Source: an uncultured Lachnobacterium sp.
GTDB taxonomy: Bacteria > Bacillota > Clostridia > Lachnospirales > Lachnospiraceae
Length of the DNA stretch: 64,000 nucleotides
Assembly (NCBI GenBank): GCA_964425905.1
Contig: CAYROM010000001.1
Span: forward strand, 16,671-80,670
Direction: 5' to 3'
Shown: one piece after another, positions 1-64,000 of the stretch
Layout: each line of letters begins with the position of its first letter
Numbering within the stretch: position 1 is the first letter of the stretch
Notes under the pieces: generated by a model
The model's input: only the letters and a program-made list of their open reading frames with translations
Database searches by the model: none
What the model was told of the DNA's origin: nothing
Made by a program: the position numbers and the translations under genes

Positions 1-135
1 CCCGAGGAAGTGCCGCCCGAGGAAGTGCCGCCCGAGGAAGTGCCGCCCGAGGAAGTGCCGCCCGAGGAAGCGCCGTCCGAGGAAGTACCGCCGGAAGAAG
101 CGCCGCCGGAGGAATTGTCGCCGGAGGAAATACCG
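1..135. repeat. 15-bp tandem repeat (CCCGAGGAAGTGCCG and variants, 9 or more units), truncated by the window start
   Basis: Four perfect units then five degenerate units. It encodes, on the minus strand, the SSGGT low-complexity C-terminal tail of the PBP. The apparent + strand PEEVPPEEV ORF is its antisense shadow. Confidence 0.85.
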
Positions 136-2758
136 GGCAGAATTTGGGTAAACGATCCATTGGTCGTAACATCCGGGATAGTGACTTCCGGAGAAACGGA
201 AGGAACAGTACCGGAGCCGGCAGTATGCACATTACAGCGGGAATTTAAAAATTCCTCGGTTGCGTTATATTCATATTCGGTTGAGTCCTCCGAGCCTCCC
301 ACAATGTAAATACCGGTGGTAAGGGTTTCCGCCGGACAGAAGTAATCCGCGATCAGACCGGAGGTTGTACAGATCGTTAAAGCAACATGGTGGTCGCAGC
401 CTTCGGTGGGAAGTGAATCCGTAGCGAAATATTCCGTGATTAACATGGAACCCCGCGGGTCGGAATCACAGATACCCTCAAGAGGAAGTTTTCCGGATTT
501 AGAGCAGACAGTAGCCGTTGTAATTCCATATGGCATCTCGAAATTTTTATAGGGCAGATCTTCATGGATACGGCTCATAACCGTTTTCCAGATATTTTTG
601 GTGTAAGTAGTTTTGCTGCTGGACTGTATGGAATTATCGTCATTTCCGCCCCAGACAACACAGGTATAATAGGGCGTAAACCCTGCAAACAAGCTGTCCC
701 GGCTGCTGGTGGTCGTTCCGGATTTGCCGGCTTGTGCCATTGAGGAGCCAAAATAAGCTCTGGTACCGGTACCGGATGTCATGACGTCCTGCATCGCGCT
801 TGTCAAAAGCCATGCGGTAGTTTCCTTCAGTACGGTGTGGGTCTCCTGGGTCTGGGTTTTATCCAGAAGCACATTTCCGTCGTGGTCATATACGACGGTA
901 TAGAACTTTGGCTCCATATATTCGCCGCCGTTTGCAATAGCCGCATATGCGGCTGTCAGTTCCAAATTGCTGACGCCGTTTGTCAGACCGCCGAGGCCGA
1001 GACCGAGGTTTTTATCCTCCTCGCAGAGCGTGGTAAAACCGAAGTTCTCCGCATACTGATAACCAAGATTGACGCCGATTTCTTCCAATGTCTTTACAGT
1101 CACGATATTGATGGAATCGGTAATTGCATCCCGGACGGTTGTGTAGCCCGTGTATTTGTCGTCATAATTTTTGTATGTCTTTGTCCCTACGGTATAAGGG
1201 GCATTGTCCTGAACCGATGCCAGCGTCAGGCCGCCGGCGTCCAAAGCGGGCGCGTAGCAGGCAATGATCTTGAAGGTTGATCCCGGCTGCCGGAAGGTAT
1301 CGGTTGCCCGGTTCAGGGTGCGGTTGCCGGCCTTTTCGCCGCGTCCCCCAACCAAAGCCCGTACCTCGCCGGTTTCCTGATCGATGATGGTCAGGGCAAC
1401 CTGCGGCTGCAGCGTGGTGATGATGGATTCGGAGCCCTCCACGATCGTGTCGCCTTCCTCTAAAACCGCCTCCTCATAGGCGGCAATCGCTTCATAGCAG
1501 GCTTCTTCGGAACTGAAATTAAGATTATAAGTAGAACTTAATTTCTGATAGTAAACCAGCATCGTCTGATGGGTGTAGGCCTGATAGCTTCCGTCTGCTT
1601 TCAATACCTGAAAATACAAGCTGAAGGAGTATTTTGGATCGGTTGGATAGTTGTCCAGATTGTTTACTTCCTCATCACAGATGGTCTGAATATCCAGATC
1701 CTGTGTGGTGCAGATGGTAAGACCGCCCTGATAGATCGCCTTGTAGGCCTCTGTTTCCGTCCAGCCCAGTTCATTGACCAGATCGTCGAATACATCATCG
1801 ATGACCGCATCCACGAAGTAGGAATTTGTGGAAGTGTCAGCCCGGTCCGTATTATACTCCGCGATCCGGGAGTAGACATCGTCCGCCATCGCCTCATCGT
1901 ACTCGGCCTGGGTAATGTACCCCTGCTCCAGCATGGCAATAAGCACACGCTCCCGCCGTTCCGCATTTTTATCCGGATGGGAGATCGGATTGTAGCTGCT
2001 CGGGTTCTTGGTAATTCCGGCTATGACGGCGCACTCCGACAGGGTAAGCTCGGACACATCCTTGCCGAAATAGCGTTCCGAAGCAGCCTGTACGCCAAGG
2101 GTGTTGGAACCCAGATTAATGGTGTTTAGATAGTTTTCCAGAATCCAGTCTTTGTTGTTTACCTGTTGTTCAAGTTTCACAGCGAGATATTGCTCCTGGA
2201 TCTTTCTCTGCAATTTCTCAATAAAAGAACTTTCCCCGGAAGCTTCCGTTGTCAGTTCGTTGGACCAGGATGTGGAGAGTACGCTGTTTTTGATCAGCTG
2301 CTGGGTGATTGTGCTCGCCCCCTGGTCAAAGTGAAATCCACCCGCCGCACCGGAAATAAATGCGCGGACGATACCCTTTGGATCGATTCCGTTATGTTCA
2401 TAAAAGCGGGCGTCTTCTATTGCAACGAATGCATGCTGCAAATTAAGGGGAATCTCGTCGATCGTAACATATTTGCGGTTGGCGCCGGAAGCAACAAGAG
2501 TTGCGATTTCCTGTCCGTCGCTGGATAAAACCGTAGTAGAATAGCCGGTAGGGGTAACATCAATCGCAGATATATCCGGAGCGGAATCTATGATTCCCTT
2601 CCATACACCGATGCCGGAGCTGGTTCCCACTACTGCTATAAGAAGAAGACAGACAAGTATCAGCTTGCCGAAATTTACGCCGATCTTCTTACGAATCTTT
2701 TTGCCTTTGGCGTCGATCTGTGCTTCCCGGCGCTTAGCGGCGTTTTTACCGTAATTCA
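1..2758 (-). CDS. Class A penicillin-binding protein (bifunctional transglycosylase/transpeptidase, PBP1A-like), partial. The C-terminal end runs off the window start.
   Basis: Manual reverse-complement translation from the ATG at 2758, which has an AAGGAGG RBS 7 nt upstream and an in-frame stop 10 codons further up. The frame stays open to position 1 (more than 919 aa). The six-frame track omits it because its stop lies outside the window. It has an N-terminal TM segment, GT51 motifs (EDARFYEHNGID, GASTITQQL) and transpeptidase motifs (STFK, KSGTT). The C-terminal tail is an SSGGT-rich repeat. Confidence 0.85.
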
Positions 2759-2946
2759 TAATAGGCCTCCTTGCAATCAACATTTACTTATCTGAAAGTA
2801 TGCCGTGTAAGAGCCTGTCCGCTGGGCAAGCTCCTGCAATATACATGTTATTATATCAAAATGTAATAAGAATAGAAAGAAAAAATTGTAACAAAGGAAG
2901 ATTAATGGTAAAATATAGATCATCAAACGGGGCAGCGGAGGAAAGA

Positions 2947-3609
2947 ATGAGCGGAAAGGGAGAGTGTGGATATCGAACTGTATACAAGGGAGGAACAGGG
3001 GAAATCGTCGAAAAAAAGTCGAGGTTTATAGCCACGATCCGTCCGGTGGAATCCGAAGAAGAGGCGGCGGCTTTTATCGGCGAAATGAAAAAAAAATATT
3101 GGGATGCCCGCCATAATTGTTCTGCTTTTGTCGTGGGAGAAAATCAGGAGATTACCCGGTGTTCGGACGACGGGGAGCCGGCGCAGACGGCAGGCCGCCC
3201 AATGCTGGATGTCTTGCTGAAGGAGGGAGTTACAAATGCGGCGGTAGTAGTTACCCGTTATTTTGGAGGGGTGCTGCTTGGAACCGGCGGATTGGTTCGC
3301 GCCTATCAGAGAGCGGTTCAGGAGGGACTGAAGGATAGCTGTCTGATCGAAAAAAAGAGGGGAATGCTCTTGTCCGTAACAACAGATTACAATTTGGCAA
3401 GCAAATTGCAGTATCTGTTTGCAATGCAGAATATACCGGTCTTAGATGCCGAGTATGCCGCGGATGTCACACAAAAGATCATGGTTCCGCTGGGACAAAA
3501 GGAATCCACGGAAAAAAATATTATCGAGCAGACGAGCGGGAGGGCAAAACTGATATGGGAAAGCCCGGTGGTTTATGCTGTAATAGATAAGCAGATAAAA
3601 ATCTTCTGA
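2947..3609 (+). CDS. YigZ/IMPACT-family protein (UPF0029)
   Basis: Internal ATG of ORF 2800..3609 preceded by GGAGGAAAGA. Family-typical motifs are present (KKSRFIA, ARHNC.A). I rejected the longer 5-prime extension because it has no RBS. Confidence 0.65.
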   Translation: MSGKGECGYRTVYKGGTGEIVEKKSRFIATIRPVESEEEAAAFIGEMKKKYWDARHNCSAFVVGENQEITRCSDDGEPAQTAGRPMLDVLLKEGVTNAAVVVTRYFGGVLLGTGGLVRAYQRAVQEGLKDSCLIEKKRGMLLSVTTDYNLASKLQYLFAMQNIPVLDAEYAADVTQKIMVPLGQKESTEKNIIEQTSGRAKLIWESPVVYAVIDKQIKIF

Positions 3610-3648
3610 TAAAATTAAATTTTTGGTAAATTTTTATCAGAATAATGC

Positions 3649-3677
3649 TTGACACAATATATGGATTTATGTATAAT
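3649..3677 (+). promoter_or_regulatory. Sigma-A type promoter upstream of tRNA-Gln
   Basis: TTGACA at 3649-3654, an exact 17-nt spacer, then TATAAT at 3672-3677. Confidence 0.55.
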
Positions 3678-3695
3678 AGCGTTTGTTGAAAACGT

Positions 3696-3767
3696 TGGCC
3701 CATCGCCAAATGGTAAGGCAACGGACTCTGACTCCGTCATTTCCAGGTTCGAATCCTGGTGGGCCAG
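3696..3767 (+). tRNA. tRNA-Gln (anticodon CTG)
   Basis: The cloverleaf is readable. The 7-bp acceptor stem pairs TGGCCCA with TGGGCCA. The D-arm reads CGCCAAATGGTAAGGCA. The anticodon stem ACGGA/TCCGT carries loop CTCTGAC. The T-arm is GGTTCGAATCC. Overall it resembles E. coli tRNA-Gln. No CCA is encoded. Confidence 0.75.
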
Positions 3768-3778
3768 CTTGAGATGAA

Positions 3779-3810
3779 CCCCTAGCGAACAGTCGTTAGG
3801 GGTTTTCATT
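3779..3810 (+). terminator. Rho-independent terminator after tRNA-Gln
   Basis: CCCCTAGCGA and TCGTTAGGGG form a 10-bp stem with one G-T wobble and loop ACAG, followed by TTTTCATTTT. Confidence 0.6.
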
Positions 3811-3924
3811 TTACCTTACAGACAATTCTTCCCTCACTTTTCCTGAATGGGAAAGATTCTGCTGCTCTGGGGAGGAAGAATGATGCGGGCTTGCCCGCTC
3901 TATTAATGGAATGGAGGAATCCGA

Positions 3925-4629
3925 ATGTATCAGTTTGAAAGCAGGGTACGTTATAGTGAGGTGGATGTAAACTGCGGCCTTACTTTAAGCGCGCTTCTTA
4001 ATTATTATCAGGATTGTAGCGTTTTTCATTCAGAAGCAGCCGGTGTAGGTATAGGATATCTTGAAAAAAATCACATGGCATGGATGCTTTCCTCATGGCA
4101 GGTATGCCTGAATGAACTTCCAAAGCTGGGGGATGAGGTGCAGATACAAACCTGGGCCCACGGAATGAAAGGCTTTTACGGATATCGCAATTTCAGCATG
4201 AACCGGCCGGATGGGAGCCGGCTGGCATATGCCGATTCCACGTGGGTTTTGATCGATACGGTTATCGGACGTCCGGTCAAGGTGCCGCAGGAGATGTCTG
4301 AGACCTATGGAATTGAGGAGGAGCTTCCGATGAAGAGGGAAAGCAGAAAGCTGGTAATTCCCCGTGAGATGGAAAAACAGGAAGCGGTCGAGGTTAAGGA
4401 GTATTTTATTGACAGCAACCGGCACATGAACAATGAGAAATATGTGATGATCGCCCATGAATTTCTGCCAAAGGATTTTCAAATTCGGGAATTTCGTGTA
4501 GAATATAAAAAGGAAGCAAAACTGGGGGATATTATTTACCCCTCCGTAAATATCACGGGGAAGGAAGCATCGGTGCTTCTCTCGGGGGCGGATGACAGAC
4601 CCTATGCAATCGTGGCTTTTTACGGATGA
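3925..4629 (+). CDS. Acyl-ACP thioesterase (FatA/FatB family)
   Basis: 234-aa ORF whose length and composition fit the PF01643 family. RBS GGAGGAAT sits upstream. Confidence 0.65.
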   Translation: MYQFESRVRYSEVDVNCGLTLSALLNYYQDCSVFHSEAAGVGIGYLEKNHMAWMLSSWQVCLNELPKLGDEVQIQTWAHGMKGFYGYRNFSMNRPDGSRLAYADSTWVLIDTVIGRPVKVPQEMSETYGIEEELPMKRESRKLVIPREMEKQEAVEVKEYFIDSNRHMNNEKYVMIAHEFLPKDFQIREFRVEYKKEAKLGDIIYPSVNITGKEASVLLSGADDRPYAIVAFYG

Positions 4630-4645
4630 TTAAGAGGAGAATATT

Positions 4646-5491
4646 ATGAAACTGGGGGAATATCAGGAACTATATTATATAAAGAAGGTAGAATTCGGAA
4701 TCTATCTGGCGGAGAGTAAAAACTCCATGGACAGGGTATTGCTCCCGGCGAAGCAGGTTCCGGAGGGGATACGTCTTGGCGACCAGATCAGGGTATTTTT
4801 ATATAAGGATTCCAAGGATCGGCTGATCGCTACAACAAATACGCCGAAGATCATTCTGGGACAGGTAGCGGTTCTTCAGGTAAAAGAGATAGGAAAGATC
4901 GGAGCGTTTCTGGACTGGGGGCTGGAGAAGGATCTGTTTCTTCCATATAAAGAGATGGTTGCCCGCCCCCGTGTGGGTGATGAGATACTGGTTTTTCTGT
5001 ACATTGATAAAAGCCAGCGTCTGTGTGCAAGCATGAGGGGAATATACCATATGCTCCGGACGGATTCACCGTATAAAAAGGACGATGTGGTAAAGGGACG
5101 CGTATATGAATTTAGCGATAACTTTGGAACATTTGTTGCGGTGGACGACCGGTATTCTGCCCGGATTCCAAACTTCGAGGATCACAGCACCCTTTGCATC
5201 GGCGAGGTTATCGAAGCGAAGGTTACGGGAGTAAAGGAAGACGGCAAGCTTGACCTGACGTTAAGGGAAAAGGCGTATATCCAGATGGATGCGGATGCGG
5301 AAAAAATTCTGGCGCTTTTGGATTCCTATGCCGGGGTCCTGCCGTTTACGGAGAAGGCCAGCCCCGAGGTGATTGCAAGAGAGACCGGATTATCCAAGAA
5401 TGCGTTTAAGCGTGCGGTGGGGCGCTTATATAAAGAAAGAAAAGTGGACCTGTCGGGCGGAAAGATCCGAAAAACGGTCCGCGTGCAATAA
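4646..5491 (+). CDS. S1 domain RNA-binding protein, CvfB/YitL family
   Basis: 281 aa with tandem S1-like segments and a C-terminal winged-helix-like tail. RBS GAGGAGAA. Confidence 0.6.
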   Translation: MKLGEYQELYYIKKVEFGIYLAESKNSMDRVLLPAKQVPEGIRLGDQIRVFLYKDSKDRLIATTNTPKIILGQVAVLQVKEIGKIGAFLDWGLEKDLFLPYKEMVARPRVGDEILVFLYIDKSQRLCASMRGIYHMLRTDSPYKKDDVVKGRVYEFSDNFGTFVAVDDRYSARIPNFEDHSTLCIGEVIEAKVTGVKEDGKLDLTLREKAYIQMDADAEKILALLDSYAGVLPFTEKASPEVIARETGLSKNAFKRAVGRLYKERKVDLSGGKIRKTVRVQ

Positions 5492-5514
5492 AATTAAGAA
5501 AGAAGGATCACAGT

Positions 5515-5889
5515 ATGAAGAAAGTAATCAGCACCAAAAAGGCGCCGGCAGCGATCGGACCGTATTCACAGGCTATTGAAGTAAACGGTATGGTATATAC
5601 ATCCGGAATTATCCCGGTAATACCGGAGACAGGAGAGATTCCGGAGGGTTCCGCGGCACAGGCAAGACAGGCGCTTAAAAATTTGTCGAATTTGCTCGAG
5701 GCGGCAGGATCAGGTATGGATCAGGTGGTAAAGACCACGGTCTTTATTAAGGAAATGAATGATTTTGCAGCAATCAACGAAGTGTATGAGACCTTTTTTA
5801 CAGGAGATTTCCCTTCGAGGAGCTGTGTGGAGGTGGCAAGACTTCCGAAGGATGTCATGCTTGAAATCGAGGCAGTTGCGGTAAAATAA
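5515..5889 (+). CDS. RidA/YjgF-family reactive-intermediate deaminase
   Basis: 124 aa with the N-terminal AP.AIGPYSQA stretch and the C-terminal SR.CVEV.RLPKDV.LEIEA stretch typical of RidA. Confidence 0.8.
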   Translation: MKKVISTKKAPAAIGPYSQAIEVNGMVYTSGIIPVIPETGEIPEGSAAQARQALKNLSNLLEAAGSGMDQVVKTTVFIKEMNDFAAINEVYETFFTGDFPSRSCVEVARLPKDVMLEIEAVAVK

Positions 5890-5951
5890 AAAACGTATTA
5901 GAAAAAAATCGAAAAAGCAAGAAAAACCACTATTTTCCAGAGAATTCGTCC

Positions 5952-5980
5952 TTGACACATATATATTCCTTTGCTATAAT
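5952..5980 (+). promoter_or_regulatory. Sigma-A type promoter for the NlpC/P60 gene
   Basis: TTGACA at 5952-5957, 17-nt spacer, TATAAT at 5975-5980. Confidence 0.5.
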
Positions 5981-6047
5981 GACAATGTAATATTTGTAAC
6001 ATATTTGTAATATTTTTTTGACGGATATCTCACTTTTGGAGGAAAAT

Positions 6048-7235
6048 ATGAAGAAAAGATTACTGAGAGTTGCAGCGTGTCTGATATCTGCCACATTGGC
6101 AGCGGGGAACTTCTCCGTCGGAGTGAAGGCTTCTTCTACCGCCGGCATCTCCAGCTATACTGCAAATATACTGTCTGAAACAATTTCACCTACCGCAGGT
6201 GTTTCCGAAACTATTTCATCCATATTGTCGGATGATACGGAGGATAAGCTTCTTGCGGATGCCCAGGCTGAGATTCTTGCAAATGAAACGCCTGTGGTGA
6301 CAAGCGAGTATGCGGATATTGCTATTGCACAGGTTAAAAATTATGTAAATATACGCGCGGAGGCAAATACGGAGAGCGAAGTGCTCGGTAAGCTGTATAA
6401 TAATTCCGCAGCTACTGTACTTGATGTGGAGGGTGAATGGTATCTGATCAATTCGGGTTCCGTTACCGGATATGTAAAGTCTGAGTATGTTGTGGTTGGC
6501 GATGAGGATCTTGCCAGAAGCGTCAGCCGCCGCGTTGCTACTGTTACTACGGAAACCCTGAAGGTTCGTACCGAGGCAGGTACGGATGCATCTGTTCTTG
6601 GTCTTGTGCCGGGAGGGGATGACCTTACGGTATTTGACGAGAGTATCGAGGGCTGGATCGGCGTATCCGTGGAAGAAGGAGAGGGATATGTTTCTGCGGA
6701 ATACGTAACCCTTTCGACGGAATATATTTACGCAGAATCTAAGGAGGAAGAAGAAGCCCGCCTTGCAAAGGAAGAGGAGGAGCGCAAGAAAGCTGCAGCG
6801 GCAGCGGCCGCAGCCACAAAGAGCAGCAGTTCTTCAAGTTCAAGCAGTTCATCCAGTTCGGGAAGCAAATCTTACAGCGCGCCGAGCGGCTCGGATGGAC
6901 AGGCAGTCGTGGACTATGCATGCCAGTTTGTCGGCAATCCATATAAGTATGGAGGCTCCAGTCTGACAGACGGTACGGACTGTTCCGGATTTGTAATGTC
7001 CGTATATGCGGCATTTGGCGTAAGTCTTCCACACAGCTCCAAGTCTATGAGAGAAGTGGGATACGGTGTGAGCGTTGACGAAATGCAGCCCGGCGACATT
7101 ATATGTTACAGCGGACATGTAGCGATTTACGTCGGAAATAATACGATTGTACATGCGAGTACGCCGGCAACAGGTATCAAGTATACTTCTCCTGCAAACT
7201 ATAAGACGATTCTTGCGGTAAGACGTATTTTCTAA
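6048..7235 (+). CDS. Secreted cell-wall hydrolase with SH3b domains and a C-terminal NlpC/P60 endopeptidase domain
   Basis: Start ATG at 6048 after GGAGG, with signal peptide MKKRLLRVAACLISATLAAG. Two SH3b-like repeats. A low-complexity linker (EEEEARLAKEEEERKKAAAAAAAATKSSSSSSSSSSSSSGS). The NlpC/P60 core shows DCSGFV and GHVAIYVG. Confidence 0.8.
   Translation: MKKRLLRVAACLISATLAAGNFSVGVKASSTAGISSYTANILSETISPTAGVSETISSILSDDTEDKLLADAQAEILANETPVVTSEYADIAIAQVKNYVNIRAEANTESEVLGKLYNNSAATVLDVEGEWYLINSGSVTGYVKSEYVVVGDEDLARSVSRRVATVTTETLKVRTEAGTDASVLGLVPGGDDLTVFDESIEGWIGVSVEEGEGYVSAEYVTLSTEYIYAESKEEEEARLAKEEEERKKAAAAAAAATKSSSSSSSSSSSSSGSKSYSAPSGSDGQAVVDYACQFVGNPYKYGGSSLTDGTDCSGFVMSVYAAFGVSLPHSSKSMREVGYGVSVDEMQPGDIICYSGHVAIYVGNNTIVHASTPATGIKYTSPANYKTILAVRRIF
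6760..6870 (+). repeat. Low-complexity coding stretch (Glu/Ala/Ser homopolymer linker) inside the NlpC/P60 gene
   Basis: GAAGAAGAAG...GCAGCGGCAGCGGCC...AGCAGCAGTTCTTCAAGTTCAAGCAGTTCATCCAGTTCG. Confidence 0.7.
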
Positions 7236-7267
7236 ATTATGAAAAGCATTTAAATTCAGTATACGGA

Positions 7268-7302
7268 AGCCATCGGCTCACATTGAGCCGACGGCTTTTA
7301 TC
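7268..7302 (+). terminator. Rho-independent terminator
   Basis: GCCATCGGCTCA and TGAGCCGACGGC pair with one mismatch, followed by TTTTATCTTC. Confidence 0.6.
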
Positions 7303-7304
7303 TT

Positions 7305-7360
7305 CTCATAGGAAATACCTTGTTGTGCCAAAGCGCTAAAGTGTTTTGATTTCCTATGAG
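7305..7360. repeat. Perfect 12-bp inverted repeat (CTCATAGGAAAT ... ATTTCCTATGAG) around a 32-nt loop
   Basis: Seen directly in the sequence, just after the terminator and inside a ~620-bp AT-rich intergenic region. Confidence 0.5.
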
Positions 7361-7771
7361 ATAAAACGATCATGGTGAAAAGCTGTGGGAAATTGGTACT
7401 AAATGTTTTGCAAGGCGGAAATGGAATCTTTCATTCGACAGAATTTTGCAAAATAATAAGTATTTATACAAAATGCACAAAAAAACAAAAATTTCCAAAT
7501 TTCTTTCGCGGTTGAAAATATGTTTAATTAAAAAAATATCCACAAGACAAATTCAAAACGAGCCGAAAAATCGAGTTATACACAAAGTTATTCACATTAT
7601 CCACATTTTTGGAGCGCTTTTTTGTTTGTTTTTTATATCAAAAAGCAAACAGATGTTTTGTTAGAAAATCATAAAGTTGACATGTTTTTTAAAAAAATCT
7701 TAAAATTAATTGACATTTCAAATGTAAAAAAATGAAGGAATTTGTCGGGAATAGTTTGACAAATTAAACGG

Positions 7772-7800
7772 TTGATAATTTTCTTGTGTTTTGTTATACT
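7772..7800 (+). promoter_or_regulatory. Promoter with extended -10 upstream of the TagA-like gene
   Basis: TTGATA at 7772-7777, 17-nt spacer, TGtTATACT at 7792-7800. Confidence 0.45.
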
Positions 7801-7854
7801 TATGAAGCTTATAGTTTGGTGACCAAATGGTTATTATATAGGATGTGGAACCCA

Positions 7855-8541
7855 ATGATCAAAAAAATTGATATAGCAGGAATTCAATTGGAAAACTACA
7901 CAGTCCGGGAGTCCATCATGCAGGTGGAAAAGAGTCTGGCGGAAACCGGCTTTTGCACCATTGAGGAAGTAACGATGGATATGCTGATGATGGCGGAGAG
8001 CAACGGAAAGGTAAAGGAGGCTTTAAGTCTTCTTAGCCATACCGTGATCGCCGAGAATGGAATTCTTGACGCGGTTGGGCAGAATTCCATGCAGAGACAG
8101 CATGAGATCGAGAATCATGTCTTTTTTTACGAGTTGATGAAAAGATTGTCCCGGAATCACAAGAAGGTATATCTTCTCGGAAAGACAGAGGAGGAAGTTC
8201 AGCGTTTTTATGAATTCCTGAGCGCCGAATTACACCGGCTGGAGTTCGCTGGGGTTGAGGCGATGGAAAACTGCGTCGGGGAGATGGACGGAATCGTTAA
8301 TGAAATCAATGCGGCGACGCCGGACGCGATTATCAGCATTCTCCCGTCGCCTTTTCAGGAGGCTTTTTTAACAGAAAACAAGGACAAGCTTTTTGCAAGC
8401 TTGTGGTACGGCATTGGAGACTACACCGCTTTTATTGAAAAAAGGAGAAACCTGCTGGATTTTTTTCGGAGAAAGTCAAAGATCCGCGCTTTGGAAAAAC
8501 AGGTTAATCAGTATCAGGAGCAGGAAGAGAGTATAAAATGA
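7855..8541 (+). CDS. WecB/TagA/CpsF-family glycosyltransferase-like protein, possibly degenerate
   Basis: The middle segment KKVYLLGKTEEEVQRF and the later PDAIISILPSPFQEAFL align with the TagA/WecG core. The start is uncertain: I chose ATG 7855, and ATG 7843 is the alternative. Confidence 0.5.
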   Translation: MIKKIDIAGIQLENYTVRESIMQVEKSLAETGFCTIEEVTMDMLMMAESNGKVKEALSLLSHTVIAENGILDAVGQNSMQRQHEIENHVFFYELMKRLSRNHKKVYLLGKTEEEVQRFYEFLSAELHRLEFAGVEAMENCVGEMDGIVNEINAATPDAIISILPSPFQEAFLTENKDKLFASLWYGIGDYTAFIEKRRNLLDFFRRKSKIRALEKQVNQYQEQEESIK

Positions 8542-9413
8542 CTGCTTTAAAAAGAAAAGTGCTTTTACCGTATTTATATATAATTCTGGGAACCGGCCTT
8601 ATGAGCGCTGGGATCAAGTGTATATACGACCCGGTGGGGTTGGTTACCGGAGGGTTCACCGGAATTGCGATTATTGTCAAGAATGTCACATCCGCGCTGA
8701 TTGAGGGCGGAATACCCTTGTGGCTGACCAATTTTGCGCTGAATATTCCGGTGTTTATTTATGCCTATATCCGAATGGGGAAAAAATACGTGGGAAGATC
8801 GGCCTTCGGAGCGCTTATGCTGTCCGTATGGCTGTATATTTTGCCGATGATAGATCTGACGGAGGGGGATTATCTTCTGGCGGCTCTGTTCGGCGGTGTT
8901 TTTTCCGGGGCGGGAATGGGATTTGTCTTAAGGGGGAACGCTTCTACGGGAGGAACCGATATGATCGCCTCTCTGATCCAAAATCAGCTGCGCCACTATT
9001 CGGTGGTTCAGCTCATGCAGTTTGTGGACGGGGGGATCGTTTTACTCGGACTGTTTGTATTTGGTTTCCGCCCGACCCTGTACGCGGTGGTTGCGATCGT
9101 TGTGACAACGAAGATCGGTGATGCGGTGCTGGAAGGTCTTAACTATTCAAAGGCGGCGTTTATCATTACGGAACATTATGATGAGGTTGCAGAGACTTTG
9201 ATGACGGGGCTTGACCGGGGGGTAACGGGCCTTATGGCGAAGGGAATGTACACCGGTTCGCAGAAGTGCGTGCTGTATTGTGTGGTTTCCAGAAAGCAGA
9301 TTGTCAGGGTCAAGGAAATTGTGGTGGAGATCGATCCGGATGCGTTTGTGATCGTGTCGGATGTGCGGGAGGTTTTAGGTGAAGGCTTTCAGGATCATTC
9401 CTCACAGATGTGA
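8538..9413 (+). CDS. YitT-family membrane protein (DUF161 plus DUF2179)
   Basis: Multi-TM N-terminal part and a C-terminal IVRVKEIVVEIDPDAFVIVSDVREVLGEGF stretch typical of DUF2179. Confidence 0.65.
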   Translation: MTALKRKVLLPYLYIILGTGLMSAGIKCIYDPVGLVTGGFTGIAIIVKNVTSALIEGGIPLWLTNFALNIPVFIYAYIRMGKKYVGRSAFGALMLSVWLYILPMIDLTEGDYLLAALFGGVFSGAGMGFVLRGNASTGGTDMIASLIQNQLRHYSVVQLMQFVDGGIVLLGLFVFGFRPTLYAVVAIVVTTKIGDAVLEGLNYSKAAFIITEHYDEVAETLMTGLDRGVTGLMAKGMYTGSQKCVLYCVVSRKQIVRVKEIVVEIDPDAFVIVSDVREVLGEGFQDHSSQM

Positions 9414-9542
9414 ATCAGAGGGGGGATTCGTGAAAATTTACTAAGATATTGTACTTTTCCTCTTTCTTTTTTTGTATTTATGCATTAAAATATAAAAAGG
9501 TATTTTTGCAAGACGAAATATTGGGGTGAAGGAGAACAAAAT

Positions 9543-10631
9543 ATGATTTCCAATCAGATACTGCAGAACACAATAGATGGTTTAAAGGGAATTACGCGGA
9601 CGGATCTTTGCGTTATTGACGTGGAGGGGAAAATTCTTGCCGTTACATTTTCCGATGCGGAGAAGTTTGTTGAATCTGCAAGGACATTTGCAGAATCCCC
9701 GGCAGACAGCCAGGTCGTAAACGGATGTCAGTTCTTTAAGGTATTTGATGATCATCAGCTTGAATATATTCTTCTGGCATATGGGGATACAGAGGATGTC
9801 TATATGATCGGCAAGATCGCGACATTTCAGATCCAGAATCTTCTTGTAGCATACAAGGAGCGCTTTGATAAGGATAATTTTATCAAGAATCTCTTGCTGG
9901 ATAACCTGCTTCTTGTCGATATCTACAACCGCGCGAAGAAGCTGCATGTCGAGACGGAGGTTCGCAGGGTTGTGTTCATTATTGAGACAAACCGTGAAAA
10001 GGATGGCAATGAGCTGGAGAAAATCCGTGGATTGTTCGGGGGAAAGTCCAAGGATTTTGTCACGGCAGTAGATGAAAAAAATATCATTCTGGTGAAGGAA
10101 GTAGGGGATCATGAGACTTATACGGAGCTTGAAAAGACTGCGGAAGTGATCATCAATCTGTTTCGTTCGGATATTGAGAACAATGTACATATTGCATACG
10201 GGACGATCGTGAATGAGCTCAAGGATGTTTCCCGCTCCTACAAGGAAGCCCGAATGGCGCTGGACGTGGGGAAGATCTTTTTTGAGGAGAAGAATATCAT
10301 TGCGTATTCACAGCTTGGCATTGGACGTCTGATCTATCAGCTGCCGATCCCTCTCTGTAAGATGTTTATCAAGGAGATCTTTGACGGCCGATCCCCGGAT
10401 GAATTTGATGAGGAGATGCTGACGACGATCAATAAATTTTTCGAGAACAGCTTAAATGTTTCCGAGACTTCACGTCAACTGTACATTCACAGAAATACGC
10501 TGGTATATCGTCTGGACAAGCTGCAGAAGAGCACCGGGTTGGATCTTCGCGTTTTTGAGGACGCGATCACGTTTAAGATTGCACTCATGGTCGTAAAGTA
10601 CATGAAGTATATGGAGTCATTGGATTATTAA
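9543..10631 (+). CDS. PucR/CdaR-family transcriptional regulator
   Basis: C-terminal HTH of PucR type (SETSRQLYIHRNTLVYRLDKL.K.TGLDLRVFEDA). Confidence 0.65.
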   Translation: MISNQILQNTIDGLKGITRTDLCVIDVEGKILAVTFSDAEKFVESARTFAESPADSQVVNGCQFFKVFDDHQLEYILLAYGDTEDVYMIGKIATFQIQNLLVAYKERFDKDNFIKNLLLDNLLLVDIYNRAKKLHVETEVRRVVFIIETNREKDGNELEKIRGLFGGKSKDFVTAVDEKNIILVKEVGDHETYTELEKTAEVIINLFRSDIENNVHIAYGTIVNELKDVSRSYKEARMALDVGKIFFEEKNIIAYSQLGIGRLIYQLPIPLCKMFIKEIFDGRSPDEFDEEMLTTINKFFENSLNVSETSRQLYIHRNTLVYRLDKLQKSTGLDLRVFEDAITFKIALMVVKYMKYMESLDY

Positions 10632-10641
10632 GGAGATTACC

Positions 10642-11325
10642 ATGATTACATTGGAACATGTCAGTAAGTCATATTCCGCAGGGATTCCTGCGCTGAACGA
10701 TGTGAGCCTGAATATTGAGGAAGGGGAGTTCGTTTTTATCGTTGGAGACAGCGGATCGGGAAAGTCCACGCTGATCAGGCTTCTGTTAAAGGAACTTGAC
10801 CCGACGGAGGGAACTATCACTATAAACAATAAAGATTTACACAGGATCAGACATAGGCAAATCCCGAAATTCCGCCGGAATATTGGCGTGGTATTTCAGG
10901 ATTTCCGCCTGTTAAAAGACAGAAACGTTTATGATAATGTGGCATTTGCCCAGAAGGTGATCGGCGAGAAGAACCGGAACATACGCAAGCGCGTGCCGCA
11001 GATGCTTTCTATGGTGGGACTGGCGGCGAAGTACCGCTCCTATCCAAAGCAGCTGTCCGGAGGAGAACAGCAGAGAGTTGCCATTGCAAGGGCATTGATC
11101 AATGAGCCGAAGATTCTGCTTGCGGATGAGCCCACCGGTAATCTGGACAACAATAATGCATGGGAAATTATGAAACTTTTGGAAGAAATCAACAGCAGAG
11201 GAACAACTGTTGTAGTCGTAACCCACAACATGGAGATCGTAAAGGTTATGAAAAAACGTGTCATTACTGTAAAGAAAGGTGTTATCGTCAGCGATAGCGG
11301 GCAGGGTGAATACGATGAGGATTAA
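10642..11325 (+). CDS. ftsE: Cell-division ABC transporter ATP-binding protein FtsE
   Basis: Walker A GDSGSGKST, signature LSGGEQQRVAIARAL, 227 aa. Sits directly upstream of ftsX. Confidence 0.9.
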   Translation: MITLEHVSKSYSAGIPALNDVSLNIEEGEFVFIVGDSGSGKSTLIRLLLKELDPTEGTITINNKDLHRIRHRQIPKFRRNIGVVFQDFRLLKDRNVYDNVAFAQKVIGEKNRNIRKRVPQMLSMVGLAAKYRSYPKQLSGGEQQRVAIARALINEPKILLADEPTGNLDNNNAWEIMKLLEEINSRGTTVVVVTHNMEIVKVMKKRVITVKKGVIVSDSGQGEYDED

Positions 11326-12223
11326 TACGCTTTTCTATTCCATCAGGCAGGGCTTTCGCAATATCGGAAGGAATAAGATGTTTTCCCTTGCGTCGATAGC
11401 GACGATGTCGGCGTGCATTTTTATGTTCGGACTTTTTTATATCATTGTAACGAACTTTACCAATCTGGTTAAGACCGCGGAGGAGAGCGTTGCCGTCACG
11501 GTTTTTTTTGAAGAAGGGATCTCGGACGAACGGCTCGAGGAGATCGGTCAGGATATTGTGAAGCGTGCAGAGGTGGCAAAATGTGTGTTTGTATCCGCAG
11601 AGGAAGCATGGGAAGAGGTGAAGCAGGATTACTTTGAAGGACGTGAGGATCTTGCGGCAGCATTTCAGGGGGACAATCCGGTTGCCAATTCCGAGCATTA
11701 TGAGATATATCTGAGCGATGTTTCCATGCAGCCGACTCTGGTGGAGTATCTAGAGGGAATCGCCGGCGTCAGGTCTGTCAAACAGTCGGAGATGGTTGCG
11801 AATACTTTAACGGATTTTAACCGGCTGATCAGTTATATCTCCGCCGGGATCATTCTGATCCTGCTCTGCGTTGCCGTATTTTTGATCAGCAACACGGTAT
11901 CGGTCGGTATATCTGTCCGCCGGGAAGAAATCGGGATCATGAAGCTGATAGGCGCTACGGATTTTCTGGTGCGGGCCCCCTTCGTTGTGGAAGGCATGGT
12001 GATCGGGCTGATCGGTGCGTTCATACCGCTTACATTATTGTATTTTTTATACGGAAGGATAATATCATATATAACAGAGAAGTTTAATTTTATTGGTTCT
12101 ATCCTGAGCTTTATCGAGGCAGATGAGGTTTTCCGCACGTTGGTTCCTGTCTCCGTGATTCTGGGTGTCGGAATCGGTTTTATCGGAAGTCTCCTTACTG
12201 TCCGCAAGCATTTAAAAGTATAG
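11315..12223 (+). CDS. ftsX: Cell-division permease-like protein FtsX
   Basis: Start ATG 11315 overlaps the ftsE stop by 11 nt. N-terminus MRINTLFYSIRQGFRNIGRNK. Four TM segments with a large extracellular loop. Confidence 0.85.
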   Translation: MRINTLFYSIRQGFRNIGRNKMFSLASIATMSACIFMFGLFYIIVTNFTNLVKTAEESVAVTVFFEEGISDERLEEIGQDIVKRAEVAKCVFVSAEEAWEEVKQDYFEGREDLAAAFQGDNPVANSEHYEIYLSDVSMQPTLVEYLEGIAGVRSVKQSEMVANTLTDFNRLISYISAGIILILLCVAVFLISNTVSVGISVRREEIGIMKLIGATDFLVRAPFVVEGMVIGLIGAFIPLTLLYFLYGRIISYITEKFNFIGSILSFIEADEVFRTLVPVSVILGVGIGFIGSLLTVRKHLKV

Positions 12224-12229
12224 AAAAAC

Positions 12230-12270
12230 GGCCATGCTTTCGGCAGAAAAATGCCGTTGGCATGGCCTTT
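12230..12270 (+). terminator. Hairpin between ftsX and the S41 protease gene (possible terminator or attenuator)
   Basis: GGCCATGC and GCATGGCC form a perfect 8-bp stem. It encloses an inner hairpin CGGCA-GAAAAA-TGCCG, followed by TTTCC. Confidence 0.4.
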
Positions 12271-12352
12271 CCTATGAAATAAAAGTACTGCGTGCCATGA
12301 TGCGCAGCCCGCAGAAAGAGTTATATTTTGATTTAAGAAAGAAGGAATTGAG

Positions 12353-13612
12353 ATGGATAGTATGCAGCAGTTTCCACCGAAGAAAACACATAGATTTGGA
12401 GCGGGGTTCGCAGTCGGTCTGCTGACGGGAGTGGCGGCATTCCTGCTGTTTTTCGTGCTGTCGGTCAATCTTTACTGCAATCTGACCGGACAGTATCTTG
12501 TGTTTGGCGGACATGGCGTAACCCCGGCGGCGGATACCCAGATTCTGGATGAGGGGACGATATCAAAGATTTCGGAGCTTACAACATATCTGAATCTGTA
12601 TTATTATGATGAGGTTTTGCCGGAGGATGTGCAGGAGGCGCTGCTGGAGGGGATGGTATCTGGGCTGAAAGATCCGTATACGGTGTACTATTCACCGGAC
12701 GATTATGCAGATCTTAAGGTGAGCACCTCCGGCACCTATTACGGAATCGGCGCGGGTCTTTCGCAGGATACGAACTCGATGGAAGTTACCGTATCCAAGG
12801 TATACGAGGGAACTCCGGCGGAGGAGGCCGGATTGAAAAAGGATGATGTGATCCTGACGGTGGATGGAGTGGATGCAGCCAGCATGGAGCTGACTTCCTT
12901 AGTACAGCTGATCCGCGGAGAGGAAGGAACCACAGTACATTTGGAGATTTACCGGCCATCCGCCGGAGAGGAGCTTTCGTTTGATGTGGAGCGGCGAAAC
13001 GTGCAGCTTCCAAGCGTTGCGGGGCAGATGCTGGATAACGGGATCGGATATATACAGATCAGCGAATTTCAGACGAATACGGCAGCACAGTTTGAGGCTG
13101 TTCTGGAAGATTTGGAAGAACAGGGAATGCAGTCGCTTATCGTTGATGTCCGGGATAATCCGGGAGGGCTTTTGACTTCGGTTGTGGAGATTTTGGATGT
13201 GATTCTTCCGGAGGGAACTGTCGTATATACGGAAGATAAATATGGCAATCGCGATACATACACTTCGGACAGCGCGTGTATCGATTATCCGATGGTGGTT
13301 CTGGTCAATGGAAACAGCGCCAGCGCTTCGGAAATTTTTGCGGGAGCGATCAAGGATTACGGATACGGAACATTGATCGGAACTACGACCTTCGGAAAGG
13401 GTATTGTGCAGACGATCTTTCCGCTGTCCGATGGGGATGCCATTAAAGTTACCACCGCAAAATACTTTACGCCAAACGGCGCGAATATCCACGGGATCGG
13501 GATTGAACCGGATATTGAACTGGAATATGAGTTCATGGGACCGGAGGACGGAGAGTATGAGATGCAGTATGATAATCAGCTGCAGAAGGCTGTCGAAGTG
13601 TTGAGCCGATAG
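12353..13612 (+). CDS. S41-family carboxyl-terminal processing protease (CtpA/CtpB-like) with a PDZ domain
   Basis: N-terminal TM, a PDZ region, and the S41 catalytic stretch VLVNGNSASASEIFAGAIKDYG. Confidence 0.8.
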   Translation: MDSMQQFPPKKTHRFGAGFAVGLLTGVAAFLLFFVLSVNLYCNLTGQYLVFGGHGVTPAADTQILDEGTISKISELTTYLNLYYYDEVLPEDVQEALLEGMVSGLKDPYTVYYSPDDYADLKVSTSGTYYGIGAGLSQDTNSMEVTVSKVYEGTPAEEAGLKKDDVILTVDGVDAASMELTSLVQLIRGEEGTTVHLEIYRPSAGEELSFDVERRNVQLPSVAGQMLDNGIGYIQISEFQTNTAAQFEAVLEDLEEQGMQSLIVDVRDNPGGLLTSVVEILDVILPEGTVVYTEDKYGNRDTYTSDSACIDYPMVVLVNGNSASASEIFAGAIKDYGYGTLIGTTTFGKGIVQTIFPLSDGDAIKVTTAKYFTPNGANIHGIGIEPDIELEYEFMGPEDGEYEMQYDNQLQKAVEVLSR

Positions 13613-13661
13613 AATTTTTGCGGCTGTTTTATAAAAATATATAAGAGAAAGAGGTGATTCT

Positions 13662-14799
13662 GTGGTAGAATTAGATGAATTTAAGAGTACGCTCATAAGC
13701 TACAAAAATCCGCTGCAGGAAGTGAGGGATTCACTTTGACCTGGTAAGTAAAGAGCAAAAGATCCAGGAGCTGGAAAGGGAAATGGAAGCCGCGGATTTT
13801 TGGAATGATCCGGTCGAATCCCAGAACAAAATGAAAGAATTAAAGAGCATGAAGGACGATGTTTCCACGTATTTGATGCTCGCCCGCCAGTACGAGGATA
13901 TTGAGACCCTGATTGAGATGGGGTATGAGGAAAACGACGAGAGTTTGATTCCCGAGATCGGAGAGATGCTTGCGGAGTTTGTGGATACCTATGACGGTAT
14001 CCGCATGAAGACGCTGCTGTCCGGGGAGTATGACCGGGACAACGCTATTCTCTCTCTGCATGCGGGCGCGGGAGGAACCGAGTCCTGTGACTGGGCGTCC
14101 ATGCTTTTCCGCATGTATTCCAAGTGGGCGGACAAGAAGGGGTTTACGCTGGAAGTCTTAGATTCCCTTGACGGGGACGAGGCGGGGATCAAATCCATCA
14201 CATTTCAGGTGAATGGAGAAAATGCATACGGATATTTAAAGTCGGAGAAGGGAGTACACCGTCTGGTGAGGATTTCTCCCTTCAATGCGGCGGGCAAGAG
14301 ACAGACCTCCTTTGTTTCCTGTGACGTTATGCCGGATATTGAGGAGGATGTGGACATCGAGGTGCGCGATGAGGATATCCGAATTGATACCTATCGCTCC
14401 AGCGGAGCGGGAGGACAGCATATCAACAAAACCTCCTCTGCGGTCAGGATCACCCACTTTCCGTCGGGAATCGTGGTTCAATGCCAGAATGAGCGCTCCC
14501 AGCATATGAACAAGGATAAAGCGATGCAGATGCTGAAGGCGAAGCTGTATCTTTTGAAGCAGGAGGAAAATGCGGTAAAGGCGGCAGGTATCCGGGGCGA
14601 AGTGACGGAAATCGGATGGGGAAACCAGATTCGCTCTTATGTGATGCAGCCCTATACTATGGTGAAGGATCATCGGACAGGCGTGGAATCCGGAAATGTG
14701 GGAGCGGTCATGGACGGAGGTCTGGATCTGTTTATCAACGGATACTTAAAATGGCTGTCTCTGGGCTGCCCGAAAAATATGGGGGATGATGAGATATGA
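13662..14799 (+). CDS. prfB: Peptide chain release factor 2, with a programmed +1 ribosomal frameshift at CTT TGA C (13734-13740)
   Basis: Frame 1 runs from GTG 13662 (RBS AGAGGTGA) and encodes VVELDEFKSTLISYKNPLQEVRDSL, which ends at in-frame TGA 13737-13739. An SD-like AGGGAT sits 3 nt before CTT, as in E. coli prfB. Frame +1 then continues DLVSKEQKIQELEREMEAADFWNDP, which matches the B. subtilis RF2 N-terminus. Downstream are the SPF and GGQ motifs. The ORF track's start at 13783 is the truncated post-shift frame. Confidence 0.85.
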
Positions 14800-15611
14800 T
14801 GGGATATCGGATAACAGGCGCGCTCGAAGGGCTTCTCGCAGATCCCGCTGTAATCAAGGCGATTACCCTGCTTATCGTGGTGGTGGTGGCCGGTATCGGG
14901 ATATGCAGCGCAGTATTTTCCGTCAAGAGAAAGCTGCGGCAGCTGTCCCGGGCGGCCTTTGGAACCGACAGCTTTATCGACGGGTATAAGCGGCAGGCAG
15001 ATGTTCTGGCGGAAACGCCCAGATCCGTGTCCGGCATGACCCGGTTGATGGAGCCGCAGATCATGCGGGATTTTCCGGATTTTTCATGGGAGCAGTTTAA
15101 GGGCAAGGCAGAGAATATGCTGATATCTGCATTTTTGGCGATATCAGCGGCAAATCCGGCGCGGCTTTCCCCGGATGCCTCCGAGGAAGTCAAAAATCAG
15201 ATCAGAAATCAGATTGAGGCGAATAAAGCTGCGGGAATAAAGGAGACCTACTCCGATATTAAGATCCACCAGACCGAAATTGCAAATTACCGGCATGAAG
15301 CAGGAAAATGCATTATTACCATACAGAGCGCCGTGGGTTATATGCACTACATGGAGCAGAGCGGCAGGGTGATCGGAGGTCAGAAGGAGCGAAAGACCCA
15401 GACGAAGTATAATACGGAACTTATTTACATACAGGATGCAAGCGCCGCCGGTCTTGGAAATGCGGTTGGAACGACCTGCCCATACTGTGGAGCCCCTATA
15501 AAAAAGATTGGGACCATCCGCTGTGAATACTGCGGTTCGGGGATCACGCCGATCAATATTAAGGTTTGGTCTCTTCACAAATTCTATGAAGTGGATTATA
15601 ATCATAGTTAG
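14796..15611 (+). CDS. Hypothetical membrane-anchored protein with a C-terminal zinc ribbon, possible YdjG/YdjH-like partner of the SPFH protein
   Basis: N-terminal TM (ITLLIVVVVAGIGICSAVF), a soluble domain, and C-terminal CPYCGAPI...CEYCGSG. Overlaps the prfB stop through ATGA. Confidence 0.45.
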   Translation: MMGYRITGALEGLLADPAVIKAITLLIVVVVAGIGICSAVFSVKRKLRQLSRAAFGTDSFIDGYKRQADVLAETPRSVSGMTRLMEPQIMRDFPDFSWEQFKGKAENMLISAFLAISAANPARLSPDASEEVKNQIRNQIEANKAAGIKETYSDIKIHQTEIANYRHEAGKCIITIQSAVGYMHYMEQSGRVIGGQKERKTQTKYNTELIYIQDASAAGLGNAVGTTCPYCGAPIKKIGTIRCEYCGSGITPINIKVWSLHKFYEVDYNHS

Positions 15612-15648
15612 ATAATGTTTTACAATATCTTAGAGGAGGATACAATTT

Positions 15649-16965
15649 ATGGGAATTATCAAAGCGTTTGGCCAGGCGGTCAGCGGTACGTTTGCCGATT
15701 CATGGAAAGAGGTTATTGAAGCGGATAATATGGGCGACAATACCGTCTTTACGAAGGGTGTGCTGATCCGCCAGGGACAAAATACAAAAGGGACTTCCGA
15801 AACGGTCAGCAACGGATCGATCATCCATGTGTATGATAACCAGTTTATGATGCTGGTGGACGGCGGAAAGGTTGTCGACTATACGGCGGAGCCGGGATAT
15901 TACAAGGTGGACAATTCGTCCCTTCCGTCTCTGTTCAACGGACAGTTCGGTGATTCGCTGAAGGATGCATGGGGGCGTATCGGCTTCGGCGGACAGACCC
16001 CTACAAAACAGCAGGTGTTCTATGTGAACCTTCAGGAGATCAAGGGGATCAAGTTCGGAACGCGCCAGCCGATCAACTATTACGACAATTTTTATAATGC
16101 GGAATTATTTTTGCGCGCGCATGGTACATATTCTATTAAGATCGTAAATCCGCTCCAGTTTTATGCGGAGGCGATTCCGAGAAATGCGGAGCACGTGGAT
16201 ATTTCAGATATCAATTCCCAGTATCTGGAAGAATTTCTGGAGGCGCTGCAAACGGCGATCAACCAGATGTCTGCGGAAAGAACCAGAATTTCTTTTGTCA
16301 CCAGTCAGGCGACCGCCCTCGGAAAGAAAATGGCGACCGTTCTCGACGAGGAGTGGAACCAGATGCGCGGTATGGAGATCCAGTCCGTCGGCATCGGAAG
16401 TATCTCCTATGATGAGAAGTCGCAGGAACTTATCAATACAAGAAACGAAGGCGCAATGCTTTCAGATCCTACTATTGCACAGGGTTATATGGTTAAGAAT
16501 ATGTCGGAAGGCGTCAAGGCGGCGGGTTCCAATTCCGCAGGCGCGATGACGGGATTCATGGGCGTAGGAATGGGAGCCAACGCGCTGGGCAATATGATGG
16601 GCGGTCTGAACCAGATGGGACAGAACATTCAGGGACAGCAGCAGGCGATGCAGCAGCCCCAGGGGATGCCGCAACAGCAGCAGACTGCAGGCGCGGTAGT
16701 CGGAGCTGCTATGGCAGGAGCTGCGAACGGGGCAAATTTCTGGACCTGTGAGTGCGGGGAGTCAAACAGCGGCAAATTCTGCGGCAACTGCGGAAAACCG
16801 GCTCCGGTCCCTGCAAGCGCCTGGACCTGTGAATGCGGAGCAACAAACAGCGGTAAATTCTGCAGCAACTGTGGAAAACCGGCTCCGGCGGGCGACTGGA
16901 TCTGTGAGTGCGGCACGACAAACAGCGGTAAGTTCTGCAGCAATTGCGGAAAACCGAGAGCATAA
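15649..16965 (+). CDS. SPFH/band-7-like protein with a Q/G/M-rich linker and three tandem C-terminal zinc-ribbon repeats (COG4260, YdjI-like)
   Basis: RBS GAGGAGGA. The N-terminal ~300 aa resemble YdjI-type SPFH proteins. The C-terminus carries 3 copies of W(T/I)CECG.(S/T)NSGKFC(G/S)NCGKP. Confidence 0.6.
   Translation: MGIIKAFGQAVSGTFADSWKEVIEADNMGDNTVFTKGVLIRQGQNTKGTSETVSNGSIIHVYDNQFMMLVDGGKVVDYTAEPGYYKVDNSSLPSLFNGQFGDSLKDAWGRIGFGGQTPTKQQVFYVNLQEIKGIKFGTRQPINYYDNFYNAELFLRAHGTYSIKIVNPLQFYAEAIPRNAEHVDISDINSQYLEEFLEALQTAINQMSAERTRISFVTSQATALGKKMATVLDEEWNQMRGMEIQSVGIGSISYDEKSQELINTRNEGAMLSDPTIAQGYMVKNMSEGVKAAGSNSAGAMTGFMGVGMGANALGNMMGGLNQMGQNIQGQQQAMQQPQGMPQQQQTAGAVVGAAMAGAANGANFWTCECGESNSGKFCGNCGKPAPVPASAWTCECGATNSGKFCSNCGKPAPAGDWICECGTTNSGKFCSNCGKPRA
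16741..16962 (+). repeat. Intragenic tandem repeat of 81, 75 and 66 nt encoding the three zinc ribbons
   Basis: Units start at 16741, 16822 and 16897 and are nearly identical at the DNA level. They explain the spurious shadow ORFs in the other frames. Confidence 0.8.
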
Positions 16966-16993
16966 AAACGCAGAGTAACCGGATACTGTTAAA

Positions 16994-17030
16994 AACAGCC
17001 CATCGAAAAAAGCGGATGGGTTGTTTTTGT
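16994..17030 (+). terminator. Rho-independent terminator after the SPFH gene
   Basis: AACAGCCCATCG pairs with CGGATGGGTTGTT, followed by TTTGT. Confidence 0.6.
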
Positions 17031-17112
17031 ATTACGGTTATGTTAGAATCTTCATGGTAAAGACAGATGTAAGTTACAGACAAACACCGTGGAGAATATT
17101 TGGAGGTTTGGG

Positions 17113-17574
17113 ATGGCGGAAAAGGCGACCTACTTTGTTTTGAAGGAGAAGGCGGTGCCTGAGGTGCTGCTCAAGGTTGTGGAGGCCAAGCGGCTTCTGG
17201 ATTCCGGAAAAGCGGAATCTGTGCAGGAAGCGACGGAGACCGTCGGTATCAGCCGCAGTTCATTCTATAAGTATAAGGATGACATATTTCTGTACCATGA
17301 AAATACAAGGGGCAAGACGATCACAATGGTCATCCAGCTTGATGATGAGCCGGGGCTTTTGTCGGTGGTATTAAAATTTATTGCAGAGTCCCATGCGAAC
17401 ATATTAACGATCCATCAAAGTATCCCGGTTAACGGAATTGCGGTACTGACATTAAGCGTTGATCTTTTTCTGGACGTATATGAAGCGGACAGGGAAGGAA
17501 AAATGCGGGAGATGGTGAATGCGATCGAATCGGTAAGCGGAATACATTATGTCAAAATTTTAGCCAGGGAGTGA
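17113..17574 (+). CDS. ACT domain-containing protein (UPF0735/PheB-like) upstream of hom
   Basis: Start ATG 17113 after GGAGG. An ACT-like beta-alpha-beta-beta-alpha-beta C-terminal half. Typical partner gene of hom in Firmicutes. Confidence 0.6.
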   Translation: MAEKATYFVLKEKAVPEVLLKVVEAKRLLDSGKAESVQEATETVGISRSSFYKYKDDIFLYHENTRGKTITMVIQLDDEPGLLSVVLKFIAESHANILTIHQSIPVNGIAVLTLSVDLFLDVYEADREGKMREMVNAIESVSGIHYVKILARE

Positions 17575-17581
17575 CAGAAAA

Positions 17582-20361
<2,780 letters not shown>

Positions 20362-20376
20362 GGGAAATGATCTGCG

Positions 20377-20940
20377 ATGAAATATTTTTTCTCCATAATT
20401 TTATTTATCAGCAGTATTTTGGCATTCTATTTTGCCCTTCAGTCCTGCTGGACAAAGGGCAAAAAGGATATGGAAAGATGTCTGTTTTCCGTATTCTGCT
20501 TTTCCAGCGGAGTGTGGAGCCTTGGATTCGGAACTTTGATCGTACAGACAGATACGGAGATGGCAAAACGCCAGGAAAAGGCCGGAAAAGAAGGAAATTA
20601 CAGCTATATCGATTCCCATCTGGAAGAGTTTTTGCAGGAGTACCGGAAGCTGCTGGCGAATGTAAGGGCGGTTTTAGAGGACTATCATATGCCGGAACCT
20701 GCCGCATTGTCTGATCAGACAGGGTCGTTGGAGGAACCGGAGGTCCGCAGGCTTTTGCAGGAAATCCAAAGGAGTCTTAGCGAGTTTGATTTTGCAAATG
20801 CTTCCAATCTGATTAAAGATACCGATGTTTCCCACATTCCGGAAAAGTACCGGGACGGGTTTGCGCGGATGGATCAATGGATGGATGAGCTGGAGGTTGA
20901 GCGACTCCAGGAAGAGATAGAGAATTATTTAAATATATAA
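20377..20940 (+). CDS. Hypothetical membrane protein
   Basis: Two N-terminal TM helices then a charged, helix-rich C-terminus. No recognisable family. Confidence 0.4.
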   Translation: MKYFFSIILFISSILAFYFALQSCWTKGKKDMERCLFSVFCFSSGVWSLGFGTLIVQTDTEMAKRQEKAGKEGNYSYIDSHLEEFLQEYRKLLANVRAVLEDYHMPEPAALSDQTGSLEEPEVRRLLQEIQRSLSEFDFANASNLIKDTDVSHIPEKYRDGFARMDQWMDELEVERLQEEIENYLNI

Positions 20941-20959
20941 TTTTTATTGATGGAGCAAA

Positions 20960-22102
20960 ATGGAGATTACAGTACAGGAATTAAGAGAGTTAAAAGAAGA
21001 CAGTTACCGGATCATTGATATCAGGGATGAGGTGGAGATCTCCCACGGAGCTATTCCGGGGGCGCTTTCTCTGCGCCCGGATGCCATTGAAGAAAATCCC
21101 GAGGTGGATTTTGAGAAAAAACTGGTGATTTGCTGCAGCAGGGGAAAATTCAGCACGGAGGTAGCGCGGTCGCTCTCGGAAAGGGGATATGATGCGGTAA
21201 GTCTTGCGGGCGGATATATTGCGTGGCTGCTGTCTGAGATGCAGGAGGAGAAGCAGGAGGATATCAGCAGGGATGTTGAATCCAGTATCCGAAAGAAGTT
21301 CCGGAAAAATATCTGGTGTAAATTTACAAAGGCGATCAATCAGTATGAGCTGGTAAAGGAGGGCGACTGCATAGCGGTATGCATTTCCGGCGGTAAGGAT
21401 TCCATGCTGATGGCAAAGCTGTTTCAGGAACTGAAGCTGCACAACAAGTTTGCTTTTGAGGTCAAATTCCTTGTGATGGATCCGGGATACAGTCCCGCCA
21501 ATCGAAGGGTGATTGAAGAGAATGCAAAAAAGCTTAAGGTTCCGATCACCATATTTGAGTCGGATATATTTGAGTCGGTGTATCATATAGAAAAGTCCCC
21601 GTGCTATCTGTGTGCAAGAATGAGAAGGGGCTATCTGTACAGCTTTGCAAGGGAGCTGGGCTGCAATAAGATTGCCCTCGGGCACCATTATGACGACGTG
21701 ATCGAGACGATACTTATGGGGATGTTATATGGCGCCCAGATGCAGACCATGATGCCGAAGCTGCACAGTACAAATTTTGAGGGGATGGAGCTGATCCGGC
21801 CGATGTACCTGATTCGTGAGGATGACATCAAGGCATGGAGGGATTACAACGGGCTTCATTTTATACAATGCGCCTGCAAGTTTACCGATACCTGCACGAC
21901 CTGCAACAATGAAGAGAATCGCTCCAAGCGCGTGGAAATAAAGGAGCTTATCAGGGAATTAAAGAAAAAAAATCCTTTTGTGGAGGGCAATATTTTTAAA
22001 AGCGTGGAAAATGTAAATCTGGATACTTTGATCGCCTATAAGCAGGATGGTAAACGGCATCATTTTCTGGACACATACGATGATTTCGGGAAGGAAAACT
22101 GA
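20960..22102 (+). CDS. Rhodanese domain fused to a PP-loop ATPase of the TtcA/tRNA-thiolation family
   Basis: N-terminal rhodanese (~100 aa, Cys in LVICCSRGKFS). PP-loop SGGKDS. C-terminal Cys cluster CACKFTDTCTTC. Confidence 0.65.
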   Translation: MEITVQELRELKEDSYRIIDIRDEVEISHGAIPGALSLRPDAIEENPEVDFEKKLVICCSRGKFSTEVARSLSERGYDAVSLAGGYIAWLLSEMQEEKQEDISRDVESSIRKKFRKNIWCKFTKAINQYELVKEGDCIAVCISGGKDSMLMAKLFQELKLHNKFAFEVKFLVMDPGYSPANRRVIEENAKKLKVPITIFESDIFESVYHIEKSPCYLCARMRRGYLYSFARELGCNKIALGHHYDDVIETILMGMLYGAQMQTMMPKLHSTNFEGMELIRPMYLIREDDIKAWRDYNGLHFIQCACKFTDTCTTCNNEENRSKRVEIKELIRELKKKNPFVEGNIFKSVENVNLDTLIAYKQDGKRHHFLDTYDDFGKEN

Positions 22103-22834
22103 TTGGGAAGAGAAAAATTACATAAGATATTACAGGAGATTTCCGGAGTTTTGTTTCCGGCGCGCTGTGTTGTGTGCGGCGGGGTAATGGAGGCGGAGGA
22201 CGGACAGCTGCATAGAGAGTGCGGAAAGAAATTGTTTCCGGTCAAAGAACCCGTATGTATGCATTGCGGCAGACCGCTTCCCTCAGACATATATGAATTC
22301 TGCTGCGACTGCGGAAGGAAAAAGGTATTTTCTTTTTGTCAGGGGAAGGCGCTTTATCTATATGCCGGAGATGTCAAAAAAACCATGTACCGCTTTAAGT
22401 ACGGCAACAAAAGGGAGTATGGAGGCTTTTTTGCCGAAAGGGCGTTTGAAGAGTACGGAGATTGGATCGCCGGGGCAGAAATAGAGGTTATCGTGCCGGT
22501 TCCCATGTACCGGAAAAAGGAAAAACGCCGGGGATATAATCAGGCGTATGTATTTGCAAAGGAATTGTCCTATCTGTGCGGCGTACCGGTTAAGAGACTG
22601 GTAAAAAGAGTGAAGGATACGCTGCCCCAGAAAAAGCTAAGCGGCGCGGAACGCAAAAATAATATGAAAAATGCTTTTCAGACTACGGAAAATATTGTAG
22701 AATATAAACGGGTATTACTGGTAGATGATATATATACTACGGGCAGTACGGCGGATGCAGCGGCAGAGACCCTGCGTGCGGCCGGCGTAGATGAAGTCTA
22801 TTTCCTTAGCATATGTATTGGAAAAGGGGTATAG
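22103..22834 (+). CDS. comFC: ComF-family protein (ComFC-like phosphoribosyltransferase domain)
   Basis: N-terminal CxxC...CxxC zinc finger. C-terminal PRTase motif VLLVDDIYTTGST. Confidence 0.75.
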   Translation: MGREKLHKILQEISGVLFPARCVVCGGVMEAEDGQLHRECGKKLFPVKEPVCMHCGRPLPSDIYEFCCDCGRKKVFSFCQGKALYLYAGDVKKTMYRFKYGNKREYGGFFAERAFEEYGDWIAGAEIEVIVPVPMYRKKEKRRGYNQAYVFAKELSYLCGVPVKRLVKRVKDTLPQKKLSGAERKNNMKNAFQTTENIVEYKRVLLVDDIYTTGSTADAAAETLRAAGVDEVYFLSICIGKGV

Positions 22835-22846
22835 GAGGAATTACTG

Positions 22847-23254
22847 ATGGATGTGCGTAATTGTAGAAACTGCGGAAGGCTGTTCAATGTCCTGGCCGAC
22901 GAAAGGATTTGCCCGTCATGCAGACAAAAGCTTGAAAATAAATTTCAGGAAGTAAAGGAATATCTGAACGATCACCCGAATGCATCGGTCGATGAGGTAT
23001 CAATGGAAAATGAGGTGACTGTTAAGCAGATCAGACAATGGATCAGGGAGGAGCGCCTTACATTCTCGGAGAATTCCCTTGAGGGCATAGATTGCGAAAT
23101 GTGCGGGAAAATAATCAAAACCGGGCGTTTTTGCGACAGCTGCAAGGCTAAGCTGGCAAATAACCTTATGAGTGCATATGATAAGCCGAAGAAAAAGGAA
23201 CCGGATAAAAAGAACGGAATCAATCGCGACGGGAACAGAATGAGGTTCTTATAA
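22847..23254 (+). CDS. YvyF-like zinc-ribbon protein (flagellar-operon protein family TIGR03826)
   Basis: CRNCGRLF....CPSC at the N-terminus and CEMCGK....CDSC later, in the YvyF pattern. Sits next to comFC as in the B. subtilis comF-yvyF arrangement. Confidence 0.55.
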   Translation: MDVRNCRNCGRLFNVLADERICPSCRQKLENKFQEVKEYLNDHPNASVDEVSMENEVTVKQIRQWIREERLTFSENSLEGIDCEMCGKIIKTGRFCDSCKAKLANNLMSAYDKPKKKEPDKKNGINRDGNRMRFL

Positions 23255-23271
23255 TTCAATAGCAGCTAACA

Positions 23272-23302
23272 CCCCGGAAAATCCATTCCGGGGATTTTTT
23301 AT
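23272..23302 (+). terminator. Rho-independent terminator
   Basis: CCCCGGAA and TTCCGGGG form a perfect 8-bp stem with loop AATCCA, followed by ATTTTTTAT. Confidence 0.65.
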
Positions 23303-23371
23303 ATTATTCTTTGAAAATGTGTTGTACTATGCTATAATTATGTATAGTATTGCTGAACCAAAGGAGAGTAT

Positions 23372-23776
23372 ATGATCAACGAAGAACGTGTCAAAGAAAT
23401 GTATCATATGGCGGTTTACGATCAGAGTGAGGACCGGCAGGCAAAACAAATAAGTGAATACTACCGCAGGGATTATATCGGAAAGGAACTGCTGAAGAGT
23501 TTTTTCTCCGGTACGATCGCGTTTGTCCTGATTGCCGCGCTGCTTCTGTTTGGGGTGGCTGAGGATGTGATCGACCGTCTGAGTTCCGTGAATCTGGTTG
23601 AGGCCGGTGCCATGCTGTTGGTTTTATATGCCGCATTTGAATTTTTATATTTAATTGTTACTGTCAGAATTTACCGTGCGCGCTATCATAATGGAAGGAC
23701 AGAGCTTAAAAAATATTATAAGCATCTTAAGACGGTCAACAGGATGTACAGCCGCGAGGAGAAGTTGAAGGTATAG
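23372..23776 (+). CDS. Hypothetical small membrane protein
   Basis: 134 aa with two TM helices. Preceded by a TTGAAA-N16-TATAAT promoter-like element. Confidence 0.4.
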   Translation: MINEERVKEMYHMAVYDQSEDRQAKQISEYYRRDYIGKELLKSFFSGTIAFVLIAALLLFGVAEDVIDRLSSVNLVEAGAMLLVLYAAFEFLYLIVTVRIYRARYHNGRTELKKYYKHLKTVNRMYSREEKLKV

Positions 23777-23785
23777 GAGGCATCT

Positions 23786-24835
23786 ATGACACAATTGTTA
23801 GAAATAAAGGACAAGATAATAAAATTTGTCGCGTGCTATGAGGTATATGTGCGCATGATCGCAAAGTTTATCATGGCACTCATTCTTTTATGCATAATCA
23901 ATTCCAATATCGGATATATGGCAGCGGTCAGCAAATTGCCGGTGGCTCTGATCCTGGCGCTGGTGTGCTGCCTGCTTCCGGCAAACGGAACGATTTGGAT
24001 CGCTTCGTTTGTTGTCCTTTTGGATATGTATGCACTTTCGGTGGAAGCGGCGCTTGTGACGCTGGTCCTCCTTGCGGTCATCTATTTTTTGTATTTTCGC
24101 TTTACACCAAAGGACGGAACAGCGGTGGTTCTTACCCCGATTGCATTCAAGTTCAACATCCCTTATGTGATGCCGATAGCGGCGGGGCTCCTCGGCTCGG
24201 TCTACTCGATTTTGTCTGTTGTATGCGCAACGATACTGTTCTATTTCATCGAGGGCATCCATCATAATGCAACGACTCTTATCGGGACTGTGTCGGAGGA
24301 GGCGGACAGCAGCACCTCCAAGATCAATGTTATTGTGGCGCAGCTGACCGGTAACAAGGAGATGTTCTTTACGATCGGGGTTTTTGTCGTTGCTTTTCTG
24401 ATCGTATATGCGGTGCGGAAAATGGAGATCGAGCATTCATGGGTGATCGCGATCATCGCAGGAGGGCTGTTTGAAATTGTTAGCTTGTTTGCGGGCTATA
24501 TCATCATGAACAGTTCCGGTAAGATACTTGGGCTGATACTTGGAGGGATTGTTTCCATGCTCATAGGATATGGAATCAAATTCTTTTTTATGGATCTTGA
24601 TTATGCCCGGACGGAGCGGGTTCAGTTTCAGGACGATGAATACTTTTATTATGTGAAGGCGGTTCCGAAGAAGATGGTTGCCTCAAAGGAAAAAACGGTC
24701 AAACATTTCGGGACGACCGGAAGTATGGGAAAACTGATCGACCACAGCAAGAGCAATACCAGCGCGCCGGACGAGGAGGTGAGCCGCAAGGTGATCGCCC
24801 AGGAACTGGATATTGATGAAAAACTGTTAAAATAA
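23786..24835 (+). CDS. Hypothetical polytopic membrane protein
   Basis: 349 aa with several TM segments and a charged C-terminal tail. RBS GGAGG. Confidence 0.4.
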   Translation: MTQLLEIKDKIIKFVACYEVYVRMIAKFIMALILLCIINSNIGYMAAVSKLPVALILALVCCLLPANGTIWIASFVVLLDMYALSVEAALVTLVLLAVIYFLYFRFTPKDGTAVVLTPIAFKFNIPYVMPIAAGLLGSVYSILSVVCATILFYFIEGIHHNATTLIGTVSEEADSSTSKINVIVAQLTGNKEMFFTIGVFVVAFLIVYAVRKMEIEHSWVIAIIAGGLFEIVSLFAGYIIMNSSGKILGLILGGIVSMLIGYGIKFFFMDLDYARTERVQFQDDEYFYYVKAVPKKMVASKEKTVKHFGTTGSMGKLIDHSKSNTSAPDEEVSRKVIAQELDIDEKLLK

Positions 24836-24936
24836 AAATATAAAAAAGATTAAGAACTATCTAAGAATTTGGACACGGTTTGTTCACAAGGCGTCTGTAT
24901 GATAGGAAAATTGGAAAAATAAGGAAAGGAGAGGCG

Positions 24937-25842
24937 ATGGAAAATATATCGGGAATGTTAAGCGGATTCTGGGAACAGACATTTGGCATACTGGGATTGT
25001 CTGATGTTGTCATAAATCCGGTGGATGTTATCGAGATTTTGATCATCTCTTTCCTCTTTTACCAAGTGCTTCTTTGGATTAAAAATACCAGAGCATGGAA
25101 TCTGTTCAAGGGAATTGTTGTGATCTTGCTCTTTGTACTGGTGGCGGCGGTCTGCCAGATGAGTACGATTCTCTGGCTGGCAGAAAATCTGCTGAATGTA
25201 GGTCTTATTGCGCTTGTAATCATTTTCCAGCCGGAATTGCGAAAGGCGCTGGAAAATCTGGGGAATAAAAATATCTTCGGAAGATTTCTGGCGATTGGAA
25301 AGGGTGAGAGCAGCAAATTTTCGGACAAGACGATCGATGAATTGATCAAGGCGTGTTATGCGATGGGAAAAGTTAAGACAGGAGCCCTGATTGTTATTGA
25401 GGATTCCATTAGTCTGGATGAATATATCCGCACGGGAATCGATGTGGACGCGATTCTTACCAGTCAGCTTCTGATTAACATATTTGAGAAAAATACGCCT
25501 CTTCATGACGGCGCTGTTGTTGTGCGCAGGGACAGGGTGGTATCTGCTACCTGTTATCTGCCGCTGTCGGACAGTATGAATTTGAGCAAGGATCTGGGTA
25601 CCCGGCATCGGGCGGCGGTGGGGATCAGCGAGGTGAGCGATTCCATGACGATCGTTGTATCCGAGGAGACCGGAAAGGTTTCTATTGCAATCAGGGGACG
25701 TATTTATCATGATGTCAGCGCAGAATTTCTCAAGGAAAAGCTGCAGTACATGCAGAACCGCAGTCATGAGCCGACGGCTCTGGAGCTTTTGAAAAGGAGG
25801 ATTAGGAATGGCAAAGAAGTTTCTAAAAACTCTGGTAAATAA
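24937..25842 (+). CDS. cdaA: Diadenylate cyclase CdaA (c-di-AMP synthase, DisA_N domain)
   Basis: Three N-terminal TM helices, then a DAC domain with DGAVVV, TRHRAA and SEETG motifs. Start ATG 24937 after GGAGAGG. Confidence 0.85.
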   Translation: MENISGMLSGFWEQTFGILGLSDVVINPVDVIEILIISFLFYQVLLWIKNTRAWNLFKGIVVILLFVLVAAVCQMSTILWLAENLLNVGLIALVIIFQPELRKALENLGNKNIFGRFLAIGKGESSKFSDKTIDELIKACYAMGKVKTGALIVIEDSISLDEYIRTGIDVDAILTSQLLINIFEKNTPLHDGAVVVRRDRVVSATCYLPLSDSMNLSKDLGTRHRAAVGISEVSDSMTIVVSEETGKVSIAIRGRIYHDVSAEFLKEKLQYMQNRSHEPTALELLKRRIRNGKEVSKNSGK

Positions 25843-27229
25843 TTTTGGCTTTAAAATTCTTGCGGTGATTTTTGCATGTGTGCTGTGGATCGTTGTCTAT
25901 AATATAAATGATCCGACGCAGACAAAGACCTATACCTCCCATGTTACGATCGAAAACGCGGACGCGATTTCGGAAATGAGCAAATATTATGAGATATTGG
26001 AGGGATCGAACAGCGTATCCTTTTCAGTTTCCGCAAAGAAAAGCGTTCTGGAGAAAATCGACGAAAGCGATTTTTCCGTGATGGCGGATATGAGCACGGT
26101 GGTCATTAGCGAGGACGGGACCACGGGGACCGTTAAAATCAATATTAGCTGCAGCAAGTATGACAATTCGCTGAAATATAACGGTAAAAGTAAGTATCTG
26201 CTGATCGGGCTTGAGGATTTGATGTCGAAGCAGTTTGTAATCACGGCAAACACCGACGGCACGGTGGCAGGCGGCTATGCGTTGGGAACCGTTTCCGTAT
26301 CCGGCACAAATGTGCTGAAGGTTTCCGGCCCGGCGTCGGTAGTCAGCCAAATCGCATCGGTAAGCGCAACGATCAATGTGGACGGTATATCCACAAGTAT
26401 ATCAAATGACGTTCTTCCCGTTCTGTACGACGCGGACGGAAACGTGATCGATACGACCAAACTGACCCTTAGCATAACAACGGCGACTATTAATGCAACG
26501 GTATTAGGAATGAAGGAGATTCCTCTGTATTTTAGCTCCACAGGAAAGCCGGGAGCCGGTTATTCTGTTGTAGGGGTAACCTCGGAGCAGGAGACGATCC
26601 AGGTAAAGGGGGCTTCAAGCGTCCTCAATACGCTGACGGCATTGGAGATCCCGGCGGAAGTTCTCAACGTGGAGGGAATGACGGATTCTCTTACAACGAC
26701 GATCGATATCAGCGAGTATCTGCCGGAGGGCTGCGAGCTTGTGGACAACAGGCAGTCGGTGGTGTCGGTGACGGTACAGATCGAACTCTACGAGTCAAGG
26801 ACCTATACGGTGCCGGTTTCCTATATTTCGATTGAAGGATTGGCAGATGACAGGTCCCTTGCATATAATAATTTGACGGTGGAGGTAGAGATCGGGGGCG
26901 TGGCGAGCGTTTTGGATGCGCTGGAGTCCTCGTCGCTGCGGTTTGTCCTGAATGCATCGAATCTTTCCGTGGGCACACATATTGTCAAATTGGAATTGTC
27001 GGATGAGAATGCGGATTATGATCTGATTGAGGGAGAGGCGGAAGTCGTTGTAACGAGAAAAACAATTTCGGGCAGCAATAGCGGCGCAGCTTCCGGTACG
27101 GGCAGCTCCGCAAATAATACCGGCAGCACGGAGAATGGTACAGGCGGAACGGAATCCGGCGGAACCGGCAGCGATGAAGACGGCAGCACGGATGATTCCG
27201 GGGATCAGGGCGATGATACAGGAGAATAA
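25808..27229 (+). CDS. cdaR: CdaA regulatory protein CdaR (YbbR-like repeats)
   Basis: N-terminal TM and repeated YbbR-like beta-rich domains. Overlaps the cdaA end. Acidic G/S/T/D-rich C-terminal tail. Confidence 0.75.
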   Translation: MAKKFLKTLVNNFGFKILAVIFACVLWIVVYNINDPTQTKTYTSHVTIENADAISEMSKYYEILEGSNSVSFSVSAKKSVLEKIDESDFSVMADMSTVVISEDGTTGTVKINISCSKYDNSLKYNGKSKYLLIGLEDLMSKQFVITANTDGTVAGGYALGTVSVSGTNVLKVSGPASVVSQIASVSATINVDGISTSISNDVLPVLYDADGNVIDTTKLTLSITTATINATVLGMKEIPLYFSSTGKPGAGYSVVGVTSEQETIQVKGASSVLNTLTALEIPAEVLNVEGMTDSLTTTIDISEYLPEGCELVDNRQSVVSVTVQIELYESRTYTVPVSYISIEGLADDRSLAYNNLTVEVEIGGVASVLDALESSSLRFVLNASNLSVGTHIVKLELSDENADYDLIEGEAEVVVTRKTISGSNSGAASGTGSSANNTGSTENGTGGTESGGTGSDEDGSTDDSGDQGDDTGE

Positions 27230-27261
27230 GGCAATTTGAATAATAAAGGAGAAGTAAGGAT

Positions 27262-28611
27262 ATGGGTAGATTGTTTGGGACGGACGGTGTCCGAGGTGTG
27301 GCCGGTACGGAGCTTTCTATTGAGCTTGCAACAAAGCTCGGTCAGGCAGGGGCGTATGTCCTGACGAAGGAAACGTCGCACCAGCCCACGATCATTGTGG
27401 GATGCGACACCAGAATATCGGGGGGAATGCTGGCGAACGCCCTCATGGCGGGAATCTGTTCCGTTGGGGCGAATGCGATTTTTGTCGGAGTAGTTCCGAC
27501 TCCGGCGATTGCGTATCTGACAAGAAGGCATAAGGTGGACGCCGGAGTTGTGATCTCCGCTTCCCACAATCCGATGGAGTTTAATGGAATTAAATTCTTT
27601 AACAGCGACGGTTACAAGCTCTCGGACGAGTTGGAGGACGAGATCGAGACCCTTATCGGGAGGGATATGGAAGGCATCGTATTTCCGATTGGATCGGGAA
27701 TCGGAAAAGTGGAGTACCGCTTTGACATCCGCGACGAGTATGTAGAATTTGAAAAAAAAACCGTACCGGTGGATCTGTCCGGCGTAAAGATCGTGGCAGA
27801 CTGTGCGGAGGGAGCCAGTTTTTACACATCGGTAAAGACCTTGAAGGATCTGGGGGCTGAACTGATTGCAATCCATACGAATCCGGATGGAACAAACATT
27901 AATGCAAACTGCGGTTCTACCCATATGGATGAGCTTAAGGCGCGGGTGGTATCGGAACATGCGGATATTGGGATCGCATTTGACGGGGATGCCGATCGTA
28001 TGCTCGCGGTGGACGAGAAGGGAAATATGGTGGATGGCGATGAGATCATGGCGATCTGCGGGAATTTTCTTCGTCAAAAGGGTAAGCTTGCAAAGGATAC
28101 AATTGTTGTCACGGTGATGACGAATCTTGGTTTTACTCTCATGGGAGAAAGAGAGGGCATCCATATCGAAAAAACTAAGGTCGGCGACCGGTATGTGCTG
28201 GAGAATATGCTGGAAAACGGATATAACATGGGGGGCGAACAGTCCGGGCATATCATTTTCCTTGATGACAATACAACCGGGGACGGTCTGCTCAGCGCGC
28301 TTCATCTGCTGGAGGTGATGGTGGAGACAAAGAGGCCGCTTTCCGAACTGAAGGAGATTATGGAAGTGCTGCCTCAGGCGTTGGTAAATGCAAAGGTTCC
28401 GAACCATAAGAAGGAAAGCTACATGGAATATGCGGAAATTGCGGAGGCGATCGCTGATCTGGAGAGACGGTTTGCGGGGGAAGGAAGAGTGCTGATACGT
28501 CCATCGGGGACAGAACCGCTTGTGCGTGTTATGATCGAGGGCAAAGAACAGAAGGTAATCGAGGAAGAAGCGATAAAATTGGCTGATCTGATCCAGAAGG
28601 TCATGCTGTAA
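27262..28611 (+). CDS. glmM: Phosphoglucosamine mutase
   Basis: LFGTDGVRG and the active-site SASHNP motif. 449 aa. Completes the conserved cdaA-cdaR-glmM operon. Confidence 0.9.
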   Translation: MGRLFGTDGVRGVAGTELSIELATKLGQAGAYVLTKETSHQPTIIVGCDTRISGGMLANALMAGICSVGANAIFVGVVPTPAIAYLTRRHKVDAGVVISASHNPMEFNGIKFFNSDGYKLSDELEDEIETLIGRDMEGIVFPIGSGIGKVEYRFDIRDEYVEFEKKTVPVDLSGVKIVADCAEGASFYTSVKTLKDLGAELIAIHTNPDGTNINANCGSTHMDELKARVVSEHADIGIAFDGDADRMLAVDEKGNMVDGDEIMAICGNFLRQKGKLAKDTIVVTVMTNLGFTLMGEREGIHIEKTKVGDRYVLENMLENGYNMGGEQSGHIIFLDDNTTGDGLLSALHLLEVMVETKRPLSELKEIMEVLPQALVNAKVPNHKKESYMEYAEIAEAIADLERRFAGEGRVLIRPSGTEPLVRVMIEGKEQKVIEEEAIKLADLIQKVML

Positions 28612-28624
28612 GGGGGAAAACAAT

Positions 28625-28888
28625 TTGGTAACGCAAAAGATCAAAATTACGAATCCGACGGGACTGCATCTGCGCCCGGCAGGAAATCTGTGCCGGGAGG
28701 CGATGAAGTACAAAAGCCGGATCACCTTTGATTATAGTGGAAACACAGCAAATGCGAAGAGCGTGCTTAGTGTGCTGGGCGCATGTATAAAATGCGGAGA
28801 TGAGATCACTTTGATCTGCGAAGGTGAAGATGAAGAAAAAGCAATAAAGGCATTGGTTGATTTTATAAGGGATGGACTTGGCGAATAG
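28625..28888 (+). CDS. HPr-family phosphocarrier protein
   Basis: TTG start after AAGGGGGAA. His15 sits in the PTGLHLRPAG context, and the Ser46-region AKSVLSVLG is conserved. 87 aa. Confidence 0.65.
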   Translation: MVTQKIKITNPTGLHLRPAGNLCREAMKYKSRITFDYSGNTANAKSVLSVLGACIKCGDEITLICEGEDEEKAIKALVDFIRDGLGE

Positions 28889-28906
28889 ATAATACGAAGG
28901 TGCAGT

Positions 28907-29899
28907 ATGGAAAGAACACTTAGCGTAATTGTACCAGCCTATAATGTTGAAAATTATATAGAGCGGTGTCTGGATTCCTTCTTAAATCTTCGGGCGCTGC
29001 GGGATATGGAGATATTGATCGTTGACGACGGCTCTACGGATCAAACGGCGGAGCTTGCCGAAAAGTACTGCCAGAAGTATCCGGATCAGTTCCGCCTGTT
29101 TTCCAGGGAAAATGGGGGACATGGATCGGCAGTCAACTATGGTATTCAAATTGCCTCGGGAAAATATTTGAAAGTAGTGGATGGAGACGACTGGCTGGAA
29201 CGGGAGGCGCTGCCGGAGTTTATCGCAACGCTTAAGTCGATCGAATCCGATGTGGTCGCAAACGATTTTGTGCGGGTTCTTGATACAAATGGGAAGGAAA
29301 AGAGACAGCGCGTTGCAAAAAACTCTTACCATTACCGGCGGGAATGGGGATTTGCGGAGGCAGTCAATGAGCCGATCATTCCGATCCAGGCAATGACGGT
29401 AAAAACGGAAATCTGGAGGAACAATCAGTTAAAAGTAGACGAAGACTGCTTTTATGAGGATCAGGAGTTTGTCCTGTATCCGATCCCTTACAGTACCACC
29501 GTATACTACGATCCTCTTGTGGTCTATCATTATCGGGTCGGAAGAGAGGGGCAGAGCATAGATATCCGTTCTTTACAGAAAAACAGAGAACAACATTTGC
29601 AGATCATCGAGGCATTGTTTGTCTACAACAGCAGATACAAGAATATCCCGCAATATAAAAAGCAATACTTAGAACAGGGAATTGCAGATATCGTGGACCG
29701 GCAGTACGGAATCTATATGTCATTGGGGAATACAGAGGGCATATTTGCCGAGATGAAAGCCTTTGATCAGCGGATTTTCCGGGAACATCCGGGGGTATAT
29801 ATGAGGACAAGGAGCCGGAGGGTAAGGCTGATCCGGAAAATGGATTTTCACGTTTGGCCGGCGCTGGTGAAACATGCCGCTGTGTTTTGGGAAAAATGA
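28907..29899 (+). CDS. Family 2 glycosyltransferase
   Basis: LSVIVPAYNVENYI and ILIVDDGSTD are GT2 signatures. Confidence 0.75.
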   Translation: MERTLSVIVPAYNVENYIERCLDSFLNLRALRDMEILIVDDGSTDQTAELAEKYCQKYPDQFRLFSRENGGHGSAVNYGIQIASGKYLKVVDGDDWLEREALPEFIATLKSIESDVVANDFVRVLDTNGKEKRQRVAKNSYHYRREWGFAEAVNEPIIPIQAMTVKTEIWRNNQLKVDEDCFYEDQEFVLYPIPYSTTVYYDPLVVYHYRVGREGQSIDIRSLQKNREQHLQIIEALFVYNSRYKNIPQYKKQYLEQGIADIVDRQYGIYMSLGNTEGIFAEMKAFDQRIFREHPGVYMRTRSRRVRLIRKMDFHVWPALVKHAAVFWEK

Positions 29900-29906
29900 G
29901 GTTGCT

Positions 29907-31346
29907 ATGTATAAGAAGATAAATCCGGGATGGATTAAGCACTGGGATTTTGAATTTTTAGATATCGTATGCCTTGAGATGGCGTTCTTTATTGCATATG
30001 GAATCCGCCATATTGATGTATTTCCGTATCTGCCGCGAATGTATATGCGTCTGAGCATTTTGCTCTTTGCCTTTGATCTTGTCGTTGTGTTTCTTTCGAA
30101 TAATTATAAGGGTATATTAGAGCGCAATAAGACGCAGGAGTTGTGGGCGGTGATTCAACATGTGACGGTTGTAGAGCTGCTGCTTCTTTTGTACGAGTAT
30201 GTTGTACAGGAATCTAATGAATTTTCCCGTACCGTATTTTTTCTGAGCTGGGGTGTTGGGACGATATTCTGTCTTGCAGGAAGGCTTGTGCTGAAAAAGA
30301 TGGTTCGCGCGAGGATCACTTCCGAGAAGAATCAGACCCGTATGATGGTTCTGGTATCCGGCCAACACGTTTATCCGTGCATTCACCAGCTATTGCGGAA
30401 GACATGGAGGAGTTATAAAATCAGCGCGATCGCGCTGCCAAACGATACGGAACACCATGACCGCATTGATGCGAATATTCCCATTTTATTCGGGAAAAAA
30501 CAGATGGTGGAATATGTCCGACAGGGAATTGTCGATGAGGTCTATATTGATACTTTTGTGAACCGGGAGGATTTAAACCAGCAGGTGGATCTGTTTTTGA
30601 GCATGGGGATCACCGTACACATCGGCATGGGATTTTTACCGGAAAATCTGCCGAATCAGATCGTGGAAAAGATGGGAGAAGCCTATGTGGTTACGACCGC
30701 GGTTAAGACGGCAAGCGGACTTCAGATTGCGCTAAAGAGGCTGATCGATATTGCAGGGGCGGTTGTTGGGCTGATTTTTACGGCGGTTATTTTTGTTTTT
30801 GTAGCGCCGGCGATAAAACTTGCGTCGCCCGGACCGATATTTTTCTCCCAGGAACGCATCGGAAAGAACGGACGCCCTTTTAAAATGTACAAGTTCCGCT
30901 CCATGCACGTCAATGCGGAGGCGCATCAAAAGGATTTGATGGATCAAAATGAGATGCAGGGACTGATGTTTAAGGTCGAGAACGATCCCCGTGTAATTGG
31001 GAGTGAGAAGGGGCCGGGGAAGGGAGTGGGAAATTTTATCCGCAGGACGAGTCTTGACGAATTTCCGCAGTTTTGGAATGTGTTAAAGGGAGAAATGAGT
31101 CTGGTTGGGACAAGGCCGCCCACAAAGGCGGAATATGAGCGGTATGCCCTGCACCATAAAATCCGCCTTTCCATGAAGCCCGGGATTACAGGACTTTGGC
31201 AGATCAGCGGAAGGAATGAGATTACTAATTTTGAGAAAGTGGTAGAGCTTGATACCGCATATATAGAGAATTGGTCATTGGTATTAGACATCAGGATACT
31301 GTTTTTGACTATCGGAACGGTGTTGAGCAGAAAGGGATCAAAGTAG
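29907..31346 (+). CDS. Polyprenyl-phosphate hexose-1-phosphate transferase, WbaP/CpsE type (full-length priming enzyme)
   Basis: N-terminal TM block and C-terminal Bac_transf motifs ([35 protein letters not shown]). Start ATG 29907 after GAGGTTG. Confidence 0.8.
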
Positions 31347-31347
31347 T

Positions 31348-32544
31348 ATGCAACATGTTTTTATCGTGGGAAGTAAGGGAATTCCCGCTGCGTATGGCGG
31401 CTTTGAGACATTTGTGGAGAAGCTGACGGCAGGCCGCAAGAGTGAGCAGATATGCTATCATGTATCGCGCCTTTCGGATAAGAACGGTGAGTATAAATAT
31501 AACGGGGCGAAATGCTTTGACGTCAAAGTGCCGCATATTGGGGCTGCCAAGGCGGTGTTCTACGATGTTACGGCCCTTAAAAGGAGTATCCGTTATGTAA
31601 GACAGATACAAAAAGAACAGACATTAAAGAAAGAGGGCGCGTCATCACGCCCTGTTTTCTATGTATTGGCATGTCGGATCGGCCCCCTTGCCGGACACTT
31701 TAAGAGAAAAATCCATCGGCTGGGCGGTGTGCTGTATGTCAATCCGGACGGGCATGAGTGGAAACGCTCGAAATGGAATGCGCTGATCCGAAGATACTGG
31801 AAATTTTCGGAAAAGCGGATGGTAAAGCATGCGGATCTGCTGATCTGTGACAGCAAAAATATTCAAAGCTATATTCAAAGCCGGTATCGCAGATATCATC
31901 CGAAAACAACATATATTGCCTATGGCTCGGATACAGAAGCTTCATCGATCAAGGACGGGGATTTGAAGTTTACAAAATGGCTGGAGGAAAAGAAATTAAG
32001 CCCCCAGAACTATTATCTGGTGGTAGGAAGATTTGTTCCGGAGAATAATTTCAGAACTATATTGCGGGAATTCTTAAATTCTGATTCAACAAAAAAGCTT
32101 GCGATTGTCGCGACGCCGAACGCAGCCCTTTACAGAGAATTGGAAGAGGAACTGCATTTTTCGCAGGATTCCCGTATTTGCTTTGTCGGAACTGTGTATG
32201 ATCAGGAACTATTAAAAAAAATACGTGAGAACGCATATGGGTACTTTCATGGACATGAGGTTGGGGGAACGAACCCAAGCCTGCTGGAAGCACTTGGAAG
32301 TACAAAATTAAATCTTCTTTTAAGAGTTGGATTCAATGAAGAGGTGGCGGAGGAGGCTGCCCTCTATTGGACGAAGGAAGACGGAGACCTTGCCGCATGT
32401 ATCCATCAGGCGGATCATATGGATGAGGCCGTAAGGGACGATTATGGACAAAGGGCAAAAAAGCGCATTCTGGATGCATATAGCTGGGACTATATTGTAG
32501 ACCAGTACGAATCACTTTTCCAAAATGTGGATAGTATGGTATAA
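31348..32544 (+). CDS. DUF1972-plus-GT4 glycosyltransferase (WchF-like, putative rhamnosyl/hexosyltransferase)
   Basis: An N-terminal KGIPA.YGGFET-type DUF1972 and a C-terminal GT4 fold. Confidence 0.6.
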
Positions 32545-32666
32545 TGTCCGCGAAGGCAAAAGTGAGCATACGGATATATCAGCAGGCGATGCTTGCATCA
32601 GCCGGATGATAATATCGAATGCGAACGCGCCCGCGAGCCCGGAAAACCGGAGGTTTTTCGGGACTT

Positions 32667-32696
32667 TTGCCGAAGCGTCGAAAGTTATGGTATAAT
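32667..32696 (+). promoter_or_regulatory. Possible internal promoter with extended -10
   Basis: TTGCCG at 32667-32672, 18-nt spacer, TGgTATAAT ending at 32696. Lies in the 200-bp gap upstream of the GtrB-like gene. Confidence 0.4.
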
Positions 32697-32745
32697 GTCG
32701 TCAGACATTATACCGCGCGAATGCGTTAGAAGAGAAGGAGATCCG

Positions 32746-33717
32746 ATGGATATCATCACGATTGTAGTTCCGTGTTATAACGAGGAAAGCAATGTTTTGC
32801 TTTTTTATGAAAATATTCAGAAAACTGCACAGTTGATGCCGCAGGCGGACTTACGGCTTCTTTTTGTGGATGACGGCTCAAAGGATGGAACCCTTGCGGC
32901 TTTTCGGAAACTCAGAGAGCGTGATCCGATGGTGGAATATATTTCCTTTTCAAGAAATTTCGGAAAGGAAGCGGCAATTTATGCAGGTTTAAGCAATGCA
33001 AAGGGCGACTATGTGGCCATTATGGACGCGGATCTGCAGGATCCGCCATCCCTGCTGCCGGATATGTACCGGGCGGTGGCCGAGGAAGGCTTTGATTCCG
33101 CCGCAACCCGACGGGTCAGCAGAAAGGGAGAGCCGCCGATCCGTTCCTTTTTTGCGAGAAGATTCTATCATATTATGAATAAAATCAGCGATGTGGAGCT
33201 GATGGACGGCGCGCGGGACTTTCGGCTGATGAACCGGAAATATGTGAACGCCCTTTTGAGTCTTCAGGAATATAACCGCTTTTCCAAAGGCCTTTACGGG
33301 TGGGTTGGATTTAAGACGAAATGGTTTGAATATGAGAATGTGGAGCGGGTGGCAGGAGAGACAAAATGGTCTTTTTGGAAGCTGCTTAAGTATTCTCTGG
33401 ATGGGATCGTAGCCTTTTCGGAAACGCCGCTCTATATAGCGTCCGTGCTGGGGACATTGATGTGCGGGATTTCTTTCGCGGCAATCATATTTATCATTAT
33501 CCGGCAATTGGTGTATCACAATTCCGTGTACGGCTGGTCCTCCATGGTATGTATTGTTATCCTGTTGGGCGGCATACAGCTGTTGGCAATCGGTATATTG
33601 GGGCTTTACTTTTCAAAGACTTATCTTGAGGTGAAGAGAAGACCTATTTATATTTCGAATGAAGCTGCGCTGGAATGTGCAGATAAAGCATCGGATGAAT
33701 TAAAAAAGTGTGAATAA
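32746..33717 (+). CDS. Polyprenyl-phosphate glycosyltransferase (GtrB/CsbB/ArnC-like GT2 with C-terminal TM helices)
   Basis: Start ATG 32746 after GGAGA. GT2 core ITIVVPCYNEE...FVDDGSKD and two C-terminal TM helices typical of Dpm1/GtrB. Confidence 0.7.
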   Translation: MDIITIVVPCYNEESNVLLFYENIQKTAQLMPQADLRLLFVDDGSKDGTLAAFRKLRERDPMVEYISFSRNFGKEAAIYAGLSNAKGDYVAIMDADLQDPPSLLPDMYRAVAEEGFDSAATRRVSRKGEPPIRSFFARRFYHIMNKISDVELMDGARDFRLMNRKYVNALLSLQEYNRFSKGLYGWVGFKTKWFEYENVERVAGETKWSFWKLLKYSLDGIVAFSETPLYIASVLGTLMCGISFAAIIFIIIRQLVYHNSVYGWSSMVCIVILLGGIQLLAIGILGLYFSKTYLEVKRRPIYISNEAALECADKASDELKKCE

Positions 33718-33747
33718 TAAAAATATTATAACCGGAGGAATCAAAAT

Positions 33748-34929
33748 ATGAAAATTACGGTAGCGGGAACCGGATATGTAGGGCTTTCCAATGCGATTCT
33801 TTTATCTCAGAATCATGAAGTGGCGGCTCTTGATATTGTACCGGAAAAAATCGAGATGCTGAACAAACGCATTTCGCCGTTGGTAGATAAGGAAATTGAA
33901 GAGTATCTGGCGAATAAGGATTTGAATCTTTGGGCAACACTAGATGTGCAGGAAGCGTTAAAAGGGTCAGAGTTTGTTATTATTTCTACTCCCACCAATT
34001 ATGATCCGGAAAAAAATTATTTTGATACTTCATCTGTGGAGGATATTATTGAAAAAGTATTAAAGTATAATCCTGCTGCGACTATGGTAATCAAATCTAC
34101 GATTCCGGTAGGGTATACAGAGCGAATTGCGAAAAAGTACAATATTAAGAATATTTTGTTTTCACCGGAGTTTCTTCGGGAGGGGAAAGCGCTATATGAT
34201 AATTTGTACCCTTCCAGAATCATTGTCGGGCAGACCGCGGATTCCGGTATGGAAGAAAAAAGGGAACAATTTGCAGAACTTTTAAAGGAGGGTGCGATCA
34301 AGGAAGATATTCCCACTCTTCTGATGAATACTACGGAGGCAGAAGCGGTTAAGCTTTTTGCCAACACCTATCTTGCTCTTAGGATTTCCTATTTCAATGA
34401 ACTGGATACCTATGCTGAGGTGAGAGGCTTAGATACAAAGCAGATCATCCAGGGGATCGGATTGGATCCGAGAATTGGAACACACTATAACAATCCTTCC
34501 TTTGGTTATGGCGGGTATTGTCTTCCGAAAGATACAAAACAGCTTCTGGCGAATTATGCGGATGTGCCAAACAACCTGATCGGCGCAATCGTAGACGCTA
34601 ATCGTACCCGAAAGGATTTTATTGCAGATCAGATCATTGCAAAGAAGCCAGGAACCGTGGGCGTATACCGATTAACTATGAAGTCAAATTCCGACAATTT
34701 CAGGCAGTCCTCTATTCAAGGAGTCATGAAACGAATTAAAGCAAAAGGAATTCCGGTAGTTGTCTATGAACCTGCATTAAAAGAGGAGGATTTCTTCGGA
34801 TCTAAGGTGATACGAGATCTGGAAGAATTCAAACAGATATCGGATGTAATTATTGCGAACCGCATGTCGCAGGATCTTTTGGAAGTAGAGGATAAAGTCT
34901 ATACCAGAGATTTATATCACGAAGATTAG
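33748..34929 (+). CDS. ugd: UDP-glucose 6-dehydrogenase
   Basis: [14 protein letters not shown] Rossmann start and catalytic-Cys context [12 protein letters not shown]. 393 aa. Confidence 0.85.
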
Positions 34930-34966
34930 TAGTACATGGTTTTTCAGGATCAGAGCAAAAGAAAGG

Positions 34967-35965
34967 GTGTTTATGCCGTTTTTGAGCATTTTTTATGAAT
35001 TTGGGATTCTGCCGTTTTTGCTTGGGATGTTGTGGTGCAGAAAAAAACAGGTGATGGGATTCCACAGTATCTACGTTCATGGATATATGACAATGTTTTC
35101 GATATTTTATCTTCTCGCTGTGCCATATATCGTTATAGGGAAAAGCCTGTCCGAACTTGTCCGCGCGTGGACGATAGTATTAGTTGCAGTTCCTGTTGTG
35201 TGGCTGGTTCAAATTTGCGCACATCGGCAGACATATATAGGGCAATTGCATTATCTGATTTGCAATATAAAAATTGCAATGGAGAAACTGCGCGGGATGA
35301 TGTGCCTGCTGGCCGTGCTGATCGTTTTTTCTACTGTGTGGGTGATTCCGTCCGTTGAGGATGATGTGCCGGAAATTGTGGGTATATCTATATATACGGA
35401 CACAATGTATGTATATCAGCCATACACGCAGATTCTGTATGCAGATAATCTGAAAAAAGCGCTATCGCCGATTGAAATGCTTTATGCCGCATCAGCAAAG
35501 ATTGCAAATATGGATTCAACGGTTATGATTCACATGTGTGTACCGATTTTTTTGATACCATTGTATGGGGCTGTTGGTTGGATGGTTTCAGAGTATTTCT
35601 TTAAGGATAGACTTCGAAATAGGAGTCTGTTTGAGATGCTTTGGATGATTACGGGTACTGCTGCGGTATGCTCAGTAAGGGCGCTTTCTATTGGGATATT
35701 GATGAACTCGTGGAATGGACTTACTTTGATTTCGGAATGCATACTGCCGATTGCCTTGATCGAAGGATTCGCGCTTTATGACGGGATCGTAAATCGAAAA
35801 AAAATTGATCATCAGAAGTTTTTATTTATAGTTATGATAATGATCGCGGCACAGCTTACGGTGGAAAAAGGAATGTTCTTAACATTGGCTATTATGGCGG
35901 TATGTCTGGGAATGGCATTGATTCGAAAAGGGTATAAGAATGTCGGCGTTATTCGAAAGCATTAG
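34967..35965 (+). CDS. Hypothetical polytopic membrane protein (first half of paralogous pair A)
   Basis: ~9 TM segments. Weak but consistent similarity to the 50081 protein. Confidence 0.45.
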   Translation: MFMPFLSIFYEFGILPFLLGMLWCRKKQVMGFHSIYVHGYMTMFSIFYLLAVPYIVIGKSLSELVRAWTIVLVAVPVVWLVQICAHRQTYIGQLHYLICNIKIAMEKLRGMMCLLAVLIVFSTVWVIPSVEDDVPEIVGISIYTDTMYVYQPYTQILYADNLKKALSPIEMLYAASAKIANMDSTVMIHMCVPIFLIPLYGAVGWMVSEYFFKDRLRNRSLFEMLWMITGTAAVCSVRALSIGILMNSWNGLTLISECILPIALIEGFALYDGIVNRKKIDHQKFLFIVMIMIAAQLTVEKGMFLTLAIMAVCLGMALIRKGYKNVGVIRKH

Positions 35966-36647
35966 GCTAGCCTGGAATAGTTACAGCATGACGACAATAA
36001 ATATGATTCTTTATTGGCTGGCTATGGTGTGGCTGTTCCTATTTGAAAAGAAGAAAAAAGAGAATATATTGTTTTGGTATGCTGCTTTTATTCCGGTTAT
36101 GCTGCTTTTAATGCAAATATCATGCTTTTATCTTTTACCGGGACGTTCTCTCGGGAAAATGTTCCTGCTGTTGCCCGTGGGGATTCTTATGAGTTACACC
36201 GCTGTAAGAATTGCGGAAAGCGGCAGGGGAACAAAAAAGACATGGATAATTGTGCTCCTCTATGCTATAATGATTCAAGCCGGAATTACAATGAGATATA
36301 ACAGTTCTGTATTGCAGGGAGGGCTGAACTGCTATAAGATTTCTCCAAGCGTGGAATGGATGGCATATTACATCGGAGAAGATGAAAAGCTGAATGAGCC
36401 CTATGTGCTTGCTCCGAGTCAGATTGCCAGTCAGATTCAGGAATATGATGCGAGCATCAGGGTGGCATATGGGGAAGGGTATTCATATACGGGGAAAGAT
36501 CTTGACGAACTTTTGACGGAAATGGATTCCGTTGGATGCAACTGCCTGATCGTTAGATATGATGAGGAAAAAGAGGAATACATTAAGCATAAGGGTTACC
36601 GTTTGATTGTGATCCATGATAATTACGCAATATATGCGAGGAAATAG
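35940..36647 (+). CDS. Hypothetical membrane protein with soluble C-terminal domain (second half of pair A)
   Basis: N-terminal TMs and a C-terminal domain that aligns with the 51149 product. Overlaps 34967 by 26 nt in a different frame. Confidence 0.45.
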   Translation: MSALFESIRLAWNSYSMTTINMILYWLAMVWLFLFEKKKKENILFWYAAFIPVMLLLMQISCFYLLPGRSLGKMFLLLPVGILMSYTAVRIAESGRGTKKTWIIVLLYAIMIQAGITMRYNSSVLQGGLNCYKISPSVEWMAYYIGEDEKLNEPYVLAPSQIASQIQEYDASIRVAYGEGYSYTGKDLDELLTEMDSVGCNCLIVRYDEEKEEYIKHKGYRLIVIHDNYAIYARK

Positions 36648-36649
36648 AA

Positions 36650-38527
36650 ATGAAAAGAGAAAAGATGAAATTTCATGAAAAACAGCTTCTGACAAGAAGA
36701 ATGATGTTAGGATTTTATGATATTGTGGCGGTAATTGCTTCCACATATTTTGCACTTTTGGCAAGATTTGATCTTTCAATGGTCGAAATTCCACCGGTAT
36801 ATTTAAATACGGCCTTAGATGCGCTAGTCCCCAATATAATTATTACATTGATCGTTTTTTATTTCTTTCGTCTGTATACAAGCCTATGGACTTATGCCGG
36901 AAGCACGGAGCTTATGTATATGATCGGCGGCTGTTTTATGGATACGTTTGTAAGCATGCTGTTTATCTTGTTACAGAATCGGGGGATTGCCAGCCCAATG
37001 CCGAGAAGTTATTATCTGTTCTACGGGGTTAGCCTGCTGGCGTTTACATTTGTAAGTAGATATTTTTACCGTCTGGCCCGTCTGTTTAAACGTGTCAAAA
37101 CAAATGATAAAAACAAGAAAAATGTACTCATAGTGGGCGCCGGAGAGGCAGGGGATGCCATTGTCAAAGAAATTAAAGACAGCAATTATATCGATTTAAA
37201 TATCGTTGGTCTGATAGATGATAATCCGAACAAACTTGGTAAATACATGCATGGGATCAAGGTCGTCGGATCGAGAGAAGCTATTCCGGAGGTCGCGGAG
37301 AGACTGAAGGTACAGGAGATCATTATTGCAATTCCGACGGCAACGGCACAGCAGATGAAGGATATCTTGGAAATCTGCAAGAGTACATGCTGTGAACTGA
37401 AACGTTTGCCGGGCATGTATCAGCTGGTAAACGGCGAGGTAAGTATCAGCAAATTAAAAGATGTCGATGTAAACGATCTGCTTGGGAGGGATCCGATCCG
37501 TGTTGATCTGGATTCGATTATGGGTTATGTTGCAGGAAAGGTGATACTTGTCACCGGAGGCGGCGGAACCATCGGAAGCGAACTTTGCCGCCAGATTGCA
37601 TCCCATAAGCCCAAACAGCTTATTATTTTTGATATTTATGAGAATTCTACTTATGATATTCAATTAGAGTTAAAACATAATTTTCCGGACCTTGATCTGG
37701 TGGTTGCCATTGGCTCGGTGCGCAATACACAGCGCGTAGACTGGCTTTTTTCCACATATCGTCCGGAGATCGTCTACCATGCGGCGGCGCATAAGCATGT
37801 TCCCCTTATGGAGGACAGTCCGAATGAAGCGATCAAGAATAATGTACTTGGAACATGGAAGATTGTGAAAGCTTCTGACCAGTATCGCGTGAAACGTTTC
37901 GTGATGATCTCTACTGATAAAGCGGTAAATCCGACGAATATCATGGGAGCGAGCAAGCGTATCTGTGAGATGATTATTCAGACTTATAATAATCATTCTC
38001 AGACAGAGTATGTTGCGGTTCGGTTTGGCAATGTTTTGGGAAGCAACGGAAGCGTTATTCCGATCTTTAAGAAACAAATTGCAGAAGGGGGACCGGTTAC
38101 CGTCACCCACCCGGATATCATTCGATATTTTATGACAATACCGGAGGCTGTTTCCCTTGTGCTTCAGGCCGGAGCTTATGCCAAAGGCGGAGAGATTTTT
38201 GTACTCGACATGGGGGAACCGGTCAAGATCCTTGATCTGGCAACGAACCTCATTCTTCTATCCGGTCATAAGCCAAACGAAGACATCATGATCGAATTCA
38301 CCGGACTTCGTCCCGGAGAGAAATTGTATGAAGAAATGCTGATGGATGAGGAAGGACTGCAGAATACGGCGAATAAACTGATTCATATCGGTAAGCCGAT
38401 TGAAATGGATGAGGAAAAATTTTTAGAGGAATTGCAGGAATTAGCAGACTATGTGGTCAAAGAACCTTCTGATATCCGGGCATGGGTACAGAAAATCGTT
38501 CCCACGTACGTTCCTGCTCAGAAGTAG
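36650..38527 (+). CDS. Polysaccharide biosynthesis protein CapD/WbpM/PglF family (membrane-anchored NDP-sugar 4,6-dehydratase)
   Basis: N-terminal TMs, then two Rossmann regions (LIVGAGEAG and LVTGGGGTIGSEL), then the SDR catalytic region. Confidence 0.8.
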   Translation: MKREKMKFHEKQLLTRRMMLGFYDIVAVIASTYFALLARFDLSMVEIPPVYLNTALDALVPNIIITLIVFYFFRLYTSLWTYAGSTELMYMIGGCFMDTFVSMLFILLQNRGIASPMPRSYYLFYGVSLLAFTFVSRYFYRLARLFKRVKTNDKNKKNVLIVGAGEAGDAIVKEIKDSNYIDLNIVGLIDDNPNKLGKYMHGIKVVGSREAIPEVAERLKVQEIIIAIPTATAQQMKDILEICKSTCCELKRLPGMYQLVNGEVSISKLKDVDVNDLLGRDPIRVDLDSIMGYVAGKVILVTGGGGTIGSELCRQIASHKPKQLIIFDIYENSTYDIQLELKHNFPDLDLVVAIGSVRNTQRVDWLFSTYRPEIVYHAAAHKHVPLMEDSPNEAIKNNVLGTWKIVKASDQYRVKRFVMISTDKAVNPTNIMGASKRICEMIIQTYNNHSQTEYVAVRFGNVLGSNGSVIPIFKKQIAEGGPVTVTHPDIIRYFMTIPEAVSLVLQAGAYAKGGEIFVLDMGEPVKILDLATNLILLSGHKPNEDIMIEFTGLRPGEKLYEEMLMDEEGLQNTANKLIHIGKPIEMDEEKFLEELQELADYVVKEPSDIRAWVQKIVPTYVPAQK

Positions 38528-38538
38528 AATTTGGAGAT

Positions 38539-39180
38539 ATGAAAATGGAATTTTCAACATCACAAAAAGTATATAGTGTGGTTAAGCGCTGTATGGATTT
38601 TTTGTTTGCACTGATTGGAGTGATTTTGTTAAGCTGGCTGCTGCTGATTTTATGTGTTGCCATTAAAATTGACAGCAGAGGGCCGGTTTTGTTTAAACAG
38701 AAGAGGGTTGGAATACATAAGACACATTTTTTGATATTAAAATTTCGCACCATGAAAATTGATACACCGAAGGATATGCCGACGCATATGCTGGAGAATC
38801 CGGATCAGTATATTACACGGGTGGGAAAGTTCCTTCGCAAGAGCAGTCTGGATGAATTGCCGCAGATTTTTAATATTCTTATGGGAAAGATGAGCATCGT
38901 GGGACCTCGGCCGGCATTGTGGAATCAATTTGATTTAATCGAGGAGCGGGATAAATACGGAGCAAATGACGTTACTCCCGGAATGACCGGGTGGGCTCAG
39001 GTAAACGGCCGCGATGAGTTGGAAATTCCGGTAAAGGCAAGGCTGGACGGCTATTATGTGCAGCATTATGGGTTTGGCATGGATGTAAAGTGCTTCTTTA
39101 AGACAATTGCCGCGGTTCTATCCCGTGATGGAATAGTGGAAGGCGGTACAGGCAATCGGAAGAATGAGGAACAGAAATGA
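38539..39180 (+). CDS. Small monotopic phosphoglycosyltransferase (PglC/WcaJ-C-terminal type sugar transferase)
   Basis: Single N-terminal TM, then [37 protein letters not shown]. Start ATG 38539 after GGAGA. Confidence 0.8.
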
Positions 39181-40088
39181 AGCGAATACTGATAACAGGA
39201 GCCAACAGTTATGTTGGCACCTCATTTGAAAAGTGGATGCAGCAGTATGCAGAGTATGAAGTTGATACAATTGATATGATTGATGGGGAGTGGCGTAATA
39301 AAAGTTTTTCAGGACATTATGCCATTTTTCACGTTGCGGGCTTGGCACATGCCGACATTACAAATGTCTCGGATGAGGTGAAGGAAAAATATTATGCCAT
39401 CAATTGTGATATGGCAATCGAGACTGCAAAAAAGGCAAAGGCGGACGGCGTGCAGCAGTTTATTTTTATGAGCAGCATGTCGGTTTACGGGGAGAGCGCC
39501 CCGGTGGGAAAGCAGCGGATTATTACCGCAGATACGCCAGCCTCTCCGGCGAATTTTTACGGGGACAGTAAGGTTCAGGCGGAAAAGGGTCTGCTGGAAT
39601 TAAATGATGTGTCGTTTAAGGTTGTCATTCTAAGGCCGCCGATGGTGTATGGAAAGGGGAGCAAAGGAAACTTTCCCACGCTGGAAAAGTTTGCAAAAAC
39701 ACTTCCGGTCTTTCCGTCAATAAAAAACGAGCGTTCTATGATCTTTGTCAATAATCTCTGCGAATTTGTGCATTTAGCGATTGAGCGCGAGATTAGCGGA
39801 ATTTTTTATCCACAGAATGCAGAATATGTAGTGACTGCTAAAATGGTAGAAAAAATAGCTGCTGAGCACCACAAACACATTTGGGTAACGCCTGTTTTTA
39901 ACTGGGCGATCTATTTGATCTCAAGAACACCGGGACAATACGGAAAATTGTGCAACAAAGCATTTGGGAGCTTGGTTTATGAAAAGGATTTGTCAGAGGG
40001 ACCGATCAAGGTTTCCGAGTACCAGACGGTAAGCTTTGAGGAATCTATAAGACTTACCAGAGCAGATGAAGAGGAAAGAGTCAAATGA
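39177..40088 (+). CDS. NAD-dependent epimerase/dehydratase family protein
   Basis: [14 protein letters not shown] Rossmann start. 303 aa SDR-extended. Confidence 0.65.
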   Translation: MKRILITGANSYVGTSFEKWMQQYAEYEVDTIDMIDGEWRNKSFSGHYAIFHVAGLAHADITNVSDEVKEKYYAINCDMAIETAKKAKADGVQQFIFMSSMSVYGESAPVGKQRIITADTPASPANFYGDSKVQAEKGLLELNDVSFKVVILRPPMVYGKGSKGNFPTLEKFAKTLPVFPSIKNERSMIFVNNLCEFVHLAIEREISGIFYPQNAEYVVTAKMVEKIAAEHHKHIWVTPVFNWAIYLISRTPGQYGKLCNKAFGSLVYEKDLSEGPIKVSEYQTVSFEESIRLTRADEEERVK

Positions 40089-40834
40089 GCGACAGGCGGG
40101 ATATTCTGGTCAGTATCGTTACGGTATGCTACAATAGTGAGGCGACCATTCGGGACACGCTGGAATCGGTGTTGAACCAGACATATACGAACATTGAATA
40201 TATCATTGTAGATGGGGGATCATCTGACGGCACGATGAGAATCGTCGAGGAGTATCGAAGGCGGTTTGAGCAGAGAGGCATGCGTTACGTTGTTTCGAGT
40301 GAGCCGGATCAGGGAATCTACGATGCCATGAATAAGGGAACAGGGAAAGCCACAGGAAAGCTGGTTGGTATTTTAAACAGCGATGACTGGTATGAACCGA
40401 TTGCGGTTGAGAGGGTTGCGGACACTTTTGAAAAGACGGGCTTTGACATGTTTTATGCGGATCTTCGACTGGTGAAAGAAAACGGTGAGATGATCAAGCA
40501 TTCCAGATACCGCAAATTTGCCACGAGCAGGGATTGGAATCATCCGACCACCTTTTTGAGAAGAGAGATATACGACCGGTTTCAGTATGCGTGTGAGACG
40601 ATACATGATGATTGGGATCTGGTTTTGAAGGTAAGAAACGCCGGATATAAAATTGTTGTCCTGAATGAGGTTCTCGCCAATTTCCGCGTAGGAGGGGAGA
40701 GCAATAACGGCGGATTAAAAAAGGCGATCAAGCGCTGCAAACAGCGATATGCAATCTATCGAAAAAACAACATGAGCCGATGGTATCTGGTTGAGTGTAT
40801 TGCAATCGAGGCAGCGAAGATGATACTTCGATAA
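40085..40834 (+). CDS. Family 2 glycosyltransferase
   Basis: VSIVTVCYNSEATI...YIIVDGGSSDGT. Confidence 0.75.
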   Translation: MSDRRDILVSIVTVCYNSEATIRDTLESVLNQTYTNIEYIIVDGGSSDGTMRIVEEYRRRFEQRGMRYVVSSEPDQGIYDAMNKGTGKATGKLVGILNSDDWYEPIAVERVADTFEKTGFDMFYADLRLVKENGEMIKHSRYRKFATSRDWNHPTTFLRREIYDRFQYACETIHDDWDLVLKVRNAGYKIVVLNEVLANFRVGGESNNGGLKKAIKRCKQRYAIYRKNNMSRWYLVECIAIEAAKMILR

Positions 40835-40857
40835 TGATTTTAATTAAAGGAACCGCT

Positions 40858-42087
40858 ATGAAAATTGTTGCAAATATCAAAAATCCCCTTTCAACACTGA
40901 CGTTTGAAAGGAAGACAATTTCATATAGTAATGTTCTGGATACGGTACTGGAACTTTTCCTCTATGTAAACTGCTTCTTTCCGTTCCTGAAATTTATATA
41001 TTTTGGATCGGATACGCAGCCCTATGCGATGCTGTTCGGGTTTTTGATCACCGTCATATATATATGGAGAGAGCGTACCATGCCGAAGGAAGCAGTACTG
41101 CTTCTGCTCTGTGGTATATTTATGGGAGCATTTGCGCTCACCGGATTAAATCAGATCAGCACATATATGGTATTCCGCAGTTATTCTGCATATGTAACTC
41201 TTATGTTTGTTCCAATTGGAACATTCCTTATAATGAAAAAAAGGGGTGGTCTAAATGAATTGTTTGCCAAGTGCTGTATTTGGTTTTGGTTTTTGGTTGG
41301 TTTTATACAAAAATGGGTTGATAGCGAATTTGGTTATGTGTTGACGGTGAGACATACGACTGGATTAACTCGTGGTGTAGTAAGTATGGCACCCGAGCCG
41401 TCTACGTACGGATATATGTGTATGTTTATGCTGCTAATTGCAATGGGATTTCAAAAAAAACGTTTGCTGTATGCGGCATTGTTGCTTACTCAGATATGTG
41501 TATTTGCAAATTCGTCAATAACACTTGTATACCTTGCGGTTTATGCTGGAACATTTGTATTTGGTGAAATAGTGCAAGCCAAAAAGTTTACTCTTTTGAA
41601 AATTGTTTTATTGGTCGGCTGTGTAGTTGCGGGGATTTACATTGTTCGAAATTACGTTCCACAGTCTAATCGCATCCGAATTCTTGTGGATTATGCATTT
41701 GATGATCCATCAAAATTCATTAATGATGGAAGTATTCAGATCCGAATCAATGAAATAGCTGAGACGTTTGGAGGATTTTGGTCCAATAATGGAATACCGC
41801 ATGGATTGAGCGCTTATAAGTATATGAGCGGTATAGGTTTGGTATTGCTCGAAGCTGGATGGTTTGGTGTTTTTATATTGGTTGTGGTTGCAGTAATTGT
41901 TTGGGGCGCATATCCAAGGAAAAATCGCCTGATGTATACGCTGGGGCTTATGCTTATGATGGTATCCGCAATTCCGTTTTCGGCGCCGCTATTTTGCTTT
42001 TATCTTGGAATGTGTTTGTACAATGGATGGGTAATGAAAAATAAAAAGTTGGAGGCGCAGCGAATTGAAGGTTCTTTGGATATGTAA
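40858..42087 (+). CDS. Wzy-like oligosaccharide repeat-unit polymerase / O-antigen-ligase-family membrane protein
   Basis: 10-12 TM segments with a large loop and no catalytic soluble domain. AT-rich. Confidence 0.5.
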   Translation: MKIVANIKNPLSTLTFERKTISYSNVLDTVLELFLYVNCFFPFLKFIYFGSDTQPYAMLFGFLITVIYIWRERTMPKEAVLLLLCGIFMGAFALTGLNQISTYMVFRSYSAYVTLMFVPIGTFLIMKKRGGLNELFAKCCIWFWFLVGFIQKWVDSEFGYVLTVRHTTGLTRGVVSMAPEPSTYGYMCMFMLLIAMGFQKKRLLYAALLLTQICVFANSSITLVYLAVYAGTFVFGEIVQAKKFTLLKIVLLVGCVVAGIYIVRNYVPQSNRIRILVDYAFDDPSKFINDGSIQIRINEIAETFGGFWSNNGIPHGLSAYKYMSGIGLVLLEAGWFGVFILVVVAVIVWGAYPRKNRLMYTLGLMLMMVSAIPFSAPLFCFYLGMCLYNGWVMKNKKLEAQRIEGSLDM

Positions 42088-43330
42088 TGTGCCCATACCG
42101 GAAGCAGGCGAGATTATGGGGGATGAAACCCAGGTTAAAGTCTCATGGCTGGTCGGAATTAGTGAAGCATTGCGAAAAAAAGTGGATTTATATATAGCCT
42201 ATACATCATCAAGGAGCAAAGAGATTGCGACAGGAAAGGGAAGGCAGGTTACTTTTGTTGCAATTCCCCGAAGGGTGTCCGATGAAAACAAATTTGATCC
42301 GTCGTTGGAGAGCCAGATAGAAAAGGTCTATGAGCTGGTAGAGCCGGATGTCATTCATGTTTTTGGAACGGAATTTCCGCATACGCTTAGCGTTGTGAAC
42401 GCCAGCGAAAAGACCGGGCGCATCGATGAAACCGTGATTTCCATTCAGGGTCTTGTGTCCATATACGCCAGACATTATACGGCATCGATTCCGGAGTGGG
42501 CGCAGCATTTTTATACCGTACGGGATGTCCTGCGGCGCAGCAATATCCGGAGAGCAAAAAAAGGATTTGCGGCACGAGGGGTATATGAAATGGAAGCGTT
42601 GAAAAAGGCGCACCATGTTATCGGCAGAACGGATTGGGACGAAGCGTGTGCGAAACTTTATAATCCGAATATTCGGTATCATTTCAACAATGAGATCTTA
42701 AGGGACAGCTTTTACCAAAATGAGTGGCAATATGAAAAATGTCAGCCCCATCGGATTTTTATGAGTCAGGGAGGATTTCCCTACAAGGGATTTCATTTCA
42801 TGGTGGAGGCGCTTTCGATATTGAAGAGGGCGTATCCGGATGTATCTCTTTACATTACGGAGCGGGATTTTGTTCATCCAAAGGGATGGAAAGAGAAGCT
42901 GCGCCTGAACAGCTATCAGTATTATGTACGTAAACTGATTCGGGAAAACCATCTGGAGGACAATATACATTTTCTTGGGATGCTGGATGAGCAGCAAATG
43001 TGTGAACAATATTTAAAGGCAAATGTGTTTGTGCTTCCGTCGGCAATCGAAAATTCGCCCAATTCTTTGGGGGAGGCGATGCTGCTTGGAACTCCGGTTG
43101 TGGTGTCCGACGTCGGCGGAGTAAAAAATATGATTACCCATGAAAAGGAGGGATATGTCTTTCAGCATGATGCTCCCTATATGATTGCATATTATGTGGA
43201 CAAGTATTTTAAGATGGGAATAGACGCAAAGGTATTATCGGATAGGGCACGTCTGCATGCAGCCGAAACCTTTGACATTGAGAAAAACATCAATGACCTT
43301 GCAGCTATTTATGAAGAGATAAGGAATTGA
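42065..43330 (+). CDS. Family 4 (GT-B) glycosyltransferase
   Basis: C-terminal GT4 motif VLPSAIENSPNSLGEAMLLGTPVVVSDVGG. Confidence 0.7.
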   Translation: MKVLWICNVPIPEAGEIMGDETQVKVSWLVGISEALRKKVDLYIAYTSSRSKEIATGKGRQVTFVAIPRRVSDENKFDPSLESQIEKVYELVEPDVIHVFGTEFPHTLSVVNASEKTGRIDETVISIQGLVSIYARHYTASIPEWAQHFYTVRDVLRRSNIRRAKKGFAARGVYEMEALKKAHHVIGRTDWDEACAKLYNPNIRYHFNNEILRDSFYQNEWQYEKCQPHRIFMSQGGFPYKGFHFMVEALSILKRAYPDVSLYITERDFVHPKGWKEKLRLNSYQYYVRKLIRENHLEDNIHFLGMLDEQQMCEQYLKANVFVLPSAIENSPNSLGEAMLLGTPVVVSDVGGVKNMITHEKEGYVFQHDAPYMIAYYVDKYFKMGIDAKVLSDRARLHAAETFDIEKNINDLAAIYEEIRN

Positions 43331-43333
43331 AAA

Positions 43334-44287
43334 ATGGAAATAAATAGTTTGGCCCCGGTGGTATTGTTTGTGTATAACCGTCCGGAGCATACAAAAAAAA
43401 CAATAGAGGCATTAAAACGCAATATCGGTGCAAAGCAGACAGAGCTTTATATATTTTGCGATCAGGCAAAAGACGAATCTGTGCGACAAAGAGTAGATCT
43501 TACCCGGCAGTATGTCCATACGATTACAGGTTTTAAGGAAATCCATATTGTGGAAAGAGACGAAAATTGGGGATTGGCGAGATCCATCATCTCCGGTACA
43601 ACGGAGGTTGTAAATACGCACGGCAGGATTATCGTATTGGAGGATGATCTAATTACCAGCCCGTTTTTTCTGCAGTATATGAATACCGCATTGGAAAAAT
43701 ATCAGGATGCAAAACAGGTTTTTTCGGTGACCGGATATTCCCATTTTCCAAACGGAAACGAAGCGCTTCCGCAAAGTTACTTTCTGAAGGTGTTTTCGTC
43801 GTGGAGCTGGGCGACATGGGCAGACCGCTGGGCGCTGTTTGATGAAAACGCGCTTGGGTGGGAGAAGACGAAGACGGATCCCGAATTGGCGAAGCAGTTT
43901 GATTATGAGGGGTGTTTTTACAATTGCCAGATGCTGAAAGCGCAGATGGAAGATCATACGATCAATTCATGGGCAATCCGGGCATATTGGACACAATTTA
44001 AGTATGACATGGTGACATTGTTTCCAAATCAGAGGCTGGTGGAGAACGAGGGCTTTGACGGAACGGGAGTTCATTGCAATGATAAGGCGGACTATCTGGA
44101 GGGAAAGCTTGCCGGCGGGCAGATAACGGAATTCCCGGAGAAAATAGAAGAAAAGGCGTTGAGCAGACAGGAGCTGATTCGCTTTATCGCCGCAAAAAAA
44201 CGCGCCTATAAGAGAACACGGATCAGGTATTATGCAGGGCATCCGGTACAGGCGTTGAAAAAAATAAAGGAAAAGATGGGCAGATAA
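43334..44287 (+). CDS. Putative GT-A fold glycosyltransferase (family not assigned)
   Basis: N-terminal VVLFVYNRPEHT and a VLEDD acidic motif. Confidence 0.45.
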   Translation: MEINSLAPVVLFVYNRPEHTKKTIEALKRNIGAKQTELYIFCDQAKDESVRQRVDLTRQYVHTITGFKEIHIVERDENWGLARSIISGTTEVVNTHGRIIVLEDDLITSPFFLQYMNTALEKYQDAKQVFSVTGYSHFPNGNEALPQSYFLKVFSSWSWATWADRWALFDENALGWEKTKTDPELAKQFDYEGCFYNCQMLKAQMEDHTINSWAIRAYWTQFKYDMVTLFPNQRLVENEGFDGTGVHCNDKADYLEGKLAGGQITEFPEKIEEKALSRQELIRFIAAKKRAYKRTRIRYYAGHPVQALKKIKEKMGR

Positions 44288-44289
44288 CG

Positions 44290-45471
44290 ATGGCGAAAAT
44301 ATGTATGCTGACCGCGCTGTTGTTTACTCCGGGAGGGGAGCAGCGTGTTGCAACGGTGATCGCAAATGAACTTTCAAAGAAAAATCAGCTTGTCATCTAT
44401 ACGATGGATGATGAGAAGAACCGTGCAAAAAGTGCATATAAGCTGGACGACAGTATCGAAATACGCTATACCCGGCAGCCGGTATATGGCTTTTTTAATC
44501 GGAGCCTCCGCAGAATGGTAAGGGATATCAATGAAAAGACCAATCTGCTTTATCGGAGAAAATCAGCGTATAAGCTTTTGGAATTTGGGTATTTCCAGAA
44601 GTCATGGCAGAGACAGATGCTGGATGAACTGACAAGGGAACCTTACGATGTGATTTTGGCGGTGTCCGGGGGAAATACGATTCAGTTGGGGCTTATTGCT
44701 GACCGGATCCCGTGCAGGACTGTGGGATGGGAACACAATGCATACGAGGCTTACTTTGGGATGCCGGGGTTATATTTCTGGCATCAGGATCAGCTGTTTG
44801 GCGAGGCAATCCGCAGGCTGGATTCCTGTGTTGTTTTGAATGAGAATATTCGAAAAAAATATGGGGAGGCATTTGGAAAAGACTGCGAGGTCATCTATAA
44901 TCCAAGAAGCTTTGTATCTGAGGAAAAAAGCAGCTTAAAAAATAAGATTTTTGCAGCATGCGGCAGGATCATCAAGCAAAAGGGATTTGATCTGCTCATA
45001 GACTCCTTTCGTCAGTTTGCTGAGTGGGAACAAGAGTGGAAGCTGGTCATTGTAGGAGATGGCGAAGACCGGGCAAAAATAGATGGAATGATCAAAAAAT
45101 ACGGTTTATGTGACCGCGTTACGGTCACAGGGTATACAAGTGAAGTAAAAAGATATCTAAGGGAGGCATCCGTATATTTGCTTTCCTCCCGATGGGAAGG
45201 ATTTCCGATGGTACTGACGGAAGCATTTGAGATGGGGCTTCCGACAGTTGCTTACAATATAAGCGCAGTAGAGCCGCTGCTTCAGGATGGGGAGCAGGGA
45301 TTGCTTGCAGAGGCATTTGATACCGGACAGTTTGCGAAGAAAATGCTCGCGATGACAGAACTATCTGAGGCGGAACGACGCAAGATGGCGGAGAAAGCGA
45401 TAGAGAAAGCGGAGTCCCTTTCTGTTGAAAAAATTATTGTAGAGTGGAAAGAACTGCTTTCGGCGGATTAA
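44290..45471 (+). CDS. Family 4 glycosyltransferase
   Basis: EGFPMVLTEAFEMGLPTVAYN GT4 motif. Confidence 0.7.
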   Translation: MAKICMLTALLFTPGGEQRVATVIANELSKKNQLVIYTMDDEKNRAKSAYKLDDSIEIRYTRQPVYGFFNRSLRRMVRDINEKTNLLYRRKSAYKLLEFGYFQKSWQRQMLDELTREPYDVILAVSGGNTIQLGLIADRIPCRTVGWEHNAYEAYFGMPGLYFWHQDQLFGEAIRRLDSCVVLNENIRKKYGEAFGKDCEVIYNPRSFVSEEKSSLKNKIFAACGRIIKQKGFDLLIDSFRQFAEWEQEWKLVIVGDGEDRAKIDGMIKKYGLCDRVTVTGYTSEVKRYLREASVYLLSSRWEGFPMVLTEAFEMGLPTVAYNISAVEPLLQDGEQGLLAEAFDTGQFAKKMLAMTELSEAERRKMAEKAIEKAESLSVEKIIVEWKELLSAD

Positions 45472-45482
45472 AGAGGTCACAT

Positions 45483-46325
45483 ATGAAGGAATTTATCAAA
45501 AATCATTTTCCTGGGATCGTGCAGTTTTTTAAGGATTTAAAAATGCTGGGCGAATATAAAAAGCGGAAAAGATATATTCAGGATTTTAATGAAAAAAACC
45601 ATGCGAGGTATGAGGAAAACCTCAGCAGATTCCATGATATCCATAAAGGAAAGCGGTGCTTTATCGTAGGGACAGGTCCGAGCTTACAGCTTTCCGATGT
45701 GGAAAGGCTAAAGGGAGAATACACTTTTGGCGTTAATTCCTGCCTTACTATGTATGATAAGACGGATTGGAGAGCCACATACTATGGAATCGTGGATTCC
45801 CATGCAGTAGAGATTATGGGCGAAAAGCTGAATTCCGACGAGATACCGGTCTTCTTTTATACGGACATTGATGCGGTCTATGATGGCAGGAATGGAGTTC
45901 CGTTTCCAAAGGATGATTCTGCCAATATGATGACGGATACCTTTTGGAGAAAGTTATTTCCTAAGAAATATCCGGAGACGGATTTCAGCCGGGATATAAC
46001 AAAAGTGGTGTATACAGGAAAATCCGTGGTATATGCAATGCTGCAGATTGCCGCATACATGGGTTTTTCCGAAATCTATCTTCTCGGAGTCGACTGTAAC
46101 TATGCACAGCCTAAAATGTATAGTGATAATGTCACTTATATTGACCATAAGACTAAATGGACGCAGGAGCGGCTGCTCAAAAACGGGAACCAAATGCTGC
46201 CGCAGTTTGAAATTGCCCGTAAGTATGCAGACCAGCATGGATTAAAGATTTATAATGCAACGAGGGGCGGTCAGCTAGAGAGCTTTGAACGTGTTGATTT
46301 AGATGATATATTGGCTAAAGGGTAA
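45483..46325 (+). CDS. DUF115 / MptE-like (Maf-type) protein, putative CMP-ulosonic-acid glycosyltransferase
   Basis: Signature CFIVGTGPSL followed later by IYLLGVDCNY. Start ATG 45483 after AAAGAGG. Confidence 0.6.
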   Translation: MKEFIKNHFPGIVQFFKDLKMLGEYKKRKRYIQDFNEKNHARYEENLSRFHDIHKGKRCFIVGTGPSLQLSDVERLKGEYTFGVNSCLTMYDKTDWRATYYGIVDSHAVEIMGEKLNSDEIPVFFYTDIDAVYDGRNGVPFPKDDSANMMTDTFWRKLFPKKYPETDFSRDITKVVYTGKSVVYAMLQIAAYMGFSEIYLLGVDCNYAQPKMYSDNVTYIDHKTKWTQERLLKNGNQMLPQFEIARKYADQHGLKIYNATRGGQLESFERVDLDDILAKG

Positions 46326-46352
46326 ATAGAAGGGAAAGGAAAGTGAGATACT

Positions 46353-47081
46353 ATGAAAATTATCGGAGTAATTCCGTCTCGTTATGAATCTTCCCGTTTT
46401 CCGGGGAAGCCATTAGCGGAAATTTGCGGAAAACCAATGATCTATTGGGTTTATAATCAGGTTATCAAAGTCAAGGAATTTGATGAAGTATACGTTGCCA
46501 CGGATGATAAGCGCATAGAGGACGCATGCAGACAGTATGGTATGAAGTGTATTATGACTGCTGATACTCATCAGACGGGTACAGATCGTCTGGGGGAAGT
46601 GGCGCAAAAGATTGAGGCGGATTTCTATGTCAATATTCAGGGGGATGAGCCGATGATCGAACCGGAAACGATCAAAAAAGTGGTCGACTACAAGGCGGAA
46701 CATCCCGAAACGGAGGTTATCAATACAATCACTCCGATCAAAGATGAATTTGAGATTACGCTTAACACCTGTGTAAAAGTTGTAACGAATGACGAGGATG
46801 ATGGAATCTATCTGTCCAGATCTCCGATTCCATATCCAAAGAAGGGGCAGGACATTACTTATTACAAGCATCTAGGCTTGTATGGCTTGAGCAGAAAGGC
46901 ATTGCTTTTCTTTGCAGAGGCTAAGCGAACTAAGCTTGAGCAAATCGAGGATATTGAGATGCTTCGGTTCATAGAAAACCATATTAACATTAAATTTGTA
47001 ACTGTAAATTCCTCTACCATTGCAGTAGACCGGAAGGAGGATATTGCAAGGGTTGAGGCTGCTATGAAGGAGCGGGAATGA
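46353..47081 (+). CDS. KdsB-like cytidylyltransferase (CMP-Kdo synthetase family, CTP_transf_3)
   Basis: IPSRYESSRFPGKPL..GKPMI, QGDEPMI, HLGLYG and IEMLRF parallel E. coli KdsB motifs. Confidence 0.7.
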   Translation: MKIIGVIPSRYESSRFPGKPLAEICGKPMIYWVYNQVIKVKEFDEVYVATDDKRIEDACRQYGMKCIMTADTHQTGTDRLGEVAQKIEADFYVNIQGDEPMIEPETIKKVVDYKAEHPETEVINTITPIKDEFEITLNTCVKVVTNDEDDGIYLSRSPIPYPKKGQDITYYKHLGLYGLSRKALLFFAEAKRTKLEQIEDIEMLRFIENHINIKFVTVNSSTIAVDRKEDIARVEAAMKERE

Positions 47082-48673
47082 AAACAATTCAAATCTTAGA
47101 CTGCACACTTCGCGATGGCGGGTGTGTCAATAATTTCAATTTTGGAAAAGAGTATATGGAGAAAATTCTTCATAGCGTGGAATCTGCCGGGATGGAAATG
47201 ATTGAATGCGGTTATATTGACGAGGCAAACGGTTCGGAGATGGAGAGGACGCAGTATTGCTGTGAGGAAGCAATCCGGGATCATTTTGTGATTCAAAAGA
47301 AACCGGGTGCGATGTATCTTGCCATGATAGATTATGGAAAATATGATGTAGCAAAGCTTCCGAAGAAAACAGATAAAGATATCGATGGAATCCGTCTGGC
47401 TTTTCACAAAAAAGACCGACAAAGTATCATTTCATGGGGAAAGACGATCATAGAAAAGGGATACAAGCTTTTTATCCAGCCGATGACAGTCATGCGCTAT
47501 TCTGATCAGGAATTACTGGAACTTATCCGGGAGGTGAATGAGGAACTGCCGGATGCATTTGCGTTCTATATTGTGGATAGCTTTGGCGAAATGAGGTCTA
47601 ATGATATGATCCGTATTATGAATCTGGTGGATCATAATCTCTTGCCGGGAATGCATCTGGGATTTCATTCCCATAACAATCTGCAACTGTCCTATTCCAA
47701 TGCAATTTCCTTTATTGATTTCCATACGGAGAGGGAGCTTATTGTGGATTCCTCGATCATGGGAATGGGAAAGGGAGCCGGAAACTTAAATACGGAGCTG
47801 TTTGCGGAACACTTAAATCTGTATTTTGGAAAACAATATCAAATACAGCCGCTTCTGGAAGTAATCGATACGGTTATCAATCAGCTTCACTCGGAATTTT
47901 ACTGGGGTTATTCGGTGGAATATTATTTGTCCTCCATCAATCATTGTACGCCGAGTTATGCAGGGCATTTTTTTAAGAAACATATGCTCTCAATCGATCA
48001 GGTTTCGGATCTTCTTAAAATGCTGCCGGAGGAAAAGAAGATATCCTTTGATAAGAATTTTGCGGATCAATTGTATTTACAATATAACGAAATGAAACAG
48101 CAGGACGACGGCGCTGTGTTGGAGGAATTGAGAAAGAAATTCTCAGGAAAGAAAGCGCTGCTTTTAGCGCCGGGCAAGCATTTGACAGATGCAGATGCGA
48201 CGATTCGTGCCATGCTGGAAGATCCGGATGTGGTATCGGTAGCTCTTAATTATGATAAAGTATACATGACAGACTATGTCCTTACCACAAAACAGGAGCG
48301 GTATGAAAAAGCAGTTGGCAGGGGCAGGAATGTAATTGCGACATCAAACGTCAGCATACAAGGGGAACCGCAGTCGGAAGGGCAGGTTTTAGTCATCAAC
48401 TATAAAAATTGGATTAAGACAGAGGATGGGGTGAATGACTCAGCCTTAGTCGTTGTGTTCAATCTGTTAAAGGCAATCGGTACGAAGGAAGTATATCTTG
48501 CCGGATTTGACGGATTTTCCGCCAGTATTAATGAGAATTATGCGGATAGGAATCTGCGGCGCCCTGTCACGGATGAACAGGCAAGAGAGAGAAATGAATT
48601 TTTCCGTGATTATATAGATAAAGCAGGCGATTTGATGGAAATTCATTTTCTGACGAAATCAAGATATCAGTAA
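47078..48673 (+). CDS. Fusion protein: N-terminal HMGL-like (DRE-TIM metallolyase, pyruvate-aldolase-type) domain plus C-terminal DUF115/Maf-like domain
   Basis: ILDCTLRDGG at residues 6-15 is the HMGL-like signature. The C-terminal ~190 aa repeat the DUF115 pattern (KKALLLAPGKHL ... VYLAGFDGFS, compare CFIVGTGPSL ... IYLLGVDCNY in the 45483 product). Overlaps the kdsB-like stop. Confidence 0.55.
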   Translation: MKTIQILDCTLRDGGCVNNFNFGKEYMEKILHSVESAGMEMIECGYIDEANGSEMERTQYCCEEAIRDHFVIQKKPGAMYLAMIDYGKYDVAKLPKKTDKDIDGIRLAFHKKDRQSIISWGKTIIEKGYKLFIQPMTVMRYSDQELLELIREVNEELPDAFAFYIVDSFGEMRSNDMIRIMNLVDHNLLPGMHLGFHSHNNLQLSYSNAISFIDFHTERELIVDSSIMGMGKGAGNLNTELFAEHLNLYFGKQYQIQPLLEVIDTVINQLHSEFYWGYSVEYYLSSINHCTPSYAGHFFKKHMLSIDQVSDLLKMLPEEKKISFDKNFADQLYLQYNEMKQQDDGAVLEELRKKFSGKKALLLAPGKHLTDADATIRAMLEDPDVVSVALNYDKVYMTDYVLTTKQERYEKAVGRGRNVIATSNVSIQGEPQSEGQVLVINYKNWIKTEDGVNDSALVVVFNLLKAIGTKEVYLAGFDGFSASINENYADRNLRRPVTDEQARERNEFFRDYIDKAGDLMEIHFLTKSRYQ

Positions 48674-48683
48674 AGGAGTTTTT

Positions 48684-50078
48684 ATGAAGAGACAAGACGG
48701 TTATTGTGTAGAAACCAGAGAAATCAACATAAAAAGAATGCTGTGGTGGATATTGCGAAAATGGCGGGTCGGAGCTGCTTTTGCGATAGTCTGTGCGGTG
48801 ATATTTGGCGCTTGGCAATATAAGAGAGAGGAGCAGATTCACGAGGAAAATTATCAGGAGGCGATTGCTGCGCAAAATCAGGCTGCAGAGAGCGTAGAAT
48901 CTCTGACAGATCAACTTTCTGATGCAGAGCTTGGCGGAGTCAATATGGCCGTTTATTATCAAACGAAACTGATTAGTGCTAGCAATTATCTTGGCAATTC
49001 TGTATTAATGCAACTAAATCCTTATGCAGAAAATGTAATGAATATTTATGCGGAATGTGTGTCGGAAGAGGAAGCTATTAATGTCATGAATTATCTGTCA
49101 AGCGAGGACTTTCTTAATGAACTCGTGAGTGTTGTTGGATGGTATAGAGAAAAAAGCTATCTGAAAGAATTGATTGAGCCGGAAATGGCGGGGAATAATG
49201 TAAAGATATCAGTTATTGCAGATAGCGTAAGCAATGCAGAGTTGTATGCGAACAATATCGTTGCGTTGCTCAATAGCTATCATTCGGAAGAGGTGATATA
49301 TGTATACTTAGAGGCCGAGACGGTGGTGGATATGTCCGCGGTTGAAACTTTTAATAGTGTCTATGACAGTTATATTACTAATAATTCCTTTTTTTCAAAT
49401 TATTATAATACTCTTAATGCAAAACAGCTTCAGCTGTATAATTTGTTGATATCGGGCCAATCGTCTGTTGAAGAAGATAGCATAATAATTACGCTTGAAG
49501 AGACAAAGATTAACTTTAAAATGATTGTTATGGGCTTTTTAGCGGGAATTATTGCAGCCGCAGTAATCCTGGGTGTTGTATATACCTTTAGCGCAAGGAT
49601 TCATGGGGAAGAGGAAGCGAAATATTTATTTGGTGAACCTGTCATCGGCAATGTGAATGCAGGCGGGCTTGAAAGAAAAAGGCTCTTTGGTTTTGTGGAC
49701 AGGGCAGTCTATAAGCTGGGAAACCGTACCGCAAAACGTATTGACTATGACGGACAGCTTCAAATGTGCATTGCTAATATTTCGCTTATGTGTCAGGCAA
49801 AGGACGTTAAGGAAATATATTTATCAGGAAGTGAAATCGGAAGGCTTCCGGAGAAGCTTTTGACAGACATAAAGGAAGGGCTTTCGGCAGAGAACATCGG
49901 TGTTTTTTCGGGTGGAAGTATTGTATATGATGCGGATTCTCTAAAGGAATCGGCGGAGAAGAACAATCTTATTTTTATTGAGATCAGCGAGAAATCAGCA
50001 TGTAAAGAAATTGCTAAAGAGTTGAATCTGTGTCTGCAGAATCAGCTTAATTGTCTGGGGATTATTATGGTGGAATAG
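48684..50078 (+). CDS. Wzz/CapA-like polysaccharide co-polymerase (chain-length determinant) protein
   Basis: TM1 near the N-terminus (VGAAFAIVCAVIFGAW), a ~270-aa extracytoplasmic domain, TM2 (MIVMGFLAGIIAAAVILGVVY), and a ~150-aa cytoplasmic tail with no Walker motifs. Confidence 0.5.
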   Translation: MKRQDGYCVETREINIKRMLWWILRKWRVGAAFAIVCAVIFGAWQYKREEQIHEENYQEAIAAQNQAAESVESLTDQLSDAELGGVNMAVYYQTKLISASNYLGNSVLMQLNPYAENVMNIYAECVSEEEAINVMNYLSSEDFLNELVSVVGWYREKSYLKELIEPEMAGNNVKISVIADSVSNAELYANNIVALLNSYHSEEVIYVYLEAETVVDMSAVETFNSVYDSYITNNSFFSNYYNTLNAKQLQLYNLLISGQSSVEEDSIIITLEETKINFKMIVMGFLAGIIAAAVILGVVYTFSARIHGEEEAKYLFGEPVIGNVNAGGLERKRLFGFVDRAVYKLGNRTAKRIDYDGQLQMCIANISLMCQAKDVKEIYLSGSEIGRLPEKLLTDIKEGLSAENIGVFSGGSIVYDADSLKESAEKNNLIFIEISEKSACKEIAKELNLCLQNQLNCLGIIMVE

Positions 50079-50080
50079 GA

Positions 50081-51148
50081 ATGGGGATTTTAATGCTTCT
50101 GCTTCTGCTTGGGGTAATACCGATCCCTGTGGGAGCATTGTTTACACGACCGATGATCAAAAAACGAAAAATGAGCCTGACATTTGTCTATATCATGGGC
50201 ATTATGGTATTGGTGGCGCTGAGTGAAATACTCTCAGTACCCATGACTTTGATCAGAGGATCATTTTCATCCTTCGTATGGGTATATAACGGCGTTACGC
50301 TTGCGTTCATTATTCTGGCTATCGTTTTTTGTCGAAACTATATTGCGGACCTTGTGAAAACTGCGGCGGAAAGAATCCGCCATGCAGATAGGGCATGGAT
50401 ACTGGTATTATTGGCAATCTATGTGCCGGTTATCCTATTGGCATTTGTGACGCCGTATATTTACGGAGATGACAGAACCTACCTTTCTATGGTGAATGAT
50501 ATTGTGCAGTCAAACACATTATATCAGATTGATGCGGATACCGGGGAAGAGGTTGTGTTTGTATTGGCAAAATATGCGCTGTCCTCCTATTGGACATGGA
50601 TTGCATATCTTGTAAAAATGTCCGGGATCCATTCCTTGATTCTCTGCAAAACGGTGCTCATGTTTATATTAGTTCCCATGAGTTACGCGATTCAGGGACT
50701 GCTGGCGGGGCATTGGTTCCGAAACGATGAGCGGAAAATGCGCATATATATGCTCCTTGTCGTATTGGCAAGCATTTTTGGCGGTTTTTCGGCGTATACG
50801 GTTACCTATCGTCTATATACATGGGTGTGGCAGAGCAAAGCCTTTCTTGCGATCATCGTGCTGCCGTTTCTGCTATATTATTGCTGTATGGTATATGAGA
50901 AAGACACCGCGGGATGGGAATATGTACTGTTAATGCTGTTGATCATTGCAGCCTGCTCTACCACACTAACCGGAACTGGTCTTGCGGTTGCGATGGCTTG
51001 TCTATTATCCGCAATCTATGCTTTTATCCAAAGGAAAATAGGGATGGTTATTAAAACCGTATGTTCCTGTCTGCCGGCATTTGTATTGATGGTCATTTAT
51101 ATGCGTTACTATTATTTTTTGGCATTCTTCGGGTTACTGGGGGAATAG
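50081..51148 (+). CDS. Hypothetical polytopic membrane protein (first half of paralogous pair B)
   Basis: ~10 TM segments, similar to the 34967 product (for example VPMSYAIQGLLAGHWFRNDER versus VPIFLIPLYGAVGWMVSEYFFKDR). Ends at TAG directly abutting the next ATG. Confidence 0.45.
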   Translation: MGILMLLLLLGVIPIPVGALFTRPMIKKRKMSLTFVYIMGIMVLVALSEILSVPMTLIRGSFSSFVWVYNGVTLAFIILAIVFCRNYIADLVKTAAERIRHADRAWILVLLAIYVPVILLAFVTPYIYGDDRTYLSMVNDIVQSNTLYQIDADTGEEVVFVLAKYALSSYWTWIAYLVKMSGIHSLILCKTVLMFILVPMSYAIQGLLAGHWFRNDERKMRIYMLLVVLASIFGGFSAYTVTYRLYTWVWQSKAFLAIIVLPFLLYYCCMVYEKDTAGWEYVLLMLLIIAACSTTLTGTGLAVAMACLLSAIYAFIQRKIGMVIKTVCSCLPAFVLMVIYMRYYYFLAFFGLLGE

Positions 51149-51874
51149 ATGAGTATAGTAAATTTTTTAAACCAGCTTTTTTGGACGGATAGCGCTTATA
51201 TGATACTCATGGCAATATCTTTGATCTGGATTCTTACAAGAAAGAATGAGGATGTAAGGGCAAAATGCATGGCTGTCTACTCGGCGCTTGCCTTTTTGTT
51301 TGTCATTTGCAATCCGATCATTGCGCCGTTGGGACTGTATTTTTTTGGAGAGGATAAGTATGCGTATCTGCGCATATTTTATTTAGTCCCGCTGATGTCG
51401 ATCATTGCTTATAGCGGAACTTCTTTCTATACGGAATATGTAAAAAGAACGGATCGGACAGCTAAGAAGGCGGTATATGCGGCTGTTATTGTGATTACGC
51501 TCATATTATGCGGATCGCTCTACGATTCAACTATGTACAGAAAGGCAGAAAATATATATAAGATCGATCAGGACGCCTTGGAAATCAGCGAGATCATCAA
51601 TGAGGACAGCGGAAATGAAAGAGTTTATGTCCTGCTGCCGGGGGCGGACGACATCGTTTATGGTGTCAGGCAGTATACGGAAAGGATTATCGTAGCCGGC
51701 AATTCGGACGAGGTGACAGACCGAGAGTCGCTGGCCGGCGCGCAGGAATCCAAAGCGTTTGAATATCTGGTGATAGATAAGGAAAAAGAGGAACTGTTGG
51801 CGGCTGATATGGTAGATTTTTACAGGCTTGATGAAACGGAACATTATGTCATATACAAAAAGGTGGACGGCTGA
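51149..51874 (+). CDS. Hypothetical membrane protein with soluble C-terminal domain (second half of pair B)
   Basis: C-terminal domain aligns with the 35940 product (YVL.P....Y....I.VAG/YG....LVI/LIV.D.EKEE...HYVIY/NYAIY). Confidence 0.45.
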   Translation: MSIVNFLNQLFWTDSAYMILMAISLIWILTRKNEDVRAKCMAVYSALAFLFVICNPIIAPLGLYFFGEDKYAYLRIFYLVPLMSIIAYSGTSFYTEYVKRTDRTAKKAVYAAVIVITLILCGSLYDSTMYRKAENIYKIDQDALEISEIINEDSGNERVYVLLPGADDIVYGVRQYTERIIVAGNSDEVTDRESLAGAQESKAFEYLVIDKEKEELLAADMVDFYRLDETEHYVIYKKVDG

Positions 51875-51875
51875 T

Positions 51876-53045
51876 TTGGGTAAGAACATTTTATATATAG
51901 CAAATTATTATCTAAAAGATGTAATAGACCAGCGGAATGCAAAGCCGTTCGTCTCCCAAGCAGGGCAGAATAAAAGCGCCTATATCATCGATATGCTGGA
52001 GACCGGAGGAAATCAGGTTACCGTTTGGTCTAACGCATGGACAGGCAGCAGGAGTCTCCGATTCTATAAAGGGTTTCAATCAAAGCAGAATCCGGACGTG
52101 TACTATTCGGATATCTTCGGAGCGCCTTTTTTCAATGTGTATTTCTGCAAAAGGAGCTGTAAGAAATTTATACAGAAGCGGCAGAAGGAGCAGCCGATCG
52201 ACATGATCGTGTTTTACAACATGCGGTTGGAAAATGCTCCGGCAGCCCTGTATGCGAAAAAAAAATACGGAATACCGATCATATTGCAGTATGAGGACGG
52301 GCTGACGCAGGATGCAACCGTAAAAGGCATAAAAAAATGGCTTTACGCAAGGATGGAGAAAAAGACGCTTCCGAATTTGGACGGAGCCTTTCTGGTCAAC
52401 TCTAAGATCCGGGTTCCCTGCCCGGCGGTAACGATCCGGGGGGCGGTCCATAAGAACAATACAGCAAAAGTCGAAAGAAGGGATGATCAAAGAAATCCGA
52501 TCCCGAAGCTGCTTTTTGCAAGCACCCTTGACCGCCAGCGGGGAATTGAGGTATTGTTGAAGGCGCTGGAATACACAAAATCCAAGTTTGTTCTTTGGAT
52601 CACCGGTAAGGGTGAGGCTGTGGAACAGATTAAGGCAAACGCGGACGAGCGGGTAGAATATCTGGGATTTTTGGATTATGAAGCGTATCAGGATACCCTG
52701 CGCAATGCGGATATCTGTATCAACGCGCAGTTAGCGCACCATGAATTCGGCAATTTTTCATTTCCTTCGAAAATCTGCGAATATCTTTCCGCAAAGAAGC
52801 TGGTCGTATCCTCGGACGTGGCGGATGCAAAGGAGGCTCTTTCCGACGTTGCATTTATCTATGGGGATGACGATCCGGCGAAATTGGCAGATGCTATGGA
52901 GCGGGCAATCTCCGTTTGGCAGGATGCGGAAAAATACCGGCAATATCTTTTCGGGATGGATCGATTTATAGAAGAAAACTCGATGGAAAAGGTTGCGGAG
53001 AACGTAAACCGGCTTTTGGATAGAATAGAAGGTGGATGGAAATAA
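51876..53045 (+). CDS. Family 4 glycosyltransferase
   Basis: GT4 C-terminal motif FPSKICEYLSAKKLVVSS. Proposed TTG start at 51876 after AGGTGGA, right after the upstream stop. Alternative starts are ATG 51846 and 51828. Confidence 0.55.
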   Translation: MGKNILYIANYYLKDVIDQRNAKPFVSQAGQNKSAYIIDMLETGGNQVTVWSNAWTGSRSLRFYKGFQSKQNPDVYYSDIFGAPFFNVYFCKRSCKKFIQKRQKEQPIDMIVFYNMRLENAPAALYAKKKYGIPIILQYEDGLTQDATVKGIKKWLYARMEKKTLPNLDGAFLVNSKIRVPCPAVTIRGAVHKNNTAKVERRDDQRNPIPKLLFASTLDRQRGIEVLLKALEYTKSKFVLWITGKGEAVEQIKANADERVEYLGFLDYEAYQDTLRNADICINAQLAHHEFGNFSFPSKICEYLSAKKLVVSSDVADAKEALSDVAFIYGDDDPAKLADAMERAISVWQDAEKYRQYLFGMDRFIEENSMEKVAENVNRLLDRIEGGWK

Positions 53046-53046
53046 T

Positions 53047-54054
53047 ATGAAAAACTATTTGATAACATGGTTCTATTCGGAACAGGCAAACGATGAGAGC
53101 TATTATCCGTCCGTGGGAGGGAGCAGCAGCAGCGCGGAATTTCAGTATGTGTACTGGAGATGCATCTATGTATTTTATCGTTTTGCATTGATTGCGAACC
53201 GGGATGTGGTAACGGACTTTATGTTTTTTACAAACGTGGAGAATCTTCCTACGGTGGACGGGATAAATTTTAAGAACTTCTTTGAGGAGAACCATATCAG
53301 GGTCGTACATCAGGAACTGACAAGAAAGACGCCGAAGGATTGGTACGGGGCATGGAGAAATCAATTCTATTTGTTTGACATTCTTGATCATTTCAAAGAA
53401 GCGGATGGCAATATCCTGATTTTGGATTCAGACTGTGTGATCAACGGGAATCTGCAGGGCCTGTATGACGAGATCAATGAGAAGGGAATTCTGACGCTTC
53501 CGATCGACTACTCCGAAAACCGGGAGATCAACGGCTGCTCCATTGCGCAGATGAGGGATATCTACCGACAGATCTTTTGCACGCAAAAAGCGGACGGGCT
53601 TTTATATATGGGAGGGGAGTTTGTCGCTCTTCGCGGAGACAGGATCGCTTCCCTTATGGAAGTATTCGAGACGATCTGGGCGAAGAATTATGAATTATAT
53701 GAGCAAAAAGTCCGGAAATTAAATGAGGAGGCCCATGTGCTGTCCCTGTGTTACTATTATCTTGACGGACAGAATGAAGCGGGAAGAAAATATATTCGGC
53801 GGATCTGGAACTCGCTAAACTGCAATCAGGTGAAGACGAGCGATCTTGCGCTTCCGATCTGGCATCTGCCGGCGGAGAAGAAATTTGGGTTTAAAGAGCT
53901 TTTCCGCAAACTAAAGACAAAGAAGGAAATTTCGAAAGAAGAACTGTACCGTCTGAGTAATCGGGCAATGAAGCTGTCCTGCTCAAAGACGTGGAGAAAG
54001 ATTTGTTGGTACTTACGGTACGGGAAACAGAAAATATGCAAAATTCGAGGATGA
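53047..54054 (+). CDS. Hypothetical protein, possibly a glycosyltransferase (DxD-like ILILDSDCV)
   Basis: 335-aa ORF with RBS GGTGGATGG. Confidence 0.35.
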   Translation: MKNYLITWFYSEQANDESYYPSVGGSSSSAEFQYVYWRCIYVFYRFALIANRDVVTDFMFFTNVENLPTVDGINFKNFFEENHIRVVHQELTRKTPKDWYGAWRNQFYLFDILDHFKEADGNILILDSDCVINGNLQGLYDEINEKGILTLPIDYSENREINGCSIAQMRDIYRQIFCTQKADGLLYMGGEFVALRGDRIASLMEVFETIWAKNYELYEQKVRKLNEEAHVLSLCYYYLDGQNEAGRKYIRRIWNSLNCNQVKTSDLALPIWHLPAEKKFGFKELFRKLKTKKEISKEELYRLSNRAMKLSCSKTWRKICWYLRYGKQKICKIRG

Positions 54055-54061
54055 ATTCGAT

Positions 54062-54823
54062 ATGAAAGAATATATGGATGGTCTTGTTTCTGTTGTTACA
54101 CCAATGTATAACTCAGAAAAGTATATAAGACAAACCATAGAGTCGGTTCAAAAGCAAACCTATGATAATTGGGAAATGATTATTGTTGATGATTGCTCTT
54201 CAGACCGAAGTGTGCAGATTGCGCAGGAGTTTGCAGCACATGACCGGAGAATACACGTGATTTTGAATAAAGAAAATCAAGGTGTAGCAGTAAGCAGAAA
54301 TATATCAATTGCGAATGCTAGTGGCAGATATATCGCGTTTTTGGATAGTGATGATCTGTGGAGGCCGAAAAAGCTGGAAATGCAGTTGAAACTGATGAAA
54401 AAAAAAGGATCTGCCTTTTGTTACGGGGCCTGTGGTGTAATTGATGCGGCAGGGAGAGATATAAAAAAGAATAGAATGGTTCCTGAGCAATTGACGTATA
54501 AACAATTGCTTAGAGGAAATCAGATCCCTTGTCTTACCGTAATCATAGACAGACAGGTGGTTTGCGATGTTCAGATGCCTCCGATTCCACATGAAGATTA
54601 TGCAACATGGTTGACCATACTTAAGGAACAACAAATTCGGGCGTTTGGTGTGCAGGAATTGATTGCAGATTACCGGGAGCGGCGAGAGTCTTTAAGTGGT
54701 GGGAAGTTAAAAGCAATGTCATGGGCATGGAATGTATATTATAACTATCTGCACTTATCTTTTGCAAAAAGTCTGTACTATCTGGGGTGGCATGGATTTA
54801 GGAGTTTAAAAAAGAGGATATAA
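54062..54823 (+). CDS. Family 2 glycosyltransferase
   Basis: VSVVTPMYNSEKYI...IIVDDCSSD. AT-rich. Confidence 0.75.
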   Translation: MKEYMDGLVSVVTPMYNSEKYIRQTIESVQKQTYDNWEMIIVDDCSSDRSVQIAQEFAAHDRRIHVILNKENQGVAVSRNISIANASGRYIAFLDSDDLWRPKKLEMQLKLMKKKGSAFCYGACGVIDAAGRDIKKNRMVPEQLTYKQLLRGNQIPCLTVIIDRQVVCDVQMPPIPHEDYATWLTILKEQQIRAFGVQELIADYRERRESLSGGKLKAMSWAWNVYYNYLHLSFAKSLYYLGWHGFRSLKKRI

Positions 54824-54829
54824 GACGAA

Positions 54830-55933
54830 ATGAAACCAATTAGAATTTTACATGTCATAGACTGCATAAGTCCAAATAGTGGTGTGAGTGCAGTAGTAAT
54901 GAACTATTATGAGCATCTAAATAAAGGAGATGTAATTTTTGATTTTCTTGTCTACTATGATGTTGAACCTGAGATAGAAAAACGTCTCCTTGAGAATGGA
55001 TCGAGGGTTTATGTGGTTGGGGCAGCAGTAGCTGGTAATCTTAAAAATTATTATCGATGCCTTAAGAAATTTTTTGCGGTTCATTCTAATGAATATGAAA
55101 TTATTCACGGACATGTTACAAATTCCGCCCTGTTTTATCTTGGTCTGGCAAAAAAATATGGAATTCCTGTACGAATTTTGCATGGGCATAATACGCGCGG
55201 GGCGGATACGGCATTAAAGAGAATGCGTAATTATATTTTAAATCATTTGGGGATAAGATATGCAACCAATTTTGCCGCATGTTCATATGCCGCAGCGAAG
55301 TATTTACATGGTACCAGTAAAAATGTTATAATAATACGAAATGCAATAGAGACTGACAATTATAAATATAACGAGGATAAGCGAAAGTTTATCAGAGAAG
55401 AATTGGGAATAACTGATAGATACGTTATAGGACATGTAGGAAGATTTGCTAAGCAGAAGAATCATGATTTTATCATTGAACTTGCAAAAAAAATGAAGTG
55501 TTTCGATGAAAAAGTATTATTTCTTCTTGTTGGGGATGGAGAATATCGGGACAATATAGAAAAAAAGGTAAACGATAATGGATTGAAAAACATTTTTCTT
55601 TTTGTCGGAACCGTTAACAATACTTGCGACTATTTTCAAGCAATGGATGTGTTTGTGTTACCGTCGTTGTTTGAGGGATTTCCTGTGGTGGGAGTGGAAG
55701 CACAGTGCAATGGGCTTAAATGTATATTTTCAAGTAATGTAACAGAGGAGGCAAAGGTACTGGATGAAACGCAGTATATTTCTTTAGATGATATGGATAG
55801 CTGGGTAGATGTGCTTTTGCATTGTAGAAATTCGAGAAATGTTAGCTCTGTGCAGAAAATAAAGGATTGTAATTTGGAAATTGAAGCAGAAACTCATAAA
55901 CTTCAGAATTATTATGCGAAATTGCTGAAATGA
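54830..55933 (+). CDS. Family 4 glycosyltransferase
   Basis: MKPIRILHVI and the C-terminal VLPSLFEGFPVVGVEAQCNGLKCIFS. Confidence 0.7.
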   Translation: MKPIRILHVIDCISPNSGVSAVVMNYYEHLNKGDVIFDFLVYYDVEPEIEKRLLENGSRVYVVGAAVAGNLKNYYRCLKKFFAVHSNEYEIIHGHVTNSALFYLGLAKKYGIPVRILHGHNTRGADTALKRMRNYILNHLGIRYATNFAACSYAAAKYLHGTSKNVIIIRNAIETDNYKYNEDKRKFIREELGITDRYVIGHVGRFAKQKNHDFIIELAKKMKCFDEKVLFLLVGDGEYRDNIEKKVNDNGLKNIFLFVGTVNNTCDYFQAMDVFVLPSLFEGFPVVGVEAQCNGLKCIFSSNVTEEAKVLDETQYISLDDMDSWVDVLLHCRNSRNVSSVQKIKDCNLEIEAETHKLQNYYAKLLK

Positions 55934-56718
55934 GGGAAAAAATGTTTAGAAGAATAAAAGGCTTTTATAAATATAGATTTCTTTTGAAAGAGTTGGTCAG
56001 CAGAGATTTTAAATTAAAGTATAGACGTTCTGTATTAGGATATGCTTGGAGTTTATTAAATCCGTTGTTTACTATGCTCGTAATGACTGCTGTTTTCTCT
56101 AATATCTTTAGATTTAGTATAGAGAATTTTCCTGTTTATTTTTTATTGGGGCAGGTGATGTGGACATTCTTTTCTGATGGGACTAATACTGCCATGACAT
56201 CCGTGTTCGGAAATGCAGAATTGATTAAAAAGGTTTATGTTCCTAAATATATGTTTCCGTTAGCAAAAGTATGTTTTTCATTTGTTAATATGATATGCTC
56301 ACTTGGGGCAGTTATCATAGTGATGGTTATACAAAAAGTTCGGGTTACATGGACCATTGTTCTACTGCCGATTCTTTTCTTTTATGCATTCCTTATTGTG
56401 TTGGGAGTGGGATTGGTTCTATCAGTAGCTGCAGTCTATTTTAGAGATTTACTCCATCTTTATGGTGTTTTGTTGGTTGCTCAGATGTACCTTACTCCAT
56501 TGTTTTATCCGGTTGAAATTTTGCCGGAATGGGTATTTAATATTGTAAAATGCAATCCGGTATATTATTTGGTTGAATATTTCAGGAAAATCGTATTATA
56601 TGGGACATGGCCTACAATTCAGGAAAATCTTATATGCTTTGGCTTTGGAATTGGATTTATGTTAATTGGAGTTGGTGTATTTATGAGGCAGCAGAAAAAA
56701 TTTATTCTTTATATATAG
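55930..56718 (+). CDS. ABC-2 type polysaccharide/teichoic-acid export permease (Wzm/TagG/KpsM-like)
   Basis: Cytoplasmic N-terminus (LVSRDFKLKYRRSVLGYAWSLLNP) and six TM segments. 262 aa. Confidence 0.8.
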   Translation: MREKMFRRIKGFYKYRFLLKELVSRDFKLKYRRSVLGYAWSLLNPLFTMLVMTAVFSNIFRFSIENFPVYFLLGQVMWTFFSDGTNTAMTSVFGNAELIKKVYVPKYMFPLAKVCFSFVNMICSLGAVIIVMVIQKVRVTWTIVLLPILFFYAFLIVLGVGLVLSVAAVYFRDLLHLYGVLLVAQMYLTPLFYPVEILPEWVFNIVKCNPVYYLVEYFRKIVLYGTWPTIQENLICFGFGIGFMLIGVGVFMRQQKKFILYI

Positions 56719-56733
56719 AACAAGGAGACGAGT

Positions 56734-57468
56734 ATGAATGCGGTTGAAGTAGAAAATTTGACAATTCGATTCAATTTGGCTTCGGAACAGATTACAAGCC
56801 TAAAGGAGTATGTGATTAAACTGGCAAAGAGGCAGCTTAGTTTTCAGGAGTTCTTTGCGCTTAAGGATGTTTCCTTTAAGGTGCCACAGGGAGATTCGGT
56901 TGGACTTGTGGGGGTGAATGGATCCGGAAAGAGCACTTTGCTAAAGGCAATTGCAGGGATATATCCGCCGCATAAAGGTACAGTTAAGGTAAATGGAGTA
57001 GTGGCTCCCCTTATTGAGTTGGGGGCCGGGTTTGATGGTCAATTGACCGCCAGAGAAAATGTTTTTTTAAATGGTTCCTTGTTTGGATATGACAGAAAAT
57101 TTATGGAAAGCAAATTTGATGAAATAATTGAATTTGCTGAGCTTTGGGATTTTGTGGACGTTCCTGTGCGAAATTATTCGTCCGGAATGGCTGCAAGATT
57201 GGGATTTTCTGCTGCGACAATTGTGAAACCGGATATACTTATCTGTGATGAAGTACTTTCTGTGGGAGATATGCGATTTCAAAAAAAATGTGAGGAAAAA
57301 ATGGCGGAGCTTATGGGGAATGGGACGACATTGCTATTTGTTTCCCATTCTATTGATCAGGTTTGTAAGGTTTGTAAACATGCAATTTGGCTGGATCACG
57401 GAGTAATTCGAAAAAAAGGAGAAGTCAATGAAGTTTGTGAAGAGTATAAAAAGGAAGTGATGGGATAA
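56734..57468 (+). CDS. ABC polysaccharide export ATP-binding protein (Wzt/TagH/KpsT-like)
   Basis: Walker A GVNGSGKST, the signature region, and Walker B ILICDE. 244 aa, with no C-terminal carbohydrate-binding extension. Confidence 0.8.
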   Translation: MNAVEVENLTIRFNLASEQITSLKEYVIKLAKRQLSFQEFFALKDVSFKVPQGDSVGLVGVNGSGKSTLLKAIAGIYPPHKGTVKVNGVVAPLIELGAGFDGQLTARENVFLNGSLFGYDRKFMESKFDEIIEFAELWDFVDVPVRNYSSGMAARLGFSAATIVKPDILICDEVLSVGDMRFQKKCEEKMAELMGNGTTLLFVSHSIDQVCKVCKHAIWLDHGVIRKKGEVNEVCEEYKKEVMG

Positions 57469-57473
57469 CGACG

Positions 57474-58430
57474 ATGGAATGTGTGACAGTATTGTTGGCG
57501 ACATATAACCAGCGAGAATATATTTATGAGGCAATAAATTCCGTTATCTGTCAAACCTATGGAAATATCCAATTAATTATTGCAGATGATGGATCAAAAT
57601 ACTTTCAAACCGCTGAAGTAGAACGTTATGTTTGCGACAAAAATAAGGGGAACATAACTAGGTGTACTGTTTTAAAAAATGAGGTTAATCTTGGAACGGT
57701 AAAAAATCTGAACAAAGCAAGAAAGTATATCAAAGGTAAATATGTAATTCCTCTCTCTGGAGACGACTGTTTTTACAATGAAACGGTGATTGAGAAGTAC
57801 GTTATGGAAATGGAAAAAAGGGATGGAATTCAAGTGCTTGTGTCTCAGGTTGTTCAGTTTGATAAAACGATGACAAAGCCACTATATAAGTGTGTCACCG
57901 ATCAGCAGATAAAAGTTCTATCGTCAGGAAATAATAATAGGATATATGCCCATGTTTGTTTAGATTGTTTTATTCCGGCAATCGGCTGTTGTTATGATGC
58001 CAAGATATTAGAGGATTTTGGTGATTATGATGAGGACTGTATTTTGGTAGAAGATTGGCCAACTTATTTAAAAATGCTGCGCATGGGCGTTAAATTTTGC
58101 TTTGTTGATTTCATTTCAGCGAAACATAGAGACGGAGGAGTTAGCTATATAAAAAAGAGCAAGGTTGAAGAGCATTCAGATATATATCATAAAGATTTAA
58201 TGACTATTATTAAAAAGGAGATACTTCCTAATTATCAATTCGCAGAGAAAAAGTGCCGGAGGAAGGTTTTTAATTATGCCAACGACAGGAGCGTCATAAG
58301 TGAGTATAGATCTACATTTAAAGATAAATCTATTATTGGAAAAGTGAAATGGATTTGGTCTAACAAAAATATTCTTTTTATCTTTGTAAGAGGATGCATA
58401 AGAAAAATAAAATTTTTAGGAGAACATTGA
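57474..58430 (+). CDS. Family 2 glycosyltransferase (paralog 1 of a tandem pair)
   Basis: VTVLLATYNQREYI...QLIIADDGSK...GTVKNLN. Confidence 0.65.
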   Translation: MECVTVLLATYNQREYIYEAINSVICQTYGNIQLIIADDGSKYFQTAEVERYVCDKNKGNITRCTVLKNEVNLGTVKNLNKARKYIKGKYVIPLSGDDCFYNETVIEKYVMEMEKRDGIQVLVSQVVQFDKTMTKPLYKCVTDQQIKVLSSGNNNRIYAHVCLDCFIPAIGCCYDAKILEDFGDYDEDCILVEDWPTYLKMLRMGVKFCFVDFISAKHRDGGVSYIKKSKVEEHSDIYHKDLMTIIKKEILPNYQFAEKKCRRKVFNYANDRSVISEYRSTFKDKSIIGKVKWIWSNKNILFIFVRGCIRKIKFLGEH

Positions 58431-58431
58431 A

Positions 58432-59676
58432 ATGGAAAAAGGGGTATTTAGCTTCGGAATTGCAGTATATAATAACTACAAATATTTGAGAGAAGCGGTG
58501 GATTCTGTACTAGGTCAGACATATCAAAAGATTCAATTAATAATTTCTAATGACGGATCAAAAGATTTTGATGAGGATGAAATTGCGGAATATATAGAAA
58601 AGCATAAAAAAAATAATATAGTGTCGTGTCATATTCACAATAATGATATTAATCAGGGAACAGTAAAGAATGTTAATTATATATGTAGTCAGGCGTATGG
58701 GGAATACATAATGTTTATGGCTGCAGATGATTCTCTATATGATGAGAATGTTCTTGAACGTTTTGTAGAAAAATTTAAAGAAAGTGGTGATGACACGCAA
58801 ATTCTATCTGCAAAAGTTGCTCTATGCGGAGAAGATTTGGGGGATGTGAGAGAAATATTTCCACAGCAGTCGGTTATTGAATTAATTACATCTGGAGATA
58901 ACAAAAAAATGTTTTCCAGGATGACATATGATAGTTTTATGCCTACAACAAGTACGTGTTATAGAATGTCTGTTTTGGAGGAAACGGGTTTTTTTAATGA
59001 AAAATATTTTATTATTGAAGATGCCTCTAAATTTTTGCAACTTGCCAAAGGTGGGTACCATTTTGGGTGGATCAATGACTTGATTGCAGCTAGACATCGA
59101 GACGGAGGTATTAGTCACGGAAACAACAGAAATCATTCGGAAAGCTATAGAAGATATAGATTCGATGAGATAGTTCTCTATTTAAATGAGATTTTGCCAT
59201 ATATGGACGAGTTAGATCATTATTCACAGAAAAAAATGACAGAGAAATGGGAGTATATTGAGACGGCATATTTTAGAACTTTCTTTATGAATAAGGATGG
59301 TGTTATTGATAGCAGAGACTATGATAAAGAAATATTTATGCCACGTGTTGCCCAATTAGAAAAAAAGGCAAGAAAAGAAGAGATGAAGGAGATAATTAAA
59401 AACAGGGCGCAAATGGTGTCGTTGAAACAAAAACTTAAAAGTATAATTATTTTGTCAGTTCTATTTTTGGCAGGTGGTATGGTCGAAAAGTTAGTTAAGT
59501 TACTGGGGATTGAAATATTAGGAAGAGTTGAATTGGCAAACGGAGTATTAGCGATAATATATATATGTTTATTTATTTTGTTTTTAGAAGCGCTTGGCTC
59601 GATTGTATTAAGGATACTTTGGGATATTAATAAGATTGCAAAAAAACAAATGTCTAAATTTAGACATAGATTATAA
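58432..59676 (+). CDS. Family 2 glycosyltransferase with C-terminal TM segments (paralog 2 of the tandem pair)
   Basis: FSFGIAVYNNYKYL...QLIISNDGSK...GTVKNVN parallels the 57474 product. Two C-terminal TM helices. Confidence 0.65.
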   Translation: MEKGVFSFGIAVYNNYKYLREAVDSVLGQTYQKIQLIISNDGSKDFDEDEIAEYIEKHKKNNIVSCHIHNNDINQGTVKNVNYICSQAYGEYIMFMAADDSLYDENVLERFVEKFKESGDDTQILSAKVALCGEDLGDVREIFPQQSVIELITSGDNKKMFSRMTYDSFMPTTSTCYRMSVLEETGFFNEKYFIIEDASKFLQLAKGGYHFGWINDLIAARHRDGGISHGNNRNHSESYRRYRFDEIVLYLNEILPYMDELDHYSQKKMTEKWEYIETAYFRTFFMNKDGVIDSRDYDKEIFMPRVAQLEKKARKEEMKEIIKNRAQMVSLKQKLKSIIILSVLFLAGGMVEKLVKLLGIEILGRVELANGVLAIIYICLFILFLEALGSIVLRILWDINKIAKKQMSKFRHRL

Positions 59677-59704
59677 TATAATTTATTGAGGGAGGAGTCG
59701 TTTG

Positions 59705-60502
59705 ATGGCATTAAAAAAAGGAAAGAATGTTGTAATAAAAGAGGGAGTCATTATAGGCGAAAATGTGACAATAGGCGATGACGTATATATTGACTATAAC
59801 TGTATAATACGCGATAATGTCACAATTAAGTCTGGAACGACAATAGGGGCAAATTGTATCTTAGGTGAATACCAAATGGATTTTTTTGACAATCATTTGG
59901 CAGGTGAACATACTCTTATAATTGGTGAACATTCTATTATTAGGAGTTTTTCTGTAATTTATGGAGATACAGTTGTTGGGGACTATTTTCAGACAGGACA
60001 TCGTGTAACCATACGGGAAAAAACTAAGATAGGGCATCATGTTAGTGTAGGCACACTTTCTGATATACAAGGAGATTGTAATATAGGAAATTATGTACGC
60101 ATGCATAGTAATGTGCATATAGGTATGAAGTCGGAAATTGAGGATTTTGTTTGGATTTTTCCTTATTGTGTGTTGACAAATGATCCTACTCCGCCGTCTA
60201 CGGTACTTCAGGGGGTTACGTTAAAAAAGTATGCCGTTGTATCTACTGGAAGTATTCTATTGCCGGGGATAACTGTGGAAAGTGATTCATTGGTAGCAGC
60301 AGGCGCAAATGTTACGAAGGATGTACCTGCGGGAAAAGTGGTGGCAGGGAATCCTGCTAAAGTTATTGCCGATATATCAGCAATAAAAAATAAAGAGACG
60401 GGAGAAAGCGTGTATCCGTGGAGAGAAACCTTTAAGAGGGGGATGCCTTGGGAAAACACGTGCTTCCAGGAATGGAATTCACAGCTGAATCACGAAAAGT
60501 AA
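59705..60502 (+). CDS. Left-handed beta-helix (hexapeptide-repeat) acyl/acetyltransferase, FdtC/WxcM/PglD-like sugar N-acetyltransferase
   Basis: Start ATG 59705 after GAGGGAGGAG. Repeated [LIV]G.N..IG hexapeptide units run throughout. Confidence 0.7.
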
Positions 60503-60531
60503 CATTTCTTAATTTTTATTGGGAGGAAAAG

Positions 60532-61629
60532 ATGAAAATACCATTTGTGTCATTTGAGGTTATGCATAAAGAAATTCATGACGAGGTGCTTGCAAAAATA
60601 AAGGAAGTTTATGAAGGCAATTGGTTTATCCAGGGAAAAGAAGTGGAAGCTTTTGAACAAGAATTTGCACATTATTGTGGAGCGGAATATTGTGTTGGGT
60701 GCGGGAATGGACTTGACGCATTGTTTTTGCCATTAAAAGCTTATGAAATTGGTGCTGGAGACGAAGTCATAGTGCCGTCAAATACATTTATAGCAACGGC
60801 GCTTGCTGTTTCTTATACCGGGGCAACACCAGTTTTTGTGGAACCTATAGAAAAGTATTTTAATATTGATCCAACAAAGATAGAAGAGAAAATTACGAGT
60901 AGGACGAGGGCAATCATGGCAGTTCATCTGTATGGACAGCCGGCAAATATGGATTCGATTTTAGAAATAGCCCAAAAGTATGGTCTTAAAGTGATTGAGG
61001 ATGCAGCGCAAGCGCATGGCGCTGAATATAAGGGAAGGAGAACTGGATCTTTAGGTGACGGGGCCGGATTTAGTTTCTATCCAGGAAAGAACCTTGGGGC
61101 ATTGGGAGATGCAGGAGCATTTGTGACAAATGACAAGAAACTTGCCGATAAAGTTCGCGCGTTAGGTAATTATGGTTCTGATTATAAATATCACCATATC
61201 TATCAGGGAAATAATTCAAGATTGGATGAAATTCAAGCGGCTGTATTACGAATAAAATTAAGAAACCTTGACCGGTGGAATGCAAACCGCATTCAAACGG
61301 CAGAAAAATATTTAAATGGTATTCACAATAAAAATGTAATTTTGCCGGATAAGTTAGATGATGTGAAGCATGTATATCATATCTTTGGAATTCGATGTGA
61401 AAGAAGCAGAGAATTAGAAAAATATTTGAATGAACGGGGGATTGGAACAAACAGGCATTATCCGATTCCAATGCATATGCAGGGAGCATACGAATGCCTG
61501 CAGATTCCTCAAGGAGCGCTTTCTATCGCGGAGGATATTTCATCAACGGAATTGAGTATTCCGATGTATTATGGGATGACAGATGATGAAATAAAGTATG
61601 TAATCGATTCAATTAATATGTTTGAATAG
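60532..61629 (+). CDS. DegT/DnrJ/EryC1/StrS-family PLP-dependent sugar aminotransferase (FdtB-like)
   Basis: Start ATG 60532 after GGGAGGAAAAG. Core motifs [17 protein letters not shown], and the PLP-lysine region [17 protein letters not shown]. Confidence 0.8.
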
Positions 61630-61640
61630 CGGGGGATACA

Positions 61641-62048
61641 ATGGAAATTATAAAGTACGAATTCCAAAAACATGGAGATGAAAGAGGAATGCTGGTTGCA
61701 CTTGAGGAGAAAAAAGATATTCCTTTTGAAATTAAGAGGGTGTATTATATCTATGATACGCTTAAGGGGGTTAGGAGGGGGTTTCATGCTCATAAATCCC
61801 TGGAGCAAATTCTCATCTGCATACAGGGATCGTGTAAAATACTTCTTGACGATGGATATGAAAAAAGAGAAGTATTGATGGACAAGCCATACGAGGGTCT
61901 ATATATTTCCAATGTAATCTGGAGGGAAATGTTTGACTTTTCTTCAGATGCCGTTTTGATAGTGCTGGCCTCTGATTATTATAATGAAAGTGATTATATA
62001 AGGGATTATAATGAATTTTTGGAGTTTATAAAAATGGGAAAAGTGTAA
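61641..62048 (+). CDS. FdtA/WxcM-family cupin sugar 3,4-ketoisomerase
   Basis: HGDERG.L, PFEIKRVYYIY and RG.HAHK are family motifs. 135 aa. Confidence 0.7.
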   Translation: MEIIKYEFQKHGDERGMLVALEEKKDIPFEIKRVYYIYDTLKGVRRGFHAHKSLEQILICIQGSCKILLDDGYEKREVLMDKPYEGLYISNVIWREMFDFSSDAVLIVLASDYYNESDYIRDYNEFLEFIKMGKV

Positions 62049-62111
62049 TTGGAATGAATTCTTCTAAGTGTAAAAATGATATGTCGAATCAAGCTTTTTG
62101 GAGAAAAAATT

Positions 62112-63572
62112 ATGTTAAAAAAATTAATGGAAAAAGGTGTGGATTATATTAAGGAATCTCGGAAAATTAACTTATTATTGACTCGTTTTTTTCCATTTGT
62201 GTTTGCCTTTTTACTATGCTTTATATTTTTATTAAGAATTGATAATATGATAGATTTATCAATGGATGCTAGCGATATATGGATGACTGTAAAATCCTAT
62301 TATAAAGAGGATACATATGCTTCATATGTATTGTACAAAGGTATTTTTTCGGTCTATCCATATGTATGGCTGTATCAATTCACACTTTTATTAGGGGTGG
62401 GAGAGTTTTTCTTTATCAAAGTATTCCATTCGCTTCTCTTTGCTTATATTGTGGGAGTTGGTTTTCCGTACATTTTTGAATTTATTTTGGGAAGGAAAAT
62501 TCCTACATGGAAAAAGATAATATATATAGTAATTATATTTTGGCTGCAAATAAATAATTTGGCATATATTCAAATTGTAATAGATCTGCCATATTTGTTT
62601 TGGTTTACGTTGATGATACACTCATATTTAAAGTTGAAATCCCAATCATCAAAACACAAAATTTTGATATATATGCTGCTGGGAGCGGCCATAGGATGTT
62701 GCACTTGTTTTACGGGGCAATACAAATTCTCCGCAATCTTAATTTTGATATTAGTTGGATATGATTTGATAAAACAATTAAGGAAATCTGACCTTTACCG
62801 CTGGATAGGCAGTATTTTTATTATCGTCGTTATGGTAGGCGGTGTGGTGATGGCAGAACATGCTTTCCAGACCAGAGTGGTAGATGGATTTAGGCAGGAG
62901 GGGGCGTGGATACCAACGGCAGATGACTGGGTACAAAATTTCTTAAGACAGGAAAAGCCAAAATCGGCCGCGGTATACCTAAAGGGCGGTCAAATAATAG
63001 ACTATCAAATTACCGCAATCCATGCAAATGAGGAACCGGAGTATGAGGGTTTATTGGGTACGATGGAAATTTTTGCAGAATATATAAGAGTTGGATTAAA
63101 GCACCCGGCAGAATTGGTCATCAGTTATGCGAATAAGTTTTTTTTGGCTTTTTTGTGTGGCAATACATGTAATTTCTTTTATATTTTTGCGCACTATTCG
63201 TTGCTATTTATTGGGATATGGACAATCAAGTGCAGAAAATGTTTAAATAAACAAAATTTAGGAATTTTTATATCTATTTTAGTCTCTATTTTGGTTCCAT
63301 GTGTTACACATATGGAGTCGAGGTATGCGATGGCATTACAAAACTTTGTTTATGGATTTGCAATATTGGATAGCAGATTGATTTCGGAGATTAAAATCGG
63401 AATATTGCGTTTAAAGAGAAAAAACCAGAAAGATAAGCTGCTGGTGAATCAATGGACCGGATGGACAACATTTTTGTATCTGTGTTTTATAATTATGTGT
63501 ATGATGTTGGTATCATCATTTATGGTAAGTTGCGGTTTGGAGAATGGAACATGGTACTTGTTTGAATATTAA
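62112..63572 (+). CDS. Hypothetical polytopic membrane protein (candidate flippase, polymerase or GT-C; family unclear)
   Basis: ~12 TM segments. Start ATG 62112 after GGAGAAAAAATT. AT-rich. Confidence 0.4.
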   Translation: MLKKLMEKGVDYIKESRKINLLLTRFFPFVFAFLLCFIFLLRIDNMIDLSMDASDIWMTVKSYYKEDTYASYVLYKGIFSVYPYVWLYQFTLLLGVGEFFFIKVFHSLLFAYIVGVGFPYIFEFILGRKIPTWKKIIYIVIIFWLQINNLAYIQIVIDLPYLFWFTLMIHSYLKLKSQSSKHKILIYMLLGAAIGCCTCFTGQYKFSAILILILVGYDLIKQLRKSDLYRWIGSIFIIVVMVGGVVMAEHAFQTRVVDGFRQEGAWIPTADDWVQNFLRQEKPKSAAVYLKGGQIIDYQITAIHANEEPEYEGLLGTMEIFAEYIRVGLKHPAELVISYANKFFLAFLCGNTCNFFYIFAHYSLLFIGIWTIKCRKCLNKQNLGIFISILVSILVPCVTHMESRYAMALQNFVYGFAILDSRLISEIKIGILRLKRKNQKDKLLVNQWTGWTTFLYLCFIIMCMMLVSSFMVSCGLENGTWYLFEY

Positions 63573-63596
63573 ATTGCATAAAGGAGTTTCTATGAT

Positions 63597-64000
63597 ATGA
63601 AAATTGTAATTTTAGCGGGTGGACTTGGAACCAGAATTTCAGAAGAGTCGCAATTTAAACCTAAACCGATGATTGAAATTGGTGGGATGCCAATACTTTG
63701 GCATATTATGAAAGAGTATTCCTATTATGGTTTTTATGAATTTATTATTTGCGCGGGATATAAGCAGCATCTGATTAAAGAATGGTTTGCTGATTATTAT
63801 CTGCATACATCAGACGTTACATTTGATTTTGCGAACGGCAATCAGATGACAATTCACAATCAACATGTGGAACCATGGAGAGTCACGATCGTTGATACGG
63901 GATATAATACGATGACGGGTGGAAGAATCAAACGGGTTCGTCCATATATTGGGGATGAGGCTTTCATGATGACATATGGAGATGGAGTCTGCGATGTCAA
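63597..64000 (+). CDS. rfbF: Glucose-1-phosphate cytidylyltransferase (RfbF-like), partial. The 3-prime end is beyond the window.
   Basis: [56 protein letters not shown] aligns almost residue-for-residue with Salmonella RfbF. RBS AAAGGAG. Confidence 0.7.

Follow-up and report, generated by a model that had tools for sequence, protein, structure and literature searches.

Does a single run of polysaccharide genes that carries two priming transferases, a Wzy-like protein, a Wzz-like co-polymerase and a Wzm/Wzt exporter encode one glycan assembly line or two? This question is raised by a stretch of 64,000 nucleotides (the window hereafter, i.e. the whole DNA analysed) from an uncultured Lachnobacterium sp. 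(GCA_964425905.1 CAYROM010000001.1:16671-80670). The best explanation, and to us a fairly probable one, is a main cell-wall or surface polysaccharide locus of three modules that uses an ABC-2 and a Wzy-like route. As the original prediction had it, the block encodes two assembly routes next to each other: an ABC-2 exporter, and a cassette with its own primer, a Wzy_C-related protein and a Wzc-fold co-polymerase. Its Wzy/Wzz-style reading is right as to the two routes, but the wording is that of Gram-negative bacteria, and a wall-anchored polysaccharide is the better model in a Gram-positive host.

The locus begins immediately downstream of cdaA (24880), cdaR/YbbR (25808), glmM (27262) and an HPr gene (Table 1). 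The continuous same-strand block expected there consists, by ORF listing and gap count, of 33 complete plus-strand genes and one cut by the window end (28907-64000), all apparently devoted to glycan synthesis. Neighbouring genes overlap or are at most about 60 nt apart, except at 32545-32700 (~50-156 nt), and the minus-strand ORFs are short and nested within plus-strand genes. No convincing terminators were found between the genes of the block, and the packing is operon-like; the junction at 32517..32700 carries two putative promoter-like sites with an extended -10 element, both consensus matches only. HPr gene and glmM form a conserved anchor: in 80 of 80 related loci glycan genes lie downstream of the HPr gene, on the same strand after glmM-HPr, in most of them with a priming enzyme and Wzm/Wzt within 2-10 kb. 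The site appears to be a lineage-wide hotspot. GlmM is 80-90% identical to that of Agathobacter, Roseburia and Lachnobacterium genomes, and the host is a Gram-positive member of the Lachnospiraceae from this group.

Seven GT2 genes (28907, 32593, 40085, 43334, 54062, 57474, 58432) and five GT4 genes (31348, 42065, 44290, 51828, 54830) were counted; with the DUF115 transferase (45444) and a possible GT-A enzyme (53032) they account for the roughly 14 transferases foreseen. Profile searches of the 64-kb window detected no Wzx/MOP flippase, GtrA flippase, LCP ligase or rmlABCD, in agreement with the earlier failure to recognise a separate Wzx; a Wzx of a distant locus was recovered with this Pfam scan. 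Thus no flippase can be assigned to the Wzy-like line, and precursor genes for the rhamnose and Fdt steps are missing here.

Table 1. Features of the polysaccharide locus; positions are counted from the first letter of the window.
Feature	Position	Strand	Evidence
HPr-family gene	28625..28888	+	PF00381 on identical product
GT2 glycosyltransferase, first gene of locus	28907..29899	+	Glycos_transf_2 4.3e-34
WbaP/WcaJ-type polyprenyl-phosphate hexose-1-phosphate transferase, priming enzyme 1	29874..31346	+	Bac_transf 3.8e-65, CoA_binding_3
Cps2T/WchF-type beta-1,4-rhamnosyltransferase (GT4)	31348..32544	+	NF046071 582.5 bits, cut-off 500; DUF1972 6e-78
Junction of conserved and variable parts; longest non-coding gap in locus	32517..32700	+	Strain comparison
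GtrB/ArnC/PgfS-type polyprenyl-phosphate glycosyltransferase	32593..33717	+	GT2 domain, then two C-terminal membrane helices
UDP-glucose 6-dehydrogenase Ugd	33748..34929	+	Three UDPG_MGDP_dh domains; TIGR03026 329 bits, cut-off 190
First DUF6077 pair: membrane protein and overlapping 235-aa partner	34967..35965, 35940..36647	+	PF19554 7.8e-36
Membrane-anchored PglF/CapD-type UDP-HexNAc 4,6-dehydratase	36650..38527	+	Polysacc_synt_2 6.5e-122; four N-terminal membrane helices
Small single-domain PglC-like phosphoglycosyltransferase, priming enzyme 2	38482..39180	+	Bac_transf 1.5e-60; 232 aa; DELPQ motif
SDR epimerase/reductase	39177..40088	+	Epimerase 1e-18; RmlD_sub_bind 2.5e-13
GT2 glycosyltransferase	40085..40834	+	Glycos_transf_2 9.5e-31
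Polytopic membrane protein, candidate polymerase, distant Wzy_C relative	40795..42087	+	~9-10 membrane helices; Wzy_C E=0.025
GT4 (42065), GT2 (43334), GT4 (44290)	42065..45471	+	Pfam matches
DUF115/MptE-like transferase (45444), KdsB-type cytidylyltransferase (46353), 531-aa HMGL-like aldolase (47078)	45444..48673	+	
Co-polymerase-like protein, PCP-2/Wzc fold	48684..50078	+	AF2 model, Foldseek
Second DUF6077 pair: DUF6077 protein and abutting 241-aa partner	50051..51148, 51149..51874	+	PF19554 1.3e-70
GT4 (51828) and 340-aa DSD-motif protein (53032), possible GT-A; cassette end	51828..54054	+	
TuaG-like GT2 (54062) and GT4 (54830), start of module C	54062..55933	+	Glycos_transf_2 1.5e-42
Wzm permease and Wzt ATPase, ABC-2 glycan exporter	55930..56718, 56734..57468	+	
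Two GT2 glycosyltransferases (57474, 58432)	57474..59676	+	
QdtC/FdtC-like acetyltransferase, QdtB/FdtB-like aminotransferase, FdtA-type 3,4-ketoisomerase (61641)	59702..62048	+	
486-aa polytopic membrane protein, GT-C glycosyltransferase fold	62112..63572	+	AF2 model, Foldseek
RfbF, glucose-1-phosphate cytidylyltransferase, 5' half	63597..64000	+	TIGR02623 9.6e-67, profile positions 1-133 of 255

The head of the locus (module A, 28907-36647) opens with a GT2 gene that is present in other strains of the species and absent at that position in the closest other species. The full-length WbaP-type primer predicted at 29907, likely its true start, is substantiated by both of its domains and by TIGR03025 (394 bits, cut-off 295); it is 74-76% identical in relatives where its gene precedes Wzm/Wzt. 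The two priming enzymes share 31% identity, and both keep the Asp-Glu (DE) dyad. The rhamnosyltransferase gene is the last of the strain-conserved part, with divergence directly after its stop codon. The product of 32593 was rejected as an ordinary chain-building GT2: full-length matches to Synechocystis GtrB (5ekp, 2.6e-69), ArnC (4e-34) and PgfS (2e-99), with membrane helices near residues 285 and 318, identify a GtrB/PgfS-type lipid-phosphate sugar synthase, an enzyme type that suggests that sugars are added at the outer face. PgfS, its best curated match, is part of a streptococcal protein glycosylation system. Ugd was named correctly from the outset. The 34967 protein, once a flippase candidate, belongs to DUF6077 and has no detectable link to any flippase; its pair is conserved in the relative loci L012, L094 and L095 and is a distant paralogue of the second pair.

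The middle cassette (module B, 36650-54054) starts with the dehydratase gene. The CapD/PglF-like dehydratase and the epimerase were both recovered by Pfam; the latter probably reduces the 4-keto-6-deoxy-HexNAc formed by the former. The separate PglC-type primer, likely starting at 38539, was equally confirmed by its Bac_transf domain and is 88% identical in the relative locus L093. The Wzy-like polymerase, with a likely start at 40858, was sustained in part: the protein is polytopic and distantly related to Wzy_C, but its own match is marginal, and among 845 relatives Wzy_C was matched by 8 of 57 sampled (14%, best 2.2e-6). A search of the PDB with its family profile gave no match. The Wzy_C family takes in both ligases and polymerases, and the protein could be a ligase instead of a polymerase. 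Among the following genes, 45444 matches PF01973 (1.4e-13), 46353 exceeds the cut-offs of NF009905 (299 bits, cut-off 255) and TIGR00466 (168.5 bits, cut-off 155), and 47078 is HMGL-like (4e-14) with aldolases as best solved relatives. For DUF115/Maf enzymes, the use of CMP-activated Kdo and sialic acid as donor substrates has been demonstrated (bioRxiv 10.1101/2020.06.03.131540).

The co-polymerase-like protein (48684), formerly read as Wzz-like, keeps that role in a refined form, the structure model indicating a Wzc fold with a dead kinase domain. It has no match in Pfam and combines an outer domain and two membrane helices with a kinase-like domain on the cytoplasmic side that lacks Walker A and the tyrosine tail. 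For its AF2 model (pLDDT 79) the top 28 Foldseek matches in the PDB were all Wzc (~1e-8), followed by CapAB, and its family profile matches CapA1B1 at 0.012. The G-x4-GK[ST] motif is absent from every member of the family, and the kinase domain is predicted to be inactive. With its outer domain intact, the protein is conserved beside the candidate polymerase in three genomes.

At 54054 the GC content drops from ~0.46 to ~0.35, and module C follows. Its first GT2 resembles TuaG (4.8e-80, below the TuaG cut-off). Profile searches left the proposed Wzm/Wzt pair in place and gave no reassignment to another ABC family: Wzm has an ABC2_membrane domain, with A. aeolicus Wzm and TarG as best solved relatives, and Wzt (244 aa, no extra C-terminal domain) matches TagH/Wzt best in NCBIfam (4e-67 to 6e-62). 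The 58432 enzyme has two C-terminal membrane helices, yet is not GtrB-like. The anticipated FdtC/FdtB/FdtA-like module and RfbF-like gene were verified by profiles and solved structures (acetyltransferase to 3fs8, 8e-107; aminotransferase to 3frk, 3.7e-154; 61641 to FdtA, 5.5e-54, and to 2pa7, 3.9e-48, versus QdtA, 6e-37), and the three Fdt/Qdt genes would serve a 3-acetamido-3,6-dideoxyhexose. The 62112 protein, the other flippase candidate, was rejected as such: in its AF2 model (pLDDT 86, pTM 0.88) it has a GT-C fold, nearly all leading Foldseek matches being GT-C enzymes (Pmt4, STT3, Pmt1/2, AftA/B, Emb) at modest E-values (2.6e-3 and weaker) and TM-scores of ~0.4, and Asp52, a residue of the first outer loop, is kept by all 31 homologues compared. 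The locus extends past the window end.

Gene content, folds, module borders and the variation between genomes are matters of observation, and the last agrees with the supposition of a modular, variable block. Other strains, at ~94-95% nucleotide identity, align as far as 32545, where divergence sets in. In the closest species (L011-L014) WbaP-like (74-76%), Cps2T (70%) and GtrB-like (75-79%) genes are followed by Wzm/Wzt, in two of them with Ugd (85%) before the exporter, and the middle cassette is missing from the 10 kb downstream compared. In L094/L093 (GCA_965296865.1) the gene order is retained between the WbaP-like gene and the 53032 homologue (57-93% identity); beyond that point the genes differ, homology in L093 stopping at 54054, the point of the GC drop; L095 carries a close variant of the middle cassette. 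The 17-kb Wzy-like/PCP-like cassette is thus common in order to two other genomes. These comparisons show three modules, a head linked to an ABC exporter in related species, the Wzy-like/PCP-like cassette and a low-GC ABC/Fdt end, the last (from 54062) specific to the strain.

In the preferred model, the WbaP-type enzyme would load hexose-1-phosphate onto undecaprenyl phosphate and the Cps2T-type enzyme would then add rhamnose, while the GtrB/PgfS-type enzyme would make a sugar linked to lipid phosphate that is to be added outside the membrane and Ugd would supply UDP-glucuronate. In the middle cassette, dehydratase and reductase would form a 6-deoxy-HexNAc with which the PglC-like enzyme may begin a second lipid-linked repeat unit. 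Up to seven transferases would extend this unit, the DUF115 enzyme probably adding a CMP-activated Kdo-like acid, and the Wzy_C-related protein would polymerise it on the outer face under the kinase-dead co-polymerase. In module C, cytoplasmic transferases would build a chain that Wzm/Wzt moves out, and the 62112 enzyme and the Fdt/Qdt genes may add or supply the 3-acetamido-3,6-dideoxyhexose. Sugar identities, the pairing of primers with routes and any joining of the products into one polymer we infer. From synteny, the most likely pairing is that of the WbaP-type enzyme with the ABC line and of the small enzyme with the Wzy-like line; this assignment is not secure because a small primer, rather than one of WbaP type, precedes Wzm/Wzt in L019, L029 and L034.

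Both products may end in one composite polymer, on the pattern of Lactococcus lactis (rhamnan plus pellicle) and Enterococcus faecalis EPA: an ABC-exported, wall-anchored backbone to which a GT-C-type enzyme, with 62112 or a DUF6077 pair as candidates, joins the Wzy-like product outside the cell. Such logic is exactly that of the published Rha-CWPS model (PMC9574508), and the operon-like packing, the presence of both GT-C-fold and GtrB-type enzymes and the Wzz/WpsH-like protein beside the polymerase-like protein speak for it. The covalent link is, however, hypothetical, the RgpA/B/F-type rhamnosyltransferases and TagO-type initiation that define Rha-CWPS were not found, and the position of 62112 next to the Fdt/Qdt genes fits the decoration with a single sugar better than the transfer of a whole polymer; we regard the composite as a tentative alternative. 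Polymerisation by the ABC route only is unlikely. Here 40858 would be a WaaL-like ligase or inactive and 48684 a scaffold, and the cassette would make a short lipid-linked oligosaccharide that is attached unpolymerised to protein or wall, consistent with the weak match to a family that includes ligases, the loss of all nucleotide-binding motifs in the kinase domain, the missing Wzx and the similarity of 32593 to a protein glycosylation enzyme. Against this stand the conservation of the Wzc-fold protein next to the polymerase candidate in three genomes, an arrangement that usually marks chain-length control, and a set of cassette transferases sufficient for a large repeat unit. A false supercluster, misjoined from modules of different strains in the metagenome-assembled genome, is highly improbable: short-read contigs of the source sample do break near 32565/32696, 38985 and 59555 and other strains differ from 32545 on, but an independent 20.6-kb contig of that sample crosses ~38977-59569 including the GC-drop junction at 54054, L092 covers 32696-38993, the separate genome with L094 has the genes in unchanged order, from the WbaP-like one to the end of the middle cassette, and there is no break in coding strand, gene spacing or GC skew.

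The three-module, two-route locus was compared with known systems; a literature search found no published locus of this kind in the clostridial family Lachnospiraceae. The three- and four-component outer-face glycosylation systems (GtrA/B/V, ArnC/ArnT, GacI-L, CsdA/B, PgfS/M1/E/M2) share the full-length GtrB/ArnC/PgfS homologue 32593 and, in 62112, the GT-C fold with its invariant Asp in the first outer loop. In contrast to these systems, neither a GtrA nor a Wzx flippase partner was detected here and 32593 has a DUF6077 protein as its polytopic neighbour; the 32593 and 62112 genes are 28 kb apart and may therefore not work together. The slg (S-layer glycan) clusters of Geobacillus, Aneurinibacillus and Thermoanaerobacterium share with the locus a WbaP-like-primed, Gram-positive ABC-exporter route with Fdt/Qdt genes for dTDP-3-acetamido-3,6-dideoxyhexose, and the closest solved homologues come from those organisms, but neither an S-layer protein gene nor a WsaB-type oligosaccharyltransferase with clear Wzy_C domain accompanies the exporter here. 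Streptococcal Wzy-dependent cps loci (CpsE/WchA-Cps2T/WchF start, CpsC/CpsD chain-length system) resemble the head, where a WbaP/CpsE-type primer is directly followed by a Cps2T/WchF rhamnosyltransferase above the NCBIfam cut-off, and also share a PCP-2-type protein. However, the head is joined to an ABC exporter rather than Wzx/Wzy in the closest relatives, CpsB phosphatase and active CpsD kinase are absent, and the kinase-like domain without Walker A is fused to the co-polymerase.

The closest known systems are the bipartite rhamnose-rich wall polysaccharide (Rha-CWPS) loci of lactococci, enterococci and streptococci (Lactococcus lactis cwps, Enterococcus faecalis epa, streptococcal rgp/gac/scc). 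The locus differs from these in initiation by Bac_transf-family enzymes instead of TagO/WecA-type or WpsA/B, in the absence of RgpA/B/F-type polyrhamnose enzymes, rml genes, Wzx flippase and LCP ligase, and in the dead kinase domain of the co-polymerase. Rha-CWPS loci combine an ABC-exported backbone, a Wzx/Wzy-like side polymer, the Wzz-like WpsH and decoration by GtrB-type and GT-C enzymes (PMC9574508). Shared with them are a large co-directional locus with a conserved and a strain-variable part and low-GC variable segments, an ABC-2 exporter (RgpC/D-like) for a chain assembled in the cytoplasm, a further lipid-linked unit that has its own initiating enzyme, polytopic (here candidate) polymerase and WpsH-like two-helix protein, and outer-face sugar addition by GtrB-type and GT-C-fold enzymes (PMC9574508). 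The locus is real and strain-variable, yet Gram-positive bacteria are already known to have cell-wall polysaccharide loci similar to it.

The same-strand gene block that the original prediction had placed after cdaA-cdaR-glmM-HPr was recovered in the ORF listing, with 33 complete genes and one truncated gene on the + strand from 28907 to the window end. Neighbouring genes either overlap or are separated by a few bases, and the sole real gap covers about 50-156 nt at 32545-32700. Convincing terminator or promoter sites were not found between the locus genes, the scans for both yielding counts near the shuffled expectation. The window has a GC content of about 45 % and a GC skew that is strongly positive all along. 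The anchor of the block is conserved: GlmM showed 80-90 % identity to genomes labelled Agathobacter, Lachnobacterium, Roseburia or Lachnospiraceae, which makes the host a Gram-positive member of the Lachnospiraceae from gut or rumen. In 80 of 80 related loci, glmM-HPr was followed by same-strand glycan genes, and in most of them Wzm/Wzt and a priming gene were located within 2-10 kb. Directly 5' of cdaA, at 22103-24835, a ComF-like phosphoribosyltransferase/zinc-ribbon gene, two small genes and a 349-aa protein without a Pfam match were located, all of which are kept in other strains. At the distal end, the expected RfbF-like gene was present as the truncated last gene (63597-64000), matching glucose-1-phosphate cytidylyltransferase with 9.6e-67 over its entire visible half, so the locus extends past position 64000.

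Gene groups in the window, with positions and contents
Feature	Position	Strand	Contents
Housekeeping genes	1-24000		FtsX, CtpA-type protease, RF2, homoserine dehydrogenase, FGGY-family sugar kinase, others
Genes following the housekeeping part, in order			cdaA, cdaR (YbbR-domain), glmM, HPr-family gene (87 aa)
DUF6077 pairs	34967-36647, 50051-51874	+	polytopic DUF6077 protein and translationally coupled partner of ~240 aa
Trio	45444-48673		DUF115/MptE-like transferase (45444), KdsB-type CMP-Kdo synthetase (46353), 531-aa HMGL-like aldolase (47078)

Judged from gene order and identity, the block comprises three modules, a head (28907-36647), a middle cassette (36650-54054) and a low-GC module from 54062 onward, with a strain-level breakpoint within the first. 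In the closest species (L011-L014 and L044), HPr was followed by homologues of the WbaP-like gene (68-76 %), Cps2T (64-71 %) and the GtrB-like gene (75-79 %). Wzm/Wzt came next in L011-L014, preceded by Ugd (85 %) in L012 and L013 and succeeded by a DUF6077 pair in L012. The head thus normally accompanies an ABC exporter. A separate genome (GCA_965296865.1; L094/L093) kept the order of the window from the WbaP-like gene to the homologue of 53032 at 57-93 % identity, after which it differs by a second dehydrogenase, a WecB-like epimerase and a 531-aa transferase; a near variant of the middle cassette, with PglF absent, was found in L095. The divergence of L093 at window position 54054 coincides with a GC fall from ~0.46 to ~0.35. 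Every gene from 54062 on had a GC content of 0.32-0.40 versus 0.41-0.47 upstream, and the GC skew goes up within 54000-64000 while GC drops, as would fit a module gained recently. An independent 20.6-kb contig from the source sample SRR10165007, whose contigs match at 100 %, crosses the 54054 junction. Contigs of other samples (~94-95 % nucleotide identity) match 21403-32545 and diverge right after the Cps2T stop codon. This breakpoint, in the stretch 32517-32700, falls inside a promoter-like sequence with an extended -10 element (TTTCCA-17-TATAAT and TG upstream, TG-n-TATAAT), a second such site being present at 32667-32696. The short-read contigs of other samples all end ~20 bp past the 32545 junction; the alternative junction sequence was unmatched in metagenome contigs, and a Cps2T-based scan for the continuation in other strains yielded nothing closer than 64 % identity. 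Mobile elements, insertion elements or long repeats were absent from the module borders, where short matches were of chance size only. The synteny comparison that had been proposed as a check on variable segments thus revealed a block that is not uniformly conserved. Of the original interpretation, two routes side by side and modular variation stood, while the flippase candidates and the Gram-negative framing did not.

Two different priming transferases had been claimed, and the profile searches agreed. The larger, encoded at 29874/29907 (alternative starts), combines Bac_transf and CoA_binding_3 domains with N-terminal membrane helices, as in the large WbaP form, and scored above the TIGR03025 cut-off. 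The smaller (38482/38539) has 232 aa and a single Bac_transf domain, the small PglC form without the extras of the large form. The two enzymes share 31 % identity and both retain the Asp-Glu dyad. Ugd, the CapD/PglF-like dehydratase and the epimerase, an SDR enzyme, were each recognized by profile matches. The estimate of about 14 glycosyltransferases corresponds to seven GT2, five GT4, the DUF115 transferase and a possible GT-A enzyme (53032) carrying a DSD motif. The gene at 31348 encodes a Cps2T beta-1,4-rhamnosyltransferase (582 bits against a curated cut-off of 500). The product of 32593 has a GT2 domain and two C-terminal membrane helices, and it matched GtrB (5ekp) with 2.6e-69 over residues 55-357, ArnC with 4e-34 and PgfS with 2e-99, the latter under its 500-bit cut-off. 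As a full-length homologue of GtrB/ArnC/PgfS with two helices, this protein is predicted to make a lipid-phosphate sugar rather than to extend a chain. A second GtrB-type enzyme at 58432 was unsupported, since this gene had generic GT2 matches only. The exact-product look-up of 54062 returned no entry on record.

The Wzm/Wzt pair proposed as an ABC-2 exporter was recognized in both subunits. The permease matched PF01061 (2.1e-19), its best solved relatives being Wzm of A. aeolicus (4.6e-15), TarG and the mycobacterial galactan Wzm; the match to the NCBIfam galactan Wzm (1.2e-18) was under the equivalog cut-off. The adjoining ATPase matched ABC_tran (3.6e-22), and its top NCBIfam models were TagH (3.8e-67, 2.7e-60) and galactan Wzt (6e-62), all under their equivalog cut-offs. 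With only 244 aa, the ATPase is without the glycan-binding C-terminal domain. By permease and ATPase alike, the pair is assigned to the ABC exporters of the Wzm/Wzt, TagG/TagH type, and it would export a lipid-linked polymer whose synthesis is finished in the cytoplasm. All three steps of the predicted FdtC/FdtB/FdtA-like module were matched further downstream: the best solved relatives of the acetyltransferase and the aminotransferase were QdtC (8e-107) and QdtB (3.7e-154), and the ketoisomerase matched FdtA (3.9e-48) better than QdtA (6e-37). The product indicated by these matches is a 3-acetamido-3,6-dideoxyhexose, gluco or galacto. The precursor genes RmlA/RmlB of the Fdt/Qdt pathway were not found within the window. 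Although Fdt/Qdt enzymes are known with dTDP substrates, the gene that ends the window shortly 3' of them is an RfbF (CDP-glucose) gene. In the distant Cps2T-anchored locus L126 (14356-21146), an RfbF-like gene is followed by genes for a 4,6-dehydratase, a DegT-like protein, an HMGL-like homologue, a DHQ-synthase-like protein and a TPP enzyme, an order pointing to a CDP-sugar pathway that is branched or extended.

The Wzz-like co-polymerase claimed at 48684 had no Pfam match, the Pfam Wzz model included, no entry on record in the exact-product look-up and only seven homologues among 5.8 billion protein clusters. Membrane helices are located near residues 23 and 281, with an outer domain in between. 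The best PDB match of the family profile was a CapA1-CapB1 chimera (E = 0.012), the alignment running across the junction of membrane protein and kinase. Since Wzc chains (~1e-8) made up the top 28 Foldseek matches of the AlphaFold model (pLDDT 79), the Wzz-like call was right at the level of the fold; CapAB and isolated kinase domains of Wzc/BceF followed. The Walker A motif G-x4-GK[ST] is missing from 48684 and all seven homologues, a conserved SGSE stretch taking its place in the kinase-like domain, and the family has 0-1 tyrosines in the final 25 residues. An active tyrosine kinase (BY-kinase) was rejected, as the Walker A motif and the C-terminal tyrosine cluster are missing. The model points to a PCP-2/Wzc-like co-polymerase with a fused degenerate kinase domain, and the locus contains no separate kinase or phosphatase gene. 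The candidate polymerase 40795/40858 has about 9-10 membrane helices and matched Wzy_C with E = 0.025. Of its relatives, 845 by exhaustive profile search, 57 were sampled: eight matched Wzy_C (best 2.2e-6) and one weakly EpsG, while the family profile had no PDB match. A Wzy-like polymerase is a plausible but insecure assignment, strengthened by the neighbouring Wzc-like gene. The protein is a candidate polymerase, polytopic and weakly related to Wzy_C, a relation by which polymerase and ligase are not separable, and a ligase role stays conceivable.

The original prediction had recognized no separate Wzx, and in the window (1-64000) no gene matched the MOP, Wzx, MurJ, MATE, Polysacc_synt or GtrA models, with a scan that does recognize a canonical Wzx in L126. 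A Wzx gene may follow past 64000 or be located at another site of the genome. Neither of the two membrane proteins put forward as flippases kept this role. For the product of 62112, 32 homologues were found, all of them lacking a Pfam domain; the exact product was on record for this start and absent for the longer start 62076. The top Foldseek matches of its confident model (pLDDT 86, pTM 0.88) were nearly all GT-C enzymes (Pmt4, STT3, Pmt1/Pmt2, AftA, AftB, EmbA/B), with reported probabilities of 0.9-1.0 and E-values from 2.6e-3. The first outer loop holds an invariant residue, Asp52, right behind the first membrane helix. A Wzx flippase was rejected on these GT-C matches, the sole MOP/MATE match having a probability of 0.09; by its modelled fold, 62112 appears to be a GT-C-like transferase. 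For the other candidate, the DUF6077 protein 34967, no link to any known family was found. Each ~240-aa partner in the DUF6077 pairs has 3-4 membrane helices, followed by a soluble tail at the C-terminus. Both pairs are distant paralogues (22-24 % identity) and recur in L012, L094 and L095; one predicted outer loop holds a nearly invariant Asp-rich motif. Kinship of DUF6077 to the 62112 family or the Wzy-like family gave no signal (hhalign probabilities 0.3 % and 1.8 %). The profile search against solved structures yielded chance-level matches to a malate transporter only, a low-stringency scan against other Pfam families was uninformative and the literature search found no mention of DUF6077.

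In the trio, 46353 scored above three curated KdsB cut-offs, and the closest solved relatives of 47078 were a Bacteroides "putative aldolase" and 4-hydroxy-2-oxovalerate aldolases. KdsA, KdsC and KdsD are absent alongside. Transfer of sialic acid and Kdo from CMP donors has been demonstrated for Maf enzymes that carry a DUF115 domain (10.1101/2020.06.03.131540). The occurrence of Kdo genes in a Firmicute was previously called unexpected, the canonical genes being present there (PMC4744853). One may speculate that the trio is an aldolase-dependent route to a Kdo-like acid with no need of KdsA/KdsC/KdsD. A fixed unit is unsupported, as an aldolase homologue (33 %) occurs in other Cps2T-anchored loci without KdsB or DUF115, beside RfbF-like, 4,6-dehydratase, DegT-like, DHQ-synthase-like and TPP enzymes; this other company makes the role of 47078 in ulosonic-acid formation speculative. 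We consider it improbable that the Wzy-like cassette functions without a classical Wzx, with the DUF6077 pair as a new family flipping lipid-linked glycans or transferring them on the outer face, and likewise, as a separate reading, that the trio provides a CMP-activated Kdo-like acid via the aldolase for a Gram-positive wall glycan.

In the proposed ABC line, the WbaP-type enzyme would form undecaprenyl-diphosphate-hexose, to which Cps2T would add rhamnose. Chain extension is probably the task of the TuaG-like GT2, the GT4 and two more GT2 in the low-GC module. Export of the chain would be by Wzm/Wzt, and its attachment to the wall by an LCP enzyme whose gene is located elsewhere. The Wzy-like line would begin with a 6-deoxy-HexNAc made by the PglF-type dehydratase together with the SDR reductase; bacillosamine is unlikely because no aminotransferase gene is located nearby. 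The small priming enzyme would start a unit to be extended by GT2, GT4, GT2, GT4, DUF115, GT4 and the 53032 protein. Some flippase would move the unit out, and the Wzy_C-related protein may polymerize it under the Wzc-like protein. The products of both lines might be separate glycans or be joined, as are the two products in the wall polysaccharides of lactococci and enterococci (PMC9574508). Decoration on the outer face would use the lipid-phosphate sugar of the GtrB-type enzyme, with transfer by the GT-C-like 62112 and perhaps the DUF6077 pairs.

Lachnospiraceae of the Agathobacter/Roseburia group are abundant butyrate producers of the gut, and their surface glycans probably decide phage attachment, immune view and strain differences. 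The module map, anchored at glmM-HPr and with breakpoints at 32545 and 54054, is usable for strain glycotyping in metagenomes and for the choice of mutants. Leads for enzymology are the DUF6077 pairs, the Wzc-like protein, whose kinase domain is dead, and the KdsB/aldolase/DUF115 trio. No description of a wall-polysaccharide locus in Lachnospiraceae turned up in the literature search. The locus is of a known kind in an under-studied family. The textbook Wzy pathway has a Wzx, whereas none was found in the window for this locus. Its head is also that of streptococcal capsule loci, and its distal genes recur in clusters for S-layer glycans. In its mode of working the locus resembles the bipartite rhamnose-rich wall polysaccharide loci of ovococci, without belonging to them: Rha-CWPS (rgp/cwps/epa) are defined by RgpA/B/F, the rml genes and TagO-type initiation, none of which was found here. 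Only one rhamnosyltransferase, of Cps2T type, was recognized, and initiation is by two Bac_transf-type enzymes. The analysis suggests that the bipartite logic of lactococci and enterococci is also used by clostridial gut commensals, with differing initiating enzymes.

Follow-up and report, generated by a model that had tools for sequence, protein, structure and literature searches.

Two loci in the window, which is the whole stretch of 64,000 nucleotides analysed here, raise the same question. At each of them, a gene for a polytopic membrane protein is followed at once by a gene for a smaller membrane protein, and the two open reading frames could be the remains of one broken gene, the parts of one recoded gene, or two genes for two proteins. 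In pair A, A1 (34967..35965; 332 aa, GTG start, ~9 transmembrane (TM) helices by hydropathy) and A2 (35940..36647; 235 aa) overlap by 26 nt in different frames (35940..35965). In pair B, the TAG stop of B1 (50081..51148; 355 aa, ~10 TM helices) abuts the ATG of B2 (51149..51874; 241 aa) in the same frame (junction at 51146..51151). All features described here are on the forward (+) strand. A TTG at 50051 is an alternative start of B1 that gives 365 aa, and the database homologues start at the ATG at 50081. The second proteins, designated here as partners, consist of four N-terminal TM helices (count by hydropathy) and a soluble C-terminal alpha/beta domain, which in B2 covers residues ~141-238 (nt ~51569..51862) and is acidic and predicted to be extracytoplasmic. 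The open reading frames, the overlap and the TAG-ATG abutment are all present as given in the preliminary description of this DNA. Both pairs are surrounded by a large polysaccharide locus with GT2 and GT4 genes, two Bac_transf initiators and a Wzm/Wzt transporter. The analysis favors the reading, at a probability of roughly 0.8, that the product of each pair is a membrane glycosyltransferase of the GT-C fold with two subunits, which are translated from distinct but translationally coupled cistrons.

A1 and B1 are members of the Pfam family DUF6077 (PF19554), whose Pfam name is "family of unknown function". Against its profile of 354 positions, which has a gathering threshold of 27 bits, A1 scored 124 bits (E = 7.8e-36, profile positions 5-327) and B1 scored 238 bits (E = 1.3e-70, profile positions 4-352). 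The Pfam HMMs of Wzy_C, O-antigen_lig and EpsG gave no match to A1 or B1 at E <= 1. A2 and B2 matched no family in Pfam or NCBIfam, and NCBIfam had none for A1 and B1 either. Judged from sequence similarity, the paralogy between the two pairs is weak but real. A1 and B1 are 22% identical (E = 2e-9), A2 and B2 are 24% identical (E = 1e-7, BLAST), and these values uphold the earlier observation that the first proteins align with each other and so do the second ones; the motifs quoted for it are found in the BLAST alignment of A2 and B2. Both partners also match, at ~1e-62, a single HMM that was built from 122 sequences, namely A2 and B2 from the window and 120 database representatives.

The partner family is large: a library of 1.84 billion proteins yielded 1767 clusters at E <= 1e-3. 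Of the 150 best clusters, 125 do not exceed 300 aa, and most of these measure 215-285 aa. When 116 partner representatives were compared with Pfam, only sub-threshold matches were obtained, to DUF6057 (15), YfhO (11), DUF6056 (2) and Wzy_C (6 of 116, best E 0.014). The matches to YfhO, DUF6057 and DUF6056 may reflect composition, because they are mixed with unrelated membrane families. In the literature that could be searched, neither DUF6077 nor a split GT-C enzyme is described.

The split into two genes is the majority state among relatives with 27-79% identity. Counted from the DUF6077 genes only, 25 of 32 distinct genes have a partner gene directly downstream on the same strand, and the remaining 7 have no partner within 4 kb, from which it follows that the DUF6077 core may act alone or with a distant partner. 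The lengths are also well conserved: all 42 homologues of B1 are 285-384 aa, the partner homologues (n = 15) are 231-249 aa except for one 201-aa cluster that is short at the N-terminus, and the A2 homologues are 231-236 aa without exception. One lineage carries a fusion. This 587-aa protein (cluster P0067/P0206) occupies the syntenic slot of pair A and was found on 45 contigs from several sources; A1 is 37% identical to its residues 1-323, and A2 is 42% identical to its residues 356-587. The homologues are thus mostly split and fused in one lineage, which answers a question left by the preliminary description. The linker of the fusion is a hydrophobic helix equivalent to the final helix of B1, whose last ~30 residues align with it in a three-way alignment. 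Since this helix has no counterpart in A1 and A2, pair A is one helix short of pair B, and the proposal that both pairs are split at the same point holds only approximately.

All four genes are under purifying selection. Their dN/dS is 0.08-0.20 at dS > 1; against the closest relative it is 0.20 for A1 and 0.16 for A2. The two genes diverge together, as pairwise identities of the first gene correlate with those of the second at r = 0.89 (34 pairs). The conserved split, the purifying selection, the co-divergence and the syntenic fusion favor a true two-subunit family, one of the options raised earlier.

The fold evidence comes throughout from predicted models of the separate subunits. The model of B1 has ~10 helices and a pTM of 0.90, and the structural matches of the DUF6077 core include STT3B, DPY19, PimE and AftD. 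The best structural matches of the partner are ALG12, AftA, AglB and STT3B, with their membrane parts included. The highest-probability Foldseek match of B2 is the AglB C-terminal domain (3vgp, probability 0.92); no B2 match against PDB was significant (best E-value 0.027), and the pLDDT of the B2 membrane part is 45-70. The profiles of the DUF6077 and partner families found no meaningful match among PDB sequences. GT-C enzymes are integral membrane proteins with ~8-13 or more TM helices, and AglB (3WAJ), ArnT, STT3 and AftD are the usual top matches in GT-C structural searches (PMC8035078). The number of membrane helices, taken from the B1 model and from hydropathy, the predicted similarity of the core fold and the predicted presence of a C-terminal extracytoplasmic domain all agree with GT-C membership, and the GT-C resemblance noted at first is backed by structure comparison of both halves. 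Such a C-terminal domain is present in many GT-C members, not all, and in single-chain enzymes this module helps acceptor binding.

The alternative that survives best, while still unlikely, is that DUF6077 is a complete small GT-C enzyme and the partner is an independent, co-transcribed accessory protein (acceptor-binding, scaffolding or regulatory) or a separate enzyme. The 7 DUF6077 lineages without an adjacent partner are consistent with it, as is the fold evidence for B2, which is only moderate. Some partners continue at the C-terminus into an additional metallo-beta-lactamase or metallophosphoesterase domain, a hint that the partner is a modular platform. One paper also raised, as a speculation, the idea that a small GT-C enzyme might depend on another protein to bind its acceptor, a two-protein arrangement of this kind (PMC8035078). 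However, the similarity of the partner to GT-C enzymes extends beyond the soluble domain into their membrane parts, and both the natural fusion at a syntenic position and the tight co-divergence of the two genes argue that the partner belongs to the enzyme.

It is very improbable that DUF6077 is a transporter, a flippase or another polytopic protein whose likeness to GT-C enzymes is a generic similarity of helical bundles. The membrane proteins among the top matches of the core are all GT-C enzymes, from at least 12 families, and their alignments span 190-233 residues, whereas those of non-GT-C matches span 75-145. An acidic pair in a predicted outward loop, as a GT-C enzyme would have, points in the same direction. 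This Asp-Asp pair occupies invariant columns in an alignment of 32 DUF6077 sequences and corresponds to D132-D133 in A1 (VEDDVP, codons at 35360..35365, translation checked; preceded by E131) and D130-D131 in B1 (YGDDRT, codons at 50468..50473). An invariant Lys shares the loop, which is acidic and, by the positive-inside rule, predicted to face outward. By the topology estimate, the pair comes after helix 4 and not after helix 1. K/R-rich loops alternate in the expected way, and the partner soluble domain is acidic (27 D/E vs 13 K/R).

The junctions between the two genes bear on whether a fused product is made. In relatives, they range from overlaps of 26 to 1 nt to gaps of 0 to ~87 nt, fall in all three relative frames and use TAA, TGA and TAG stops, and the partners have their own start codon with their own Shine-Dalgarno-like sequence upstream. 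In the window, the Shine-Dalgarno-like AAAGGG precedes the ATG of A2, and at the pair B junction GGGGGA is found 5-6 nt upstream. The 26-nt overlap is also found in L004/L005 and L053; the TAG-ATG junction is identical in the relative L052, and the other orthologues of pair B have overlaps or gaps in other frames. Both junctions are present in an independent assembly (L001) and in a relative with 70-79% identity (L052/L053). As junctions occur in all frames and partners have their own starts, the TAG-ATG of pair B is one arrangement among many.

Programmed recoding, by readthrough of the TAG in pair B and by a -1 or +1 frameshift in pair A, would produce a fused polypeptide, alone or beside the separate products. 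Only the TAG separates the two frames of pair B, the frames of pair A overlap, and the fused orthologue indicates that a single chain is viable. Nevertheless, this explanation is hardly tenable, because the variety of frames, stops and gaps at orthologous junctions leaves no conserved recoding signal. In pair A, moreover, a fused chain would run from a cytoplasmic C-terminus straight into an outward N-terminus and, lacking the linker helix of the natural fusion, would invert the topology of the partner. Recoding was therefore rejected, as neither a conserved frame relationship nor a recoding context was found at orthologous junctions. The stop-codon readthrough raised in the preliminary description is unsupported, while the coupled translation raised beside it, as ordinary coupling between neighbouring cistrons, is the likely mechanism. 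The reading of the pairs as pseudogenes, in which one ~600-aa gene was broken by a nonsense mutation in pair B or a frameshift in pair A, could appeal to the fused single-ORF orthologue and to the in-frame stop right before the ATG of B2, but is effectively refuted by the majority split, the diversity of junctions by lineage with every partner having its own start and Shine-Dalgarno-like site, the low dN/dS of all four genes with synonymous sites saturated, and the retention of both junctions intact in a close relative. If the GT-C fold is indeed routinely divided in this family, annotators would have reason not to mark adjacent or overlapping DUF6077-partner frames as frameshifted pseudogenes.

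In the two-subunit enzyme favored here, subunit 1 (DUF6077; A1 and B1) would be the catalytic, polytopic membrane core, and the invariant Asp-Asp and Lys in its large acidic outward loop would be the presumed active site. Subunit 2 (A2 and B2) would add four TM helices and the small extracytoplasmic alpha/beta domain, which would correspond to the module at the C-terminus of GT-C enzymes with a single chain. Acting together, the subunits would use an undecaprenyl-(pyro)phosphate-linked donor to add sugar or glycan to a cell-wall polysaccharide outside the membrane. What the comparisons show is the homology of the four genes, the conserved split, the purifying selection, the fusion and the predicted likeness in fold; we infer the physical heterodimerisation, the donor, the acceptor and the specific roles of the two pairs.

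To our knowledge, the usual description of a GT-C glycosyltransferase is that of one polypeptide. Single-chain GT-C enzymes comprise AglB/PglB/STT3, AftA/AftD, ArnT and the ALG and PIG mannosyltransferases, and in Firmicutes YfhO, GtlB, GacL and CsdB/D/F. The proposed enzymes in the window share with them the predicted polytopic core fold, an acidic motif in a loop that is predicted to face outward, a predicted AglB-like C-terminal globular domain and a surface-glycan locus that includes a candidate polyprenyl-phosphate glycosyltransferase. They differ in their encoding as two polypeptides, with the break behind helix 9 or 10, a state that holds for most of the family; in the lack of detectable similarity between their sequences and those of characterised GT-C families; and in the position of the DUF6077 acidic pair, apparently after the fourth helix rather than the first. 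If the split GT-C reading is true, it gives a function to DUF6077 and also to the partner family, whose clusters number more than 1000 and which matched no Pfam or NCBIfam model in this analysis, and it provides a natural system for asking which GT-C part sets acceptor specificity. It would also supply candidate polymerase and ligase genes for the cell-wall or capsular polysaccharides of the Roseburia/Agathobacter group.

A wider reading is possible, and is put forward tentatively. DUF6077 and its partner, whose clusters exceed 1000, may form a large undescribed class of heterodimeric GT-C enzymes among the Clostridia of gut and rumen. In this class the catalytic core and the module for acceptor recognition would be separate polypeptides that co-evolve, the pair with a dedicated Wzz-like protein would serve as polymerase or ligase of cell-wall polysaccharides where classical enzymes of the Wzy/WaaL type would otherwise act, and the detachable partner would be a platform that can bear extracytoplasmic metallo-hydrolase domains as well. 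Such a class would realise the two-protein GT-C arrangement of PMC8035078.

The neighbourhoods suggest different roles for the two pairs. Directly upstream of B1 lies a gene for a 464-aa protein (48684..50078), predicted to be bitopic with TM segments at ~23-41 and ~275-307. Its family adjoins DUF6077 in ~30 loci and is assigned as Wzz-like from the Pfam Wzz matches of 9 of its 19 members (best E 5.9e-7), the window copy not being among those that match; its profile found nothing among PDB sequences. This Wzz-like protein is likely to be a third component of module B. In Lactococcus, WpsH is a GT-C-fold polymerase with the chain-length regulator WpsI, and WpsJ is a GT-C-fold ligase; WpsH and WpsJ are described as single GT-C-fold proteins, and no partner subunit is mentioned (PMC10821137). 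Because the Wzz-like gene adjoins and is conserved, pair B may be a repeat-unit polymerase that works with a chain-length regulator like WpsH/WpsI, a likeness that lies in the gene neighbourhood alone. Wzy polymerase/Wzz co-polymerase pairs and Wzy_C-type ligases offer a parallel, in that a Wzz-like protein accompanies a polytopic enzyme of the membrane at a locus for polysaccharides. Among the window genes scanned, none was recognised as homologous to Wzy or WaaL.

Two genes upstream of A1, a GT2 gene (32593..33717) encodes a candidate PgfS/ArnC-like polyprenyl-phosphate glycosyltransferase, which would supply a lipid-linked sugar donor. The protein matches NCBIfam PgfS at 2e-99, below the PgfS cutoff, the ArnC-type PRK10714 at 8.4e-40, and Pfam Glycos_transf_2, and it has two TM helices at the C-terminus. 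For a polyprenyl-linked sugar donor, this gene and the two Bac_transf initiators are the context that the locus offers. The presence of such a GT2 near pair A recalls GtrA/B/C, CsbB-GtcA-YfhO, GacI/J/K/L and PgfS/M1/M2; unlike in these systems, none of the window genes scanned was recognised as a flippase of the GtrA or Wzx type. The orthologues of pair A have a glycan module on either side, one of them with an ABC transporter. This placement and the nearby synthase in the window suggest that pair A may be a ligase or a side-chain transferase, like WpsJ or GacL; the likeness of pair A to WpsJ, as a predicted GT-C-fold protein at the boundary of two glycan modules, concerns a role read from the neighbourhood only. 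The PgfS-like gene is not adjacent to the pair A orthologues in L004 and L050, and the ABC-transporter module, which lies beside the orthologue in both, is distant from pair A in the window.

Two pairs of adjacent genes were analyzed: pair A, consisting of A1 (34967..35965, 332 aa, GTG start) and A2 (35940..36647, 235 aa), and pair B, consisting of B1 (50081..51148, 355 aa, or 365 aa if extended to the TTG at 50051) and B2 (51149..51874, 241 aa). A1 and A2 share 26 nt, read in different frames, and the TAG of B1 directly abuts the ATG of B2 in the same frame (ggg gaa tag atg agt), as the preliminary description reported. The identity is 22% between A1 and B1 (E=2e-9) and 24% between A2 and B2 (E=1e-7); the motifs quoted in that description are visible, and the alignments indicate that the paralogy it proposed is weak yet real. 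A1 and B1 formally belong to the Pfam family DUF6077 (PF19554), matching nearly the full 354-position profile with E-values of 7.8e-36 and 1.3e-70. A2 and B2 have no family match in Pfam or NCBIfam, and align within one family (the partner family) with the invariant columns P, Y, N, K, I, P, G, and Y.

The division into two genes is common to most of the relatives. All 42 detectable B1 homologues are 285-384 aa long, mostly 340-370 aa, and the three below 300 aa are all on ~1-kb contigs. B2 and A2 have 15 homologues, which are 231-249 aa long except for one 201-aa cluster that is short at the N-terminus. A search of 1.84 billion representative proteins with the partner-family profile gave 1767 clusters with E<=1e-3, of which 1066 had E<=1e-10. 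Among the best 150 of the 1767, 125 do not exceed 300 aa (mostly 215-285 aa), about 20 have an N-terminal partner followed by an additional C-terminal domain, and one (P0067, 587 aa) is fused behind a DUF6077 domain. Further, 52 related loci were fetched and scanned with HMMs of both families. Clustering of the DUF6077 genes at 90%, with sufficient downstream sequence required, left 32 distinct genes; the partner is immediately downstream on the same strand in 25 and absent there in seven. Three pairs lie in tandem on one metagenomic contig (L024:385-7001; 385-1407/1391-2095, 2104-3159/3177-3899, and 3896-5002/4995-7001), and thus the family multiplies within loci, as in the window.

The junctions in the related loci include overlaps of 26, 17, 14, 8, and 1 nt and gaps of 0 to ~87 nt, with all three relative frames and the stops TAA, TAG, and TGA represented; a GGAGG, AAGGAG, or GGGGG element usually precedes the partner start. 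The closest relative (GCA_965296865.1, 63-79% amino-acid identity) keeps both pairs with junctions identical to those of the window. The dN/dS values against it are 0.20 for A1, 0.16 for A2, 0.08 for B1, and 0.09 for B2, with dS above 1, and the identity of DUF6077 proteins tracks that of their partners (Pearson r=0.89, 34 distinct pairs). Conserved readthrough of the stop codon, an option raised in the preliminary description, or frameshifting is argued against by these selection data and by the junctions, whose frame, stop codon, and spacing are not conserved. The in-frame TAG-ATG of pair B is one of many arrangements and is typical of translationally coupled cistrons, also an option raised there. 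Random pseudogenisation, already doubted in that description, is excluded by the length classes and adjacency of the split genes in relatives, the varied junctions, the dN/dS of 0.08-0.20, and the co-varying identities.

The fusion P0067 matches A1 at residues 1-323 (37% identity, E=3e-69) and A2 at residues 356-587 (42% identity, E=9e-59). The eight sequences of its 90% cluster come from ENA, Logan, and NCBI, and one of them is found on 45 contigs. In a syntenic locus, the fusion gene lies exactly where pair A would be, downstream of RmlA, RmlC, Wzm, Wzt, and a 683-aa methyltransferase-containing protein and upstream of a CapD-like dehydratase, a small Bac_transf, an epimerase, a GT2, and a GT4. 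L004, a locus with the split orthologue, has the same neighbourhood, and the window matches its downstream half. By the positive-inside rule, the A1 C-terminus (…IRKGYKNVGVIRKH) is predicted to be cytoplasmic and the A2 N-terminus outside, so a fusion needs an extra helix. The linker (…RVPGIFGALFCGVMLLCW…) supplies one, which argues that P0067 is a genuine, adapted fusion. In a three-way alignment, this linker aligns with the last hydrophobic helix of B1 and is missing from A1 and A2. Therefore, contrary to the original description, the two pairs are not split at exactly the same point, pair A being one helix short compared with pair B.

The structure comparison of the DUF6077 core (two figures per match, the second being aligned residues) listed AglB 3waj (11.3, 222), AftA (10.7, 233), GPI mannosyltransferase I (10.1, 198), ALG3 (9.6, 196), ALG6 (9.3, 202), Pmt4 (9.0, 213), ALG12 (8.3, 193), and ArnT (7.8, 215), as well as DPY19, STT3B, PimE, and AftD. 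Interleaved non-membrane matches were helical-repeat or designed proteins with 75-145 residues aligned. Foldseek with the B2 model gave no significant match; the top probability, 0.92 (E=0.14), was for another AglB structure, the C-terminal domain 3vgp, and the predicted fold of B2 is assigned with moderate confidence. The DUF6077 alignment includes an invariant Asp-Asp pair (D130-D131 in YGDDRT of B1; D132-D133 in VEDDVP of A1) and an invariant Lys (B1 K164, A1 K163) in a ~48-residue acidic loop that the positive-inside rule predicts to face outward. The partner soluble domain is acidic and predicted to be extracytoplasmic. These predicted features fit the description of GT-C enzymes, which have 8-13 TM helices and an extracellular loop bearing a DxD or a modified form of it, with AftD, ArnT, STT3, AglB, and PglB as top structural homologues (PMC8035078). 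As far as predicted models allow, fold and topology indicate that the pair proteins would work like GT-C enzymes, with the Asp-Asp pair as a candidate counterpart of the catalytic motif, in line with the resemblance suggested beforehand.

In contrast to described GT-C enzymes, division into two polypeptides is normal here and fusion occasional. A GT-C normally made as two separate, putatively associating subunits would be the novel aspect; no mention of DUF6077 or a split GT-C was found in the searchable literature. An earlier speculation is that a small GT-C enzyme could depend on another protein to bind the acceptor (PMC8035078).

Some partners (P0090, P0101, P0120, P0149, P0159, P0169, L020:1936-3879, and L024:4995-7001) carry a metallo-beta-lactamase-fold or calcineurin-like metallophosphoesterase domain C-terminal to a complete partner module. 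The domain probably acts outside the membrane, as a hydrolase or phosphodiesterase joined to the second GT-C subunit. The partners of L020 and L024 are still directly 3' of a DUF6077 gene. One DUF6077 clade (364-375 aa) has no partner within 4 kb. It is found in seven loci (L029, L030, L032, L035, L036, L048, and L049) from MAGs of rumen Clostridiales and Saccharofermentans and from metagenome contigs. Directly after DUF6077, six of them have a Wzz-like gene and next a CapD-like or Bac_transf-type gene, and the seventh, L035, has a gene for a 365-aa protein.

The Wzz-like family (~440-520 aa, bitopic) includes the 464-aa protein upstream of pair B (48684..50078). It was seen in the window and L002-L049 (e.g., L029:2372-3808 and L018:4788-6215) and adjoins DUF6077 in ~30 fetched loci, preceding it in those of Lachnospiraceae and following it in those of rumen Clostridia. 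Matches to Pfam Wzz in nine of 19 members (E=5.9e-7 at best) suggest a divergent family of chain-length determinants/co-polymerases, with a cytoplasmic tail of ~160 aa; the window copy has no Pfam match. In lactococci, WpsH (GT-C fold) is the proposed repeat-unit polymerase, WpsI the chain-length regulator, and WpsJ (GT-C fold) the proposed ligase of the polymer onto ABC-transporter-made rhamnan (PMC10821137). Pair B with its Wzz-like neighbour would be analogous to WpsH with WpsI, and pair A to WpsJ. Judging only from the neighbourhood, the former would most likely be a polymerase. Pair A is near a lipid-sugar synthase in the window, and its orthologues mark the boundary between an ABC-transporter module and another glycan module; on the same grounds, it would most likely be a ligase or side-chain transferase. 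We infer the donor and acceptor of both pairs solely from their surroundings.

Both pairs belong to one large polysaccharide locus, from ~28.9 kb to the end of the window. It starts with a GT2 (28907), a WbaP-like initiator (29874), a Cps2T-type rhamnosyltransferase (31348..32544; NCBIfam beta-1,4-rhamnosyltransferase Cps2T, above cutoff, E 3e-175), and a PgfS/ArnC-like GT2 of the polyprenyl-phosphate glycosyltransferase type with two C-terminal TM helices (32593..33717). The last is followed by a UDP-glucose 6-dehydrogenase (33748), a hint that the donor may be a lipid-linked hexuronic acid or something similar. Pair A (34967-36647) precedes a CapD-like dehydratase (36650), a small Bac_transf (38482), and an epimerase, GTs, and a 430-aa membrane protein (39177-45471). 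Pair B (50081-51874) precedes a GT4, a 340-aa protein without a Pfam family, a GT2, and a GT4 (51828-55933), Wzm/Wzt (55930-57468), and two GT2s, an acetyltransferase, and an aminotransferase (57474-61629). The 430-aa protein (40795..42087), which has a syntenic counterpart after pair A in L004 and probably also in L050, and a 498-aa protein (62076..63572) are polytopic without a Pfam or NCBIfam family, and may be additional polymerases, ligases, or flippases.

A conserved cassette upstream of module B (45444..48673) encodes an MptE-like protein, a CTP_transf_3 cytidylyltransferase, and a 531-aa protein with 70-81% identity across Roseburia/Agathobacter MAGs. In the last, the N-terminal domain is of the HMGL-like aldolase/synthase type, and the C-terminal ~260 aa match no family. 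The composition suggests that the cassette makes and CMP-activates an unusual keto-acid sugar. Just upstream of the polysaccharide locus (24880..28611), CdaA (DAC domain), a YbbR-domain protein, and a phosphoglucosamine-mutase-like protein are encoded in an operon, the ordinary c-di-AMP synthase operon. A 506-aa minus-strand ORF (27205..28725) overlapping the mutase gene is probably spurious.

Follow-up and report, generated by a model that had tools for sequence, protein, structure and literature searches.

How might a polysaccharide locus that encodes a KdsB-class cytidylyltransferase, with neither KdsA nor NeuB encoded nearby, obtain the sugar acid to be activated? This question is raised by a three-gene cassette in a 64,000-nucleotide stretch of DNA from an uncultured Lachnobacterium sp., a gut Firmicute (hereafter the window). 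Ulosonic acids, including Kdo, sialic, pseudaminic and legionaminic acids and Kdn, are key sugars of the cell surface in host recognition, phage attachment and immune evasion. To our knowledge, every established route to these acids uses a PEP-dependent synthase of the KdsA or NeuB type.

The cassette and its polysaccharide locus

The cassette consists of three plus-strand open reading frames, found where a first-pass annotation had placed them and carrying in their translations every motif quoted there (Table 1). Gene 1 starts at ATG 45483, preceded by the ribosome-binding site AAAGAGG, in agreement with an independent gene call; its open reading frame could be extended upstream to GTG 45444. 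Genes 2 and 3 overlap by their stop and start codons (ATGA), which together with the ribosome-binding site GAAGGAG of gene 3 points to translational coupling of the two genes, as judged from the sequence.

Table 1. Positions in the window of the cassette genes, the domains of gene 3 and the surrounding locus.
Feature	Position	Strand	Assignment or basis
Gene 1: DUF115/MptE-like protein, 280 aa	45483..46325	+	Predicted CMP-ulosonic-acid glycosyltransferase (GT42/Maf-like)
Gene 2: KdsB-class CMP-ulosonic-acid synthetase (cytidylyltransferase), 242 aa	46353..47081	+	PF02348, NCBIfam KdsB models
Gene 3, whole: 531 aa	47078-48673	+	ORF
Gene 3, residues 1-250: HMGL-like/DRE-TIM metallolyase barrel	47078..47827	+	PF00682; predicted pyruvate-dependent ulosonate synthase (aldolase)
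Gene 3, residues 251-337: helical linker domain, counterpart of the DmpG "communication" domain	47828..48088	+	AlphaFold model, Foldseek
Gene 3, residues 338-531 and stop codon: divergent DUF115/GT42-like Rossmann-type domain, putative nucleotide or nucleotide-sugar binding	48089..48673	+	
Polysaccharide biosynthesis locus around the cassette	28907..54054	+	Pfam scans; NCBIfam scan of unannotated ORFs

Pfam scans of the window confirmed that the cassette sits within a polysaccharide locus, which also encodes GT2 and GT4 glycosyltransferases, two Bac_transf priming transferases, a UDP-glucose dehydrogenase, a CapD-like dehydratase, two DUF6077 membrane proteins and several ORFs without a family match. 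Canonical synthases were sought in the window and in the contig flanks of related loci. Between 14.8 and 61.6 kb of the window, genes for NeuB, DAHP_synth_1 (KdsA), SIS (KdsD) and KdsC are absent, as the first-pass annotation had stated for kdsA, kdsC, kdsD and neuB, and tblastn found no KdsC in the same interval.

Gene 1 passes the Pfam gathering threshold of the MptE-like family PF01973 (51.4 bits against 34.6), consistent with the precomputed annotation of this gene in an independent assembly, and it weakly matches the Kdo-III transferase WaaZ (3.7e-4). The profile of its family finds Cst-II (7.7e-8), Cst-I (6e-5) and Maf (7.6e-4), whereas its match to MptE reaches just 0.19. In sequence, the family aligns with Cst-II in the GNGPSL loop, in the Asn that ends strand 2 and in the GIDFY strand. 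As the profile favours Cst-II over MptE, gene 1 is, by its sequence, assigned to the glycosyltransferase side of the DUF115 fold. This fold, common to gene 1 and the C-terminal domain of gene 3, is that of the GT42 sialyltransferases (Cst-I and Cst-II) and the Maf/DUF115 transferases of flagellin nonulosonic acids. However, neither the gene 1 family nor the C-domain family conserves a His after the GxD strand that would be equivalent to His188, the catalytic base of Cst-II. Moreover, the predicted acceptor of gene 1 is a polysaccharide repeat unit rather than LOS or flagellin.

Gene 2 belongs to CTP_transf_3 (PF02348, 3.2e-53) and its proposed KdsB class is borne out by four NCBIfam KdsB models, all scored above cutoff: PRK13368 (299 bits, cutoff 255), PRK05450.1-5 (284.6, cutoff 193), PRK05450.1-3 (243.7, cutoff 234) and TIGR00466 kdsB (168.5, cutoff 155.2). 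By contrast, the PseF model gives just 41 against a cutoff of 205.7. A KdsB-type enzyme accompanies the fusion in about 13 of 77 related loci. Since most relatives of the fusion are paired with another, non-KdsB subfamily of CTP_transf_3, the substrate of gene 2 could be Kdo-like rather than Kdo itself.

Domain architecture of the fusion protein

The N-terminal domain of gene 3 matches the HMGL-like family PF00682 over residues 4-247 (53 bits, cutoff 29). Among NCBIfam models, two for 4-hydroxy-2-oxovalerate aldolases come nearest, at 8e-23 and 1e-21, each below its cutoff; the aldolase models TIGR03217 and NF006049 give 77.4 bits against 286 and 81 against 229, respectively. In the PDB, the best sequence matches are 3dxi (3.9e-32) and DmpG (1nvm, 4e-18), and a Foldseek search with the AlphaFold model, which confirmed the TIM-barrel fold, also ranks 3dxi and DmpG-type aldolases at the top. 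The domain thus combines the D-x-T-L-R-D motif, the H-x-H and Asn metal ligands and the barrel that define the DRE-TIM superfamily, in line with the earlier assignment, and DmpG-type pyruvate aldolases are its closest relatives. Among members of 32-54% identity, conservation is 95% or higher at D8, R12, D13, H197, H199, N200, N201 and N236, and the conserved Arg-Asp and His-x-His align with R17/D18 and H200/H202 of DmpG.

The closest solved structure, 3dxi, comes from structural genomics of Bacteroides vulgatus (putative aldolase BVU_2661), and its PDB title marks it as the N-terminal domain of a larger protein; it shares only about 24-30% identity with gene 3. The best characterised relatives in both sequence and structure are the class II, DRE-TIM aldolases DmpG, BphI and MhpE. 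They share with gene 3 the metal and enolate residues, the helical "communication" domain and a barrel paired with a Rossmann-type partner. In the AlphaFold model of gene 3, helices span residues 257-337; the Foldseek alignments with DmpG-type aldolases cover about 340-355 columns including this region, in which W276, G277, Y278, P292 and Y294 are invariant among the members compared. Despite these similarities, gene 3 falls far below the equivalog cutoffs, and it has RDGGC (Cys16) where DmpG has RDGSH with the catalytic His21. This position is variable across the family and is Tyr in 3dxi, so the aldol mechanism of DmpG is not simply transferable to gene 3. In addition, the partner of the barrel is a covalently fused DUF115-like domain instead of a DmpF-type acylating aldehyde dehydrogenase, no gene for which was found in the locus by Pfam scans, and the context is glycan biosynthesis as opposed to aromatic catabolism. 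Given its gene context, the barrel is predicted to act as an ulosonate synthase on pyruvate and an aldose or aldose phosphate.

The C-terminal domain had been called a second DUF115 domain. This holds at the level of remote homology to bona fide DUF115 proteins, shared fold and motifs, but not at the Pfam threshold: PF01973 gives no match even at E up to 10, the only hit being CST-I at 0.02, and the C-domain of a distant family member gives a sub-threshold PF01973 match (0.0058). The domain retains the G-loop, Asn and GxD motifs common to gene 1 and Cst-II. With 195 aa it is pared down to a minimal form, about 90 aa short of gene 1, whose conserved C-terminal NATRGG region it lacks, and it is fused to the aldolase in essentially all members and never found free of it. 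As most complete loci keep exactly one separate transferase besides this constant fusion, its sequence and distribution suggest that a nucleotide-binding biosynthetic or regulatory domain is more likely than a plain second transferase.

Related loci and the proposed pathway

The first-pass annotation had named no earlier description of the fusion architecture. The architecture is not rare: it occurs in at least 555 species genomes, its members bear a generic NCBI name and a crystal structure of the N-domain exists (3dxi); one member was formerly named "pyruvate carboxyltransferase" by NCBI. A full-text literature search found no functional or biochemical paper on any member of the family.

Gene context was compared in 77 related loci from different species. 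A CTP_transf_3 gene lies directly upstream (-1) of the fusion in 68 of them, and in one (L070) cytidylyltransferase, HMGL and C-domain form a single 753-aa protein. A KdsC/YrbI-family phosphatase (TIGR01670, 161 bits against a cutoff of 107) is present in 41 loci, at position +1 in 29, and in L015 and L024 it is fused to a DUF386 domain of the sialic-acid-related YhcH/NanQ family. Such fusions connect the steps with one another. In a distant clade, a KDG-kinase-like (PfkB) gene takes the place of the phosphatase, and the clade of the window (the window and L007-L012) has no KdsC-type phosphatase. A separate transferase is found in 54 loci: of DUF115 type in 39 (gene 1 homologs, mostly two to four genes upstream of the fusion) and A-2_8-polyST-like in 18, almost never both. 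Some unannotated genes in the transferase position are remote polyST relatives (88.9% and 58%), which raises this count, whereas about 13 flank-complete loci have no recognisable DUF115 or polyST gene. Among the genes up to five positions away from the fusion, no family beyond those named recurs in more than about 6 of the 77 loci; thus no canonical synthase (NeuB or KdsA) is co-located there, nor is one present in Pfam-annotated examples from Collinsella, Prevotella and a metagenome. The two cytidylyltransferase subfamilies and the swap to a KDG-kinase-like gene imply that the product may vary from clade to clade and is not necessarily Kdo.

The recurrent cytidylyltransferase, KdsC-type phosphatase and transferase genes, with no recurrent NeuB or KdsA, are best explained if the cassette encodes a route to a CMP-ulosonic acid in which the fusion takes the place of the synthase. 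We consider it reasonably probable that the cassette is self-sufficient in providing one acidic sugar of the polysaccharide made by the locus and in attaching it. This sugar would be a 3-deoxy-2-ulosonic acid activated with CMP, and in the clade of the window it would resemble Kdo. The barrel of gene 3 would bind pyruvate at its Asp/His/His/Asn site in a metal-dependent manner and join the enolate to the aldehyde group of a free or phosphorylated aldose, yielding a 2-keto-3-deoxy acid and substituting for the PEP-dependent KdsA/NeuB synthases absent near the cassette. Where the intermediate is phosphorylated, the KdsC-type phosphatase encoded in about half of the related loci, though not in the window, would strip the phosphate. 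Gene 2, a KdsB-class enzyme by family, would couple the acid to CMP at the expense of CTP, and gene 1, a GT42/Maf-like member of DUF115, would move the sugar from its CMP carrier onto the nascent repeat unit. The C-domain, with the nucleotide-binding motifs of its fold kept, most likely assists the synthase reaction and is not the principal glycosyltransferase; it might sense the CMP-sugar end product, release or phosphorylate the aldose substrate, or dock the cytidylyltransferase. Pyruvate aldol additions are thermodynamically weak compared to the reactions of PEP-dependent synthases, which counts against the proposed synthase.

The comparative context therefore sustains one part of the earlier reading, a CMP-activated ulosonic-acid module with the fusion in the KdsA/NeuB slot, and the family of the N-domain, that of the C-domain and the class of the cytidylyltransferase, any of which could have spoken against it, did not. 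The other part, in which pyruvate is condensed with a free, unphosphorylated aldose and both gene 1 and the C-domain are glycosyltransferases adding the CMP-activated sugar, is unlikely. The missing phosphatase in the clade of the window agrees with it, as do the motifs that the C-domain shares with gene 1 and Cst-II and the flank-complete loci lacking a recognisable transferase gene. However, the frequency of the phosphatase indicates that a phosphorylated intermediate is common in the family, and most complete loci already hold one separate transferase, the more so when remote polyST relatives are counted. Moreover, near-universal fusion to a synthase would be odd for a step after CMP activation, and the C-domain is short and lacks the NATRGG region.

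A kinase route modelled on mammalian sialic acid synthesis, with the C-domain phosphorylating the aldose, the barrel condensing it with pyruvate and a HAD phosphatase encoded elsewhere in the genome freeing the acid for gene 2, is quite unlikely. No phosphatase gene lies in the window, the conserved motifs of the C-domain align with the CMP-sugar-binding motifs of gene 1 and Cst-II, and the separate PfkB kinase of one clade would be redundant with a kinase domain; the known ATP users of the MptE-like fold are pyrophosphokinases, not sugar kinases. Very improbable is a carboxyltransferase or a Claisen-type acyl-CoA-dependent synthase (isopropylmalate, citramalate or homocitrate synthase-like) that makes a small organic-acid glycan substituent instead of a sugar backbone, with the cytidylyltransferase acting on a different substrate: such enzymes share the Pfam family and fold, gene 3 weakly matches homocitrate and isopropylmalate synthases (1e-5 to 4e-10) and the former NCBI name of one member fits, but DmpG-type similarity is consistently stronger (1e-17 to 1e-23 versus 1e-5 to 1e-10), extends over the helical domain, and this scheme leaves no role for the linked CTP_transf_3, KdsC phosphatase, DUF386 and sialyltransferase-like genes.

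Known systems and significance

The pathway proposed for the cassette resembles the canonical CMP-Kdo pathway (KdsD, KdsA, KdsC, KdsB) in its KdsB-class enzyme and in the KdsC-family phosphatase of its relatives, and the KpsF/KpsU copies of capsule loci in that supply genes lie inside a polysaccharide locus. It differs in that KdsA and KdsD neither occur in the window nor recur in related loci, in the prevalence of the non-KdsB cytidylyltransferase subfamily among family members, and in a synthase slot filled by an unrelated DRE-TIM fold expected to use pyruvate, not PEP. Similar to the NeuB/PseI/LegI and NeuA pathways and to vertebrate GNE-NANS-NANP-CMAS, a three-carbon unit would be joined to an aldose or its phosphate, dephosphorylated if needed, activated with CMP and transferred by a sialyltransferase-like enzyme, the polyST-like transferases of related loci being a further likeness; however, the synthase is not homologous to NeuB, and the NeuC, PseG and LegG hydrolases and amino-sugar tailoring genes are not consistently linked in the 77 loci. 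The earlier remark that a Kdo-type sugar would be unusual in a Gram-positive glycan was overstated, as one report describes a canonical kdsABCD island in a Bacillus (PMC4744853).

We tentatively propose that the fusion might establish a third class of ulosonic-acid synthases, one independent of PEP, in which a class II pyruvate aldolase is joined to a nucleotide-binding control or feeder domain, and which would have taken over from KdsA/NeuB in hundreds of species and may make an uncatalogued sugar acid of capsules or wall polymers. If true, this would be a new reaction type for the DRE-TIM superfamily and a new biocatalyst for keto-deoxy sugar acids from cheap pyruvate. Genome surveys of ulosonic acids rely on KdsA/NeuB-type markers, and would then have overlooked a pathway that at least 555 species possess, including many bacteria dominant in human and animal guts; abundant gut commensals that carry the fusion include Agathobacter, Roseburia, Blautia, Coprococcus, Prevotella and Collinsella. 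The capsules of these species would carry acidic sugars that nobody has sought.

The cassette and its genomic setting

The first-pass annotation described three co-oriented genes inside a polysaccharide locus. The open reading frames were found as stated, and every motif string quoted for them occurs in the translations; an independent assembly of the identical sequence gave the same three gene calls. The stop codon of gene 2 and the start codon of gene 3 overlap as ATGA, and this overlap, together with the GAAGGAG ribosome-binding site, makes translational coupling of the two genes probable. Pfam scans also placed the cassette within a polysaccharide locus, as had been read from the sequence. 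Among the five match-less ORFs of this locus, the one directly after gene 3 (464 aa) has a sub-cutoff hit to SURF1 as its sole match and, as cluster 14 of the neighbour clustering, keeps position +1 in the closest relatives. A polymerase, chain-length regulator or flippase could be among these five ORFs and the two DUF6077 membrane proteins.

The operon just upstream of the polysaccharide locus, encoding the diadenylate cyclase CdaA, YbbR and the phosphoglucosamine mutase GlmM, is typical of Firmicutes. Directly 3' of the polysaccharide locus lies a second glycan locus of the ABC-transporter-dependent type, the G+C content of which is markedly lower (0.32-0.39, compared with 0.41-0.52 upstream), suggesting that it was acquired separately.

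Features of the window and of related loci from other species (L-numbers; coordinates are those of each locus)
Feature	Position	Strand	Details
Gene 1, DUF115 protein	window 45483-46325	+	280 aa; AAAGAGG ahead of ATG
Gene 2, KdsB-class cytidylyltransferase	window 46353-47081	+	242 aa
Gene 3, HMGL-DUF115-like fusion	window 47078-48673	+	531 aa; GAAGGAG ribosome-binding site before start
CdaA-YbbR-GlmM operon	window 24880-28611
Polysaccharide locus	window ~28.9-54 kb		GT2 and GT4 transferases, two Bac_transf priming enzymes, UDP-glucose dehydrogenase, CapD-like dehydratase, two DUF6077 membrane proteins
DUF6077 membrane proteins (two)	window 34967-35965, 50051-51148		inside polysaccharide locus
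Five ORFs, no significant Pfam/NCBIfam match	window 35940-36647, 40795-42087, 48684-50078, 51149-51874, 53032-54054		inside polysaccharide locus
Second glycan locus	window 54062-63572		ABC2_membrane, ABC_tran, several GT2, a GT4, hexapeptide acyltransferase, DegT aminotransferase
Three-domain ORF, Paludibacteraceae MAG	L070 625-2886		753 aa; ~214-aa-type cytidylyltransferase, HMGL barrel and C-domain
KdsC-like phosphatases with C-terminal YhcH/YjgK/YiaL (NanQ-family, DUF386) domain	L015 2756-3673, L024 11799-12680		downstream of fusion; Pfam 1e-24 and 2e-19
TagF-like Glyphos_transf plus MptE-like/DUF115 protein	L088 11656-13929 (same in L089)		757 aa; adjoins fusion
Unannotated proteins at the usual ulosonate-transferase position	L034, L042, L053, L059		position -2; ~470 aa
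Unannotated proteins at the usual ulosonate-transferase position	L037, L063, L068		430-586 aa
Unannotated proteins at the usual ulosonate-transferase position	L077, L079, L072		434-462 aa

Families and folds of the cassette proteins

Gene 1 belongs to the MptE-like/DUF115 family as annotated (Pfam, 51.4 bits against a cutoff of 34.6). The profile of its family matched the Campylobacter GT42 sialyltransferases Cst-II (7.7e-8) and Cst-I (6e-5), the Maf flagellin glycosyltransferase (7.6e-4) and an LOS sialyltransferase (1.6e-3), compared with only 0.19 for the archaeal MptE pyrophosphokinase. Because the Cst-II, Cst-I and Maf matches far exceed that to MptE, gene 1 is predicted to be on the CMP-sugar transferase side of the DUF115 fold, and weak matches to the Kdo-III transferase WaaZ point in the same direction. 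The KdsB-like identity proposed for gene 2 was borne out, as four KdsB models score it above their curated cutoffs and the PseF model far below its own.

Gene 3 consists of an N-terminal HMGL barrel and a C-terminal domain (C-domain, residues 338-531). Residues 4-247 match the HMGL-like family at 53 bits (cutoff 29), in line with the proposed DRE-TIM membership. Comparisons of both sequence and fold gave the 4-hydroxy-2-oxovalerate aldolases of DmpG/BphI type as the best characterised relatives, the match taking in the helical communication domain, with the superfamily's Claisen-type synthases and carboxyltransferases ranking behind. The nearest structure overall, ahead of the DmpG-type enzymes, is that of a Bacteroides vulgatus protein (3dxi), a structural-genomics entry described as the N-terminal domain of a putative aldolase and with no assigned function. 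The metal and enolate residues (D8, R12-D13, H197-x-H199, N200, N201 and N236) are kept in homologues down to 32% identity; for their mapping onto DmpG, the residue roles are partly those that we take to hold in that enzyme. The barrel is thus probably a DRE-TIM enzyme that binds pyruvate on a metal. It differs, however, from the DmpG-type aldolases, since its scores against the 4-hydroxy-2-oxovalerate aldolase models lie far under their cutoffs, it has no DmpF partner and it carries Cys16 in place of the catalytic His21 of DmpG, at a position that varies across the fusion family; judged by these features, gene 3 is not a DmpG ortholog.

The second DUF115 pattern proposed at the C-terminus of gene 3 could be recovered only with a diverse profile. 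Pfam scans of the isolated C-terminal 211 and 241 residues gave no MptE-like match, the sole match of the C-domain being CST-I at an E-value of 0.02. A shallow profile of 20 close sequences found nothing in a PDB profile search and aligned to the gene 1 family with an hhalign probability of only 14%, whereas a profile from 121 diverse members aligned to the same family with a probability of 83.5% (E-value 8.3e-6, 126 columns), in which the paired motifs are precisely those singled out in the first-pass annotation (LLLAPGKHL with CFIVGTGPSL, VYLAGFDG with IYLLGVDC). On this profile alignment, the C-domain is a divergent DUF115-fold domain in a minimal version of ~195 aa, compared with 280 aa for gene 1. 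Its family-wide conserved residues (G366, N391, S423-N424, D454, G476-x-D478-G479 and N506) would fall, in the gene 1 alignment, on the elements bearing the CMP-sugar-binding motifs of Cst-II, the residue roles of which we assume here. As a unit, the full-length model of gene 3 has good confidence (pLDDT 87, pTM 0.79).

Gene neighbourhoods of the fusion

For 77 loci of different species, the five genes on each side of the fusion (gene 3 and its homologues) were clustered. The counts draw on the best 80 of at least 555 loci, lean towards Firmicutes and use heuristic ORF calls; those for cytidylyltransferases are from BLAST clustering, leaving out an iterated HMM whose 159 matches include other nucleotidyltransferases. 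A CTP_transf_3 cytidylyltransferase lies directly 5' of the fusion in 68 of the 77 loci, and a KdsC/YrbI-family phosphatase of ~160 aa directly downstream in 29; in an HMM scan, the phosphatase was present somewhere in 41/77. The downstream phosphatase scores 161 bits against TIGR01670 (cutoff 107). A separate gene 1-like DUF115 protein is encoded in 39/77 loci and an alpha-2,8-polysialyltransferase-like protein in 18/77, the two being almost mutually exclusive. Neither was found in the other 23, about ten of which are incomplete on the upstream side. In several of the remaining transferase-less loci, an unannotated gene fills the same -2 position. All such proteins carry a K/D-H-P motif, and their groups compare differently with polyST: one at 88.9% (a probable remote relative), one at 58% (borderline), and one matching only around the HP motif. 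They may represent new families of CMP-sugar transferases.

Any other family recurs in at most about six loci, so that, within the five-gene flanks of the 77 loci, the module has no synthase of NeuB or KdsA type as a regular companion. Likewise, no canonical synthase was found in the Pfam-annotated Collinsella, Prevotella and teichoic-acid-like metagenomic loci. At 14.8-61.6 kb of the window, NeuB, DAHP_synth_1 (KdsA), SIS (KdsD) and KdsC are all absent, as the first-pass annotation had noted.

Rare gene fusions tie steps of the pathway together. In L070 a single ORF joins cytidylyltransferase, barrel and C-domain, an arrangement read from the sequence that could be an assembly or frameshift artefact. 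In L015 and L024 the phosphatase carries a DUF386 domain of the YhcH/NanQ family, which is linked to sialic acid handling. The L088/L089 locus, with its TagF-like protein, also encodes an ABC-2 exporter, a cytidylyltransferase and a HAD phosphatase, and looks like a locus for a polymer of teichoic- or teichulosonic-acid type. In distant loci the fusion has a 340-aa gene downstream, which was considered as a hidden NeuB and proved to be a PfkB kinase of KDG-kinase type. This kinase, nearest to KDG/KDGal kinases and scoring 543 bits against the kinase half of a KHG/KDPG aldolase-kinase fusion model, occupies position +1, elsewhere the phosphatase slot, in L077, L079, L080 and L086, the most distant fusion clade (37-41% identity).

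Proposed pathway, distribution and meaning

Gene context is the main evidence on the function of the cassette. The conserved set comprises an ulosonic-acid-class cytidylyltransferase, in many loci an ulosonate-phosphate phosphatase, a single sialyltransferase-like transferase, and the fusion; by its predicted families, it is a CMP-ulosonic-acid pathway without its synthase. As the fusion is the sole candidate for the missing step, the barrel as synthase is the best explanation, and we favour this module-level reading with moderate confidence. We infer that, in the DmpG-like barrel, pyruvate bound to the metal would be condensed with an aldose or aldose phosphate, yielding a 3-deoxy-2-ulosonic acid, which gene 2 would activate with CTP and gene 1 would transfer to the repeat unit. 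A phosphonate-type pathway was rejected: neither PEP mutase nor phosphonopyruvate decarboxylase was seen in the window or among recurrent neighbours, and gene 2 is KdsB-class, not LicC/PntC-class; phosphonate biosynthesis (FrbC-like HMGL and cytidylyltransferase) was the only literature context found to pair both domain names.

The intermediate had been proposed to be free and unphosphorylated; the frequent KdsC-type phosphatase (41/77 loci) instead implies a phosphorylated one in many clades. The phosphatase gene is missing from the clade of the window and its relatives L007-L012, for which it could be encoded elsewhere in the genome. Kdo itself as the product is unproven, as the window partner is KdsB-class whereas most relatives pair with another CTP_transf_3 subfamily (~214 aa) of only weak PseF similarity; the sugar may vary from clade to clade in both identity and chain length.

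The idea that two DUF115 proteins transfer the sugar fits the relatives poorly. The C-domain is probably more than a plain second transferase: virtually every member has it joined to the putative synthase, yet in most loci a single transferase, of one family or another, is still encoded separately. Searching 1.84 billion representative proteins exhaustively gave 556 clusters, with the C-domain almost only behind an HMGL domain. Short C-domain proteins, considered as a free-standing form, proved in the cases checked to be fragments retaining the end of the HMGL domain. One 394-aa protein (P0239) combines a partial class-V aminotransferase domain with the C-domain and has no HMGL barrel; this may be a distinct architecture, or else a metagenomic ORF that is chimeric or truncated. 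Three roles carry similar weight. The C-domain may sense the CMP-sugar end product and so control the first committed step. It may equally be a nucleotide-sugar hydrolase feeding the aldolase, by analogy with PseG and NeuC, glycosyltransferase folds with water as acceptor. A kinase-type domain is comparably plausible, given MptE as the best structural match and the adjacent phosphatase in many loci.

In its workings the cassette parallels the modules that supply Kdo and sialic acid in capsule loci (KpsF/KpsU; NeuB/NeuA with a sialyltransferase), but it lacks KdsA and KdsD and so falls outside the canonical Kdo pathway. The pathway is of a known type, with its key step assigned to an uncharacterised enzyme that is not homologous to the canonical synthases. 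Kdo-pathway genes are also less exceptional in Firmicutes than first supposed, as a canonical kdsA/B/C/D-kpsC island has been reported in Bacillus coahuilensis (PMC4744853).

The architecture of gene 3 had been thought undescribed. It is indeed uncharacterised, carrying the NCBI name "aldolase catalytic domain-containing protein", and no paper on the fusion or cassette was found in the openly searchable full-text literature; yet it is very common. The best 120 of at least about 8,000 matches in a word-indexed search were all full-length (~528 aa), and at least 555 species-representative genomes encode the fusion. Hosts include Lachnospiraceae, Oscillospiraceae, Erysipelotrichaceae, Bacillus, Collinsella, Prevotella and other Bacteroidales, Spirochaetaceae and a Riflebacteria MAG; among the matches listed, Agathobacter and Roseburia MAGs are the nearest at species level (gene 3 identity 71-81%), which places the source of the window in the Lachnospiraceae, a Gram-positive lineage. 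The cassette fusion thus occurs in hundreds of species, dominant gut commensals included, and NeuB- or KdsA-based surveys of ulosonic acids would overlook it.
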